42,121 nucleotides of DNA. Origin: an uncultured Methanosarcinales archaeon (GTDB lineage: Archaea; Nanobdellota; Nanobdellia; Woesearchaeales; CAZYIM01). Every line of letters starts with the position of its first letter. Position 1 is the stretch's first letter. The stretch covers positions 1 to 42,121 of the forward strand of contig CAZYIM010000024.1 in NCBI GenBank assembly GCA_964647565.1. The letters are read 5' to 3'. This document shows, one piece after another, positions 1 to 42,121 of this stretch. The translations under genes were made by a program, and so were the position numbers. The notes beneath the pieces were generated by a model that was given only the letters and a program-made list of their open reading frames with translations, made no database searches and had not been told where the DNA came from.

Positions 1-2121
1 AAAGAAGTTTCTCCATCAAAATTTCCAATGATTCAACCCTCAAATGTCGCAGACTACTTGACAAAAAAAAGTGTAATAGACTTGCCTGAGTGGTATTCTA
101 ACACCTTTATCCCCAAAATCTTGCCGGGCATAATTATACCTCAATCAGCAGCAAAGGACAATCCGGTCAAGCTCGATAAAATATCTCTTATCAATAAGAA
201 AACAAACACTGTGGAAAAAATAATCAAGTTTAACTCAGGCATCTCTTCTGATGAATCCTACAGCCTTATGCCTGACTCTCCTGGAAGCGAGAACAATCTT
301 TACAAGGGAAAATATACCTTGCGCCGTGTTGACAGTTGCGACAGTTCTGGGTCTGATTGTTACATGTTGGCGGATTTTTACTATGACGCAGAACATAAAG
401 GTGCATGTAGTGATCAACCAAGGAGCAAGGTTGTGATGAACAGGGTTGAACTACATATCACAGGGGAAGGGGAAAAAAGGCTTAAATCATATCCATTAAA
501 AGACTTGGGCTGGGATTGTGAGCATCCTGAATTAAAATTCAATCTACAAGCTGACTCTTCTGAAAGAGGCGGTTGGGATTTTGGTGTTTTTACGTGGATA
601 ACTATTACAGATCCTCAAGGAAATACCATTCATAAATCCGGCGCAAAGACCACATCTGGTAAGGGGAGACGTTCTTCTCTTGTTTCTTTTAAATTTAATC
701 CTGGCAAATATTCCTTAAGTGAACTTACCCTGAATGTTTATGGCTATAAGTGCGGCACAAGCAAAGATGTGGATCATCATTTCCGTACCTGTTGGGGCAA
801 AGCAAAAGCTTCAGACAATATAAGGCTTGAATACCTTGGTGTTGAGACAGTAAACTCTCTTGGATGGAGTAATCCTTCATATGATAAGGATCAGCATGAT
901 ACTTGGGGGTTGTTCTGGACGCAAGGGGGTCCTTTGGATCATAACGGACCTAATGCATTTGGATCGAAATTCTCTCCAGAAGGATTTGGCCTTGCAGATG
1001 CGTGGGTATTAAAGACTTTGCGCGTTGCAAGCGGCGCAAACATCAGTTGGGAATATGAGGTGGATGATTGGTTTACTTCAAGGGGTGATGTGTTTCAGCC
1101 TTTGTACGGAAAATATCTTAATTATTATGCCTACATGCGAAATAAGGCACAGCCAGATGATACTCTATGTCAAAATAACTATGGAGGTGGCTTGAAGGTT
1201 ACAAGTGAGACTAAGTGTGATGGTGTGTCTTCTTGTATAAAAACCAACTATGATTATTCAGTCTACGACCCGTCTTTGAAATGCTTCCGAAGTGCAGGTG
1301 CCATCGATACAGTCCCCTACGCACCTCCTAGTACATACAATGATTATGATATTCGTAGGCCAGGGCACATGGGCTCTGAATATGGGGTCGGGTCTGTGTT
1401 CTATAACCAGGTTAAGGTTATGCCTGATGACCAAGATACATATCAGGCGTTCAAGTATTTCACAGTTGATAGCACGCCAGAGAGTACTGATGGTGCGACT
1501 GATGTTAACATGATGGACGATTTTGGAGGCAACACACCTCATGACTTTGATGAATTGGGTAGTTCCGCCAATACTCCTCAGCCCTGGAAAAGAGGCCAGG
1601 AATATTGGATAGGTTACTATTCAACCAACCCTGCATTAGGCCGTAACGGACTTTTAAGGGAGGTTAAGCGATCTTTCACGTCACACGAGCACATAAAATA
1701 CTTTTTTCAGGATGTAAAACTTATTGCAGTACATCCTTTGAAGATAGTTCAGGAGGAAATAGACTTCCCTGATGCAGAATATGATGGGAAGAGATATGGA
1801 AAGTTCTATGGTGCAAGCTCCGGAACCATGAGAGTCTCAAATACATCTATGATCCTGTATGATCCTGGAGCTGGCGAGCAGTTCCAAATTGATAACTTTT
1901 TTGAGTATGATCCATATTCCGGACAGCCCAATAAGATAACCCTTGTTTCAGATGATATTACCAAAGTCATGACTATTAAATACGCTTTCGAGACAAACCC
2001 TATTTTGCTTGCCAGGCATATTTTGTCTCCTGTCTATGAAACAACATCTTATGAGGATGAAGAGGCTCCTGGTAATGCCCTAATATCAAAACAAATTATT
2101 TACAAGAATTTTGCTGATTAA
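1..2121 (+). CDS. 5'-truncated large protein, probable N-terminal/mid part of an RHS/YD-repeat shell
   Basis: Frame is open from base 1 (KEVSPSKFP before the ATG at 28). Motifs LKTLRVASGANISWEYE, GGGLKVTS..D..TNYDY, VFYNQVKV and FFEYDPYSGQP recall the beta-strand repeats of YD/RHS proteins. The stop is 2 nt before the next ATG. Confidence 0.55.
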   Translation, partial: KEVSPSKFPMIQPSNVADYLTKKSVIDLPEWYSNTFIPKILPGIIIPQSAAKDNPVKLDKISLINKKTNTVEKIIKFNSGISSDESYSLMPDSPGSENNLYKGKYTLRRVDSCDSSGSDCYMLADFYYDAEHKGACSDQPRSKVVMNRVELHITGEGEKRLKSYPLKDLGWDCEHPELKFNLQADSSERGGWDFGVFTWITITDPQGNTIHKSGAKTTSGKGRRSSLVSFKFNPGKYSLSELTLNVYGYKCGTSKDVDHHFRTCWGKAKASDNIRLEYLGVETVNSLGWSNPSYDKDQHDTWGLFWTQGGPLDHNGPNAFGSKFSPEGFGLADAWVLKTLRVASGANISWEYEVDDWFTSRGDVFQPLYGKYLNYYAYMRNKAQPDDTLCQNNYGGGLKVTSETKCDGVSSCIKTNYDYSVYDPSLKCFRSAGAIDTVPYAPPSTYNDYDIRRPGHMGSEYGVGSVFYNQVKVMPDDQDTYQAFKYFTVDSTPESTDGATDVNMMDDFGGNTPHDFDELGSSANTPQPWKRGQEYWIGYYSTNPALGRNGLLREVKRSFTSHEHIKYFFQDVKLIAVHPLKIVQEEIDFPDAEYDGKRYGKFYGASSGTMRVSNTSMILYDPGAGEQFQIDNFFEYDPYSGQPNKITLVSDDITKVMTIKYAFETNPILLARHILSPVYETTSYEDEEAPGNALISKQIIYKNFAD

Positions 2122-2123
2122 AA

Positions 2124-3437
2124 ATGGATAACAAGAAAACTTTGTGTTGGTCAGGATTGATTATTTTGATTTTAGTAGTCCTGATCTTGCATTTGGCTCT
2201 TGTTACCGCCGTTGATACAGGCAAAGACTGTATCTGTGTTGAGAAAGAGGAATATGAAGATGAAGATAGAGACTATTTTTGTGCAGCATCGTGTACGCCT
2301 CAAAACGGTAACCCCAGTAATTACAAAGTTACAGAAGATCGCTGCGAACTGGGAGAGTATGGTCAGGATAGATGTGAAGGATATTGCATCTGCGAGCGCA
2401 TACCAAATGTATGTGGTGATAGGATTTGCGATAACACTGAAACAAAGTTCTCATGCCCCACTGACTGCACTGTGGTTTGTGGAGACATGATTTGCTCACC
2501 AGGAGAATCAGGTTCTTGCAGAAAGGATTGTAGGGTTACTATTAATGAACAGTGGAGGATTTCTGAGGAGAGAACATGGCTTGATATCAATGAGGATGGT
2601 GTGATATCTAAGGATGCAGACGGTCATTATGCATATCCAGATGATTATACATCCACCAAGATTGCAGCGTATGACCCTTTTGGGAATGTGCTTGAAACTG
2701 TTGACGAACTGGGAACCAGTACCTATTTTATTTATGATAATCTCAACTGGAAAGCTGTCAAGGGTTACACAGAAGGTTTTGGATCCGCGCTCCAGCCCCG
2801 TTGGCAGAAGACCTACTATGATAACGGCTTGTTAAAGGATGTTATCAACGAGAATAATGAGATGACAACAAGATACTATGACCGCAAAGAATATCTTGAA
2901 CGCATAGTGACCAGCCCAGATGATAGTTATGATTTGCCTTCTAAGATATATGAAGTCAGTTTTAGTACGAAGCAGGGAGATTTGTCTTATGTAAAGACTC
3001 GTACTAAATTGGAGCCTGGAAAATATGCGATGACAGTTTCATATTCTGATGGGTTTGGACAGGTAATTCAGACCCAGAAACAGTTAGAAGGTGATAATTT
3101 CATAATACAAAATATAGATTATGACAGCTATGGAAATCAGAAGCATCTTTATTTTCCTTTTATTGAAAATACTGGTGGCGCATATACAACAACAAAGGGT
3201 GATATTAGGGAAAGCTATGGGTATTTTACTTTTGAGAAGAGTAGTGTTAAATCCTTTGAACGCAGAGATGGTTCAACTAAAAAGTATTATTATGGAGTCA
3301 CTTCCAATCAGCCATTTGTAATGTTTGAAGATGAGAACAAAAATACCTGGTTTTACAGGTTCGATCCTTTTGGTAATGTGTTGAGTGCTGAAGAAGGATT
3401 AAACCAGAATTTTGGTTTGGTGAGTGTTGAAGAATGA
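2124..3437 (+). CDS. Secreted Cys-rich protein with RHS/YD-repeat segment
   Basis: N-terminal hydrophobic signal (LIILILVVLILHLALVTA), CGDxIC...E...SCxxDC repeats, then YD-type repeats from about 2547: YDPFGNVLETVDELG, YSDGFGQVIQT, YDSYGNQ, FDPFGNVL. Confidence 0.75.
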   Translation: MDNKKTLCWSGLIILILVVLILHLALVTAVDTGKDCICVEKEEYEDEDRDYFCAASCTPQNGNPSNYKVTEDRCELGEYGQDRCEGYCICERIPNVCGDRICDNTETKFSCPTDCTVVCGDMICSPGESGSCRKDCRVTINEQWRISEERTWLDINEDGVISKDADGHYAYPDDYTSTKIAAYDPFGNVLETVDELGTSTYFIYDNLNWKAVKGYTEGFGSALQPRWQKTYYDNGLLKDVINENNEMTTRYYDRKEYLERIVTSPDDSYDLPSKIYEVSFSTKQGDLSYVKTRTKLEPGKYAMTVSYSDGFGQVIQTQKQLEGDNFIIQNIDYDSYGNQKHLYFPFIENTGGAYTTTKGDIRESYGYFTFEKSSVKSFERRDGSTKKYYYGVTSNQPFVMFEDENKNTWFYRFDPFGNVLSAEEGLNQNFGLVSVEE

Positions 3438-4579
3438 ACTTAAAACGTAAACTTGGTGTGCTGGTTTTGGTTTTGATACTGATAACTCTACTCCCCTTTT
3501 CAGCTGCATTGACAGAAAAAAACTGCGGAGATTTTGAACACAAGGGATTTTGGACAAAGTCTCTGCTTACTCATCTAGTAGATCCCCAGGGTAAGGATGT
3601 AGGTAGAGAGCAGGTTACATTTGACAATCATGACGGAAATTTTATGCCAGGATGGCTTCTTTCATTTGGTGGATATGGAACTGGTTGCTCTGATAATCAA
3701 ACAATAGTCTTTGAAATGCTTGACGATCTTGGTAAAATTTATACCAGGTACAAATGTCCTTGCTACAACTTAGATGGTATAGAGAGATACTGTTTGGGCA
3801 CTTTTAAAGCAGCTGATAAGGAACAGCTCGCGACCTTTACCAGATGTTACTCTCCTCATGAGCATCCTGCTGTTTGTAAAGCAGTAGGAGGATTCTGGTC
3901 AAATCAGGAGAACAATGCTTGTTGTGGAGATGAGTCAAATGAAAATTGGGATCCATATCTTAGAACCTGCTGCGCAGATTCAGTCTATAATAAGAACCCC
4001 AAAGACAGTTGTTGTGATCCTTCTGCTGTGTCAGGTCTGTTCCAATGTACAGATTCGTCTGTATGTGACAGCTGCAGCGAAAAAGGGCCTTGTTACTGTC
4101 CTTTTGGTTGTGAAAAAGAGGAAGGAGCCTTTGTTAGTGATGGTCAGAAATGCGGCAAACCCTCTGTTTGTGGTTCCTGCACTTCAAGTGACTCTGTGAA
4201 CTGCAGATGCCCAGATGATTGTTTAAGGCCAAAAAATGTAGTTGTCAGTCCTGCTACAACCTGTGGCGGCTCAGCATATACTATTAAATATACCTATGTC
4301 CGAGATATTCTAGGTAATATACTCTCAATAGTCACACCTCTCAATCTGGTCAAGGAATATGTTTATAACAACGTAGGGTGGATTAGGAGAGTTGTCGATC
4401 CAAATCTTGGCATAACCTCTTTTTCAAGGAATAAAGCTGGCTTAGTTGCTAATTATACGTCGCCATCCGGAGTCATGTGGAATATTACGCTTGATGCGCT
4501 TGGAAGGTCTGTCCTTACTTGGACAGGAGGAGGACCTCCTGAGAGTGAAACCAAAGGCTCTGTGGCAGAGAAAAAATGA
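3434..4579 (+). CDS. Secreted Cys-rich protein with short C-terminal RHS/YD-repeat segment
   Basis: ATGA overlap with the upstream gene, signal peptide, Cys-rich middle (CCGDE, CxCPxxC). C-terminus from about 4277 reads YTIKYTYVRDILGNILSI..YNNVGWIRRVVDPNLG..LDALGR. Confidence 0.72.
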   Translation: MNLKRKLGVLVLVLILITLLPFSAALTEKNCGDFEHKGFWTKSLLTHLVDPQGKDVGREQVTFDNHDGNFMPGWLLSFGGYGTGCSDNQTIVFEMLDDLGKIYTRYKCPCYNLDGIERYCLGTFKAADKEQLATFTRCYSPHEHPAVCKAVGGFWSNQENNACCGDESNENWDPYLRTCCADSVYNKNPKDSCCDPSAVSGLFQCTDSSVCDSCSEKGPCYCPFGCEKEEGAFVSDGQKCGKPSVCGSCTSSDSVNCRCPDDCLRPKNVVVSPATTCGGSAYTIKYTYVRDILGNILSIVTPLNLVKEYVYNNVGWIRRVVDPNLGITSFSRNKAGLVANYTSPSGVMWNITLDALGRSVLTWTGGGPPESETKGSVAEKK

Positions 4580-7500
4580 AAATAAAGAATAAAAATACTT
4601 GTTTAAGATTGCAGCTGTTTATACTAGTGTTCTTATTAGTCCTATTAGCTCTTTCTTCCGCACAAGTCCAGGTTCCAGAAATTGCGGCAGCCTATAAAGT
4701 CTCTTACTTTGATGCAGATCCAAAATGCCTTTTCACATATCATTCCATTGGTCGGGTTTGTATGGCTGAGAATGAGCAGTCTATCTATATGCCTGTTTAT
4801 GATTCTTCTGGAAGAGTCAATTCAGAGATACATGTTTACAAGAACAACAATCTGCTGATCGATGGAGGCTTTGATTCTAATATAACAGAACTTCTCTATA
4901 TGAAAGATGATTGGGTGTCTCTTGTCAAGGATGGCTGTTACGAGGGCTTCTGCGCAAAACTGCATGTCCCTAATATGAAATCAGGAAATATGCCTGATTA
5001 TGCTGATGTTGCTTTCCTTCCCGTTGTTTATAATGAAGTTGGGGCGCATACAGTCTCTTTTTATGCCAAAGAGAATGAGTTAAACACACCGGTTTCCTTG
5101 AAAATTAACTATTATGAAGGCCCTTATACTCCTTCAAATCGACGTATGGAACAAAGAATCGGAGCAGACACTTATTATTTCAAGCCAACAGATGAATGGA
5201 AGCGTTATTATGTTGAGTTGGATACCATACCTGTCAACACAAAGTATATTGTTGTTCAGCTGTTCTTAAGTTCAAATGATTATCCTCGGTCAGGAGCTGT
5301 CAGGCGATACTGCTTGATAGATAATGTACAATATGAGATTCAAAAACCAACAGGAGAACTCATGCCCACTCCGTTTGAGCGGTCAACATATGTAGTTGAG
5401 TATAAGTACTATAGTGATGGCAGGGTCGCTCAACTCATAGATCCCGGCAATGTCCGTAGGATTTTTATCCACGATCTTCTTGGCAGAGTCACGCAAATAG
5501 ATGCAGATATTGATAATGATGGTGTTGTTGACCAGACAATTGCGAACTATAAATATGATGTGCAGTCATTGTTGACTGAAAAATCTCTTGCAGATATAGC
5601 AACAGTTGAATATAAATATAATCCAAGGGGATTGCTTGATTATTATTCTGCGTATTGGAAAGGCATGACCTTGATTGAAGAAAACTTATCATATGATCCC
5701 TCAGGTAATCTGAGAAACATTGAGTCTCAAGGAGGGTTTGGAGCATCTCTTTTCTATGATGCGCTTCACAGGTTGGTGTCTGTTCAGGATACGGGTTATT
5801 ATATCAACTCAATCGATTTTGATTATTCTGACGAAGGTGATCGTTTGAAGAAAAATTCTCAGCAATACATTTACTATCCTGGGAGCAATAAGCTTAAGAC
5901 AGACGGCCTTTGTGACTATACGTATGATGTGTCAGGAAGAGTCAGTTCGGTTGTCTGTGATGATGGATATGCTCTGTACAGCTACACGCTTGAGGGTGAT
6001 ATTGCTGGCGTGTCTTACTTTGACAACCAGGACATCTTGAAGTATAGGACGGAATATAAATATAATGTTGATGATGATCTGGTAATCAAGTCTGCATTTA
6101 CAGATAGGTATTACTATGAAAACAGCTATCTGGTCAGGGATTCTTCAGATGAAATAATATATCAAGAGCATTATAAATACTGCAGTGCAGATGATTATCT
6201 GAACAATTCATATATCAAATCCCCTGACTGTTGCATGGACAATCTTTCGGCAACATTCTTTGATGGATCGAGTGCGTTAGCAGGATCATTTGATTGGCTT
6301 GTATGGGGTGAACAATTTGCAGGTGTTGATTATGAAATTGGAGAGACTGAATGCTGTGGTGATGATCTAAATGAGAGTGCTTCAGCCTACAGGGATTGGG
6401 ATCCAACTGTTGGCTTTTGTTATGCGCCAGATAATGGCTGTGATGGTACTACTAGAACCAATTTGGATGATGCCGCCTGCTGCGCTTCGCCATCTGTGAA
6501 TCCTGATTGTGTATTCAATGGAACCTGTTATGCAATATCAGAATTCGCTGACATAAAGGATGCCTTAGATGATGATCCTGATTCGAGTTCTGATAAAGAA
6601 TTGTGTGTAGGATTTGGCAATGTCTCTGTTTGGCAGGACGCAGATATAGGTGACAGCAACAGGCAAGGTCAAACTTATTGTGAACTTTTCTGGAATCAGA
6701 CATGGGTTTCTGAGAATGTTCCTTGTGAACCTGCCGATAGATGGGGATCTAAAGAGGATGATTATTGTGATGATACACTTGCAGGATTAGATCCTCAAAC
6801 ACAGGAAGGTGTTTCTGAGAACTATTGCTGTGGAGATGATAGGCTTGAATTCTACAAGTGTAATCCTGAGGATGAGACTGACTGTGCTTGCTGTGATTCA
6901 GACCAGGATGTTGTTTTTGAAAGTGTTTGTTATAACAGAGGTCTATGGGATGCATCTATGGATGCTGCTCAATCAGGACCTCCCTTTGAGTGGGAGCATG
7001 ACGGAATATTATTTGGCCCTGAGCGTACTGAAGACTGGGCAGAAGAAGTCAATGCGTATCTTGAGAAATGTTACCTAAACGAGATCAATTGCACTTGCTT
7101 TGCAGATCAGATCTGTCTTGTTCCAATCAACTTTACTGCAAAATATGGTGACTTGATGGCAAGTGAACTGAAAGTTGCTTACACTCTAGATGAGGCGCCT
7201 AGTTGTGGAGTTCCTGATTTTTATTTTCAAGAAGGGGATACTATTGATATTAATACAGCAGATTATATTAGTTCAGCTGATCATGATCCACTAAAAATTA
7301 CGCTGTCTCCTTCGCACGTATTTACGAACACAGGTGGGAATGTAGTAGCAAAAAGTTTGAACATGAGACCTGCTAAATATGGCATTTACAAGTTCCATGT
7401 TGTTGCTGCTGAAGAAACACGTTATTCTTTGAGTTGCGAACAGGATTTCTATGTGTATGTTCAATTCCTGAATAATCGTCCGTGGATAAGAGCTCCTGTT

Positions 7501-9777
7501 GAGATCAATGTCACAGAGACTGAAACAGTGGCCTTTACAGTTGAAGCAGGTGATATTGATGGTGATCCTGTTTTGGTTCTTGAGAACTTTTCTAATGTTC
7601 AACCAGGATATAGGCAACTGCCTCTTGATGCAACTTTCGATAGGACTTCTTGGCAATTTTCCTGGACAACTGATTATAATAGTTCAGGCCCTTCACATGA
7701 TTATGCATACATGTTATATTTCAAATCTGTGGAAAATGTCCCGAATAGGGAACCTGTGTCAAGCCAAGACGTATTCACAATCATTCGGGTTTTGAACAAA
7801 AACAGACCTCCTGTTCTTGAGGTTCCTGATATGCGTGTTCAAGAGGGTGATACCTTGAGTTTCAACCTTTCAGCAATGGTTAATGATCCTGACACAGAAG
7901 ATGATTTGATATTCCTTACAAATGCAGTTAGTGTGATACAGATTAATGAGGACGGTGATCCAGGGACTGGTGTTTTGTCGTTTGATAATGCTGAAGGTTT
8001 TTTTAGTTTTACGCCTGATTATGGACAGGCAAATAACATTCATTCAGAGAGGGTTTATGAAGTCAATTTCGTTGTTATTGATTCTGAGGGTGGCTTTGAT
8101 AATAAGACTGTAGATATTGTTGTTGAGAATAACAATAGAAAACCAAATATCACACAGCCTATTGAGAATACTTTTGCTGTTGCAGAAGGAGCATCATTGA
8201 CATTTCTAATTACTGGTACTGATAGGGATGTGCTTGTTGACGGTGATTTTATAAATCTTACCGCTTCAGGGACAGTACCGGATCTTCAAAGTAAGATACT
8301 CTTTGAGAGCGAAAAAGGTCTAACCCTTTTAGATTACAGTAAGAGTTGGAGTTTTACGTGGAATCTGGGATTTGAGGATAGTGGAACATACTTCCTTGAT
8401 CTCTTGCTCTATGATCGTGGGATTGCATATGACACTAAGAATATAACTATCGAAGTTGTAGATACTAACAGAGCTCCTTGGATAGATATTCCAGATCAGG
8501 TTATGTTTATGGGCGAAACTTTGTTATTGGACCTGGATAATCATTCCTATGATCCTGATGACGATGCACTAAGCTATGTTTTGATAGATGCTGCTCCTGG
8601 AAAGATTGGTTGTGTTGTCAAAGACAATGAACTGACTATTCAACCAAGTTCTGATTATTTTAATCAGCCATTTAATCCTGAGTCTCCGATACCTGCAACA
8701 TGTAGTGTTGGTGTGAATGATGGAAAAGGAGGTGAAGACACATCAACTTTCAATATAACTGTTATCCGTGTCAATAAGTTGCCTGCTGTGGATCTGGTTT
8801 CAGATGTTTACACAGGTATTGCACCTCTTACTATTAGGTTTCGTTGTAGTGCCGAATCAGGTGATGAACCATACAACTTTAGCTGGGATTTTGGTGACTC
8901 AAGTTCTAATTTAGGTATAACAAATCCTTCCATAAAAGAGCATACATTTACTAACGTGGGAAACTACACTGTACGGTGTACAGCAACAGACAGTTGGACT
9001 AATATTTCTGGGTTGAGAGGTGATTCTGCAGTTGATTCTGTGAATATTACAGTCAAAAAGAGGGAAACTTTAAGATATACATTGCGAATACCTATTGGTA
9101 CTTATGTGAGGTGTGATAGAGAGCCAAGGACAAGTTCTGCTGTGATCGATTCACTTGATTGCTCTGGCAACTATACATTCCGTATAGAGATTGAGAGAGG
9201 GCACTGTAGGCACTGGCTGACCAAGGATGGCTACAGAGGTGTTGAGGGTAGCATCATAGCTTGGACTGGTGACGTCTATACACCCTCTCAAGCCAGACAA
9301 TACCAGAGAGATTGCTACTACAATTTAGAAGGTGGGGGAGATCCGAGAGATGGTGACCAGTGCCATGTGGCCTACAATCTGACCAGTGGGACTGCGATCT
9401 GGAGAAATGGGGAATATGGTAAGCCCGCTTACTATTATGTTGATCCTGTAACTGGCAAGGAGATTTGGGATGCTTCCTGGTTAAGGTTCTGTCAGCTCCA
9501 GAATAACGAAGAGGTTCAGATTAAAATGTCCTATGCAAGCCACAACCAATTTATTTGGGAGGGATACTCTGAGGATGATGATGCAGCTTGGGTCGAAGCA
9601 ACACACTATTTCGGTAATATCGCGCCAGTCTACATTGAAAGAAATAAACCCCTTAAACTGGATTTCACTCATGGATATGTAATTGATAAGACTCATTGTA
9701 CTAGATCTGCGGGCAGTATAGGCTTTCAGGTCATATATTTTGAGTCAGATGATTATGATATTTCTTGCAATCCCTAG
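4576..9777 (+). CDS. Large secreted protein: RHS/YD repeats with a CBM-like insert, CCGDD Cys-rich region, Ig/cadherin-like repeats, PKD domain
   Basis: Signal peptide. YD repeats at about 4690-6175 (YDSSGRV, HDLLGRV, YNPRGLL, YDPSGNL, YDALHRL, YDVSGRV). Insert NLLIDGGFD..VSFYAK..WKRY..IDNVQ. Repeats begin NRPW/NRPP/NRKP/NRAP/NKLP. PKD motif SWDFGD at about 8881. Confidence 0.78.
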   Translation: MKIKNKNTCLRLQLFILVFLLVLLALSSAQVQVPEIAAAYKVSYFDADPKCLFTYHSIGRVCMAENEQSIYMPVYDSSGRVNSEIHVYKNNNLLIDGGFDSNITELLYMKDDWVSLVKDGCYEGFCAKLHVPNMKSGNMPDYADVAFLPVVYNEVGAHTVSFYAKENELNTPVSLKINYYEGPYTPSNRRMEQRIGADTYYFKPTDEWKRYYVELDTIPVNTKYIVVQLFLSSNDYPRSGAVRRYCLIDNVQYEIQKPTGELMPTPFERSTYVVEYKYYSDGRVAQLIDPGNVRRIFIHDLLGRVTQIDADIDNDGVVDQTIANYKYDVQSLLTEKSLADIATVEYKYNPRGLLDYYSAYWKGMTLIEENLSYDPSGNLRNIESQGGFGASLFYDALHRLVSVQDTGYYINSIDFDYSDEGDRLKKNSQQYIYYPGSNKLKTDGLCDYTYDVSGRVSSVVCDDGYALYSYTLEGDIAGVSYFDNQDILKYRTEYKYNVDDDLVIKSAFTDRYYYENSYLVRDSSDEIIYQEHYKYCSADDYLNNSYIKSPDCCMDNLSATFFDGSSALAGSFDWLVWGEQFAGVDYEIGETECCGDDLNESASAYRDWDPTVGFCYAPDNGCDGTTRTNLDDAACCASPSVNPDCVFNGTCYAISEFADIKDALDDDPDSSSDKELCVGFGNVSVWQDADIGDSNRQGQTYCELFWNQTWVSENVPCEPADRWGSKEDDYCDDTLAGLDPQTQEGVSENYCCGDDRLEFYKCNPEDETDCACCDSDQDVVFESVCYNRGLWDASMDAAQSGPPFEWEHDGILFGPERTEDWAEEVNAYLEKCYLNEINCTCFADQICLVPINFTAKYGDLMASELKVAYTLDEAPSCGVPDFYFQEGDTIDINTADYISSADHDPLKITLSPSHVFTNTGGNVVAKSLNMRPAKYGIYKFHVVAAEETRYSLSCEQDFYVYVQFLNNRPWIRAPVEINVTETETVAFTVEAGDIDGDPVLVLENFSNVQPGYRQLPLDATFDRTSWQFSWTTDYNSSGPSHDYAYMLYFKSVENVPNREPVSSQDVFTIIRVLNKNRPPVLEVPDMRVQEGDTLSFNLSAMVNDPDTEDDLIFLTNAVSVIQINEDGDPGTGVLSFDNAEGFFSFTPDYGQANNIHSERVYEVNFVVIDSEGGFDNKTVDIVVENNNRKPNITQPIENTFAVAEGASLTFLITGTDRDVLVDGDFINLTASGTVPDLQSKILFESEKGLTLLDYSKSWSFTWNLGFEDSGTYFLDLLLYDRGIAYDTKNITIEVVDTNRAPWIDIPDQVMFMGETLLLDLDNHSYDPDDDALSYVLIDAAPGKIGCVVKDNELTIQPSSDYFNQPFNPESPIPATCSVGVNDGKGGEDTSTFNITVIRVNKLPAVDLVSDVYTGIAPLTIRFRCSAESGDEPYNFSWDFGDSSSNLGITNPSIKEHTFTNVGNYTVRCTATDSWTNISGLRGDSAVDSVNITVKKRETLRYTLRIPIGTYVRCDREPRTSSAVIDSLDCSGNYTFRIEIERGHCRHWLTKDGYRGVEGSIIAWTGDVYTPSQARQYQRDCYYNLEGGGDPRDGDQCHVAYNLTSGTAIWRNGEYGKPAYYYVDPVTGKEIWDASWLRFCQLQNNEEVQIKMSYASHNQFIWEGYSEDDDAAWVEATHYFGNIAPVYIERNKPLKLDFTHGYVIDKTHCTRSAGSIGFQVIYFESDDYDISCNP

Positions 9778-9796
9778 TTTTTAGTCTATTTCTATA

Positions 9797-9810
9797 GCAA
9801 ACTATATATA
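9797..9810 (+). promoter_or_regulatory. Putative BRE/TATA promoter of the 2109-aa gene
   Basis: GCAAAC-TATATATA in the short intergenic gap; GAGGT RBS at 9839-9843 before GTG 9850. Confidence 0.5.
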
Positions 9811-9849
9811 TGAGAAGTTTTAAAATAAGAGTTAAAAAGAGGTTAAATT

Positions 9850-12800
9850 GTGAGGAGGAAGCAATTTTTAATAGTGTTATTAGTAGTTCTTACGTTATTT
9901 ACTAGTGTTTGGAGTGTTTCTGCTCTTGTCTGTTGTTGCATATTGGATGCTAATAATGAGCTGACTCATCCCTTTGCATCCCATGTTATTGATGATAACT
10001 GTATTGCGCCAAGTGTTCCCTACATCTACAATACAACTTTCATGAATGACGCGTGCACTCAAAGCTTTTGTGAAGGCAAACACGGTTCTAGCGGCAATCC
10101 TACTTGTACTTCTGTACAGTGTGAAAGTGATAATCTTGTTGAATGTTTATGTGGAGGACAGACGGCTTCTGCAGGTAAATTTTGTTGTTCGGGTAATCCT
10201 TCAATCAAGATTTTTGATACTCAAGCAGATTGTCATACTCAAAGTTCAGTATGTAAAGGCACATCTTCTGACTGCCCTTTACATACTGTGAAAGGAACTG
10301 TTTTTGACCAGAACTCTGCGACCAAGTTTGCTAATGTAGAAGTAAGACTGGGCTCTTACACAACCACAACCAATTCTAGTGGGCAATACAAGTTCGAGAA
10401 TTTGGTTGGGTTTACGACCGTGGGCACAGTTGTTGCATCACATACCGGATATACTGATAAGAGTGTCACACTGAATTTCCAAAGTGCAGTGGCGTGTGAA
10501 ATCAATGTGGATAATATTGTTATGCAGCCAATAGCAGGTCCAGAGGCCTGTGCGGGTATTGGCAACTGCTGCCTTGCAGGATACGTTTGCCCTGATAACT
10601 TGGTTTTTACAGGGCTGTTCTCTGATTGTGATACTGCTTGCTGTCACAATCCCTGTATTGCAGTGGAGGATTACTGTTCGCCTGGCCTATGTGACCTCGG
10701 CGGCAACAGGTGGTGCAATTCATCTCACGAATGGATGAGTTTTGATATTAATGATAATACTGAAAAGGGTATTTATTGTAGTGCAGGTAAATGCCTGAAT
10801 GCAGATCCAGACTGTATAGCAGGCGCTTGCCAGGATGATGGAAAACCCAAGTCTTGCCCTGCTCATTGTGAACATACGACTTATGATCCTAACTGTGTCT
10901 GCGATAGTACCAACGATGATGGTTACTGTCCTCCTTGGTGTAATGGCATTTCAGGTTCAACTTTCTATGACTTGAATTGTTCGACAATTGAAGACAAGTG
11001 TGGTGACGGAACATATAATGCTGCAGATAATGAGGACTGCGATGGAGCTGACTTGGGTATCTGTGACATAAATGATGATGTTTGCATTAACTGTCATTGT
11101 GTTGTAAAAGGAAGTTGTGGGAATGGCATTACAGAGATATTGAATGGTGAGCAATGTGACGACAATAACAATATTAACACTGATGCTTGCAACAATAGTT
11201 GTGAGCTAACAGCAGATCCATGTACACCTCAGCTTACATTGGGTGTAAGCCCTGCATCTGCAACTTCTATGGCCTTGAGCTGGACAATTCCCCCTGATTG
11301 TGCGGTTGATAATTACAAGATTTACAGCTGCAAACAATATGTACATCTTGGAGAAACACCTGCCACAGAATGCGATCCAAGAATACAACACTCTCCTAAT
11401 CCAGCATCCTCTGCTACTTCACTCACGTTTCCCACTGATAAGGATCATCGCTACTGTTTCAGATTGGTCGCACAATTTGATCCATCAGGAATAGTCGAAG
11501 AAAAGGTTGTTTGCGATAATACGCCTAGTGCGAGCTGTGATAGTGAACCTCCAAATTCAAATTTTTGCATCAACAACCAAGTATTTCGCTGTGATTCCGA
11601 TGGCGTTTTAAAACCAGGAGATTCTTGTGACGTGTGTTGGCTGGGTGTTTGTTTGGAAAAAGGAGATTGTGATGCAGAATGTAACGGCGCATTTAATTTA
11701 TTTTCAATCGAGAACCCTAAAATACCTGTTGCGTATCAAGGCGAGGGTGTATTCACTACAGTAGACTGTTCTGAATCCCCCAGATCAACTTGTTATCTTG
11801 ATTATACTAATAATATTGTTGATAAATATTATTCCTGTGCAAAAGTTGATAGTTGCTATAGGTATCGCTCAAATTATACTTGTGTTAATGATCCTTGTGC
11901 AGCTAATCTTAACTGTCAATGGAACTCCTATAACAATGATCTGGGTATGGGCGTGTGTGCGCCTAAAAACAAGAAAGACCAGCACTGTGAGTATGCAGAG
12001 CAAACATCCCGTACTGCTGCAACTCCTGACGATATTTATAACAGAATATCTCCTGAAGTGACAAAAGAAATATGCCTTCTTTTTGGTGATTGTTATTTCA
12101 ATGATGTATCTAACCTTTTCAATAATCCTGCCCCCCCTGCGGGATGTATTAATGTTGAAACTGTCGCATGTAAAAACTATAATAATGAAGCTGATTGCGG
12201 TAGTGAATTCTCTGTGGTAGTAAATTACCCTCCCGTTGGAACTTCACAACTCACTACAGGAAGTAATATTAAAAATGATAGTAAAGATAAATTAGAGTTA
12301 GGTAATTGTAAGTGGAACTCTTCTGAGAACTTCTGCTATACAGATTCCAATGACAATGGCTTTTTTGATAGCGCAGAAACAAATTTTGGGCGTGGTCATA
12401 CACCTCAACCCTTTATCTCAGGTCCAAGTAAAAATGGATGTGCTGTTTCAGGTCAAGAATGTTTGACAGATACAGACTATCCTATCACGACCTTGATTAA
12501 TCCCCCTCTAGCAACAGGTAAAGATGTTGAATTTGAGTTTTCAATCGTGGATGATAATGTTGATCATCTTCATTCTACTTACTATAGGATCAGGAAAAAG
12601 AGTGAAAGCTATACCTATCCCAACACACCAATGTTCAAAACAGAATATACTATTTCTTCTGAAGGAACCAATTTAGGTAAGATTACTTCAGAAGACTTGA
12701 CAGAAGATTTGACAACTGACACCTATATACTTGATATTTTCTCAATGGATATGGCATGGAACCTTGAGCCTGTCCAACACCATGAGTTTGATGTGGACGC

Positions 12801-15800
12801 GGACATCGGTGTCAATGTCAGCTGGGAATACAGCTCTTATCTTGAGAATGATATTTACAAGATTAAGATGAATATCACGCTTGAATCTGATGAGAATATT
12901 ACATGTAATCCAGGCACTCAACTTACGTTTATGGGACGTGCAGCATCATCTGACTTGGCGGGGTTAAGAGGGTCTAAATTTTTAGTCAAGGTTCCTGATT
13001 TAACAAATATTGTACTTTCAAGTGGCATTTACAATTTTCATGTAGACTGCACAGATGAGTATGGTAATAATAATATCAGTGATGTTGAAATCAAGATAGA
13101 AGCTGACAAAAGCATCTATGATATAACTCCTGAAACAGAGACCTTCAACACTAAAGATGTTGAGATAAAATTCAAGACCAATTCATCTGCAGAGTGCAGA
13201 TACAGCACAAAAATAACTGATGGTTATAAAGATATGTCTGCGGCTACTAATAAGTTTACAGCATCTGCAGATGGCAAATCCCATTCAAAAACAGTGACTG
13301 TAGCAGGACAAAAAGTAAACAAAGCCTTTGCATACTTCATTGCGTGTAATATGACTGTGACGGATCCTGTCAGCGGCACCCGGCATGAGATAGTCGAAAA
13401 GCTGTTGGAGGATGTAGCGATCTTTGCAGTAGATACGACACCACCCATGACCATTGTCAGCGATGCAACTAAAAGCCCTGAAACTTTCTGGGATCCTGGA
13501 AGATGGTATATTGAACGCTTGAAATTAAAATTCGAGTGCTTTGATCCTCCTATTAATAATCTTATGCCTGGTATGGAATTCGGATGCAAGGAGATGTATT
13601 TTGATAATACAACTGTCTGCAAACCAAAAGATAATCCGGTCGGGACCAAGACTCATTTTACTCATGAGTTCACAACACCAGGGCGCAATAAGATATGCTA
13701 TTACTCTATGGATAACGGAAGCAATAAAGAGACTCTTCATCTGAACTATACCTTAATTGATAGTGATTCAGTTGGTTTGGAAATCAATTTTACAAGAGTA
13801 GATACTGGCCAGCAGGTTGCCATCCTTGACACTGGAAACTTTAAGGCAATTTACACATTTGATATTCCCATAACTGATGTTTTTAGAGCATATTATACTA
13901 TTCAACATGCAGGAGTTGTTATTACTACAGACATCCCGGATATAACTTTGATATCTGATGCTGATAAGACGAAATATCACTCCTTAGTATATTTCTCAAA
14001 TGTATTGGCCGCTAAAGTAGATGCTCCAGTAGAATTCACTATCCAAGGCTTTAATGAGCATGGCACTCTGGTCACAGCTAAAAAGACAATCACTTTTAAT
14101 TCTATGCCTCCTGCAAAACCCACGCTTGAACCATTTCCTTTAACAGGACCAGGGACAGGATCTTCAAGAACCAACTGTCCTTCAGGAAGAATAAGCTATC
14201 CTGCCAATGGTAATGTGGCCGATTATCCTATATATTGCCATGCCATGGCTAATTATGCAGCAGGCAAAAACAGAATGAACACTTATTATTTCAATACACC
14301 TCAATTCTTTATTTCTGGTAACTCTACGAATGTTCGTCAAGCGTATATAACTTTCCATCTTGTGCAATCAACATCTGATCAACTCAAGGTTGCAGCTGAA
14401 TATAACCAGACTTTTGTCGAACCAACCCCTATTGATACTGCTGCAATATCAGGAACATATTCAAAAGGAGCTAGCAAAGTCAACGCAGTACAAACTCTAG
14501 TTACTAACAAATGGACTGCCAATAAATATTTACTGTTACCCCATATAAGAAAAGAGTATAAACACTTTAAGGAATACTATAGGATAAATGATGTTACAGG
14601 AAAAGAAGTCACCATTGATCCGGTTTTGGAAGAGCCTGGCGATGCAGGCATAATGAAGTTATATGGTAAGAGCCATCCTGATAGTTGGTTTGGAGCAACA
14701 GTAACCCAAGATTACAATCTTTTAGGTAACAACGCCTATAAATTCTATGTCAAGTCAGATGTTGGCAAGACAAGAAAGAGTGAATATGATGAATTCAGTT
14801 TTTTCATTGACCCTATCAAGCCTCAAATCTATGAGCAGCCTAATATTATAGACGGAGAAACAATTACAGAACCAGGCACCAATTTCCACATGTATACAGT
14901 TGAGGATATTAGCGGCTCTGGTGTCAATTCAGGATCTGTTAGCTGTAAGCTGAATAGTGCCCAAGGAGCTAGCGCAGATTCCAACATCTTTGTCAGAGAA
15001 GACGGTTCATTCTATCTTTACAAGGTGAAATGCAATCTTAATCTGATTGAAGATGGTGATTATCGACTTATTGTAGACGCAAGGGACTATGCCAATAATC
15101 CTATTGTTGCCAACGGTTTCTTCCCGACTGCAAGTTCGCCATTTACCATCAACTTCGGACTCTACAGGCATGCACCTGCTAAGCCTGTCTTTGCATTATT
15201 AGATGCAACGTCATATAATCCTTCTCCAAAGGGTTGGGTGATCAATAAGACACCTAGTTTTACCCTTGATTACACCAAGAAGGATAATGGAGCGCCAGAA
15301 GCACTTGTGGTTAATACGCCGACTGTTCAACTGCTAGGAGCCACCAATACTGTTAGTTGTTCAAAATCAGCTTTCAATATTTATACTTGCTCAGTTTCAG
15401 GTAATCTGCCAGAAGGAGATTATAGATTGAAAGTAACTGCTAAAAAAACAATGCCCTCAGGCAATCTAGGTCCTGAAGGCAAGCACTTTTTTTATTTCAC
15501 AGTTGATAAAACAGCACCAACGTTCAATCTGCAAGTGCCTAATCCTTGGTATGCAACAGGTACTGTGGACCTTCCTGTTCTTGTAAAACTGACCAGCACA
15601 GAAAGTGACCTGATTACAGAAGTGAGGTTAAACAGCGAATCTATATCTATTACAAATGGATTTACTATAAACAACGATGAATATGCATTTTTCATACCAT
15701 CAAGTTTCTACTGGGGTGGAGATGGCAGGAAAACTCTGCAAATAACTATAATGGATTATGCAGGCAATGCCAATACAAAGAATGTCGAGATAATGATAGA

Positions 15801-16179
15801 CACTACACCACCTGGAATCACCATCACCAATATTAGTGCTAATCCAGGTTTCATGACTGATACAAGGAACGCAACAGTAGGAACATTCTTTGTCAATGTA
15901 ACAGGTAATGTCTCTAATGATGCAAAGGAATTATGCTATTTTGAGAAGGATGTGATTAAACACTGCATCCAACGTACTGACATCTACTATGGCATACATT
16001 CTGATAATACATTTAATATTAATCTGACCATAAGCGGAGCATCACCTGGCGAGACCCCTATAGATATTGAGTTAAATGTGACTGATTATTCGACACCTCA
16101 TCTATCATATGAGGAATCATTGTTTATCCTATTGGATCTGCTGCCTCCAGACGAGCCAACTAAAAACATTACTGAATAA
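9850..16179 (+). CDS. Giant secreted Cys-rich/Ig-like surface protein (2109 aa)
   Basis: GTG start with RBS and a signal peptide. Carboxypeptidase-regulatory-like segment (VKGTVFD..TTTNSSGQYKF..ASHTGY), myxobacterial-type Cys repeat (CGNG..EQCDDNN..DACNNSC), FN3-like segment, many Ig-like DTTPP/DKTAP boundaries and many N-x-S/T sequons. Confidence 0.8.
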   Translation: MRRKQFLIVLLVVLTLFTSVWSVSALVCCCILDANNELTHPFASHVIDDNCIAPSVPYIYNTTFMNDACTQSFCEGKHGSSGNPTCTSVQCESDNLVECLCGGQTASAGKFCCSGNPSIKIFDTQADCHTQSSVCKGTSSDCPLHTVKGTVFDQNSATKFANVEVRLGSYTTTTNSSGQYKFENLVGFTTVGTVVASHTGYTDKSVTLNFQSAVACEINVDNIVMQPIAGPEACAGIGNCCLAGYVCPDNLVFTGLFSDCDTACCHNPCIAVEDYCSPGLCDLGGNRWCNSSHEWMSFDINDNTEKGIYCSAGKCLNADPDCIAGACQDDGKPKSCPAHCEHTTYDPNCVCDSTNDDGYCPPWCNGISGSTFYDLNCSTIEDKCGDGTYNAADNEDCDGADLGICDINDDVCINCHCVVKGSCGNGITEILNGEQCDDNNNINTDACNNSCELTADPCTPQLTLGVSPASATSMALSWTIPPDCAVDNYKIYSCKQYVHLGETPATECDPRIQHSPNPASSATSLTFPTDKDHRYCFRLVAQFDPSGIVEEKVVCDNTPSASCDSEPPNSNFCINNQVFRCDSDGVLKPGDSCDVCWLGVCLEKGDCDAECNGAFNLFSIENPKIPVAYQGEGVFTTVDCSESPRSTCYLDYTNNIVDKYYSCAKVDSCYRYRSNYTCVNDPCAANLNCQWNSYNNDLGMGVCAPKNKKDQHCEYAEQTSRTAATPDDIYNRISPEVTKEICLLFGDCYFNDVSNLFNNPAPPAGCINVETVACKNYNNEADCGSEFSVVVNYPPVGTSQLTTGSNIKNDSKDKLELGNCKWNSSENFCYTDSNDNGFFDSAETNFGRGHTPQPFISGPSKNGCAVSGQECLTDTDYPITTLINPPLATGKDVEFEFSIVDDNVDHLHSTYYRIRKKSESYTYPNTPMFKTEYTISSEGTNLGKITSEDLTEDLTTDTYILDIFSMDMAWNLEPVQHHEFDVDADIGVNVSWEYSSYLENDIYKIKMNITLESDENITCNPGTQLTFMGRAASSDLAGLRGSKFLVKVPDLTNIVLSSGIYNFHVDCTDEYGNNNISDVEIKIEADKSIYDITPETETFNTKDVEIKFKTNSSAECRYSTKITDGYKDMSAATNKFTASADGKSHSKTVTVAGQKVNKAFAYFIACNMTVTDPVSGTRHEIVEKLLEDVAIFAVDTTPPMTIVSDATKSPETFWDPGRWYIERLKLKFECFDPPINNLMPGMEFGCKEMYFDNTTVCKPKDNPVGTKTHFTHEFTTPGRNKICYYSMDNGSNKETLHLNYTLIDSDSVGLEINFTRVDTGQQVAILDTGNFKAIYTFDIPITDVFRAYYTIQHAGVVITTDIPDITLISDADKTKYHSLVYFSNVLAAKVDAPVEFTIQGFNEHGTLVTAKKTITFNSMPPAKPTLEPFPLTGPGTGSSRTNCPSGRISYPANGNVADYPIYCHAMANYAAGKNRMNTYYFNTPQFFISGNSTNVRQAYITFHLVQSTSDQLKVAAEYNQTFVEPTPIDTAAISGTYSKGASKVNAVQTLVTNKWTANKYLLLPHIRKEYKHFKEYYRINDVTGKEVTIDPVLEEPGDAGIMKLYGKSHPDSWFGATVTQDYNLLGNNAYKFYVKSDVGKTRKSEYDEFSFFIDPIKPQIYEQPNIIDGETITEPGTNFHMYTVEDISGSGVNSGSVSCKLNSAQGASADSNIFVREDGSFYLYKVKCNLNLIEDGDYRLIVDARDYANNPIVANGFFPTASSPFTINFGLYRHAPAKPVFALLDATSYNPSPKGWVINKTPSFTLDYTKKDNGAPEALVVNTPTVQLLGATNTVSCSKSAFNIYTCSVSGNLPEGDYRLKVTAKKTMPSGNLGPEGKHFFYFTVDKTAPTFNLQVPNPWYATGTVDLPVLVKLTSTESDLITEVRLNSESISITNGFTINNDEYAFFIPSSFYWGGDGRKTLQITIMDYAGNANTKNVEIMIDTTPPGITITNISANPGFMTDTRNATVGTFFVNVTGNVSNDAKELCYFEKDVIKHCIQRTDIYYGIHSDNTFNINLTISGASPGETPIDIELNVTDYSTPHLSYEESLFILLDLLPPDEPTKNITE

Positions 16180-16180
16180 T

Positions 16181-19100
16181 ATGAAACAAACAAGCCTGAT
16201 AATCTTAACGTTGATATGCTTAGCTATGATTTTCCAGGCGACAGCCCTTAATCAGGTCAATTCTAGCACACCTTCAATCAAGTTAGCATACAATGAAACT
16301 GTTAAAATCACCAACATGAGCCTTGTGGACAAGGATCGAGTCATAGAATATGATCTCCAGAAATTACCTATGGCTGATTTTGAGAAAAACTACACCTTCA
16401 AACCTATTCTTCCGTTAAGAAGAGGTAACTACCTGTTTGCTGTGAATGCAGAAGATAGATTGACCAACTCGCGATCGACGATATATGAATTTGAAGTGTT
16501 GCTGGCACTGCTTAACATAACTTTGGTTAATCCTTCTTTTGGTGTTTCAGCTGTTCCTGTATTCGACCTGATAATAAGAACAACTGAACTTGTACAAGGC
16601 TGTAGATATGCAACAGTCAATATACCCTATGACAATATCCCGACTCAGTCAAACCATTTCACAAGCGTGGATGGACTGGTCCATGTAATCAGGGATTTCC
16701 AGGATCTGGCTGATAAGCAGGATATGTTTGCGTATGAGATCTTTATCAAGTGCAAGGATTCATATGGTGATACCAACGACCAAACTCCTGCTGTCTACAC
16801 TTTGATGTTAGATAGAACGCCGCCCGTAGTTACTGTCCAAGCAGAGCCTCCTTTTGTGGCCGAGACCCTTTATGTGCTGATCATCGCAACTGCTGAAGAA
16901 GACGACGTACGATGCAAATACGATGAACAATATGATAACTTCACACTGATGAGACACAAGTTCCCTGGATTCGATGAAGCAAATTTCACTAATCCTGTTG
17001 TATACAACAAGACTGACATCCAAGATAAAACGAACTATAGTTATTTCATTGCATGTGAAAGCAAAGCAGGAAAGATATCTGAAACAAAAACTGTGAGCTT
17101 TAGAGTGGACCTAAGTGCGCCTTCTATGATTGTGGATTGGTGGCCAAAACAATATGCCAACTCAACCAGTCCTAAACTGAAAGTACTCACCAACAGAAAA
17201 GCCATATGCAGTTACACCCTAAATAATCAATCAACAGACTTTACTCAGACTTTCACAAGGACTCATGAAACTGTTCTCTCTGGATTGACGTCCAATCGCG
17301 AATACAGGATACCAATAAAATGCAGGTTCCAGATTGGAGGTAGGGATGATGCTATAAACATGACCTTTATGTTGGATGGTACGCCGCCAACAAAACCAAC
17401 CATCTTGTCAGGAAATAACTCGTGTTCATTGACTTCCTTGAATTTGGTGTTTGGGTCTGATGATCAGGGTGGTGCGGGTATTAAAGGGTATACATATTCA
17501 ATCTATAGGAATAAAACGCCTCTGTTTTACAAGATGTTTACTGATATATCTAATGTAAAGCACTATCTTGAGATGGATCCTGATGAGAAGTTAGAGATTC
17601 ATGTTATTGCATATGACATTGCTAATAATCCAAGTGAAGAGCTAGTACAAAATATAACTGTAACAGCACCTGATTCTGCTGGCTGCGATAGGGTACCTCC
17701 TGCTACAGGAGTTCTACGTGTGGATTACTCCCTGAGAACTGAGCTGTTTGTTTGGTGTCAAGATGGACAATCAGGTTGTGTTGAGGAATTCAAATATGGC
17801 TTTTCAGATGTTAATGGTGTCTGTACATTAGACAATACTTCTTATCTCGCAAACCAACCTCTTATTGTTAGACAGAATACAACGTTCTGCTGGGAAGTGT
17901 ATGACTGGATGTATAATAATGCTTCAGGAGAGATGGATATCATGTTTGGAGCAGATCTAGATGGGGATGGAGTTACAAGATCCACAGACTGTAATGATCA
18001 GAATGCATCAATCTATCCCGGAGCAGCAGATCCTTGCGGGGATCATATAGACTCTAACTGTGATGGTCAAAACGACTCGTGCAGAGGATGCTACAATACA
18101 CAAGATGATTGTTGTGGAGGAGATTTTGATAATGTCTGTGATCCTGATTGTACTGAGCACACAGACCGGGACTGTAGGGAGTGTACTCCTTATGACGGTG
18201 ACTGTTGCCAAGCACTTATTGATTCAATATGTGATCTTGACTGCCTTACTGGTCAAGATCCTGACTGTAATATATTTGGTGGGAAATGTACTCCTGGCAC
18301 TTGTGATGTTGGAGGTAATAAGGTATGTAATGCTGAAGGTACTTGGACTACTCATAATTATACTATGATTTGTGGGCATATTGACAGCGATGCAATTGGT
18401 ATTGATTGTCAGGAAGGTGCCTGTGATATTTATACTAACAAGGTATGTCGGAATAATTATTGGACTGTTCGCAACTACTGTGATAATTGTTCTGGTGTTG
18501 ATAGTGATTGCAGTGGTGCATGCACAGATGGAGAATGTGATTTTAGCTCTAAAAAATATTGTGCGGGCTCATCCTGGTATGGTGGTGATGAAGCTTATTG
18601 CAATAAGTGTGGTGCTATGGATGAGTTCTGTGATGTTCCTTGTATTGATGGCGTATGCAATACCAAGACCAACAAGGTTTGTTCAAACGGACAATGGATA
18701 GACAATCAATACTGTTCACTTGATGTTTGTGGCATGACTGATTCTGATTGTGGCACTCCCGAATGTCAGGAAGAGACTTGTGATATCTTTGAAAATAAAT
18801 ATTGTGCTGAGCAGGTCTGGATTGAAGACGGCTATTGTGATGTTTTGAATTGTGGCAACACTGACATTGACTGCATGGGTGTTGGATGCTCTAACGGCGC
18901 TTGTGAGAATGATGCTAATATGTATTGCCAACTAGGAAGCTGGATTGCAGGACCTTTCTGTGATAATTGTGAAGATCCTGACTGTGATTCTGTCGGAGAT
19001 AAATGTACTCCTGGCACTTGTGATATTGGGGGTAATAAGATTTGCAATGCGAATGGTGCCTGGACTACTCATAATTATACTATAATTTGTGGTCATCTTG

Positions 19101-20587
19101 ACAGCGATGCAAAAGGGCTCATCTGTCAGGAAGGTGCCTGTGATATTTATACTAACAAGGTTTGTGAAGATGGGTTTTGGACATCCAGTGGTTATTGTGA
19201 TAATTGTTCTGGCATTGATAGTGATTGCAGTGGTGCTTGTGATGAAGGAGCCTGCGATTTCAGCTCTCAAAAATATTGTTCTGATTCCTCTTGGTACGGG
19301 GGTACTGAAGCTTATTGTAATAAGTGTGGTGCCAAGGATGAAATCTGTGATGTTCTCTGTCTAGATGGTATGTGCAATACCAAGACTAATAAGATTTGTT
19401 CCAATGGACAATGGGATTCAAACCAATATTGCACTTCAGATGTTTGTGGTCTGGCTGATTCTGATTGTGGAATACCTTCATGTCAGGAAGAGACTTGTGA
19501 TATCTTTGCTAACAAATATTGTGAAGAACGAACCTGGATTGAAGAAGGATATTGTGAAGCTGGTAATTGTGGTAGTGCAGATTATGATTGTCTTGATATT
19601 GAATGTTCAGATGGTGCCTGTGAGAATGATGCTAATATGTATTGTCAGGTGGGAGATTGGGTAGCAGGATCTTTCTGTGATAATTGTGAAGATCCTGATT
19701 GCGAATCTGATGGAGAGACCACTTGCAGTCTGGATGCTGATGAATGCTGTAGTGATCTTTCAGATGAAAACTGTGATCCTGACTGTACGATGCAGACTGA
19801 TATCGACTGTTTAGAATGTTCGAATGCAGGAGGTGATTGTTGTGATCCTGCAGAAGATGAGAAGTGTGATCCTGATTGTATAATTGGTCAAGATCCTGAC
19901 TGCAGAGGGGCGGATATAGATTGCGAAGGATGTAAGGCTCCAGGAGATCAGTGCAGCAGTGATGACGAATGTACATCAGGCATTTGTGATACAGCAACTC
20001 ACATGTGTACCAACCCCTCCTGTTTTGATGGTTTGCAGAATGGAGACGAAACAGAGGTAGACTGCGGCGGTGAATGCAAGCCTTGTGGTGGTGAGAGACC
20101 TCCTCCGCCTCCTATTGATCCTGTTTCAGAAGGACCATCTGCCATTGCTGTTGTGTTCTTAATATTAGGTCTTGTGCTCATAATTGGCGGAGCAGGATAT
20201 CTAGTCTATTGTAAGTATTATGGTTCTCCTTTCTTTAAAGAGGGCATCCCTGAGATGCCTCCTGTTCAAACACAGCAACAAACAGTCGAGGGCCAACCTG
20301 CAAGGCCTGTACGTCAGGCACCAGTTGTTGGGGTAACCCCTTCACAACCCGCAGAACCGCCCGGCGATCCAGAATTGTTCAAGGAGCGGATGAATATTAA
20401 GAAGAGAAAGAGGACATCTCTTATGTCTGAATTTGAAGGCACGGAATCTGATGAAGATAGTTCTGCCCAGGCCGAACCTGCACAATCCAAGAAAAAATTA
20501 GAGCTAAAAAATATGGATGACGATGATCTTGAGCCAATCGAGCTTCCCAAGAAAAAGACTACCAAACTAAAAAACGATGAGGCTTAG
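16181..20587 (+). CDS. Membrane-anchored surface protein with Ig-like domains and a long Cys/Asp-rich repeat stalk
   Basis: Start is better placed at ATG 16181 (TAATATG coupling; MKQTSLIILTLICLAMIFQATA signal). DRTPP/DGTPP Ig-like domains, putative metal-binding repeat DLDGDG..DCND..IYPGA..CGD.IDSNCDG, CFDGLQNGDETEVDCGGEC, a C-terminal TM helix (IAVVFLILGLVLIIGGAGYLVY) and a charged cytoplasmic tail. Confidence 0.82.
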   Translation: MKQTSLIILTLICLAMIFQATALNQVNSSTPSIKLAYNETVKITNMSLVDKDRVIEYDLQKLPMADFEKNYTFKPILPLRRGNYLFAVNAEDRLTNSRSTIYEFEVLLALLNITLVNPSFGVSAVPVFDLIIRTTELVQGCRYATVNIPYDNIPTQSNHFTSVDGLVHVIRDFQDLADKQDMFAYEIFIKCKDSYGDTNDQTPAVYTLMLDRTPPVVTVQAEPPFVAETLYVLIIATAEEDDVRCKYDEQYDNFTLMRHKFPGFDEANFTNPVVYNKTDIQDKTNYSYFIACESKAGKISETKTVSFRVDLSAPSMIVDWWPKQYANSTSPKLKVLTNRKAICSYTLNNQSTDFTQTFTRTHETVLSGLTSNREYRIPIKCRFQIGGRDDAINMTFMLDGTPPTKPTILSGNNSCSLTSLNLVFGSDDQGGAGIKGYTYSIYRNKTPLFYKMFTDISNVKHYLEMDPDEKLEIHVIAYDIANNPSEELVQNITVTAPDSAGCDRVPPATGVLRVDYSLRTELFVWCQDGQSGCVEEFKYGFSDVNGVCTLDNTSYLANQPLIVRQNTTFCWEVYDWMYNNASGEMDIMFGADLDGDGVTRSTDCNDQNASIYPGAADPCGDHIDSNCDGQNDSCRGCYNTQDDCCGGDFDNVCDPDCTEHTDRDCRECTPYDGDCCQALIDSICDLDCLTGQDPDCNIFGGKCTPGTCDVGGNKVCNAEGTWTTHNYTMICGHIDSDAIGIDCQEGACDIYTNKVCRNNYWTVRNYCDNCSGVDSDCSGACTDGECDFSSKKYCAGSSWYGGDEAYCNKCGAMDEFCDVPCIDGVCNTKTNKVCSNGQWIDNQYCSLDVCGMTDSDCGTPECQEETCDIFENKYCAEQVWIEDGYCDVLNCGNTDIDCMGVGCSNGACENDANMYCQLGSWIAGPFCDNCEDPDCDSVGDKCTPGTCDIGGNKICNANGAWTTHNYTIICGHLDSDAKGLICQEGACDIYTNKVCEDGFWTSSGYCDNCSGIDSDCSGACDEGACDFSSQKYCSDSSWYGGTEAYCNKCGAKDEICDVLCLDGMCNTKTNKICSNGQWDSNQYCTSDVCGLADSDCGIPSCQEETCDIFANKYCEERTWIEEGYCEAGNCGSADYDCLDIECSDGACENDANMYCQVGDWVAGSFCDNCEDPDCESDGETTCSLDADECCSDLSDENCDPDCTMQTDIDCLECSNAGGDCCDPAEDEKCDPDCIIGQDPDCRGADIDCEGCKAPGDQCSSDDECTSGICDTATHMCTNPSCFDGLQNGDETEVDCGGECKPCGGERPPPPPIDPVSEGPSAIAVVFLILGLVLIIGGAGYLVYCKYYGSPFFKEGIPEMPPVQTQQQTVEGQPARPVRQAPVVGVTPSQPAEPPGDPELFKERMNIKKRKRTSLMSEFEGTESDEDSSAQAEPAQSKKKLELKNMDDDDLEPIELPKKKTTKLKNDEA
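18284..19703 (+). repeat. Intragenic tandem duplication, period 717 bp (239 aa)
   Basis: AAATGTACTCCTGGCACTTGTGAT occurs at 18284 and 19001, and TGATAATTGTGAAGATCCTGA at 18961 and 19678. Each copy holds six ~40-aa Cys repeats. Confidence 0.9.
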
Positions 20588-20591
20588 TAAA

Positions 20592-21080
20592 ATGCTTAAG
20601 CAATCACAAATAAAGCAGGTTTTTATCTATATTTTTTTAATGCTTATTGTAGGCGCACTCTTTCTGGTGGGATATAAAGCATTTGATTCCTTAATGCAGA
20701 AGAATTGTGAAGCTGAGAAGATAAGTTTTCAGAAAACTTTTTTTGGTCTGGTCAACAGGTTCAGCCTTTATGGTGCGTTAAATAGAGAATCCTTACATCT
20801 TCCATGTGATTTCTATATGCTTTGCTTGGCTGACGCCTCTAAATTAGGAAATACAGCCTATGATGGCGGTAATAAGTATATCGATGATGCTGTTCAATCC
20901 GGCTCTGCAAACATTTTTCTATTAACATTTGAAAATAAGACCATTGATGCAGTGGGAACCTCTAGGAAGATCCAAATTTATAATCCTGAAAAAACACTTT
21001 GCATTAAAAAGTTGTCTGGTGTTGTCAAAATAGAATTTGCAGGTCGTTCTAACACCACAAGGATTAGGCCTTTCTCATAA
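20592..21080 (+). CDS. Pilin-like protein (class III signal peptide)
   Basis: MLKQSQ followed by the hydrophobic stretch VFIYIFLMLIVGALFLVG; alternative start at 20577. Confidence 0.65.
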   Translation: MLKQSQIKQVFIYIFLMLIVGALFLVGYKAFDSLMQKNCEAEKISFQKTFFGLVNRFSLYGALNRESLHLPCDFYMLCLADASKLGNTAYDGGNKYIDDAVQSGSANIFLLTFENKTIDAVGTSRKIQIYNPEKTLCIKKLSGVVKIEFAGRSNTTRIRPFS

Positions 21081-21081
21081 A

Positions 21082-22143
21082 ATGAACAGGAAAGCACAGA
21101 TTGAAATACAGTTCAATTGGATTTTTGTATTTATAGTAGGTGCCATCATCCTTGGGTTCTTTATCTTTATTGTCAAGTCTCAACTTAAGGCATCTGATGA
21201 TGAGATGGCTGTCAACAGCATAAAGAAACTGCAGTCTGTTATAGCAAGCTCTGAGAGGGCTTCAGATACCTTTAAGACCATAATCATACCAAGATCGAAT
21301 ATTCAATTCAATTGTGAACCAGGGCAGGACACTCCTGCTTTCACAAATTTCGAGATAGAGAAACCTCGCGTGGTTCAGGATACAGAGTTCAATATATTGT
21401 TCGCACCGCACAAGATATCTGGAAACCAGCTCTATACTTGGACTCTCGACTGGAAAGTGCCGTATAGGATTGGTTATTTTCTGATGATATCAAATAGGAA
21501 GCATAAATATGTGGTTGTGAATAATACTAAGCCAGGATTAGCACGAACTCTTTTTAAGCTATTGCCAAATAATCTGACCAAAGAAATTTGGCATGATCCA
21601 ATTGACATCAAGAATCACAACTATAAATCAACACGGTTTATTTTTTTTGCAGATCCTAATGTAGACAATTATGTATTGGATACTTCTTTTAAAGATCAGG
21701 AAGTCAGTGCAATAAACATCCAATCATCGTCACTGGATGGGTTAGGTGAAATTGAGTTCTTTAAACTTGATGGTCAGAAATTCAAGCGGGATACTGCTTT
21801 GCCATTTCTCGAATTCCCAAGCATTGCAGGAGCTATATTTTCTGCCGACGCAGACGTATACAAATGCAATATGCAGAAAGCCCTGGAACGCTTAAAAGTG
21901 ATGAACCAGATTGTTCTAAGACGGTTGAATAACATCTCATATGTTTTGGACGAGCAAGTTAAGCCCAATACTCATTTCTGTTCTGACACCTATTATTATA
22001 CTTCGATAATCTCTACGAATGAAATTAATAAGAACATAAAATTTGCTAAAGATAACCTTACGGTTATCAATAATCATGCTACGCTTATGAAGCTAGACAA
22101 TGATTTCATAACCAAAGGAGAAAATTGCGCTTTTATTTACTAA
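21082..22143 (+). CDS. Pilin-like protein (class III signal peptide)
   Basis: MNRKAQIEIQFNWIFVFIVGAIILGFFIFI; start at ATG 21082 via TAAAATG coupling. Confidence 0.8.
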   Translation: MNRKAQIEIQFNWIFVFIVGAIILGFFIFIVKSQLKASDDEMAVNSIKKLQSVIASSERASDTFKTIIIPRSNIQFNCEPGQDTPAFTNFEIEKPRVVQDTEFNILFAPHKISGNQLYTWTLDWKVPYRIGYFLMISNRKHKYVVVNNTKPGLARTLFKLLPNNLTKEIWHDPIDIKNHNYKSTRFIFFADPNVDNYVLDTSFKDQEVSAINIQSSSLDGLGEIEFFKLDGQKFKRDTALPFLEFPSIAGAIFSADADVYKCNMQKALERLKVMNQIVLRRLNNISYVLDEQVKPNTHFCSDTYYYTSIISTNEINKNIKFAKDNLTVINNHATLMKLDNDFITKGENCAFIY

Positions 22144-22144
22144 G

Positions 22145-22648
22145 ATGAAAAAGAAATCGCAAATAAGGATGGGAGAATCTGTTGCAGTCATTATCATAGT
22201 GACTATTCTGATTGTGGTGGGTATTGCCATATTTTCTCAAATGGAAAAGCGAAGAATGGAAGGCAAAGAGTTGGAATTCGAGGAATATGATGTGATTGCT
22301 GTTTCACAAAGAGTTTCTGCCCTTCCTGAACTTCAGAAGTCAGACCAGGGCATATCCAAGATGGTGACCTTTGATATCCAACGCATACATGCCCTTACAG
22401 GACTAATTAACTCATCAAAGCCAGGTTCGAGAACGCGAACCTACTATAATACTATATTTGGCACATCTAATATCTATGTGCAAGAGATATACAATGGAGG
22501 CGCATCAAATAAGCTTTATTCAATCTATAATAACACACCTGTAAACTTTACACGTATGACTCCATCGAGGATTTATGTCAGCCTCTATGATCCTCTAAAA
22601 AATAGCTATGCATTAGGCGTATTAACAGTTGAACAATACAATTCGTGA
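22145..22648 (+). CDS. Pilin-like protein (class III signal peptide)
   Basis: MKKKSQIRMGESVAVIIIVTILIVVGIAIF; TAAGATG coupling. Confidence 0.8.
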   Translation: MKKKSQIRMGESVAVIIIVTILIVVGIAIFSQMEKRRMEGKELEFEEYDVIAVSQRVSALPELQKSDQGISKMVTFDIQRIHALTGLINSSKPGSRTRTYYNTIFGTSNIYVQEIYNGGASNKLYSIYNNTPVNFTRMTPSRIYVSLYDPLKNSYALGVLTVEQYNS

Positions 22649-22653
22649 TATTC

Positions 22654-23139
22654 ATGAGAAAAGCACAAACTGAAATATTTGGTCTGGTCATAATAACTGT
22701 GTTCATAGCCATAGCGATATTCATTTTCATATCCCTTAACTTAAAACCAAGACAGATCGAAAGCAGCACTCTTCAGGATTACCAGGCTGTAGAAACCTCA
22801 TCCAACTTTCTCTTGGCGGTCTTAAAAACAACTTCCAACTGTAGACATATGACTCTCGAAGAATTGGTTGAAGCATGTGTGTTGAACATAAATGTTGACT
22901 GTCCTGGAAAACCTTGTAGCGTGCTAAATGAGAGCATGGAGTTGATATTTAATGATTCTTTGAAAAAAGACCACATAAGCTTTAACTTCTCAATAAGCTA
23001 CCAAGATCGAAATTATGTGAACATATCCAATCTTGGATGTGAGTCAGGCAAGCTTGACGTTGCGTCCCCTGGTTTTTATCCGATTCCCTTCTTGAACAGG
23101 GGTAATGCCATAGTCGAGCTGAAGATATGCGAGCAATAG
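22654..23139 (+). CDS. Pilin-like protein (class III signal peptide)
   Basis: MRKAQTEIFGLVIITVFIAIAIFIFI; GTG 22645 is an alternative start. Confidence 0.8.
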   Translation: MRKAQTEIFGLVIITVFIAIAIFIFISLNLKPRQIESSTLQDYQAVETSSNFLLAVLKTTSNCRHMTLEELVEACVLNINVDCPGKPCSVLNESMELIFNDSLKKDHISFNFSISYQDRNYVNISNLGCESGKLDVASPGFYPIPFLNRGNAIVELKICEQ

Positions 23140-23175
23140 AAAGATTTTTAAAACTGTTTTACAAGGGATGAAACT

Positions 23176-23283
23176 ATGGAAACAGAAGATCGAAGCATGG
23201 CTCCAAACACCCTGATCAGATGGATAATATTTATTGCAGGCACACTTCTGTTGATGTTCATAATATATAGGGTCGCATTTTAA
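23176..23283 (+). CDS. 35-aa single-TM small protein (not in ORF track)
   Basis: METEDRSMAPNTLIRWIIFIAGTLLLMFIIYRVAF*. It fills the gap, has a purine-rich GGGATGA upstream, and its stop is coupled to the next ATG (TAAGATG). Confidence 0.55.
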   Translation: METEDRSMAPNTLIRWIIFIAGTLLLMFIIYRVAF

Positions 23284-23284
23284 G

Positions 23285-24085
23285 ATGAAAAAAGCACAGC
23301 TTTCTGTAACAGCCAAATGGATAATAGCTGCAATGGTTATCATAATGGGCATCCTATTCTATACAACCGTCTTTGGTAAGACAGTTGACATGATGAATAG
23401 GGAAGCGTGCAGATTGAATGTGCAGGCGCAGGCATTGACCAAAGGGGTGAGCACTAATCCTGTTAATTTACTATCTGGTAAATCTAATGTTGCATTAAAA
23501 TCCTGTAAAACCTTTAACATCCATTTCAAGGAAAAAGAAGTCATAGTTACAGAAAGCGGCAAAAAGAAAAAGGTTGAAGTATATGTTGAAGGCACTAAGA
23601 CCAAAAGATTTGACAGGCTTACCAATGATATAGTCAACCAAGTATTGGCTGAGCAGATGAGGCTATGCTGGTATCAATTCCATGAAGGTCAGCTTGATAT
23701 CTTCAATAAACAGTTTCTAAGCAATTTCGGTATTTCAGGAGATCATCAATGTTATTTATGCAACAGAATCAGCTTTGACCAGGATGTTAGGGACAATAGG
23801 TTTGAAGACTTTTATGAATATGTCAACAATACTAACATTACTCTAGTCGAGACTAGCTATCTACAATATATATCACAACCAACAATGTCTGCAAAAAGTT
23901 GGATAGAAACCGCTGCTGAAATTGGAATAGATAAAAATAATATGGACATCACATTTACAAAGGACCAGCAATACTTTATTATGTTCTATAGATTCAATAA
24001 AGGATCTGCTGAAAAAAACAAATTCTTTACATATGTCATTCCTGCAGAGAAATATTATAGTATATGTAAGAGTATTGTAAGATGA
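23285..24085 (+). CDS. Pilin-like protein (class III signal peptide), paralog of the next gene
   Basis: MKKAQLSVTAKWIIAAMVIIMGILFY; shares the LAEQMRLCW / C..I.F / YFIMFY pattern with 24082..25059. Confidence 0.8.
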   Translation: MKKAQLSVTAKWIIAAMVIIMGILFYTTVFGKTVDMMNREACRLNVQAQALTKGVSTNPVNLLSGKSNVALKSCKTFNIHFKEKEVIVTESGKKKKVEVYVEGTKTKRFDRLTNDIVNQVLAEQMRLCWYQFHEGQLDIFNKQFLSNFGISGDHQCYLCNRISFDQDVRDNRFEDFYEYVNNTNITLVETSYLQYISQPTMSAKSWIETAAEIGIDKNNMDITFTKDQQYFIMFYRFNKGSAEKNKFFTYVIPAEKYYSICKSIVR

Positions 24086-25059
24086 AAAAAGGCTCTATTA
24101 AATATGTGTTGTGGTTTGTGGTAGCTGCATTTGCACTGTTGTTGGCTATCTTGTTTCTGAGGAGAGTCTTTGAAAGCACCAACCAGGTCATTGATGACTC
24201 TGAATGCGCCAATGAGATCAAGACTCATGTCACAATGATGCATCTTACTGATGACAGGCAGGCAAGAGATATCTATTGCCCGACCAAATATTTGACTTTA
24301 GATGGTAGGCCAGATGAGCTGAAGAGGCAGATTGCAGAGCTGATGAGAAAGGAATGGACCATGTGGTACCAGGGCAAGGAAAACCTGTTTGGGAAGGATG
24401 CTGAGAATGTCTTCTGCCATATATATGCTGTGATTGATTTCAAGAAAAAGAACTTTATGATCCAGGATTTCCAGGAATACATAGTTGAGACCAAGATGCC
24501 ACCTCCAAATGAGGATACATTTTATGCAGATTATTTCTCTGGACATGAGACCCCTGAAGCAGGAAATTTGTTTAATAAAGCCAAAGCAGGTTTACATATT
24601 CAACAGATTGATACCAACGGCAATTCCCAGAATATTACAATAAATTATCAGGGTCAGGAGATCGATACCAGCAAGAGATACGCTATTATGTTCTACTATA
24701 ACAAGGATCATGATAAGATCGAAGAGTTCATGAAAGACACAGGCACAGTGGTTGCAGGAGGTGCTGCAGGTGCCACTGTTGGCGGAACTGTCTTTGGTGT
24801 TATCGGAGGCACTGTTGGAGCCATACTTTGCGCCCCAACTCTTGCTGGCGCAGCAGCATGTGCCGCAGGAGGTGCTAAAATTGGAGCTGCTATGGGTGCT
24901 GTAGTTGGCGGCTTTGTTGCAGTCAAGATAGCACAAAAAGACGATCCCGAGTGGCTCTCTTTCATTCTGCTTAGAGAATATGAATCTGATGACTTGGCAA
25001 AGATGGGTTGTGAGATAGCACCGGCCATCCAGAAGAAACGAGATAAGGATGTTGGATGA
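24082..25059 (+). CDS. Pilin-like protein with glycine-zipper hydrophobic hairpin
   Basis: MKKGSIKYVLWFVVAAFALLLAILF; long GxxxG run at about 24742-24925 (GTVVAGGAAGATVGG..GAAMGAVVGGFVAV). Confidence 0.75.
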   Translation: MKKGSIKYVLWFVVAAFALLLAILFLRRVFESTNQVIDDSECANEIKTHVTMMHLTDDRQARDIYCPTKYLTLDGRPDELKRQIAELMRKEWTMWYQGKENLFGKDAENVFCHIYAVIDFKKKNFMIQDFQEYIVETKMPPPNEDTFYADYFSGHETPEAGNLFNKAKAGLHIQQIDTNGNSQNITINYQGQEIDTSKRYAIMFYYNKDHDKIEEFMKDTGTVVAGGAAGATVGGTVFGVIGGTVGAILCAPTLAGAAACAAGGAKIGAAMGAVVGGFVAVKIAQKDDPEWLSFILLREYESDDLAKMGCEIAPAIQKKRDKDVG

Positions 25060-25095
25060 AAAGACATAAATAGGTGTTAAACAATTACAATTAAG

Positions 25096-25227
25096 ATGAA
25101 CAAGAAAGGTGTTTTTGAGAACATACCTAACTTTGTAATAGTTATCATATTACTTTTGATCATACTCGGATTGGGCTTGTTGATGTGGAAAGTGGTTCCT
25201 GGCCTGTTGCAGAATGTTTTTCCGTAA
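25096..25227 (+). CDS. 43-aa minimal pilin (not in ORF track)
   Basis: MNKKGVFENIPNFVIVIILLLIILGLGLLMWKVVPGLLQNVFP*: a KKG motif plus one hydrophobic helix only. Confidence 0.7.
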   Translation: MNKKGVFENIPNFVIVIILLLIILGLGLLMWKVVPGLLQNVFP

Positions 25228-25231
25228 TAAG

Positions 25232-26044
25232 ATGATAAAAAAAAGAGGTACTAATTATTTGGGTATTATTCTGGTTGTGATAGTGATACTTATAGTGGCA
25301 GCTATTGCATTGAGAGTTCCTAAGCTAGGCGCATCAACTATTTATAACATTACTCTTCCTGCATGCAAGCGACCAGACGGCACAGCCTGCCAGATCTCAG
25401 ATGTGGTTGATACAGAATACTGTCCCTACAACGATGCTCTTGAAGGACTAGATAGAGATTGTATGGGTAGATTGAAAAATAAATCTATTTATTCTAAACA
25501 TATTATTTATGGAGATTATATAGTTGGAGATGTTCTACACCGTCGACAAGAATATAAAACTTATCTTGGGTTTTGTGAATACCATCCTCAAAATAAGGCT
25601 TGTGCCTTTATTCCATTAAAAGAATGTGTTGACGGAAGAATTGAGGAACCTTGTCTGTGCGGCGATATCAAAGATGCTCTGGGGAACAGGGTTGGTATGA
25701 AAACAGGGATTTGTGATGAGGGTAATTTTTTTAGTCCTGCTGGCAGAAATATAGGCTTGTTGCCTTGTTTCATGGTCCAGGATTGCAATGATATCTGTGA
25801 TGAAGTTAAAGAGATTCATAAAGATAACAATGGTAATATTATCACAGATAATACATTATGGAAGCCCGAAAATTTTGTTGAATACCAAAAAGTTGGCCAA
25901 AGAACTGTGCAAGTGAATGGAGAAACAAAGAACATATGTACCCGAACCCAAATACCTTTCTGCAAATACAGTTACTGTTTCTCAAACCAGAATCAATGTA
26001 AATTAGATGAAACTCACAATATATGTGTTGAGAATATCCCTTGA
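25232..26044 (+). CDS. Cys-rich pilin-like protein
   Basis: MIKKRGTNYLGIILVVIVILIVAAIAL (ATG 25232 after TAAG); IEEPCLCGD module. Confidence 0.75.
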   Translation: MIKKRGTNYLGIILVVIVILIVAAIALRVPKLGASTIYNITLPACKRPDGTACQISDVVDTEYCPYNDALEGLDRDCMGRLKNKSIYSKHIIYGDYIVGDVLHRRQEYKTYLGFCEYHPQNKACAFIPLKECVDGRIEEPCLCGDIKDALGNRVGMKTGICDEGNFFSPAGRNIGLLPCFMVQDCNDICDEVKEIHKDNNGNIITDNTLWKPENFVEYQKVGQRTVQVNGETKNICTRTQIPFCKYSYCFSNQNQCKLDETHNICVENIP

Positions 26045-26057
26045 AGCTATCACAATA

Positions 26058-26088
26058 TTTATATATGCTCGATTGAATAATGGGAGGT
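26058..26088 (+). promoter_or_regulatory. TATA box and RBS of small pilin 1
   Basis: TTTATATA at 26058-26065; GGAGGT at 26083-26088 before ATG 26092. Confidence 0.55.
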
Positions 26089-26091
26089 AAG

Positions 26092-26355
26092 ATGAGAATC
26101 ATAAAAAACAAGCAAGGAGTCAGTCTTTCTATCAATACAATAATCATTACAGTCTTAGCTATTTTAGTGTTGGTCATTGTAGCGTTCTTAGTGGCCAGAC
26201 AGTTAGGGTTGATTGGACCTGCAACGAGCTGTATAACTGAAGGCGGCGTCTGTAGATCAGATTGCCCTTATGAGAATACTATAAGTGGCAGCAATCTTTG
26301 TAAAAACCCATCAATGACTTGCTGCAGTCCGAATCCTATCAATGAACCTAACTGA
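26092..26355 (+). CDS. Small pilin 1 with six-Cys head
   Basis: KQG-VSLSINTIIITVLAILVLVIVAFLV; C-x6-C-x3-C-x11-C-x6-CC. Confidence 0.82.
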   Translation: MRIIKNKQGVSLSINTIIITVLAILVLVIVAFLVARQLGLIGPATSCITEGGVCRSDCPYENTISGSNLCKNPSMTCCSPNPINEPN

Positions 26356-26379
26356 AAGGATAGAACCTAGTACATAGTC

Positions 26380-26481
26380 ATTTCAGAAAACTTACAAAAT
26401 TCTTGCAGAATTTTGAAGTTGCTGAAATTAATAATTTCCGCGAACTTACAAAATTGAAAATCAATTTTAAAGTTTAGGAAA
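26380..26481. repeat. Two tandem copies of a ~47-bp bulged inverted repeat
   Basis: ATTTCAG..AACTT-A-CAAAATTCT/AGAATTTTG-AAGTT..CTGAAAT (26380-26428) and TTTCC..AACTT-A-CAAAATTGA/TCAATTTT..AAGTT..GGAAA (26435-26481). Confidence 0.75.
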
Positions 26482-26492
26482 GCTTTGCTTTC

Positions 26493-26554
26493 CGTAAACT
26501 TTATATACTCAATAGTCCAAAAATCTAGTATAATTATTAAAAATTCAGAGGTGA
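26493..26554 (+). promoter_or_regulatory. BRE/TATA promoter and RBS of small pilin 2
   Basis: CGTAAAC-TTTATATA (26493-26507); GAGGTGA at 26548-26554 before ATG 26560. Confidence 0.6.
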
Positions 26555-26559
26555 ATGTT

Positions 26560-26811
26560 ATGAAAAAGGCTCAGGGCATCAGCGTCAATGTTATCATTAT
26601 AGCTGCAATTGCAATTCTAGTTCTTGTTATCCTTGCAGTACTCTTGCTTAGAAGCGCCAGAGAACAAGGCACAGCAACAGCATGTGAGGGTCTCGGAGGC
26701 ACTTGCACCAGCAGTTGCGAGAACTTGCCAGGATTATATGGTCCTTCTCCTGCAAGGTGTAGTATACAAGGTGAGGTTTGCTGTATACCTATTCTAGATG
26801 AAACTAACTAA
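26560..26811 (+). CDS. Small pilin 2 with six-Cys head (candidate major pilin)
   Basis: MKKAQGISVNVIIIAAIAILVLVILAVLL; C-x6-C-x3-C-x13-C-x6-CC; own promoter and strong RBS. Confidence 0.85.
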   Translation: MKKAQGISVNVIIIAAIAILVLVILAVLLLRSAREQGTATACEGLGGTCTSSCENLPGLYGPSPARCSIQGEVCCIPILDETN

Positions 26812-26812
26812 G

Positions 26813-27085
26813 ATGACAACTAAAATATTCGGTTCAAAAAGAGGTGCAGAACTATCCATTAACACCATAATTATAGTTGTTCTTGCTATTCTTGTCTTGG
26901 TGATAGTTGCAGTTCTGGTTGCCAGGTATGTCAGGAGAGTTCCAGAAGCAGGAGCCTGTATATCCAAGGGGGGAGTCTGTAGTCCTGATTGTCCATCTGA
27001 AAGGAGAATAACAGGCTCTAATCTTTGTCCAAATCCGAGTGATGATTGTTGCAGCCCTATTTCTGTTAGGGATCCAGATCGATAA
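26813..27085 (+). CDS. Small pilin 3 with six-Cys head, close paralog of pilin 1
   Basis: KRG-AELSINTIIIVVLAILVLVIVAVLV; CISKGGVCSPDCP..GSNLCPNP..CCSP; TAAGATG coupling. Confidence 0.82.
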   Translation: MTTKIFGSKRGAELSINTIIIVVLAILVLVIVAVLVARYVRRVPEAGACISKGGVCSPDCPSERRITGSNLCPNPSDDCCSPISVRDPDR

Positions 27086-27086
27086 A

Positions 27087-28985
27087 ATGTCCTTTTCAAA
27101 AAGAGGTATGGAGTTTGGACTTAGTACTGTCGTTACTATACTTGTACTTCTTTTTTGTGCACTTCTGGTTACCAACCTAATTGGCAATACAACCCGAGTT
27201 GGTGTGAGAACAGGATTAGATTGTACTCTGGTCAATGGAAGATGTACAGAATCACCTAATTGCAGACCTGATGAGACTCATGCAGAAGGCTGGCAATGCT
27301 CAAAGAAAACCCAGATTTGCTGCAGGCCAAGGATTGGAGCAGGGACAGGTACTGAAAGCCCTGGCGGCGAAGCAGCACCAGGAGAAGCTGGCACAATAGG
27401 AGATAATAATCTGTTGTTATTGTGGTTCTTGGGTGCAGAACCTAAATTTGATGAAGCCAAGCCTGTTGTCACAAACGAGCCACTTGTAATGGAGGTTGGA
27501 AAGACAATCTCTTTTAAGGCGAGTGCAGATGGACCTGAGATCGAGACGACAGGAGACCATGTCAAAGTTGTTAGAAAATGTCTTGGCTATTATTATATGA
27601 AAGGACTTGAACATTATGATAAGTATGTTGAGTTTTCAGTTAAAGGTAAAACAACATACTTTCAGAACTTTCCTTGTAAACAAGATCTGAAGGAGACTCC
27701 TTTTCAACTGAAATTTACTCCTAACTTCTTCCATAAGTACGTGGATGAGCATGGTGGAGAACTAAGGGTTGTCCTTTCTGCATTCAACAATAAAAAATGC
27801 ATAGAATGTAGCAGAGACTTTGATAAACCTGAGACTGTCAGCAAGTTCTTTCTAAAGGACAACTGGGCTGCATACATTGAGATGCCGCTTGTGTTGAACC
27901 TTCCGGAAGGCACCAAGACTCCTACAATCGAGATTGAGAGGGTGGCTGATGACAAGTGCATAGCCTATTGCTATCTGCCTGCAGGCCAGTCTGGTACTAA
28001 CAAGATTGAATACTGTAAGAGCCTGATATTAAACCAGCCTCCCGAAGGAAGAGATTGTGCGCAATGGATACATACTAAAGATTATAAAGAACCAACAGGT
28101 AGCAATTCTCTCTGGTCTGGAACTGCATTATCCGCCGTGGGTCTTGATCTTGTAAAAAGAAAGACTACTGGCGTACTATCTCCTAATCCAACTAGGCAAA
28201 CCTATTGTTTATATGGTGATATGTCTTCAAGTTTTAATACAGACTCTTTAACAAATCAAGGTGATTATGACGGCATAAACTTTGTCGAGGTCCAAGAGGT
28301 GTGCAAAGAAATTGCTTATGCAGAATCGGATAGTAAATGTGAAGGCTATTCAAAATGTACAGATATGCCAAAAGGCTTATGTGCGGGGCCTTGTGGAGAA
28401 GAACTTAACTGTGTATGGGCATCATCATACAAAGATGAAGAGCAATGTGTAAGCTGTACAGATTCAATATGCTATAATTTCAAAAGCTGGGATTCTTGTG
28501 AGGTTGAGACTAGGGATATTGATGCTGGATGTACTATGCAGTGTAAATGGGTGCGGCCTGACTTAAATATTGTGAACGGCGAGTGCCAACTTTGCAGTGC
28601 ATTCCTACGTGATAATTCAGGTAGCGGATCAGACTGCGAAGCTTACAAGGACAAAACAGATTGTCATGAAAACATTTGCAAGTCTAAATTCGAAGGTCAG
28701 CAGGATGAATGTTACTTTAATGAGAAACAAAACAAATGCCTTGGTTGTTATGATATTGAGCGCGCAATTATTGCAAATCAGTGGTTAGGTACTGACGATT
28801 GTGAGATATACAACTATCTTGAGATCGATATAGCTGGCAAAGAAGAGCTTTGCAATGACGAGACATACGGTAATCCCTGCAATTATTATATTGATGCAGA
28901 TCCTAAAGGCTGCGTCTGGGTAGATGACACAATCGGATGTCAGGCAGCACATATCAGGCAGCAGAATAATTTGAACCTTGATTGA
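27087..28985 (+). CDS. Large Cys-rich pilin-like protein (six-Cys head plus C-terminal Cys repeats)
   Basis: MSFSKRGMEFGLSTVVTILVLLFCALLV (ATG 27087, TAAAATG); C-x6-C-x5-C-x11-C-x6-CC; four C-terminal repeats ending in CxW/CxF. Confidence 0.78.
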   Translation: MSFSKRGMEFGLSTVVTILVLLFCALLVTNLIGNTTRVGVRTGLDCTLVNGRCTESPNCRPDETHAEGWQCSKKTQICCRPRIGAGTGTESPGGEAAPGEAGTIGDNNLLLLWFLGAEPKFDEAKPVVTNEPLVMEVGKTISFKASADGPEIETTGDHVKVVRKCLGYYYMKGLEHYDKYVEFSVKGKTTYFQNFPCKQDLKETPFQLKFTPNFFHKYVDEHGGELRVVLSAFNNKKCIECSRDFDKPETVSKFFLKDNWAAYIEMPLVLNLPEGTKTPTIEIERVADDKCIAYCYLPAGQSGTNKIEYCKSLILNQPPEGRDCAQWIHTKDYKEPTGSNSLWSGTALSAVGLDLVKRKTTGVLSPNPTRQTYCLYGDMSSSFNTDSLTNQGDYDGINFVEVQEVCKEIAYAESDSKCEGYSKCTDMPKGLCAGPCGEELNCVWASSYKDEEQCVSCTDSICYNFKSWDSCEVETRDIDAGCTMQCKWVRPDLNIVNGECQLCSAFLRDNSGSGSDCEAYKDKTDCHENICKSKFEGQQDECYFNEKQNKCLGCYDIERAIIANQWLGTDDCEIYNYLEIDIAGKEELCNDETYGNPCNYYIDADPKGCVWVDDTIGCQAAHIRQQNNLNLD

Positions 28986-29002
28986 AGTTCTCATATTCCA
29001 AA

Positions 29003-29974
29003 ATGTATTTAGATAAGAAAGCCGCAATAAACTATTTTGTTGCCATAATCTTGGCAGTAGTTTTTTTACTAATAGCCTCTACTGCTTTTTCTAATATTGT
29101 CCGTACCACAACAGATACTGCTGGATCTGTAACCGAGTGTACAGGTTTTATGGGTGAAAAAGGCGAATGTCGAATGAAATGCCAGGAAGGTGAAACTGGC
29201 TTTGAAGCTGAAGATGTGTTTGGTTGTGGTAAAAAGCTTGAGGATGAAGAGAGAAAGGCCTTTGATGCCAAGTATGAGAAGAAATTAAAGGAAAATCCTG
29301 AGGAACTTGCAGGTATAAGCAGGAATCCAGAAGAAAATATCTTTTGTTGTCTTAGTATGGAGGAAACAAAGACCAAGACCTGGGTTGCTGAATTTGAAGA
29401 GGTTATCCTCCGAGTTTATGGTGCAAGCGTGCCAAGTTGTCAGGGTCCTGTCGCAGTGTGGCTAAGGACAGACAAATACCCGCCCAGTAACTACCCTGCG
29501 GGGTGTCCTAAAGTAAACAGTAAGATATGTGATGTGACTTGCAGCAGCAACTGCAGAACTAACGGACCGTGTCCTGCAGACAGTGCCTCTTTTGTCCAAT
29601 GGGTGCTGGAGAGATATCACTTCCAGAACAACAACTTCCCCAATGTTCCACATCTAGATTTGCCTACTGCCCAAGAACAGGCAACCAAGTTCAAAGCTGT
29701 TGAGAATATCATCCCAGTTGTAGATCCCACTGCCAAGCCAAGCGATTTTAAGAATATCAAACCAGAATATGAAGGTGCGAACGCGATTAAAAAAGGAGAT
29801 CTTGTTTTCTTTGCTGACGACACAGGAAAGATCGCTGATGTGGGTATCTATACGGCTAATAAAGAATTGGTGAAAGCAGGAGCAGTATCCATAAAATATG
29901 TGACTCTTGATGAAGAGCACTATGTTGGACACTACAGGTTCTGCATAAAAGATGAAATATGTGACGTGAAATGA
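29003..29974 (+). CDS. Pilin-like protein with degenerate NlpC/P60 domain
   Basis: KKA-AINYFVAIILAVVFLLIA; DSASFVQWV (cf. DCSGFV), TAQEQ, KGDLVFF, ADVGIY (cf. HVGIY), LVKA (cf. IHA). TTG 28982 is an alternative start. Confidence 0.75.
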   Translation: MYLDKKAAINYFVAIILAVVFLLIASTAFSNIVRTTTDTAGSVTECTGFMGEKGECRMKCQEGETGFEAEDVFGCGKKLEDEERKAFDAKYEKKLKENPEELAGISRNPEENIFCCLSMEETKTKTWVAEFEEVILRVYGASVPSCQGPVAVWLRTDKYPPSNYPAGCPKVNSKICDVTCSSNCRTNGPCPADSASFVQWVLERYHFQNNNFPNVPHLDLPTAQEQATKFKAVENIIPVVDPTAKPSDFKNIKPEYEGANAIKKGDLVFFADDTGKIADVGIYTANKELVKAGAVSIKYVTLDEEHYVGHYRFCIKDEICDVK

Positions 29975-31380
29975 GTTCTGCAAGAAAAGCCCAGATGGAT
30001 CCAGTTTTCCTAGGTAAGGTGCTGTTCACTGTCATGGGAGTTCTTCTTGCGTTCTTTGTTGGTGGTAAGGTCTATGCAGCTGTTGTTGGCGGTGCACACT
30101 CGACAACCAAAGGAGACTTCCTGAACCTGGTCGCAGACCTAGAGTTCATGCTCTTCATGGAAGACTCCACAATGGCCCAACACACACTCTACCTCGAGAA
30201 CAACTATGTCATCGTCGGTTTCGGATTCGATCCCGCGATGAGTACATTGGATTATATACAGTATGAAGATAAATTTATACTCAAACCTTACAATATAGAT
30301 GGCGGAAAATGCTACATGAAGCCATGTCTTTGCCTTTACAAAAGAGAACCCCAACAATTCAAAGATGCTAATTCTATTAGCAATGACAAAGCAAAAAGAG
30401 AAGCGAAGAAGAATGTCATAGAATGTCATAGCTTTGAGACCAAGGGTGCTGTACAGTTCTTTACATTGGCGGGAAAGAATTATTATTATTGTACTGCTGG
30501 AGCGGTAGATGAAGTTACACCAAAAATAAGCTACCCTGCTAACACTCCTGCTGAACTTGCAGATCCTAAGAGAACATATAATGAAGAGTATAAATATATG
30601 TATTTCAAAGGAGACTCAAATAAATGCAATCTGATGACACTCTATGTAGATGTCTATAGCTACCCTGGAAAATCAAAACAACTTGTGTTTATGGCGCCGA
30701 TCTACTCAAACAAGAATAATGTCCAATCAAGGGGTAATTATTATGGTTCCAAACAAGGGCAGGACTTAACGAGCAGATATTATAGTATGTTTGTCTGCCC
30801 TTCGATTGTAGAATCTGTACCCGATTGTGTCGGAAAAAAATCACATGATGTTGTATCAACAAATTGGGCAAACACAGAATGTGATGCTGCAATATATTCT
30901 AGTGAAAAAGCGTTATGTATATATGAAGACAACAAGTGCCATCACGAATGTGTTCATCTTTGTTCAGAGGCTATGAACACAATAACAGAAACTGGTTTGA
31001 TAACCGAACCCTGTGCATGTGCAGATGATTATAAGAAGTATGGCTATTGCTTGACTGTCGAAGATCCTACTACTGGTGATGAGGTGCAACAATATTTAGA
31101 TTTAGATTGTTCAGCTAAAAGTGTGACTAAATGTGAGGAATATTGTTCGACTAGTATAAGCGGAAGATCCTGTAATCAAGACGAAACTCTTAGTTGCCAA
31201 AATGATCTTTGCCAAATTGCTGTAACAGAGGCCCAATCTAGCAATCAACAGCTTAAGCGTGGTAAGCGCTGGGCATGTCAACCTTTTGAAACCAATAGTC
31301 CTCATAGTTCAGGCGCAACATCTTTTGGATCTACAGGCACTAAAATATGGCAATGTGGTCTAGAACAAGTTGATATTTAA
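29971..31380 (+). CDS. Cys-rich pilin-like protein
   Basis: RKAQMDPVFLGKVLFTVMGVLLAFFVG; ATGA overlap; PCLCLY and ITEPCAC modules. Confidence 0.78.
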   Translation: MSSARKAQMDPVFLGKVLFTVMGVLLAFFVGGKVYAAVVGGAHSTTKGDFLNLVADLEFMLFMEDSTMAQHTLYLENNYVIVGFGFDPAMSTLDYIQYEDKFILKPYNIDGGKCYMKPCLCLYKREPQQFKDANSISNDKAKREAKKNVIECHSFETKGAVQFFTLAGKNYYYCTAGAVDEVTPKISYPANTPAELADPKRTYNEEYKYMYFKGDSNKCNLMTLYVDVYSYPGKSKQLVFMAPIYSNKNNVQSRGNYYGSKQGQDLTSRYYSMFVCPSIVESVPDCVGKKSHDVVSTNWANTECDAAIYSSEKALCIYEDNKCHHECVHLCSEAMNTITETGLITEPCACADDYKKYGYCLTVEDPTTGDEVQQYLDLDCSAKSVTKCEEYCSTSISGRSCNQDETLSCQNDLCQIAVTEAQSSNQQLKRGKRWACQPFETNSPHSSGATSFGSTGTKIWQCGLEQVDI

Positions 31381-32414
31381 AAAAGTTTTTGAGGTGGATT
31401 TTGCAAGAAGGGTGTGGCTTGTTTTTGGGCATTTTTTCCCTGGGCATCCTTTTTTTCAACAAAATAGATCTCATCCGCATTGGATGTTCCATCTGATCTT
31501 AATCCTTTTCTAAAAACACAAAAGACTCCCTTTTTTCCTTTGAACTTATTTAAGTCAACATCTTCAACAAATCCAAATTTCTGGGTGATGTTGCCTGAAA
31601 ATTCCATGACATAATCAGGGTTTTCCCAATCACGATCCTCTTTTGAATAATAGATAAAAAATCCTCTACGATCTTTAGCAGTATTCCTATTGTTATCAAT
31701 TGAATACGCTAAGGATAACGCGTCTACTTTATTAGAAAGACCATAATTTGTAAAAGCAATCTCATAATCTGTTACAACATCCTTGGAAACAATCTGAAGT
31801 TTCTTCCAGCTTTCAAACTTGAATGGTACGCCTCTGTAGTCTGGCAATGAATCTTCTGATGTTATGTTTCTCGCCCATATGATTGTTGAAGGTATTGTGA
31901 AATGTATATCTGAGTTCGCAACTGCTACCATATCTTCTTTTCCATCTCCATCCAGGTCTGCCATTACGCCAGCCCATATCTTGGGATTCTGGAGTTCTTC
32001 AGGAAGCCTTTCGAACCTATCAAAAGTGCCATTGCTGTTTTTTGAGAAGTATAATCCCCCGTTGTTTGATCCTGTGCCTTTTTCAATTACTACTATATCT
32101 TCTAAGTTGTCATTGGTTAATTTACCTTTGAATAGGTTGTAGGGTCTTTCCAGCTGCTGTTCAAATTCCTTTGGTTGGGAGAACTTACCCTTGCCTTGGT
32201 TCTCAAGATACATTAGGTTTGTGTTCCATTTGTTAGAATCATTCTTGTCTCTGCCAACAAACACAATATCCGAATTGCCATCCTTTTTTCTGTCGACAAC
32301 TGCTATTTTCCTGACTTCGTAGTTCTTGGTCTGGCTGGTTGCCTTAGTTGGCATGAAGTAGGATGCTGCGGTTGTCAGCATTGCCAGAGTAATTATTCCT
32401 AATTTCTTGAGCAT
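31377..32414 (-). CDS. Secreted FG-GAP/VCBS-like repeat (beta-propeller) protein
   Basis: Encoded on the minus strand, so the track's + label is wrong: CAT at 32412-32414 reads ATG CTC AAG AAA = MLKK, and the stop is TTA at 31377-31379. Signal peptide plus ADLDGDGKEDMV, DRKKDGNSDIV and LTNDNLEDIV repeats. Confidence 0.8.
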   Translation of the reverse strand: MLKKLGIITLAMLTTAASYFMPTKATSQTKNYEVRKIAVVDRKKDGNSDIVFVGRDKNDSNKWNTNLMYLENQGKGKFSQPKEFEQQLERPYNLFKGKLTNDNLEDIVVIEKGTGSNNGGLYFSKNSNGTFDRFERLPEELQNPKIWAGVMADLDGDGKEDMVAVANSDIHFTIPSTIIWARNITSEDSLPDYRGVPFKFESWKKLQIVSKDVVTDYEIAFTNYGLSNKVDALSLAYSIDNNRNTAKDRRGFFIYYSKEDRDWENPDYVMEFSGNITQKFGFVEDVDLNKFKGKKGVFCVFRKGLRSDGTSNADEIYFVEKKDAQGKNAQKQATPFLQNPPQKLF

Positions 32415-32439
32415 TCTGGTCTAAAGGTGGTCATTTCCC

Positions 32440-32454
32440 TTTATAAATCTTTCG
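32440..32454 (-). promoter_or_regulatory. BRE/TATA promoter of the FG-GAP gene (probably leaderless mRNA)
   Basis: Minus strand reads CGAAAGA-TTTATAAA, 25 nt upstream of the ATG. Confidence 0.6.
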
Positions 32455-32806
32455 ATTTATTACCACTTTGTAGTGAATATCTTTCACGATTTCTGAAATT
32501 ATACAACAACCTCTGTTTCTTTATCCGCAAGCACCTCAACCGCCATATTGTCTTCTTGTCAAGAACAGGTTGTATCTCCCATTTCCAAAGTTTGGTTTGA
32601 TTTTCCATAGAATATTTGCTTGAAAAAAGCCTTTATATGCCTTCACAAACAAAATCCAGAGCATTTCCGAAAACAAGTAGTCCTGGCCAGACAGAACTGA
32701 CCATGTTCCTGAACCAAGTGCAGGGTTATGGTCTGGGGAGTAGGACATGCATAGCATGTCTGTCTGTGTCATGTATGAATGCTTGTTTAATAAAGACTCT
32801 AATTTA

Positions 32807-32846
32807 TTTCGTAATATACAAAATCTACAATTTTGAAGTCTTGAAA
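32807..32846. repeat. Degenerate copy of the bulged inverted repeat
   Basis: TTTCG..TACAAAAT-CTACA-ATTTTGAAGTC-TTGAAA. Confidence 0.5.
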
Positions 32847-32860
32847 ATTAAAACTTCTTT

Positions 32861-32878
32861 CCAAAACATATATAAACC
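32861..32878 (+). promoter_or_regulatory. TATA promoter of the second pilin-like operon
   Basis: CCAAAACA-TATATAAACC; the TATA box ends 23 nt before ATG 32900. Confidence 0.55.
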
Positions 32879-32899
32879 TAAACCTCTAGTTTCAACTTA

Positions 32900-33877
32900 A
32901 TGTTGGTGAGGAGTAAAAGAGGTGAAACAACTCCTGGTTGGTGGGTTGTAATATTAGTACTTGTATCTATATGTATAGCAGGATTATTCATGTTTGTCAA
33001 TGGTGTTGTAGAGGATACGACCTTTTGGCAGAAATTCTATTCAAGGGATATGGCATTTGCAGTCAATGCAATGCACTCAGCACAAGGTAAGCTTATGCTT
33101 GGCTACCAGATTGGACATACACAGAAGGTTTTCAATGTTAAGTTAGATGGAGACCGAGTAGGTGTTGGTCTGAAAGCAGAAGAGGAGATTGGCTCACACT
33201 ATCTCAAGTTTTTTCGATTCCCTGCCTCACATTATGTTGATATAATTCCTGATGAGATAACACCATATTATTTCTCTCTAGAAAGACAAGGGGAGAAGAT
33301 ATACCTGCATCTTGACAAGGAACCGCCTAAATCTTGCCCAGGTCCAACCACCAAAGATGATTTCAAGGCCAAGAAGATATTCGTGGATTCCAAAGCCAAG
33401 GGAACAGGAGTCCAGGCAATGACCCTCAAAGAGGGGGATATGACATCTGCTATTGTCACTAGAACTATGAGTTCTATTATTGGGGAACAAACATTGCTTA
33501 ACAGTCTTCCTACAAGACCAGATGCTTCAACAATTACAGAGTCCAATGCAGACATGATCCTAAGCCTGCATCTTGAGTCTGGTTCATCTAACTATCTAAG
33601 GATGTATTATGAACCAAATATAAAGCTGTTACATGCTGAAAAATTAGGCTGTCATTTCTTATACGAGATAAACCAGTTGTTTCCTCTCAGCTTTTTTGAC
33701 GGTGTGGACCATCCTCCAACTCTTCCTCCTTCAATAAATAGATACAATATTGACAAACCAGTCTTATATATTGTGATGGGAAGCATCCAGCATTACACTA
33801 ACAATGACAAGCAGAAACTATTGATAGAAAAAACACCTATTGCAATTAAAAACGCAGTTAAGAAGTACTATGAATAA
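32900..33877 (+). CDS. Pilin-like protein with degenerate N-acetylmuramoyl-L-alanine amidase (Amidase_3)-like domain
   Basis: KRG-ETTPGWWVVILVLVSICIAGLF; ordered motifs KIFVDSKAKG (cf. IxIDPGHGG), LKEGD (cf. LxEKD), NADMILSLH (cf. ADLFISIH), PVLYIVMGSI (cf. PAVLVExGFI), AIKNAVKKYY. Confidence 0.68.
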   Translation: MLVRSKRGETTPGWWVVILVLVSICIAGLFMFVNGVVEDTTFWQKFYSRDMAFAVNAMHSAQGKLMLGYQIGHTQKVFNVKLDGDRVGVGLKAEEEIGSHYLKFFRFPASHYVDIIPDEITPYYFSLERQGEKIYLHLDKEPPKSCPGPTTKDDFKAKKIFVDSKAKGTGVQAMTLKEGDMTSAIVTRTMSSIIGEQTLLNSLPTRPDASTITESNADMILSLHLESGSSNYLRMYYEPNIKLLHAEKLGCHFLYEINQLFPLSFFDGVDHPPTLPPSINRYNIDKPVLYIVMGSIQHYTNNDKQKLLIEKTPIAIKNAVKKYYE

Positions 33878-34406
33878 GAAAGCAGAAGCACATAAATTCC
33901 TGGAATTTCTGCCAAGGATAGTTTTTTTAGTCATAGCTTTCCTAATAGTAGGTCTATACATCAGCTTCTTTAAGGTAAGCCATGTCAGGACCTTTGAGAT
34001 AGAGCAGGAGTTGCTATTAAACAGGCTCTACTTTTCCCCTGATTTGATCACATATACAGACCTAGACACGGGAAGAACATATCCTGGAGTAATTGATCTG
34101 GATAAAGTCCGGACAAGTGTATTAGAAAACTCCTTGAAATACACACAGGATAACTACATTGCAGCAAAGATAACAATCCAAGATGCAAGTTTTGATGAAA
34201 TAACTTACAAGGATCCCTTGCCAAGAAAAGCAATTGCCTATCTGAATGAGGCGGGGTATATCCGCTGGGAAGACCAAGCCATACTTGGATGGAAGGGAAG
34301 GGGCGCTTATAGATTCTTCCAAAGGAGGATTCCGATCGAGTATGTGGACAACGGAGTGAAAAAACCAGGCTTTATGCTTGTAAACATTATCAAGGCAAAC
34401 TATTAA
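33870..34406 (+). CDS. Pilin-like protein (class III signal peptide)
   Basis: MNKKAEAHKFLEFLPRIVFLVIAFLIVGLYI; overlaps the upstream stop. Confidence 0.75.
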   Translation: MNKKAEAHKFLEFLPRIVFLVIAFLIVGLYISFFKVSHVRTFEIEQELLLNRLYFSPDLITYTDLDTGRTYPGVIDLDKVRTSVLENSLKYTQDNYIAAKITIQDASFDEITYKDPLPRKAIAYLNEAGYIRWEDQAILGWKGRGAYRFFQRRIPIEYVDNGVKKPGFMLVNIIKANY

Positions 34407-34407
34407 A

Positions 34408-35682
34408 ATGAAAAACAGGAAATCACAATCAGTAATATCAGATGTTTTTTGGTATATTGTATTTGCTTTTGCAATGGTGATCTTCTATTTTATATATGCA
34501 CTAGGTGCCAAGAATATCCAGGTCGAAAACGAAGTGACAACCCAATACCAGGTCCTATTGGCAGAGAAAGTGCTCGAAGGATATCTTGACACGGAGGTGT
34601 TGCCTGAGTTTGAAGGATATGATGGTCAGGGTCTGAAAGGACAGTATTTGTTGAAAGGTCTTAACTTTGCTGTGCACCCATCCGCAAAATATGCATTCAT
34701 GCATCTTACATGGCCCAAGGATTTTAAGGAGCCTGAGACAAGACTGACTGATTATAATACTAATCTGATGTCTGATGGAGAAATAAAAGATATTGAAAGA
34801 ACTTTGGCATACCTTGCACTGGAAAAGAATTTTCATGTAGGTGTTATACTAGTGCAATCTATAGACAGGGATTGTAAGGCTTTTTTGACAGAAGTCTGGA
34901 ATTATGGAAATTGGAAAAAGAAGACTGATGCAATCCTGTTGATCACAACATCAGATTATCAAGGTGTTGCTTTTACGTGCATGGCAGTGGACAAGAAACA
35001 TGAACTTGTTATGGACGATACAGTCCTTGTAGATACTGTTGCAAACATGTTGCAATACTTCAAGAGAAACGAGATCCACGACGGTATATACTATACGCTA
35101 AAAGAGATGAATCGTAAGGTTAATGGAGAACTGACTATAGGTTCCCTGCCAAAAACAATAAGAGATTATCTCATGGAGAGAGCAGGAAACACAGATTATG
35201 ACGATATTATTAAAGATGCTACATTAAATTATTTTCAAACTGCATATGGAGAAGAATGGTGCATAGAATTAAATGGGGAAATTTACGACAGCTTGAATAA
35301 ACTTACAACATATTCTAAAACAATTGGACTAAGAAGTAATATAGCTGGCGTATTTTCTGGACCTTTTGTTTTTTGTCCTAGAGGGAGTTATAGTTATGAT
35401 TTCGAACCTAAAATTGACGGGGATAACAGAAAATGGGGGAACTATTACAGCCTTTTTGAAGAGAAATACTTCAAGAACTACCTGGTAAAATATAAAACAC
35501 CTACTAAAGTTGATCAAGTCATAGGTCTTAAGGGTGTTGAACTACCAAAAAAAATCAACGAACAAAAATACAATACAGGAAAAAGACCAATACAAATTAT
35601 TAGAAAACTTCCAGTCATGCCGACTGGATTTGTCAACCTGAAATTAACAATTGGAGTGAAATTCGACACATATCAAGAATGA
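34408..35682 (+). CDS. Pilin-like protein with inserted TPM-like domain
   Basis: RKSQSVISDVFWYIVFAFAMVIFYFIYAL; LTDYNTNLMSDGEIKDIERTL..VGVILVQSI..W..DAILLI resembles the TPM domain pattern. Confidence 0.65.
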   Translation: MKNRKSQSVISDVFWYIVFAFAMVIFYFIYALGAKNIQVENEVTTQYQVLLAEKVLEGYLDTEVLPEFEGYDGQGLKGQYLLKGLNFAVHPSAKYAFMHLTWPKDFKEPETRLTDYNTNLMSDGEIKDIERTLAYLALEKNFHVGVILVQSIDRDCKAFLTEVWNYGNWKKKTDAILLITTSDYQGVAFTCMAVDKKHELVMDDTVLVDTVANMLQYFKRNEIHDGIYYTLKEMNRKVNGELTIGSLPKTIRDYLMERAGNTDYDDIIKDATLNYFQTAYGEEWCIELNGEIYDSLNKLTTYSKTIGLRSNIAGVFSGPFVFCPRGSYSYDFEPKIDGDNRKWGNYYSLFEEKYFKNYLVKYKTPTKVDQVIGLKGVELPKKINEQKYNTGKRPIQIIRKLPVMPTGFVNLKLTIGVKFDTYQE

Positions 35683-38150
35683 TAAAGAACAAAAAATCCC
35701 AGATATTTGTGATCTTCATAGTTTTCTTTTCAATACTAGTGCTTATAGTTGCTTTCACAGCGCTGATGAGAAAATACAATGGTACAGCAACTGTATGCGA
35801 TCCTAACCAAAACCAAGGTCCTAGTTGTGTAGATGAACAAATAGGCCTGTATGGCTTCTCAATATATAGAACCTTCCATAGGGTTGAGAATGATCTTGAC
35901 GTACTAGACTCGTCTGCAAAGTACTCTCTTTCAGAAGCCTTGTTCAATCTGACTGAGAAAGGAGGATTTGCAATCACAGGCAATGCAACTGTTGACAATG
36001 CCCAGGCAAACAAGCCCTGTAGTTTCTACAGCTATCCTGTGTGGATATCCTTGCAAAAAAATTGCTATCCTGACTATCAAAACCATCTGATGTTTTATTT
36101 TACCAAGAGAATGAAAACCAAGCTGGAATATTTTGCTGATTCAGACCTGGATATTGAATATGATTACGTGATCAAACAAGACGGCAATAAACCCTCAGTC
36201 CCATTATTCTTACAAGGCAATCCTAAAGAAGAACTTGATTTTGCAGTCTCTCCATATGACGTGGCTTTGCCTACTATGGATCCCAACTACCCTGCAAATG
36301 CAGACGTGGACATCATTAAAAAAAGGATAGAAAAATATGAAAGGCATATACAGACATATAGCAAGAAATACAATGTTCCTGGAAGTATAATACGAGCTGT
36401 GATTGCCAAAGAATCTTCTGGTGTTGCAGATAAACAAGGCTCTACTGGAGATTATGGACTGATGCAGATAGTCCCTGTTTATGCTACTGGCAAATACAAA
36501 GGCAAGCATCTGCATCATAATGAATGTGTCAAGGAATGTGGATTCAAAAAAGCTAAAAATGGAGCCCAAGTGGATACAACAGAGTATTATGAACCAGAAA
36601 AGAACATATGCTGTGGGACTTATATACTTGCTGAAAGCTATGATAAATGCAAGGGTGAGCCTCCTAAGCAATACATAAAAAAGACTGACTGCTGTGGTGG
36701 TTGTGATGATAGACAACTACCCGCTGGAATTGACAATTGCAATGCCTCTACATCAGATCCGAGCTGTTGCCAGGGGTGCATCAGAGTTACATATTACTCT
36801 GGCTGGGGTTGTGCCCTAAGAAGGTACAATGGTTGGGGGCCTTGTGGAGATGATGACTATGTTGAGAGAGCTTTAGCATGGAATGGTAAGTTTGGCGGTA
36901 ATCCTTATATTGATATCAGCAACATCGGAGTCTACTCTCTTTTAGCGCCATTCGTAGCGACACAGGATTTTGATCTGAGTGTATTTGAAGATGCCATAGA
37001 CTTTTCAAAGGGATTAAATCCTTTGCATGAAAATTTACCTCCTCCAGGACAGCCCTGCAATGATGCAGAAACATTCGATGATTGTGTCCAAGATCATATT
37101 ACAGATTTCAATGACAATAATGAGATGCAAATAAGTACTGAATGTGAAAACGAGCCCAACCTTTACAACTATGTTGACAGCATACAAGATTGTGCAAACC
37201 AGCCAAGAACATCCTGCTATTGTGAGTTATTTAACATACCTGATTCATACCCTGTTAATTTTAAACTTGACCCTACTTATATCCAAATTTCTTCAGGGGG
37301 TCAGAATATCAAAAGCACACTCGATATTAAACCCTTTAAACCCTTAGGCACACCAGTTTTTACAGGACCTGGTTTTAATATCAATATAAAGAAATCAACT
37401 TTCCTTTTCAAACCAGAACAAGAAGATAAACCCTTAATCTTAATTGAAGATCCGACGCAGCTAGACAAGAAAAAGTTGGAAATGGAATCCCAAAATCAAG
37501 AGTTGATGAAATGCAATCTTGACAAGACATATAAAGACACATATCGCTTCTGTGCAAGGACCAAGCCAGTGCATAGCTATAGTTATGCTATCAAAGCCCA
37601 TCAACAAAAGGAATATTCATACTCAACCAATGATGCCCTTATTAAGTTTGCAGTCACTCTTGATGACCAGAAAGCGCCTGAAAAGATTGAAGGCCTAAAA
37701 GTTATTGATAAGTCCGCTGAAAGCAATTCTATTATCTTACAATGGGAAAAAAGTGCAATCAATGACTTGTATTTCTATAATGTTTATTGTGAACTGGGTG
37801 ATAGGACAATTACATCACATGCAAACTTAATAGACCTTACACCTTCCCTAATTCTCTTTCCACGAACAACTGATGATGATATAGTGACAGAAGTTAGAGA
37901 ATGCAATGGACAACCAATCGCTGATTCGAACTTACCAGATTTAACACAATATCATTTTGTTGTTACTGCCAGGGATATTAGAGGGAATGAAGAAACTCAG
38001 TTTTATGATTCTGTTGGAGGGATCTCTTGCTCTCCTTCACATGAGTCAGATCCATTGTACATGCTTGCATGCAAGCCGCCTATTGTAATGCCCGAGTTAA
38101 ACAAGCACAAGACCAATGTTGTTAGTGGTTCAGTTGCTGCAACACCTTAA
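35679..38150 (+). CDS. Pilin-like protein with lytic transglycosylase (SLT) domain and C-terminal FN3 domain
   Basis: KKSQIFVIFIVFFSILVLIVAF; SKKYNVPGSIIRAVIAKES (catalytic Glu codon at 36411), DYGLMQI, EPEKNICCGTYIL, ALRRYNG, YVERA. FN3 segment APEKIEGL..LQW..YNVY..YHFVVTARD.GNE. Confidence 0.85.
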   Translation: MIKNKKSQIFVIFIVFFSILVLIVAFTALMRKYNGTATVCDPNQNQGPSCVDEQIGLYGFSIYRTFHRVENDLDVLDSSAKYSLSEALFNLTEKGGFAITGNATVDNAQANKPCSFYSYPVWISLQKNCYPDYQNHLMFYFTKRMKTKLEYFADSDLDIEYDYVIKQDGNKPSVPLFLQGNPKEELDFAVSPYDVALPTMDPNYPANADVDIIKKRIEKYERHIQTYSKKYNVPGSIIRAVIAKESSGVADKQGSTGDYGLMQIVPVYATGKYKGKHLHHNECVKECGFKKAKNGAQVDTTEYYEPEKNICCGTYILAESYDKCKGEPPKQYIKKTDCCGGCDDRQLPAGIDNCNASTSDPSCCQGCIRVTYYSGWGCALRRYNGWGPCGDDDYVERALAWNGKFGGNPYIDISNIGVYSLLAPFVATQDFDLSVFEDAIDFSKGLNPLHENLPPPGQPCNDAETFDDCVQDHITDFNDNNEMQISTECENEPNLYNYVDSIQDCANQPRTSCYCELFNIPDSYPVNFKLDPTYIQISSGGQNIKSTLDIKPFKPLGTPVFTGPGFNINIKKSTFLFKPEQEDKPLILIEDPTQLDKKKLEMESQNQELMKCNLDKTYKDTYRFCARTKPVHSYSYAIKAHQQKEYSYSTNDALIKFAVTLDDQKAPEKIEGLKVIDKSAESNSIILQWEKSAINDLYFYNVYCELGDRTITSHANLIDLTPSLILFPRTTDDDIVTEVRECNGQPIADSNLPDLTQYHFVVTARDIRGNEETQFYDSVGGISCSPSHESDPLYMLACKPPIVMPELNKHKTNVVSGSVAATP

Positions 38151-38189
38151 TTTTCCGATTACTAAAAAAATCTATCTTTTCTATTACCA

Positions 38190-38204
38190 CAAACTATATA
38201 AACC
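38190..38204 (+). promoter_or_regulatory. TATA promoter of rpa
   Basis: CAAAC-TATATAAACC upstream of the rpa start. Confidence 0.55.
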
Positions 38205-38233
38205 AAGTTCCTTTTTTCAAAATGGGGGTTATT

Positions 38234-39475
38234 ATGATAAATATTCCGTTAAGTCATATCCTAAAAAAAATAAAAGAAAGTACCAATATTTCCGACGAGG
38301 AAATAGACAAAAAGATCAAAGCAAAACTAGACCAGCTTTCGGGTCTGATTTCTGAAGAAGGTGCTGCTCATATTGTCGCCAATGAGTTAGGTGTCAAGCT
38401 GGTAGAGACTTCTGGCAAGCTCCAGATTAATAACATTCTTGCAGGTATGAGAAATGTTGAAGTGGCTGGCAAGATCACAAGAAAGTATGAAGTCAGGTCA
38501 TTTGAGACAGAGAAAAGGAAAGGTAAATTAGGAAGTTTTATGATGGCGGATGACAGCGGGTTTATACGAGTTGTTCTCTGGAATGATAAGGCAGATACCT
38601 TAGAGAAACTGAATGAGGGAGACATTGTTCTTATCAATGGCGCTTATGCTAGAGAAAACAACAATCGAAAAGAGCTGCATTTAAGCGATACAAGTGTGAT
38701 GGACATTAATCCTGCAAATATAAAGATTAATGTTGAAACCCAAACTACTCAAAGGAAAAAAATTGCTGAATTAACACAAGAAGATGATAATGTCGAACTT
38801 CTGGCAACTATTGTTGAAGTTTTCAGCCCAACATTTTTTGAGGTCTGTCCGCAATGCAATAAAAGAATAAGACAAGGAGATGAAGGATTTCTTTGTGCAG
38901 AGCACGGCAAGGTTGAACCCTCTTTTAGATATGTTTTCAATATATATCTGGATGATGGTTCGGATAATGTAAGGTGTGTTTTATGGAGACAACAGGCTCA
39001 AAGGCTTTTTGATATGACTGAAGAGGATATACTTAAGTTGAAAGATACCCCCGCACCATTTGACACCAAGAAGAACGATCTTTTAGGGAAAATTGTCAAA
39101 GTTGTGGGTAGAGCTAATTTCAATGAGAACTTTAACAGGGTCGAGTTTGTGCCCAATCTGGTTTTTACAAATGTAAATCCTGAAGAAGAGATAGCTAAAA
39201 TGAAAGCATCTGAAGGAACAGAGACTCCTAAAGAAGAACCTGCAAAGGTTGTTGAAGAAACTGTTGCGCCTGAGGCTACACCAGAAGTAAAGCCTGAAGT
39301 GCCTGCACCTGTTGAGGACACACCCGCAACAAAGGTTCAAACAACCCAAACAACTTCAGAGACAATTGTTGAGGCTGCCCAAGAACCTGCTCCTGAGAAA
39401 AAGCCTGTCGAAGCAGAGATTGAAGAGATACCTGATTTGGATGAAGAATTAGTGTCTATTGAAGATCTTGAATAA
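38234..39475 (+). CDS. rpa: Replication protein A (OB folds plus Zn finger) with acidic C-terminal tail
   Basis: GLISEEGAAHIVANELGV, DDSGFIRVVLW, CPQC..CAEHG, LDDGSDNVRCVLW; GGGGGT RBS before ATG 38234 (alternative start 38222). Confidence 0.88.
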   Translation: MINIPLSHILKKIKESTNISDEEIDKKIKAKLDQLSGLISEEGAAHIVANELGVKLVETSGKLQINNILAGMRNVEVAGKITRKYEVRSFETEKRKGKLGSFMMADDSGFIRVVLWNDKADTLEKLNEGDIVLINGAYARENNNRKELHLSDTSVMDINPANIKINVETQTTQRKKIAELTQEDDNVELLATIVEVFSPTFFEVCPQCNKRIRQGDEGFLCAEHGKVEPSFRYVFNIYLDDGSDNVRCVLWRQQAQRLFDMTEEDILKLKDTPAPFDTKKNDLLGKIVKVVGRANFNENFNRVEFVPNLVFTNVNPEEEIAKMKASEGTETPKEEPAKVVEETVAPEATPEVKPEVPAPVEDTPATKVQTTQTTSETIVEAAQEPAPEKKPVEAEIEEIPDLDEELVSIEDLE

Positions 39476-39489
39476 ATTTTATTCTGAAA

Positions 39490-39924
39490 ATGAGATGGTT
39501 TACCCATTTAGCATTTGGCATTCTTATATTATTAATAATCAATAAATATTATTCGCCTGTCAATATCACAATTCTGATTTTGGTGTTATTTGCCTCTCTC
39601 TTTCCAGACATCGATGAAAGAAGATCAAAAATAGGAAGAAAAGTCAAGATCATTGGATGGGCCTTCAAACATAGAGGTTTTTTTCATTCAATATTTGCTA
39701 TCCTGCTTTTTTCTCTGTTAATTCACGGGATTTTTAATAATTGGATATATACATTAAGCTTTTTAGTATCATACCTTGGCCACCTCGTATTAGATGCATT
39801 AACATATCAAGGCATCTCTTTTTTCCCTTTCAAAAGAATAAAGGGATTTATGAAAACAGGTTCCTGGTTGGAATATATCTTGTTTCTTGTGCTATTCATC
39901 GTCATAATAATCATGTTTTTTTAG
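39490..39924 (+). CDS. Membrane-bound metal-dependent hydrolase (YdjM-like)
   Basis: TH, PDID, HRGFFHS and HLVLDALT..G motifs with several TM helices. Confidence 0.85.
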   Translation: MRWFTHLAFGILILLIINKYYSPVNITILILVLFASLFPDIDERRSKIGRKVKIIGWAFKHRGFFHSIFAILLFSLLIHGIFNNWIYTLSFLVSYLGHLVLDALTYQGISFFPFKRIKGFMKTGSWLEYILFLVLFIVIIIMFF

Positions 39925-39986
39925 TGCACTGGACTCACTGGACACTATCACATAAGGTATTTAAATGAGTAAATATATCTTATCTA

Positions 39987-40081
39987 TGTCGTAAAAAAAA
40001 CTTACGGCAACTCCCATCCCTGGCAGCCTGGCTCTGCCTAAATAAGGGATGTTGAAATAAAAAGCGAAAGCAAAGGAGTTG
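39987..40081 (+). promoter_or_regulatory. Structured 5' leader sequestering the RBS
   Basis: Stems TGTCGTAA/TTACGGCA, CAACTCC/GGAGTTG, CATCCCT/AGGGATG and GGCAG/CTGCC; TATTTAAA at about 39958 upstream. Confidence 0.55.
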
Positions 40082-40087
40082 ATATAT

Positions 40088-40387
40088 ATGGAAAAAACTA
40101 AAGTCCCAAGCGTAAATGACGTAATGGGAAAAAACCTGCCTGAAAAAAAGTTCAGAGCTGGACCAATAACCGCCACCATTTGGCAGAACGAAACACAGAG
40201 AGATGGAAAGACAGTTTCTTATAACACCATTTCTTTTGAAAGGAGCTATAAAGATAAGAACGATGAGTGGCAGACGACCAATTCTTTGAGGATGAATGAC
40301 TTGCCTCGGGCAGTACTTGTACTGAATAAGGCATATGAATTCTTAGCACTTAAAGATGTTGAGTCTATCCAAGAGGAAAACGTATAG
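40088..40387 (+). CDS. Small conserved hypothetical protein, possibly single-stranded nucleic-acid binding
   Basis: GGAG RBS before ATG 40088; PEKKFRAGPITATIWQN..FERSYKDKNDEWQTTNS..DLP. Function is inferred from the beta-rich aromatic/basic pattern and the rpa-radA context. Confidence 0.65.
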   Translation: MEKTKVPSVNDVMGKNLPEKKFRAGPITATIWQNETQRDGKTVSYNTISFERSYKDKNDEWQTTNSLRMNDLPRAVLVLNKAYEFLALKDVESIQEENV

Positions 40388-40397
40388 TTTTCCAATA

Positions 40398-40414
40398 TTT
40401 TTTTTATTTTTTTT
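40398..40414 (+). terminator. Oligo-T terminator
   Basis: Two T8 runs just after TAG 40387. Confidence 0.5.
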
Positions 40415-40419
40415 CCCAA

Positions 40420-40460
40420 TTCAGTAACTTACAAAACCTTTTTGGTTTTGAAGTTCTGAA
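40420..40460. repeat. Copy of the bulged inverted repeat upstream of radA
   Basis: TTCAG-T-AACTT-A-CAAAACC-TTTTT-GGTTTTG-AAGTT-CTGAA; overlapped by a perfect 11-bp IR TTCTGAAATAT/ATATTTCAGAA (40454-40480). Confidence 0.75.
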
Positions 40461-40505
40461 ATATCTGGAATATTTCAGAAACTTTCCGAAAAAACTCAAA
40501 AAAAA

Positions 40506-40515
40506 TATATAAACC
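40506..40515 (+). promoter_or_regulatory. TATA promoter of radA
   Basis: TATATAAACC preceded by an A-run; the same decamer occurs at 32869 and 38195. Confidence 0.55.
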
Positions 40516-40542
40516 ATTAAACGAAAATAAGTGATGATAAAA

Positions 40543-41484
40543 ATGAATAAAGAAAAACCACCTTCTATTGAAAACCTACCCGGTGTTGGAGCAGCAACAG
40601 CAGAAAAATTGATTACTGCTGGATATGATGACATGATGAGTATTGCAGTGGCGAGCCCTGGAGAGCTAATAGATGCTTCTGGAGTGACAGAGTCTGTGGC
40701 AAGAAAGATAATAATTGCTGCCAGAGGTTCCCTGAACATGGGATTCCAATCTGGCATAGATCTTCTAAATAAAAGAGAACATGTAAACAAATTTACAACA
40801 GGCAGCAAAGCTATTGACTTGTTGATGGGTGGCGGTTTTGAATCTGCTGCCATAACTGAGTGTTTTGGTGCTTATGGAAGCGCTAAAACCCAACTCGCAC
40901 ATGCATTAGCAGTTAACTGTCAGATAGATGATCCTGAGGCAGTTGCAGTATATATAGATACTGAAAATACCTTTCGCCCTGAAAGAATTCAGCAATTTGC
41001 TAAAGGACAAAATCTTGAGCCTGAGCCTGTGTTGAAGAATATTAAGGTTGCAAGAGCCTTTAACTCTGATCATCAATTGTTGCTGGCTGAAAAAGTAGAG
41101 GAACTCGTAAAACAGGGCCTCAAGATAAAGGTGCTTGTAGTAGATTCCTTAACAGCTCATTTCAGGGCTGAGTTCATAGGTAGAGGTACACTTGCTGAAA
41201 GGCAGCAGAAACTAAACAAGCACATGCATTTGCTGGCTAAGTTAGCAGATGTATACAATATATGTGTCTATGTTACTAATCAGGTAATGTCCAAACCAGA
41301 TACTTTTTTTGGAGATCCTACAGAAGCTATTGGTGGTCATGTTGTTGCGCACAACAGTACTTTTAGGATATATCTGAGGAAGGGTAAGAAAGGAACCCGA
41401 GTTGCAAAACTTGTTGATAGTCCTAATTTACCTGAGGCAGAAGCCATATTCATGATAACTGAGGCAGGTATTGCTGACGTATGA
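40543..41484 (+). CDS. radA: DNA repair and recombination protein RadA
   Basis: HhH LPGVG..TAEKL, YIDTENTFRPERI, VVDSLTAHFRAE..GRGTLAERQQKLN, TNQV, IGGHVVAH, LVDSPNLPEAEA. Start could be 40531, 40534 or 40543. Confidence 0.96.
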   Translation: MNKEKPPSIENLPGVGAATAEKLITAGYDDMMSIAVASPGELIDASGVTESVARKIIIAARGSLNMGFQSGIDLLNKREHVNKFTTGSKAIDLLMGGGFESAAITECFGAYGSAKTQLAHALAVNCQIDDPEAVAVYIDTENTFRPERIQQFAKGQNLEPEPVLKNIKVARAFNSDHQLLLAEKVEELVKQGLKIKVLVVDSLTAHFRAEFIGRGTLAERQQKLNKHMHLLAKLADVYNICVYVTNQVMSKPDTFFGDPTEAIGGHVVAHNSTFRIYLRKGKKGTRVAKLVDSPNLPEAEAIFMITEAGIADV

Positions 41485-41502
41485 TTCTTTTTTTTCTTTT
41501 TT
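41485..41502 (+). terminator. Oligo-T terminator after radA
   Basis: T-rich run (T2, T8 and T6 separated by single C) directly after the TGA. Confidence 0.55.
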
Positions 41503-41607
41503 GTCACTACTTACAGGCGATTTTATCATAACATTTATAAAACAAATTCTATTCTCTCCTCTTAATACGCCTTTGGCGTAGAAAATATAGATAGGTGAAA
41601 TACGGAA

Positions 41608-42121
41608 ATGTATAGACAAAATAGATATGGTTTCTCACCGGTGAAAGTCGGTGATGAGTTGGACGTAAGGATAGATGCCGTCGGCGAAAAAGGCGATGGT
41701 CTAGCTAGAAAGGATGGCTTTGTGCTGTTTGTCCCTGGTGTTAAGGAAGGGGATGAAGTTAGAATTAAAGTGACAAAAGTCCTAAGAAAAGTAGGATTTG
41801 CAGAAGTTACTGGTAAAGCAGAAGGACCTATAGAAGCAAGCGAACCTAAGGCAGAAGATGCTGAAACTAGCGGAGATGAAGCTGAAGAGACTACAGCTGC
41901 TGCAGAAGAGGATAACCTCGATCTTAGTGGAGAGAATGACTCTGAGGATTTCGGAGAAGATTCTTCAGAGGAAGCTGCTGCTGAGGATGAGGTTGTTGAA
42001 GAGGAAGTTGCTGCGGAAGAAGCTGAAGTTGAAGTTGAGGAAGCTGCTGCTGAGGATGAGGCTGAAGTTGAGGAAGCTCCTGAAGAGGAAGCTGCTGCTG
42101 AGGATGAGGCTGTTGAAGAGG
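41608..42121 (+). CDS. Single TRAM-domain protein with long acidic tail (3'-truncated; not in ORF track)
   Basis: AGGTGA RBS (41593-41598), TTTATAAA at 41534; MYRQNRYGFSPVKVGDELDVRIDAVGEKGDGLARKDGFVLFVPGVKEGDEVRIKVTKVLRKVGFAEV, then an E/A/D-rich tail open to the window end. Confidence 0.9.
   Translation, partial: MYRQNRYGFSPVKVGDELDVRIDAVGEKGDGLARKDGFVLFVPGVKEGDEVRIKVTKVLRKVGFAEVTGKAEGPIEASEPKAEDAETSGDEAEETTAAAEEDNLDLSGENDSEDFGEDSSEEAAAEDEVVEEEVAAEEAEVEVEEAAAEDEAEVEEAPEEEAAAEDEAVEE
41968..42109 (+). repeat. Three copies of GAGGAAGCTGCTGCTGAGGATGAGG (EEAAAEDE)
   Basis: Copies start at 41968, 42037 and 42085. Confidence 0.85.

Follow-up and report, generated by a model that had tools for sequence, protein, structure and literature searches.

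An RHS-type shell divided over five secreted genes in a DPANN archaeon and its probable assembly outside the cell

Bacteria make RHS toxin-containers as one or two chains, and in the current view the shells of these containers fold as a single unbroken spiral that encloses a payload made last, in the same chain. Can such a shell also be put together from several proteins that leave the cell separately? In the present work, we examine this question for an archaeal locus in the window, by which we mean the whole 42,121-nt contig C24 of genome G000. We will argue that five genes very probably encode a single TcB/TcC-like RHS shell that assembles outside the cell, a reading based on sequence comparisons and a structure model. 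The assembly of G000 comprises 2.68 Mb, is 87% complete and was obtained from a low-depth metagenome bin. The window encodes an archaeal RadA, its sequence is present in marine metagenome runs, and related protein clusters carry the source labels Nanoarchaeota or Aenigmarchaeota, which suggests a DPANN archaeon, probably of the Woesearchaeales; none of the listed public runs containing the window is an RNA run.

The features discussed below are collected in Table 1. A first, sequence-only reading had proposed that YD repeats run through four genes in the order of one RHS protein, and Pfam (RHS_repeat and DUF6443) indeed places the YD segments where it had seen them. It had also noted fresh signal peptides at the start of genes 2–4 and a Cys-rich module ahead of the repeats in genes 2 and 3, and both observations hold: leaders were called by hydropathy only, with no predictor, and on this measure ORF2, ORF3 and ORF4 have a single hydrophobic stretch each, at the N-terminus. 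The Cys-rich module of ORF2 is of a repeat type that is frequent in many other proteins, and that of ORF3 is 31% identical to its counterpart in G231, a genome of another family.

Table 1. Features of the locus and its surroundings (window coordinates unless a position on contig C10 is given).
Feature	Position	Strand	Remarks
ORF1	1-2121	+	open at contig start; window cut inside gene 1
C-terminal half of shell gene 1 (TcB-like half), ORF1	1..2121	+	by homology and structure model
Jelly-roll CBM-like domain inserted in ORF1 shell wall	403..861	+	model residues 88-240
ORF2	2124-3437	+	ATGA overlap with ORF3 start
ORF2 hydrophobic leader, signal-peptide-like	2124..2210	+	hydropathy
ORF2 Cys-rich module	2229..2531	+	16 Cys, residues 36-136
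ORF2 YD shell segment, includes DUF6443	2541..3419	+	Pfam and profiles
ORF3	3434-4579	+	ATGA overlap with ORF2 end
ORF3 hydrophobic leader	3434..3508	+	hydropathy
ORF3 Cys-rich module	3686..4264	+	25 Cys, residues 85-277
ORF3 YD shell segment	4286..4507	+	about 80 residues; profiles
ORF4	4576-9777	+	1733 aa; ATGA overlap with ORF3 end
ORF4 hydrophobic leader	4576..4662	+	hydropathy
ORF4 YD shell segment	4705..6165	+	with inserted CBM-like domain (about residues 90-255)
ORF4 appendage	6181..9777	+	Cys-rich region, cadherin/Ig-like (Big_9, Cadherin_4) and PKD domains
Two giant Cys-rich Ig/fn3 surface proteins	9850-20587		
NlpC/P60-like protein	28982-29974		Pfam E 1.7e-5
SLT transglycosylase	35679-38150		Pfam E 1.6e-11
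20-nt overlap with C10	window 1..20 = C10:70112-70131	+	in frame
RHS-core (plug) gene	C10:67195-68460		own leader; 422 codons; outside window

Are the four segments consecutive parts of one shell? Profiles of the pieces were placed on two single-chain proteins outside the profile-building set. On P0015 they fall at residues 414-979, 978-1255, 1256-1342 and 1350-1828, and on the 2408-residue archaeal chain of G502 at 558-1087, 1090-1382, 1393-1469 and 1480-1820, after which this chain runs into an intact core at 2012-2139. The top match of each profile is clearly ahead of its next best. Since the pieces map onto the full-length chains in order and without overlap, redundancy of the segments can be ruled out. 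Read against the single-chain relatives, the cuts are placed at turns between strands, and no strand is missing or doubled at any of them. As for the cause of the division, an export size limit was considered and rejected, as ORF4 has 1733 residues, ORF5 has 2109, and single-chain shells exceed 2000.

The same cuts recur in relatives. The five-gene locus of G231 is divided at the same points as ours at 27-36% identity, the conservation of split points that the earlier reading had suggested looking for. The ORF1/2 cut is in addition present in a paralogous locus on contig C2 of G000, in P0018 and in P0002, a 437-residue orthologue of ORF2 that is 36% identical and has both ends the same. The ORF2/3 cut is shared with G231, G389 (whose protein is P0005) and G157, and with ten proteins (P0002, P0006, P0007, P0009, P0010, P0013, P0017, P0018, P0019 and P0094), while the ORF3/4 cut is found in G231, G389, G157, G217, G034, G256 and G294. 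In the C2 locus, ORF2, ORF3 and ORF4 are fused into one 837-residue gene, and other loci have additional cuts inside gene 1. Every 5′-complete piece listed from these loci bears a hydrophobic leader. With cuts at such varied sites, the shell therefore appears to tolerate division at several turns. Longer chains in which the ORF2 segment is fused were absent from the results of a first, weak search of the 5.8-billion set and turned up in a later one; a scan of metagenome contigs with ORF2 returned no relatives.

We also note that, across genomes, in-frame insertions of CBM-like domains occur at several distinct loops of the shell (loci L093, L058, L057 and L089). A third shell of G000 (C62:2652-8651, 2000 residues) begins with a multi-pass membrane part and ends in Ig-like repeats; its matching C-terminal part is a separate gene in G025.

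The assignment of ORF1 as a shell piece rests on homology and on a structure model. ORF1 has no Pfam or NCBIfam match, and its profile reaches at best E 0.66 (to YenB) among solved structures; likewise, ORF2 alone finds no match there. The ORF1 model (pLDDT 62) matches TcdB2/YenB (Foldseek E 2.4e-8; VIA Z 9.8 over 323 residues, rmsd 6.0), and in the structure search it is closer to TcB than to teneurin. The domain predicted within its wall resembles CBM22 (Z 9.0-9.1, rmsd 3.1-3.6), a likeness of fold only. In sequence, ORF1 is 36% identical to residues 615-1263 of a 1272-residue gene of G231, and shell gene 1 has a full length of about 1270-1290 residues.

The missing part of gene 1 can be located on contig C10. 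The 20-mer of the overlap (Table 1) occurs at just two sites in G000 and joins ORF1 to an open frame of 585 codons with a hydrophobic leader, whose N-terminus has a weak SpvB match (E 1e-3, under the cut-off); an FG-GAP Pfam match, as for the integrin-like β-propeller that follows SpvB in the TcdB/TcaC class, is absent from this half of the gene. The last 33 bases of the contig (C10:70132-70164) differ from the start of the window and are absent elsewhere in the assembly, which could be a contig-end artefact or a variant. Directly upstream of gene 1, and overlapping with it, lies a gene for an RHS core, called the plug here. It matches TIGR03696 with 27 bits, which is under the cut-off, and a local profile with E 4e-35, has a tail of about 250 residues, and gives a pLDDT of 56 when folded alone. 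In G231 the five genes stand in the same order on one contig, and the two loci have three upstream neighbours in common. On this sequence evidence, gene 1 consists of the C10 part and ORF1, and the plug gene is the fifth piece.

From the overlap and the gene order in G231 it follows that the locus has a core gene, which lay beyond the window available to the sequence-only reading. The four-gene system without a toxin tip described there has thus to be replaced by five genes, with a core and its tail in the upstream one. Both the PxxxxDPxG motif and a core-profile match are absent from ORF1–4, as that reading had stated, and the upstream core is also without the motif. The Cys-rich, Ig-like and PKD domains do not take the place of the core, as had been thought; they form an appendage after the last shell strand, which is also present in G231, and the core is encoded apart from it, as a secreted protein of its own. 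The YD segment of ORF4 ends at the point where the first strands of the core protein begin. Similarly, on the bacterial teneurin-like structures 9IFO/9PT5 the ORF4 profile extends to 2008, and the core profile follows from 2016. Among solved structures, the archaeal core profile (alignment A4) finds its top matches in two mosquito salivary proteins, SGS4 and SGS1.

The neighbourhood upstream of the core varies. In G389, G157, G217 and G034 (L083, L084, L085 and L087), the genes immediately before the motif-less core encode an ABC-type ATPase–permease pair, which is absent from this position in G000 and G231, and a small upstream membrane protein is common to G000, G231 and G217. A paralogue of the first of the two giant surface proteins in the window, 30% identical to it, is encoded upstream of the locus, at C10:64600-66681.

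We consider next the plug itself. It lacks the autoproteolysis motif and the other conserved catalytic positions, and both are missing as well in six orthologues (G231, G389, G157, G217, G034 and G294). All seven motif-less cores lie directly upstream of shell gene 1 of multiply split shells. In a quick tree of 73 cores, which included the trait-carrying columns and has long end branches, they form one side of a branch with an SH-aLRT of 99. Lacking the catalytic motif, the plug would therefore not cut off its own tail. The tails of the orthologues diverge in the alignment after about 20 residues. None of the six motif-less tails scanned has a Pfam toxin domain, but this says little, because most tips of intact cores are likewise without any Pfam match (55 of the 63 tips scanned). 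An Atlas search with the C10 tail gave matches scoring 0.77, which is the chance level. No immunity gene follows the core directly, the next gene being shell gene 1.

To what extent do the pieces fit together? A model of four chains, i.e. the ORF2, ORF3 and ORF4 segments with the core as partner, places the plug in the barrel with a score of 0.89, compared to 0.00 for the best of three controls. At least 94% of the contacts are common to the runs, and the pLDDT of the partner is 81 or higher. In the model, the plug contacts all three pieces, its first residues lying against the last residues of ORF4. Of 157 solved complexes, 116 reach the score mark, as do 2 of 215 mismatched pairs, counts that are only roughly valid here. 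It is important to bear in mind that only the plug was scored and that the job comprised ORF2–4 and the core, without gene 1, so that the multimer prediction proposed in the earlier reading is answered in part. Because the chains come from a split gene whose relatives have solved structures, the pass may reflect their likeness to solved RHS shells. Together with the tiling and the cuts in G231, the model nevertheless supports the proposal that the pieces are joined by strand complementation.

On the basis of known RHS structures (PMC8636562; bioRxiv 2024.02.26.582050), we suggest that each chain would be exported unfolded by Sec, after which the leader is removed. Outside the cell, the chains would then fold and become linked through their edge β-strands, which pair with one another, the plug would close the end of the barrel, and the Cys-rich caps, the CBM-like inserts and the Ig/PKD appendage would face outward. 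Such a particle would serve at a host-contact surface, and its genes would share an operon with those for surface and pilin-like proteins.

If the shell does assemble, a stable particle that binds a host or a surface, in a teneurin-like manner, is its reasonably likely use. We rank this use first since the plug is incapable of self-cleavage and CBM-like, Ig and PKD domains lie on the exterior; the adhesion domains of ORF4, the neighbouring giant surface proteins and pilin-like genes, the blank Pfam toxin scan of the motif-less tails and the shell gene in place of an immunity gene after the core also speak for it. On the other hand, the tails diverge between orthologues as toxin tips do, and hydropathy finds no membrane anchor in ORF1–4 that would explain retention at the surface. 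Taken as a whole, a five-chain extracellular shell with a non-cleaving plug and a surface-binding use is the best explanation, although we would place it only slightly above an even chance. Of the two forms given in the sequence-only reading, an adhesin or a container for a cargo encoded elsewhere, the second finds support, in that the plug and tail are encoded in another gene.

A toxin carrier is the second-ranked reading of the assembled shell, possible but with clearly less in its favour. The plug's own variable tail could be kept in the shell until a protease other than the plug, or the target itself, sets it free, or the shell could take up one of four intact core-plus-tip proteins encoded elsewhere in the genome, a combinatorial loading in trans. 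G000 does have four further stand-alone cores with an intact motif and unrelated tips; two of these are not paired with a shell and are 86% identical over the first 231 residues. As regards the wider pattern, in the order the TIGR03696 core is found in 58 of 301 genomes, a tally that takes in two unpublished genomes (G290 and G170, on which nothing else here depends), and among 150 listed matches five are in frames of at least 1000 residues. The fetched loci, which are best matches and not a random draw, contain 63 distinct cores, and a hydrophobic leader is present in 54 of the 56 that are 5′-complete, compared to 264 of 1111 control frames. Their 63 tips form 49 clusters, and eight have any Pfam match; the toxin families above the cut-off are Ntox47 and Colicin_D (one tip each), with weaker matches to Colicin_D and Ntox24 in two more. 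In G157, six cores stand in tandem after one two-gene shell. Finally, among 301 genomes of the phylum, all 40 with a shell have a core, and 40 of the 47 with a core have a shell, counts that include kin and are not independent.

Against the carrier, every toxin match lies in an intact core of another locus, and the motif-less cores adjoin this shell type in seven of seven cases. Moreover, core-plus-tip proteins may not need a shell at all, as G132, G403, G493 and the single-contig genome G472 have cores and, with two further profiles, no shell match. Secreted cores number 11-13 in each of G132, G403 and G493. Shell-less genomes as a group carry 1-13 secreted core-plus-tip genes (e.g. L062 and L063 of G132), and shell-free use, diverged shells or assembly gaps may account for them. 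TcA (PF18276) was not found in the 87% complete G000, and the control genomes gave no match either.

Both uses presuppose that the pieces do assemble. That they no longer do so, and are now independent surface proteins with a YD remnant, is improbable. Large parts of ORF3 and ORF4 are indeed Cys-rich or Ig-like modules that occur also in unrelated surface proteins, but strands are neither lost nor doubled at the cuts, the order is kept, the segment of about 80 residues in ORF3 is retained in a gene of its own in four genomes, and the model docks the pieces. Pseudogene decay or an assembly error, conceivable in a low-depth metagenome bin with a contig that ends inside gene 1, has next to nothing left to recommend it: the collinear tiling and the identical cuts, in G231 and also in P0002, exclude it, each cut comes with a new leader and Cys module, stop and start overlap at junctions 2/3 and 3/4, and contigs from public runs span all three junctions with no differing letter and no indel (of these runs, X1 and X2 may derive from the source sample; X3, among 32 of 89 pieces listed, spans junction 3/4 only).

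We now compare the five-chain shell with known systems. The B–C component of Tc/ABC toxins (TcdB2–TccC3, YenB–YenC2) is similar in the TcB match, the weak SpvB match and the multi-chain shell; a TcB-like half is present here by the fold match and by SpvB below the cut-off. The archaeal locus differs in having five chains with their own leaders, a core cut from the shell, no autoproteolysis motif, and adhesion domains inserted and appended. PMC3482391 describes a TcdB/TcaC class with signal peptide, SpvB and RHS repeats, listed in Euryarchaeota. Its members are one polypeptide, while the pieces here are separate; P0093, a single chain of this class with a Tox-REase-7 tip, aligns with the pieces. 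Stand-alone cassettes are treated in the same paper as recombination donors, whereas the cores here carry a leader of their own. By analogy, the archaeal shell would work like that of Tc B–C or of the TcdB/TcaC class.

In the T6SS Rhs effectors (Rhs1), according to PMC8636562 and bioRxiv 2024.02.26.582050, the barrel is closed by a C-terminal aspartyl-protease plug and the fragments stay together after cleavage. These fragments arise by self-cleavage of the product of a single gene, and here they would be the products of separate genes. The co-translational encapsulation proposed in the latter source cannot hold for our locus, since plug and tail would leave the cell as a chain of their own. 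An FN-plug and an NHL propeller ahead of the YD shell mark the teneurins and the teneurin-like proteins of bacteria. Their shell is part of a single chain, with an adhesive use in animals; the bacterial ones self-cleave and have immunity genes, and the main text does not contain the word "archaea" (PMC13018210). On 9IFO/9PT5, as described above, the ORF4 and core profiles tile consecutively. With respect to the RHS/YD polymorphic toxin class, the locus has, from its sequence, the YD shell and a variable tail with no Pfam match, but departs from the class in core position, motif and immunity gene. Our literature search returned nothing on a split secreted RHS shell or on RHS in DPANN, although a 2019 mBio survey of archaeal polymorphic toxins and its supplements may list such loci, and the portions seen of PMC13018210 and bioRxiv 2026.07.27.741052 describe no split secreted shell.

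If the five-chain shell is real, encapsulation would be possible after export and in trans, with plug and payload supplied separately, and the locus would offer a direct way to probe how RHS containers load and open. The hosts and weapons of DPANN archaea are mostly unknown, and the presence of a core in 58 of 301 genomes of the order suggests a widespread system of host interaction or conflict that has so far gone undescribed. More tentatively, and with the balance leaning somewhat against it, one may imagine that RHS toxins in this DPANN class form a modular extracellular kit, with shells of one to four chains and a trans-loaded library of up to 13 plug-plus-payload proteins per genome that requires no recombination. 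The present locus would then be its most divided form, with a non-cleaving plug.

Two observations concern the rest of the window. The second giant surface protein has a C-terminal hydrophobic segment that could be an anchor. Further on, 20577-38150 contains genes with pilin-like N-termini, which we take to be class III from the motif, and this run includes the NlpC/P60-like protein and the SLT transglycosylase, possible parts of a cell-wall-attacking pilus in an archaeon.

Follow-up and report, generated by a model that had tools for sequence, protein, structure and literature searches.

The 42,121-nucleotide window (the whole stretch of DNA analyzed) holds, at positions 9850–38150, what appears to be one copy of a surface-apparatus operon conserved across Woesearchaeota-type DPANN archaea. 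It seems to code for a pair of giant surface proteins and for some 16 others with N-termini of the class III (type IV pilin) design, and it probably builds a short filament or pseudopilus with a wall-cutting lytic transglycosylase (SLT) subunit aimed at bacteria; for this explanation as a whole, we put the probability at about 0.55. A bacterium-targeting pilus or pseudopilus had been proposed in an initial annotation of the window. The archaeal contig, the class III-like N-termini, an intact-looking SLT domain, and murein hydrolases on the scaffolds of relatives support that proposal, although the three active hydrolases it invoked are not supported. For the pilin-like operon context, no published description was found.

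Gene order and origin of the contig

The ORFs within 20592..38150 lie where the initial annotation had placed them (window ORF list), and the true start of the cluster is upstream of that range, at 9850 (Table 1). From 20.6 to 38.2 kb, the genes form a co-directional run except for the minus-strand gene at 31377–32414. Most gene junctions span −11 to +17 bases; four intergenic gaps measure 47–204 bases, and one gap of 1519 bases holds the minus-strand FG-GAP gene, which was not found in the six relatives compared. An ORF at 32616–32900 is probably not a gene.

Table 1. Features of the locus. A slash marks the end of the leader peptide.
Feature	Positions	Strand	Basis or leader
Giant secreted protein, 2109 aa, first conserved gene of the locus	9850..16179	+	tblastn to giants of ~2500 aa, two relatives
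Cys-rich repeat protein, 1492 aa, C-terminal membrane anchor and charged tail	16109..20587	+	sequence
p1, pilin-like, 167 aa	20577..21080	+	orthologues in 3/6 relatives
p2, pilin-like, 353 aa, most widely kept cluster gene	21082..22143	+	leader MNRKA/Q
p3, pilin-like, 167 aa, predicted p2 partner	22145..22648	+	leader MKKKS/Q; orthologues in 4/6 relatives
p4, pilin-like, 161 aa	22654..23139	+	leader MRKA/Q-x-E-I; orthologues in 3/6 relatives
p5, pilin-like, 266 aa	23285..24085	+	leader MKKA/Q; orthologues in L023, L024, L025
p6, pilin-like, 325 aa	24082..25059	+	leader MKKG/S; orthologues in 4/6 relatives
p7, variable pilin-like, 270 aa, Cys-rich	25232..26044	+	leader MIKKRG/T
Three tandem small pilin-like genes, six-Cys head	26092–26355, 26560–26811, 26813–27085	+	16-sequence alignment
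p8, pilin-like, Cys-rich, variable, 632 aa	27087..28985	+	leader MSFSKRG/M
p9, pilin-like, C-terminal NlpC/P60-derived domain, catalytic triad lost	29003..29974	+	Pfam NLPC_P60
p10, variable pilin-like, 469 aa	29971..31380	+	leader MSSARKA/Q; weak match, L027 only
FG-GAP repeat protein, Sec-type N-terminus, inserted in cluster	31377..32414	-	Pfam FG-GAP_3 1.7e-10
p11, minor-pseudopilin-like head and degenerate Amidase_3-derived domain	32900..33877	+	27-sequence family alignment
p12, conserved small membrane-anchored protein	33870..34406	+	orthologues in 5/6 relatives
p13, pilin-like with TPM domain	34408..35682	+	Pfam TPM_phosphatase 8.4e-9
p14, large modular pilin-like, 823 aa	35679..38150	+	Pfam SLT 1.6e-11

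Six related genomes keep the gene order of the cluster, and the synteny with them extends from the giant proteins, across the cluster, to RPA, YdjM, and RadA. The first giant protein aligns with proteins encoded directly upstream of the cluster in two relatives (tblastn E 3e-114 and 2e-63) and has weak Pfam matches to CarboxypepD_reg and Ig-like domains. The second has homologues at the equivalent place in L023 and L024 (E 2e-38 and 2e-32) and matches no Pfam family.

RadA (Rad51 family, 1e-84) and RPA genes lie directly downstream of the cluster in the window; the cluster is also followed by RPA in six further genomes from this order, three of which have RadA farther downstream. Records of the p2 family (n = 80) are labelled Woesearchaeota (36), Methanosarcinales (23), with Nano-archaeal names (13), or simply archaeon (7). 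Contigs of four public runs hold 66–84% of the words sampled from window positions 26000–35900. Synteny with the six relatives thus marks the contig as archaeal and non-chimeric over 9.85–42 kb, and the organism, called DPANN-like in the initial annotation, is of the Woesearchaeota/DPANN type.

Class III-type N-termini and the pilin-like subunits

Under a strict pattern ([KR][GAS] in a short leader, followed by a stretch of 16 residues of which at least 10 are strongly hydrophobic and none is charged), 14 of the 18 ORFs between 20577 and 38150 qualify, which upholds the earlier observation of about 18 tightly coupled genes with K/R-K/R-[GAS] and hydrophobic N-termini. Three more carry the motif or a variant, judged by eye and orthology: 20577 (KQS/Q), 26080 (NKQG/V), and 33840 (KKA/E, weak). 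When the six syntenic loci are added to the window, class III-like leaders occur on 81 of 99 ORFs. They are mostly 4–7 residues long, with G (58), A (18), or S (5) at position −1 and Q at +1 in 40. A similar pattern occurs genome-wide in 127 of 4610 ORFs (at least 80 aa); 13 of these fall within the 17-kb stretch, and no contig is denser in them than C24. By sequence, these N-termini look like class III signals; unlike described archaeal pilins, the cluster proteins match no described pilin family (Pfam, NCBIfam).

Individual subunits differ in how they are kept. The orthologues of p1, a protein with no Pfam or NCBIfam family, share the N-terminus M-x-[KR]-[AG]/Q-[IV]-x-Q-V-F. A second hydrophobic segment, Gly-rich and close to the C-terminus, is present in p6, and the L024 orthologue of p6 matches Gly-zipper in Pfam. 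At the position of p7, relatives encode Peptidase_M23 (4.2e-20, L028) or FlgD_ig (L023, L027) domains. For p8, no Pfam or NCBIfam family and no orthologue in the six relatives was detected. The orthologues of p12 are without the K-G motif, and the TPM domain of p13 is fused into the SLT protein in L024 and L028.

Of 401 genomes from the phylum, 300 encode a p2 homologue, and the Atlas clusters closest to p2 all come from Nanobdellota and are labelled ‘hypothetical protein’. Co-folded with their hydrophobic helices removed, p2 and p3 were predicted to form a heterodimer (ipSAE 0.76 vs. 0.00 for the best of three controls; partner pLDDT 82; at least 88% contact agreement between runs). Among solved complexes, 116 of 157 attain this mark, as against 2 of 215 mismatched pairs; the calibration applies only roughly here (shallow alignments, four chains). 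The three tandem small six-Cys proteins are candidate major subunits: their hydrophobic helix and Cys columns are near-invariant in a 16-sequence alignment, and the AF2 model (pLDDT 77) has a helix at residues 14–44. Pfam gives a Defensin_beta match of 21.3 bits (cut-off 21), and the 26 best Foldseek rows are defensins, but all with E of at least 0.39.

In GspI-GspJ-GspK, the minor pseudopilin tip complex of type II secretion, several different small and one large pilin-like proteins encoded by adjacent genes form a heteromer via their globular parts. The head of p11 weakly resembles GspI-type minor pseudopilins, as residues 34–113 of the model (pLDDT 53) match GspI, XcpV, PilE, and PilV (Z 3.9–4.6); the best pilin matches are GspI, XcpV, and GspI in the GspK-I-J complex (Z 4.2–4.6). 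The predicted binding of p2, at 353 aa, to p3 is a second likeness. In contrast to the Gsp proteins, the cluster has no sequence similarity to them, far more subunits, and no adjacent secretion machinery, and the fold match is weak. The heterotrimer is mentioned in the text consulted on Streptococcus sanguinis PilB and PilC, bacterial modular type IV pilins with adhesin or lectin modules (Raynaud et al., 2021, PMC8179133), in which ‘transglycosylase’ and ‘hydrolase’ do not occur. Compared with PilB and PilC, the scaffold here comes from an archaeon and bears wall hydrolases or relics of them, and its incorporation into a filament is putative.

Hydrolase-type modules

The initial annotation had described three wall-cutting hydrolases, directed at the glycan, the stem peptide, and the amide bond. 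SLT and NlpC/P60 are indeed direct Pfam matches, homology to Amidase_3 appears only through the protein family, and of the three domains only SLT looks active. The SLT domain of p14 (E 1.6e-11, 44.3 bits vs. a cut-off of 21.3 in Pfam) keeps the E-S, G-L-x-Q, and Y-N-G motifs, catalytic Glu included, and thus looks catalytically intact; the E-S is retained by 6 of 7 SLT orthologues, the window copy among them. From its N-terminus, the protein has a stalk domain, then the SLT lytic transglycosylase, which contains a Cys-rich insert, and lastly a part rich in beta structure; its family profile matches MltC (9e-15), Slt70, MltE, MltF, and phage T7 gp16. The SLT protein is the last cluster gene in all six relatives, and p14 is the only SLT protein in its genome. 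Across the phylum, an SLT domain of any kind is present in about half of the sampled genomes (194/401, vs. 300/401 for p2), so SLT wall cutting is not universal to the apparatus.

Large secreted proteins with GH23/SLT domains have been described in these lineages; the authors took them to bind or degrade the walls of bacteria and saw them as hinting at hosts or prey among bacteria (2021, PMC8204110; Vigneron et al., 2022, PMC9723730). fam00969 is given for 81% of Pacearchaeota and 59% of Woesearchaeota genomes (Table S3, PMC8204110). As far as the portions of these papers used here go, p14 is the same kind of protein, and both the large SLT proteins and the inferred bacterial host are already published. 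The same portions treat the SLT protein alone and do not describe its class III-type N-terminus, its position as the last gene of a conserved pilin-like operon of about 16 genes, or neighbors bearing Amidase_3, Amidase_2, M23, and NlpC/P60 domains; ‘pili’ and ‘pilin’ are absent from the two main texts, and the supplement of PMC8204110 uses ‘pilin’ only for another organism.

The C-terminal domain of p9 is, by its sequence match, homologous to NlpC/P60 (E 1.7e-5, 25.2 bits vs. a cut-off of 23, profile positions 38–97 only), though all three triad residues are replaced (Cys to Ser, His to Asp, His to Lys) in alignment with the NlpC/P60 proteins P0013, P0010, and PDB 7cfl. Only eight matches to p9 were found among 1.84 billion representatives. 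The window copy of p11 itself has no Amidase_3 match in Pfam, NCBIfam, or PDB sequences; 4 of the 27 members of its family do match Amidase_3 in Pfam (best E 1.4e-16), and p11 aligns with this subgroup (hhalign 99.8%, E 1.6e-28, 278 columns). Residues 155–325 of the poor AF2 model best match AmiB, AmiC, CwlV, and CwlD (Z 4.8–5.2). In the family alignment, two key residues are missing from the Amidase_3-derived domain of p11: the first metal-binding His and the catalytic Glu. Because these catalytic residues are lost, the modules of p9 and p11 would at most bind murein or be structural. Relatives L041, L052, and L059 retain intact Amidase_3 motifs, and the same scaffolds in relatives bear Amidase_2 plus SLT or M23 domains (also P0002 and P0003).

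Assembly, target and alternative readings

No T2SSE ATPase, T2SSF platform protein, or A24 peptidase was found among the window ORFs, as had been noted, and none lies in or beside the locus or upstream of it in the three relatives examined. Genome-wide family searches place five T2SSE-type ATPases, four T2SSF matches (C2, C44), and one A24 peptidase on other contigs. The sole A24 gene has an in-frame TAA; the gene is intact in 5 of 5 cluster-bearing relatives. Two canonical pilus loci (C2, C44) encode their own pilins with a different motif, Q-A-A-x-E-F. A survey of archaeal type IV filaments and class III substrates, including the EppA-dependent Epd pili of Methanococcus maripaludis, reports in the sections consulted that DPANN pilins are scattered apart from ATPase and platform genes (PLoS Genet 2026, PMC13705601), as in this genome; ‘peptidoglycan’, ‘hydrolase’, and ‘transglycosylase’ are absent from its main text.

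From the conservation, N-terminal motifs, domain homologies, and state of the catalytic residues, we infer how the proteins may be processed, polymerized, and arranged, and on what substrate and in what role they may act. The A24 peptidase encoded elsewhere would cut the leaders, and one ATPase/platform pair from the other contigs would build a short multi-subunit filament or pseudopilus from the proteins. Its shaft would consist of the three small six-Cys proteins, with the larger modular proteins as minor or tip subunits presenting functional modules: the terminal p14 would present the lytic transglycosylase, and the Amidase_3- and NlpC/P60-derived modules would serve in binding or structure at most. 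Held at the contact site by the filament, the enzyme would locally open glycan strands in the wall of a contacted bacterium (host, prey, or competitor). No penicillin-binding transpeptidase or SEDS protein (FtsW/RodA) and only a single Mur-ligase-like gene were found in the genome (86.9% complete). The archaeon thus gives no indication of a wall made of murein or pseudomurein, and the target is most likely the bacterial wall.

Against the filament reading, no machine in the genome is linked to the cluster proteins, and pilin-fold support is weak (Z < 5 from a model of pLDDT 53). The in-frame TAA in the only A24 gene, the separate pilins of C2 and C44, the absence of matches to pilin families, and the two inactive-looking hydrolase-type domains also count against it. 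Less probable, yet a serious contender, is a membrane-anchored surface complex or layer (bindosome-like) with no extended pilus, in which the class III-type N-termini are anchors or short stalks and the surface SLT serves scavenging or defense by breaking down murein that is free or close by, with no penetrating fiber. The second membrane segment of p6 and the p12 orthologues without a cleavage motif fit a membrane-embedded complex better than a fiber, and the lack of assembly genes in the locus and the C-terminal anchor of the 1492-aa protein point the same way; the predicted p2–p3 contacts between globular parts suit a complex as well as a fiber. Class III signals are also known, in the consulted sections of the survey, on archaeal non-pilin bindosome sugar-binding proteins (PMC13705601). 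Conversely, the small six-Cys proteins, with their near-invariant helix and 2–4 tandem paralogues, are as expected of a polymerizing major subunit, and no anhydro-MurNAc kinase was found in the 86.9% complete genome, so there is no obvious route for using murein products.

It is unlikely that the hydrolase-type domains help the apparatus through by acting on the envelope of the archaeon itself or on a glycan other than murein. Many trans-envelope machines of bacteria come with an SLT enzyme of their own, and such a role would parallel that of the specialized lytic transglycosylases found in bacterial systems for secretion and pili; PDB EtgA and an NCBIfam flagellar assembly lytic transglycosylase are among the weak matches, and the two of the three domains that are catalytically degenerate could have a structural role. 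However, the shortage of murein synthesis genes described above argues against a self-substrate, and because the modules differ among relatives (SLT, Amidase_2, Amidase_3, M23, NlpC/P60), adaptation to foreign walls fits better than a fixed one. Hardly credible is a bacterial or chimeric contig whose hydrolases are ordinary bacterial wall enzymes: although the three domain families are typical of bacteria and 1 of the 80 related loci is labelled bacterial (Aminicenantes), the downstream RPA and RadA genes, the shared gene order, the overwhelmingly archaeal p2-family labels, and the public-run contigs oppose it, and synteny led us to reject it.

The proposed bacterium-directed filament or pseudopilus has a partial precedent in murein-less archaea that export murein hydrolases aimed at bacteria; in the text consulted, those enzymes are soluble, with Sec or Tat signals and wall-binding domains (Strock et al., 2025, PMC12352652), whereas here the enzyme sits on a pilin-type scaffold in a multi-subunit operon. 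An apparently working wall-cutting enzyme on a pilin-like surface protein of a murein-less archaeon points to a surface device directed at bacteria.

Lineage and extent of the gene cluster

The window is the whole of one contig (C24) of assembly G000, which comprises 2.68 Mb in 86 contigs and is 86.9% complete with 1.85% contamination. The right end of the window encodes RPA, a YdjM membrane protein, RadA (Rad51 family, E 1.1e-84) and a TRAM protein, which identifies the contig as archaeal. The initial annotation had pointed to a DPANN-like archaeon. This assignment is borne out by Atlas, in which the clusters nearest to two of the cluster proteins are labeled Woesearchaeota or Nanobdellota, and by the titles of 80 public loci of the p2 family (36 Woesearchaeota, 13 nano-archaeal names, seven "archaeon", 23 "uncultured Methanosarcinales" and one "Aminicenantes bacterium"), though G000 is large for a group in which sampled genomes of the same phylum span 0.5–2.3 Mb. 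The 23 of 80 p2 records titled "uncultured Methanosarcinales archaeon" fall among loci L064–L136, and the one titled "Candidatus Aminicenantes bacterium" is L127; both labels probably reflect misnaming or mixed bins.

Between 20577 and 38150, the window contains 18 plus-strand ORFs and one minus-strand gene, with most gene junctions overlapping or at most 17 bases long. Class III-like N-termini (type IV pilin-type leaders) had been noted for about 18 coupled genes, and this observation holds: 14 of the 18 ORFs meet a strict pattern for such N-termini, which are marked by a short, positively charged leader ending in G, A or S followed by about 20 hydrophobic residues, and three further ORFs carry the pattern or a variant of it, as judged by eye or by orthology. 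The ORF at 32616–32900, which has a TTG start and lacks both the motif and a homologue, was set aside as probably not a gene. Across G000, a similar leader pattern is found in 127 of 4610 ORFs, 13 of them within the 20577–38150 stretch, and C24 is the densest contig. When the window is taken with the syntenic loci of six relatives (L023–L028), 81 of 99 cluster ORFs pass the strict test. Position −1 in these 81 is occupied by G (58), A (18) or S (5), whereas K or R fills positions −2 and −3 in nearly every case. Q stands at position +1 in 40 of them, and the leader is mostly 4–7 residues long. No described pilin sequence family was matched by the cluster proteins (E limits of 0.1 for Pfam and 0.05 for NCBIfam), and none of the pilin-like proteins matched any NCBIfam family. 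One cluster protein of a relative (L025:8734-9978) combines a class III-type N-terminus with a DnaJ domain (Pfam, 1.5e-12), which is odd for an exported protein.

The search for the same gene order in related genomes, proposed in the initial annotation, found it in six genomes from two other families of the order. The conserved order opens with a giant protein, a Cys-rich anchored protein, p1–p6 and a variable gene. These are followed by the small six-Cys proteins, numbering two to four, by more variable genes, and by p11, p12, TPM (as a separate protein or a domain) and the SLT protein. RPA comes next after the SLT protein in all six relatives, and RadA lies further on in three of the six. 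The stretch first delimited is real, but its start at 20592 was set too far downstream: the 2109-aa protein at 9850 is a homologue of the ~2500-aa giants located upstream in the relatives (E 3e-114), so that the conserved unit begins at 9850. Further upstream in the relatives lies a gene for a ~1000-aa class III protein, and beyond it genes for ribosomal proteins. The place of the ~1000-aa protein is occupied in the window by the RHS/YD-repeat genes, and its homologue in G000 is found on another contig (C10:61647-64559). Among sampled genomes, the p2 family is present in 300 of 401 genomes of the phylum, any SLT domain in 194 of 401, and, within the order, the p11 family in 36 of 151 genomes (E up to 1e-10); these tallies take in five unpublished genomes (G243, G244, G322, G333 and G396 in the p2 count; G244 in the SLT count), which enter into none of the other results. 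The p2 query used for the count began one codon upstream of the p2 ATG at 21082. The p2 and SLT genes of the cluster are single-copy in G000. The apparatus is conserved and largely undescribed.

Coordinates of features in the window and of the prepilin peptidase candidate
Feature	Contig	Coordinates	Strand	Description
RHS/YD-repeat genes	C24	28-9777		Four coupled genes; RHS/YD-repeat, DUF6443, cadherin-like, Big_9 and PKD domains; Sec-type N-termini
p2	C24	21082-22143	+	Pilin-like
p3	C24	22145-22648	+	Pilin-like
p9	C24	29003-29974	+	NlpC/P60-derived domain
p11	C24	32900-33877	+	Amidase_3-derived domain
p13	C24	34408-35682	+	TPM domain
p14	C24	35679-38150	+	SLT protein
RPA	C24	38222-39475		Right end of window
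Peptidase_A24	C25	27733-28600		Sole one found in G000; ~1453-2320 in peptidase locus L006

Murein-enzyme modules on the pilin-like proteins

Three hydrolase folds had been assigned to the cluster. The SLT domain looks catalytically intact, but the NlpC/P60 and Amidase_3 domains have lost catalytic residues. SLT enzymes of the GH23 family 1 lytic transglycosylases have a catalytic Glu within an E-S motif, together with G-L-x-Q and Y-N-G motifs. The SLT domain of p14 (Pfam E 1.6e-11; 44.3 bits against a cut-off of 21.3), the sole one found in G000, contains K-E-S-S-G, G-L-M-Q and Y-N-G-W-G. The Glu of E-S is kept in six of seven aligned SLT orthologues, window included (L025 has Q-S), and G-L-x-Q is kept as well. 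Against PDB sequences, the family profile matched MltC (9.1e-15), with the p14 Glu aligned to the E-S of MltC, and 43 further sequences; the matches of the profile include Slt70, MltE and MltF as well as two phage proteins, a tape-measure protein and T7 gp16. Judged by these motifs, the p14 SLT domain looks active. A word-index search with the SLT protein returned six matches including itself, two of which are Amidase_2 plus SLT proteins with the same kind of N-terminus. The TPM domain, encoded by a separate gene in the window, is fused into the SLT protein in two relatives (L024:13637-17179 and L028:9717-13145), through either a gene split or a fusion, which ties p13 to p14. In L025:11863-14940, the only terminal protein among the relatives to combine Amidase_2 with SLT, the SLT Glu is replaced by Gln; one of these modules may have taken over from the other.

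The NlpC/P60 match of p9 is partial (Pfam, 25.2 bits against a cut-off of 23; profile positions 38–97 of 105), and BLASTP against two NlpC/P60 proteins, P0013 (1e-12) and P0010 (2e-13), covers the whole domain. An exhaustive search with p9 gave eight weak matches, with NlpC/P60 proteins making up six of the seven that were not p9 itself; a word-index protein search returned p9 alone. NlpC/P60 cysteine peptidases use a Cys-His-His triad, or one with a polar third residue. At these positions, p9 carries Ser in place of the catalytic Cys, while the two His are exchanged for Asp (first) and Lys (second): relative to P0013 and P0010, D-C-[SG] has become D-S-A, H-V-G-I-Y has become D-V-G-I-Y, and I-H-A-G has become V-K-A-G. 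The same two His positions are lost in comparison with PDB 7cfl. With its triad replaced, the p9 domain is, as far as its residues indicate, a relic or a binding module rather than a cysteine peptidase. The six relatives yielded no orthologue of this NlpC/P60 domain.

For p11 itself, no Amidase_3 match was obtained in Pfam, NCBIfam or PDB sequences, a profile of seven p11 sequences found no amidase among PDB sequences, and a word-index protein search with p11 found nothing. The link to amidases came from the wider family alignment alone: four of 27 members of the p11 family match Pfam Amidase_3 (best E 1.4e-16), and hhalign joins the window subgroup to the Amidase_3-matching subgroup over its full length (99.8%, E 1.6e-28, 278 columns). 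Zinc N-acetylmuramoyl-L-alanine amidases of the Amidase_3 family have a His-Glu-His metal site and a catalytic Glu. Three loci in the 27-member alignment (L041, L052 and L059) keep D-P-G-H-G, the Glu, S-x-H and L-E-x-G-N. At the same positions p11 has D-S-K-A-K-G, S-L-H and I-V-M-G-S, so that the first His and the last, catalytic Glu are gone and the domain is probably inactive. Thus the Amidase_3-like fold guessed initially was right according to the family alignment and hhalign, but amidase activity is doubtful. The AF2 model of p11 is poor (mean pLDDT 53; helices 11–60 and strands 65–138 at ~70–78), and its fold matches are weak leads. AmiB, AmiC, CwlV and CwlD are among its top five rows (Z 4.8–5.2), and Amidase_3 enzymes account for 10 of the 50 best structure rows (Z 3.8–5.2). 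The best pilin-type matches of the p11 head are to minor pseudopilins of the GspI type (GspI, XcpV) and to PilE and PilV, all of them weak (Z 3.9–4.6).

In relatives, Amidase_2 (8.2e-27) and Peptidase_M23 (4.2e-20) domains are located on pilin-like proteins of the cluster. By their domain content, the scaffolds carry an exchangeable set of murein enzymes across the clade. The wall-cutting theme is supported clade-wide, and in G000 through SLT only. Two frames of G000 outside the cluster may encode further wall-directed proteins: one of 760 aa matches Peptidase_M23 in part (C8:5803-5970), and one of 1185 aa matches Amidase_3 below threshold (C21:23743-24129).

Candidate subunits and proposed assembly and target of the apparatus

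Three small proteins encoded at 26092–27085 have in common a near-invariant hydrophobic helix and six Cys; in the alignment, the third of them starts one codon past its ATG at 26813. The AF2 model is fair (pLDDT 77), with a helix at 14–44 and a knot-like head; in the window copies and their L023–L028 orthologues, the six-Cys head ends with a CC pair and is not cationic by eye. One copy of the three reaches 21.3 bits for Pfam Defensin_beta, against a cut-off of 21. No Foldseek match to this model reached an E of 0.001 or better; the 26 best rows are all beta-defensins or big defensins, with a best E of 0.39 (non-significant), and the best defensin match has a TM of 0.62 on the target and an rmsd of 2.2 Å over 37 columns. 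The modeled likeness to defensins may have arisen convergently, as a small disulfide knot, and the proteins are read as candidate major subunits with such a knot.

Complex prediction of p1–p4 used four chains without their hydrophobic helices, with custom alignments of 4–5 rows. Binding of p2 to p3 is predicted with an ipSAE of 0.76 (best of three controls 0.00; partner pLDDT 82), and at least 88% of contacts are shared between the model runs. The same mark was attained for 116 of 157 solved complexes and for two of 215 mismatched pairs, counts that hold only roughly for p2–p3 because of the four chains and the 4–5-row alignments. The prediction thus supports a putative p2–p3 contact; neither p1 nor p4 was given a confident contact in the four-chain prediction, which has no bearing either way.

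The apparatus is most readily described as a class III-dependent multi-subunit filament or pseudopilus that is built in trans and presents modular subunits, with the SLT module acting on bacterial walls, a reading to which we assign a probability of roughly 55%. Both pilus formation and the bacterial target are what we infer. The SLT module would cut the glycan strands of the bacterial wall at the point of contact; the modules of amidase and peptidase type, which are degenerate, would at most bind.

Assembly in trans would depend on genes elsewhere in the genome. The window had been described as lacking assembly genes, which proved correct, and candidates for the machinery were found on other contigs: T2SSE-type ATPases on C44, C2, C28, C5 and C20, platform genes on C2 and C44, and a Peptidase_A24 gene. 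No ATPase or platform gene was found in or beside the locus, nor upstream in three relatives. The A24 gene is interrupted between its two Asp motifs by an in-frame TAA at C25:27904 (L006 1624-1626), which may be an error or a real stop; the gene is intact in five of five relatives. Among the listed contig pieces of four public DNA runs none bridges the TAA, as pieces of two runs stop at L006 1611 and resume at 1632-1633 and the other two runs do not cover this position. G000 also contains two canonical type IV filament loci of the archaeal kind (C2:53.7-64.5 kb; C44:1.2-9.4 kb). Each encodes an ATPase, two proteins that match platform families, pilins that begin M-x-K-G|Q-A-A-x-E-F and further class III proteins; the Q-A-A-x-E-F type of these pilins differs from that of the cluster. 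A third group of class III proteins adjoins an ATPase on C28. No RNA runs were listed among the public runs for window positions 26000–35900. The main rival holds that the same proteins form an anchored surface complex without a fibre. On its side may be set the position of the ATPase and platform genes away from the locus. On the other side are the near-invariant hydrophobic helix and tandem arrangement of the small six-Cys proteins, as expected for a polymerizing major subunit, and AnmK, which was not found in this 86.9%-complete genome; we regard the rival as less likely.

Action on the archaeon's own envelope is a further alternative, and an improbable one. G000 has one Mur-ligase-like gene only, and in this 86.9%-complete genome neither a transpeptidase nor FtsW/RodA was found, so that there is no sign of murein synthesis and a murein wall of the archaeon's own is rejected. 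That the contig is bacterial or chimeric is contradicted by RPA and RadA downstream and by the gene order kept in six relatives, and has a negligible chance of being the explanation.

Relation to published work and meaning for Woesearchaeota

Pacearchaeota and Woesearchaeota have been reported to possess large proteins with an SLT domain that are specific to these lineages, and attachment to bacterial walls has been proposed for them (Castelle et al., 2021; PMC8204110); in Table S3 of that work, the members of family fam00969 average 1947 aa, and 53% of them contain GH23. Predatory Woesearchaeota have been proposed from GH23 genes (Vigneron et al., 2022; PMC9723730), and secreted archaeal hydrolases have been shown to kill bacteria (Strock et al., 2025; PMC12352652). 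In DPANN, pilins are reported as scattered by a survey of type IV filaments in archaea (PMC13705601; 2026), the main text of which does not mention wall hydrolases. Published work describes the large SLT proteins, but it does not recognize them as pilin-type members of a conserved surface apparatus that is encoded by many genes and also bears amidase and peptidase modules. Literature on Woesearchaeota and DPANN pili, transglycosylase and class III signals yielded no description of the operon, although a listing in the supplements of PMC13705601 or of bioRxiv papers is possible.

For G000, the sober message is that only one of three wall-enzyme folds looks active. Woesearchaeota are among the most widespread uncultured archaeal groups. 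If the filament reading is true, it would bear on their hosts and lifestyle and provide a concrete organelle to seek in tomograms and defined enzyme and binding modules that could be tested on bacterial sacculi, and partner wall types could be guessed from genomes. Modular pilins have been defined in bacteria (Raynaud et al., 2021; PMC8179133), and the idea would then extend to archaea and to enzymatic cargo. A broader proposal, put forward tentatively, is that Woesearchaeota and their relatives, together a major DPANN lineage, share one undescribed kind of type IV filament, with a shaft of tiny pilins with beta-defensin-like heads, about a dozen heteromeric minor subunits, and exchangeable SLT, Amidase_2, Amidase_3, M23 and NlpC/P60 modules on pilin stalks, that serves as a contact-dependent "wall opener" on bacteria. 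Were this proposal true, these abundant archaea would live on or off bacteria rather than archaea, and the set of hydrolase modules, active or degenerate, would record the wall type of the partner.
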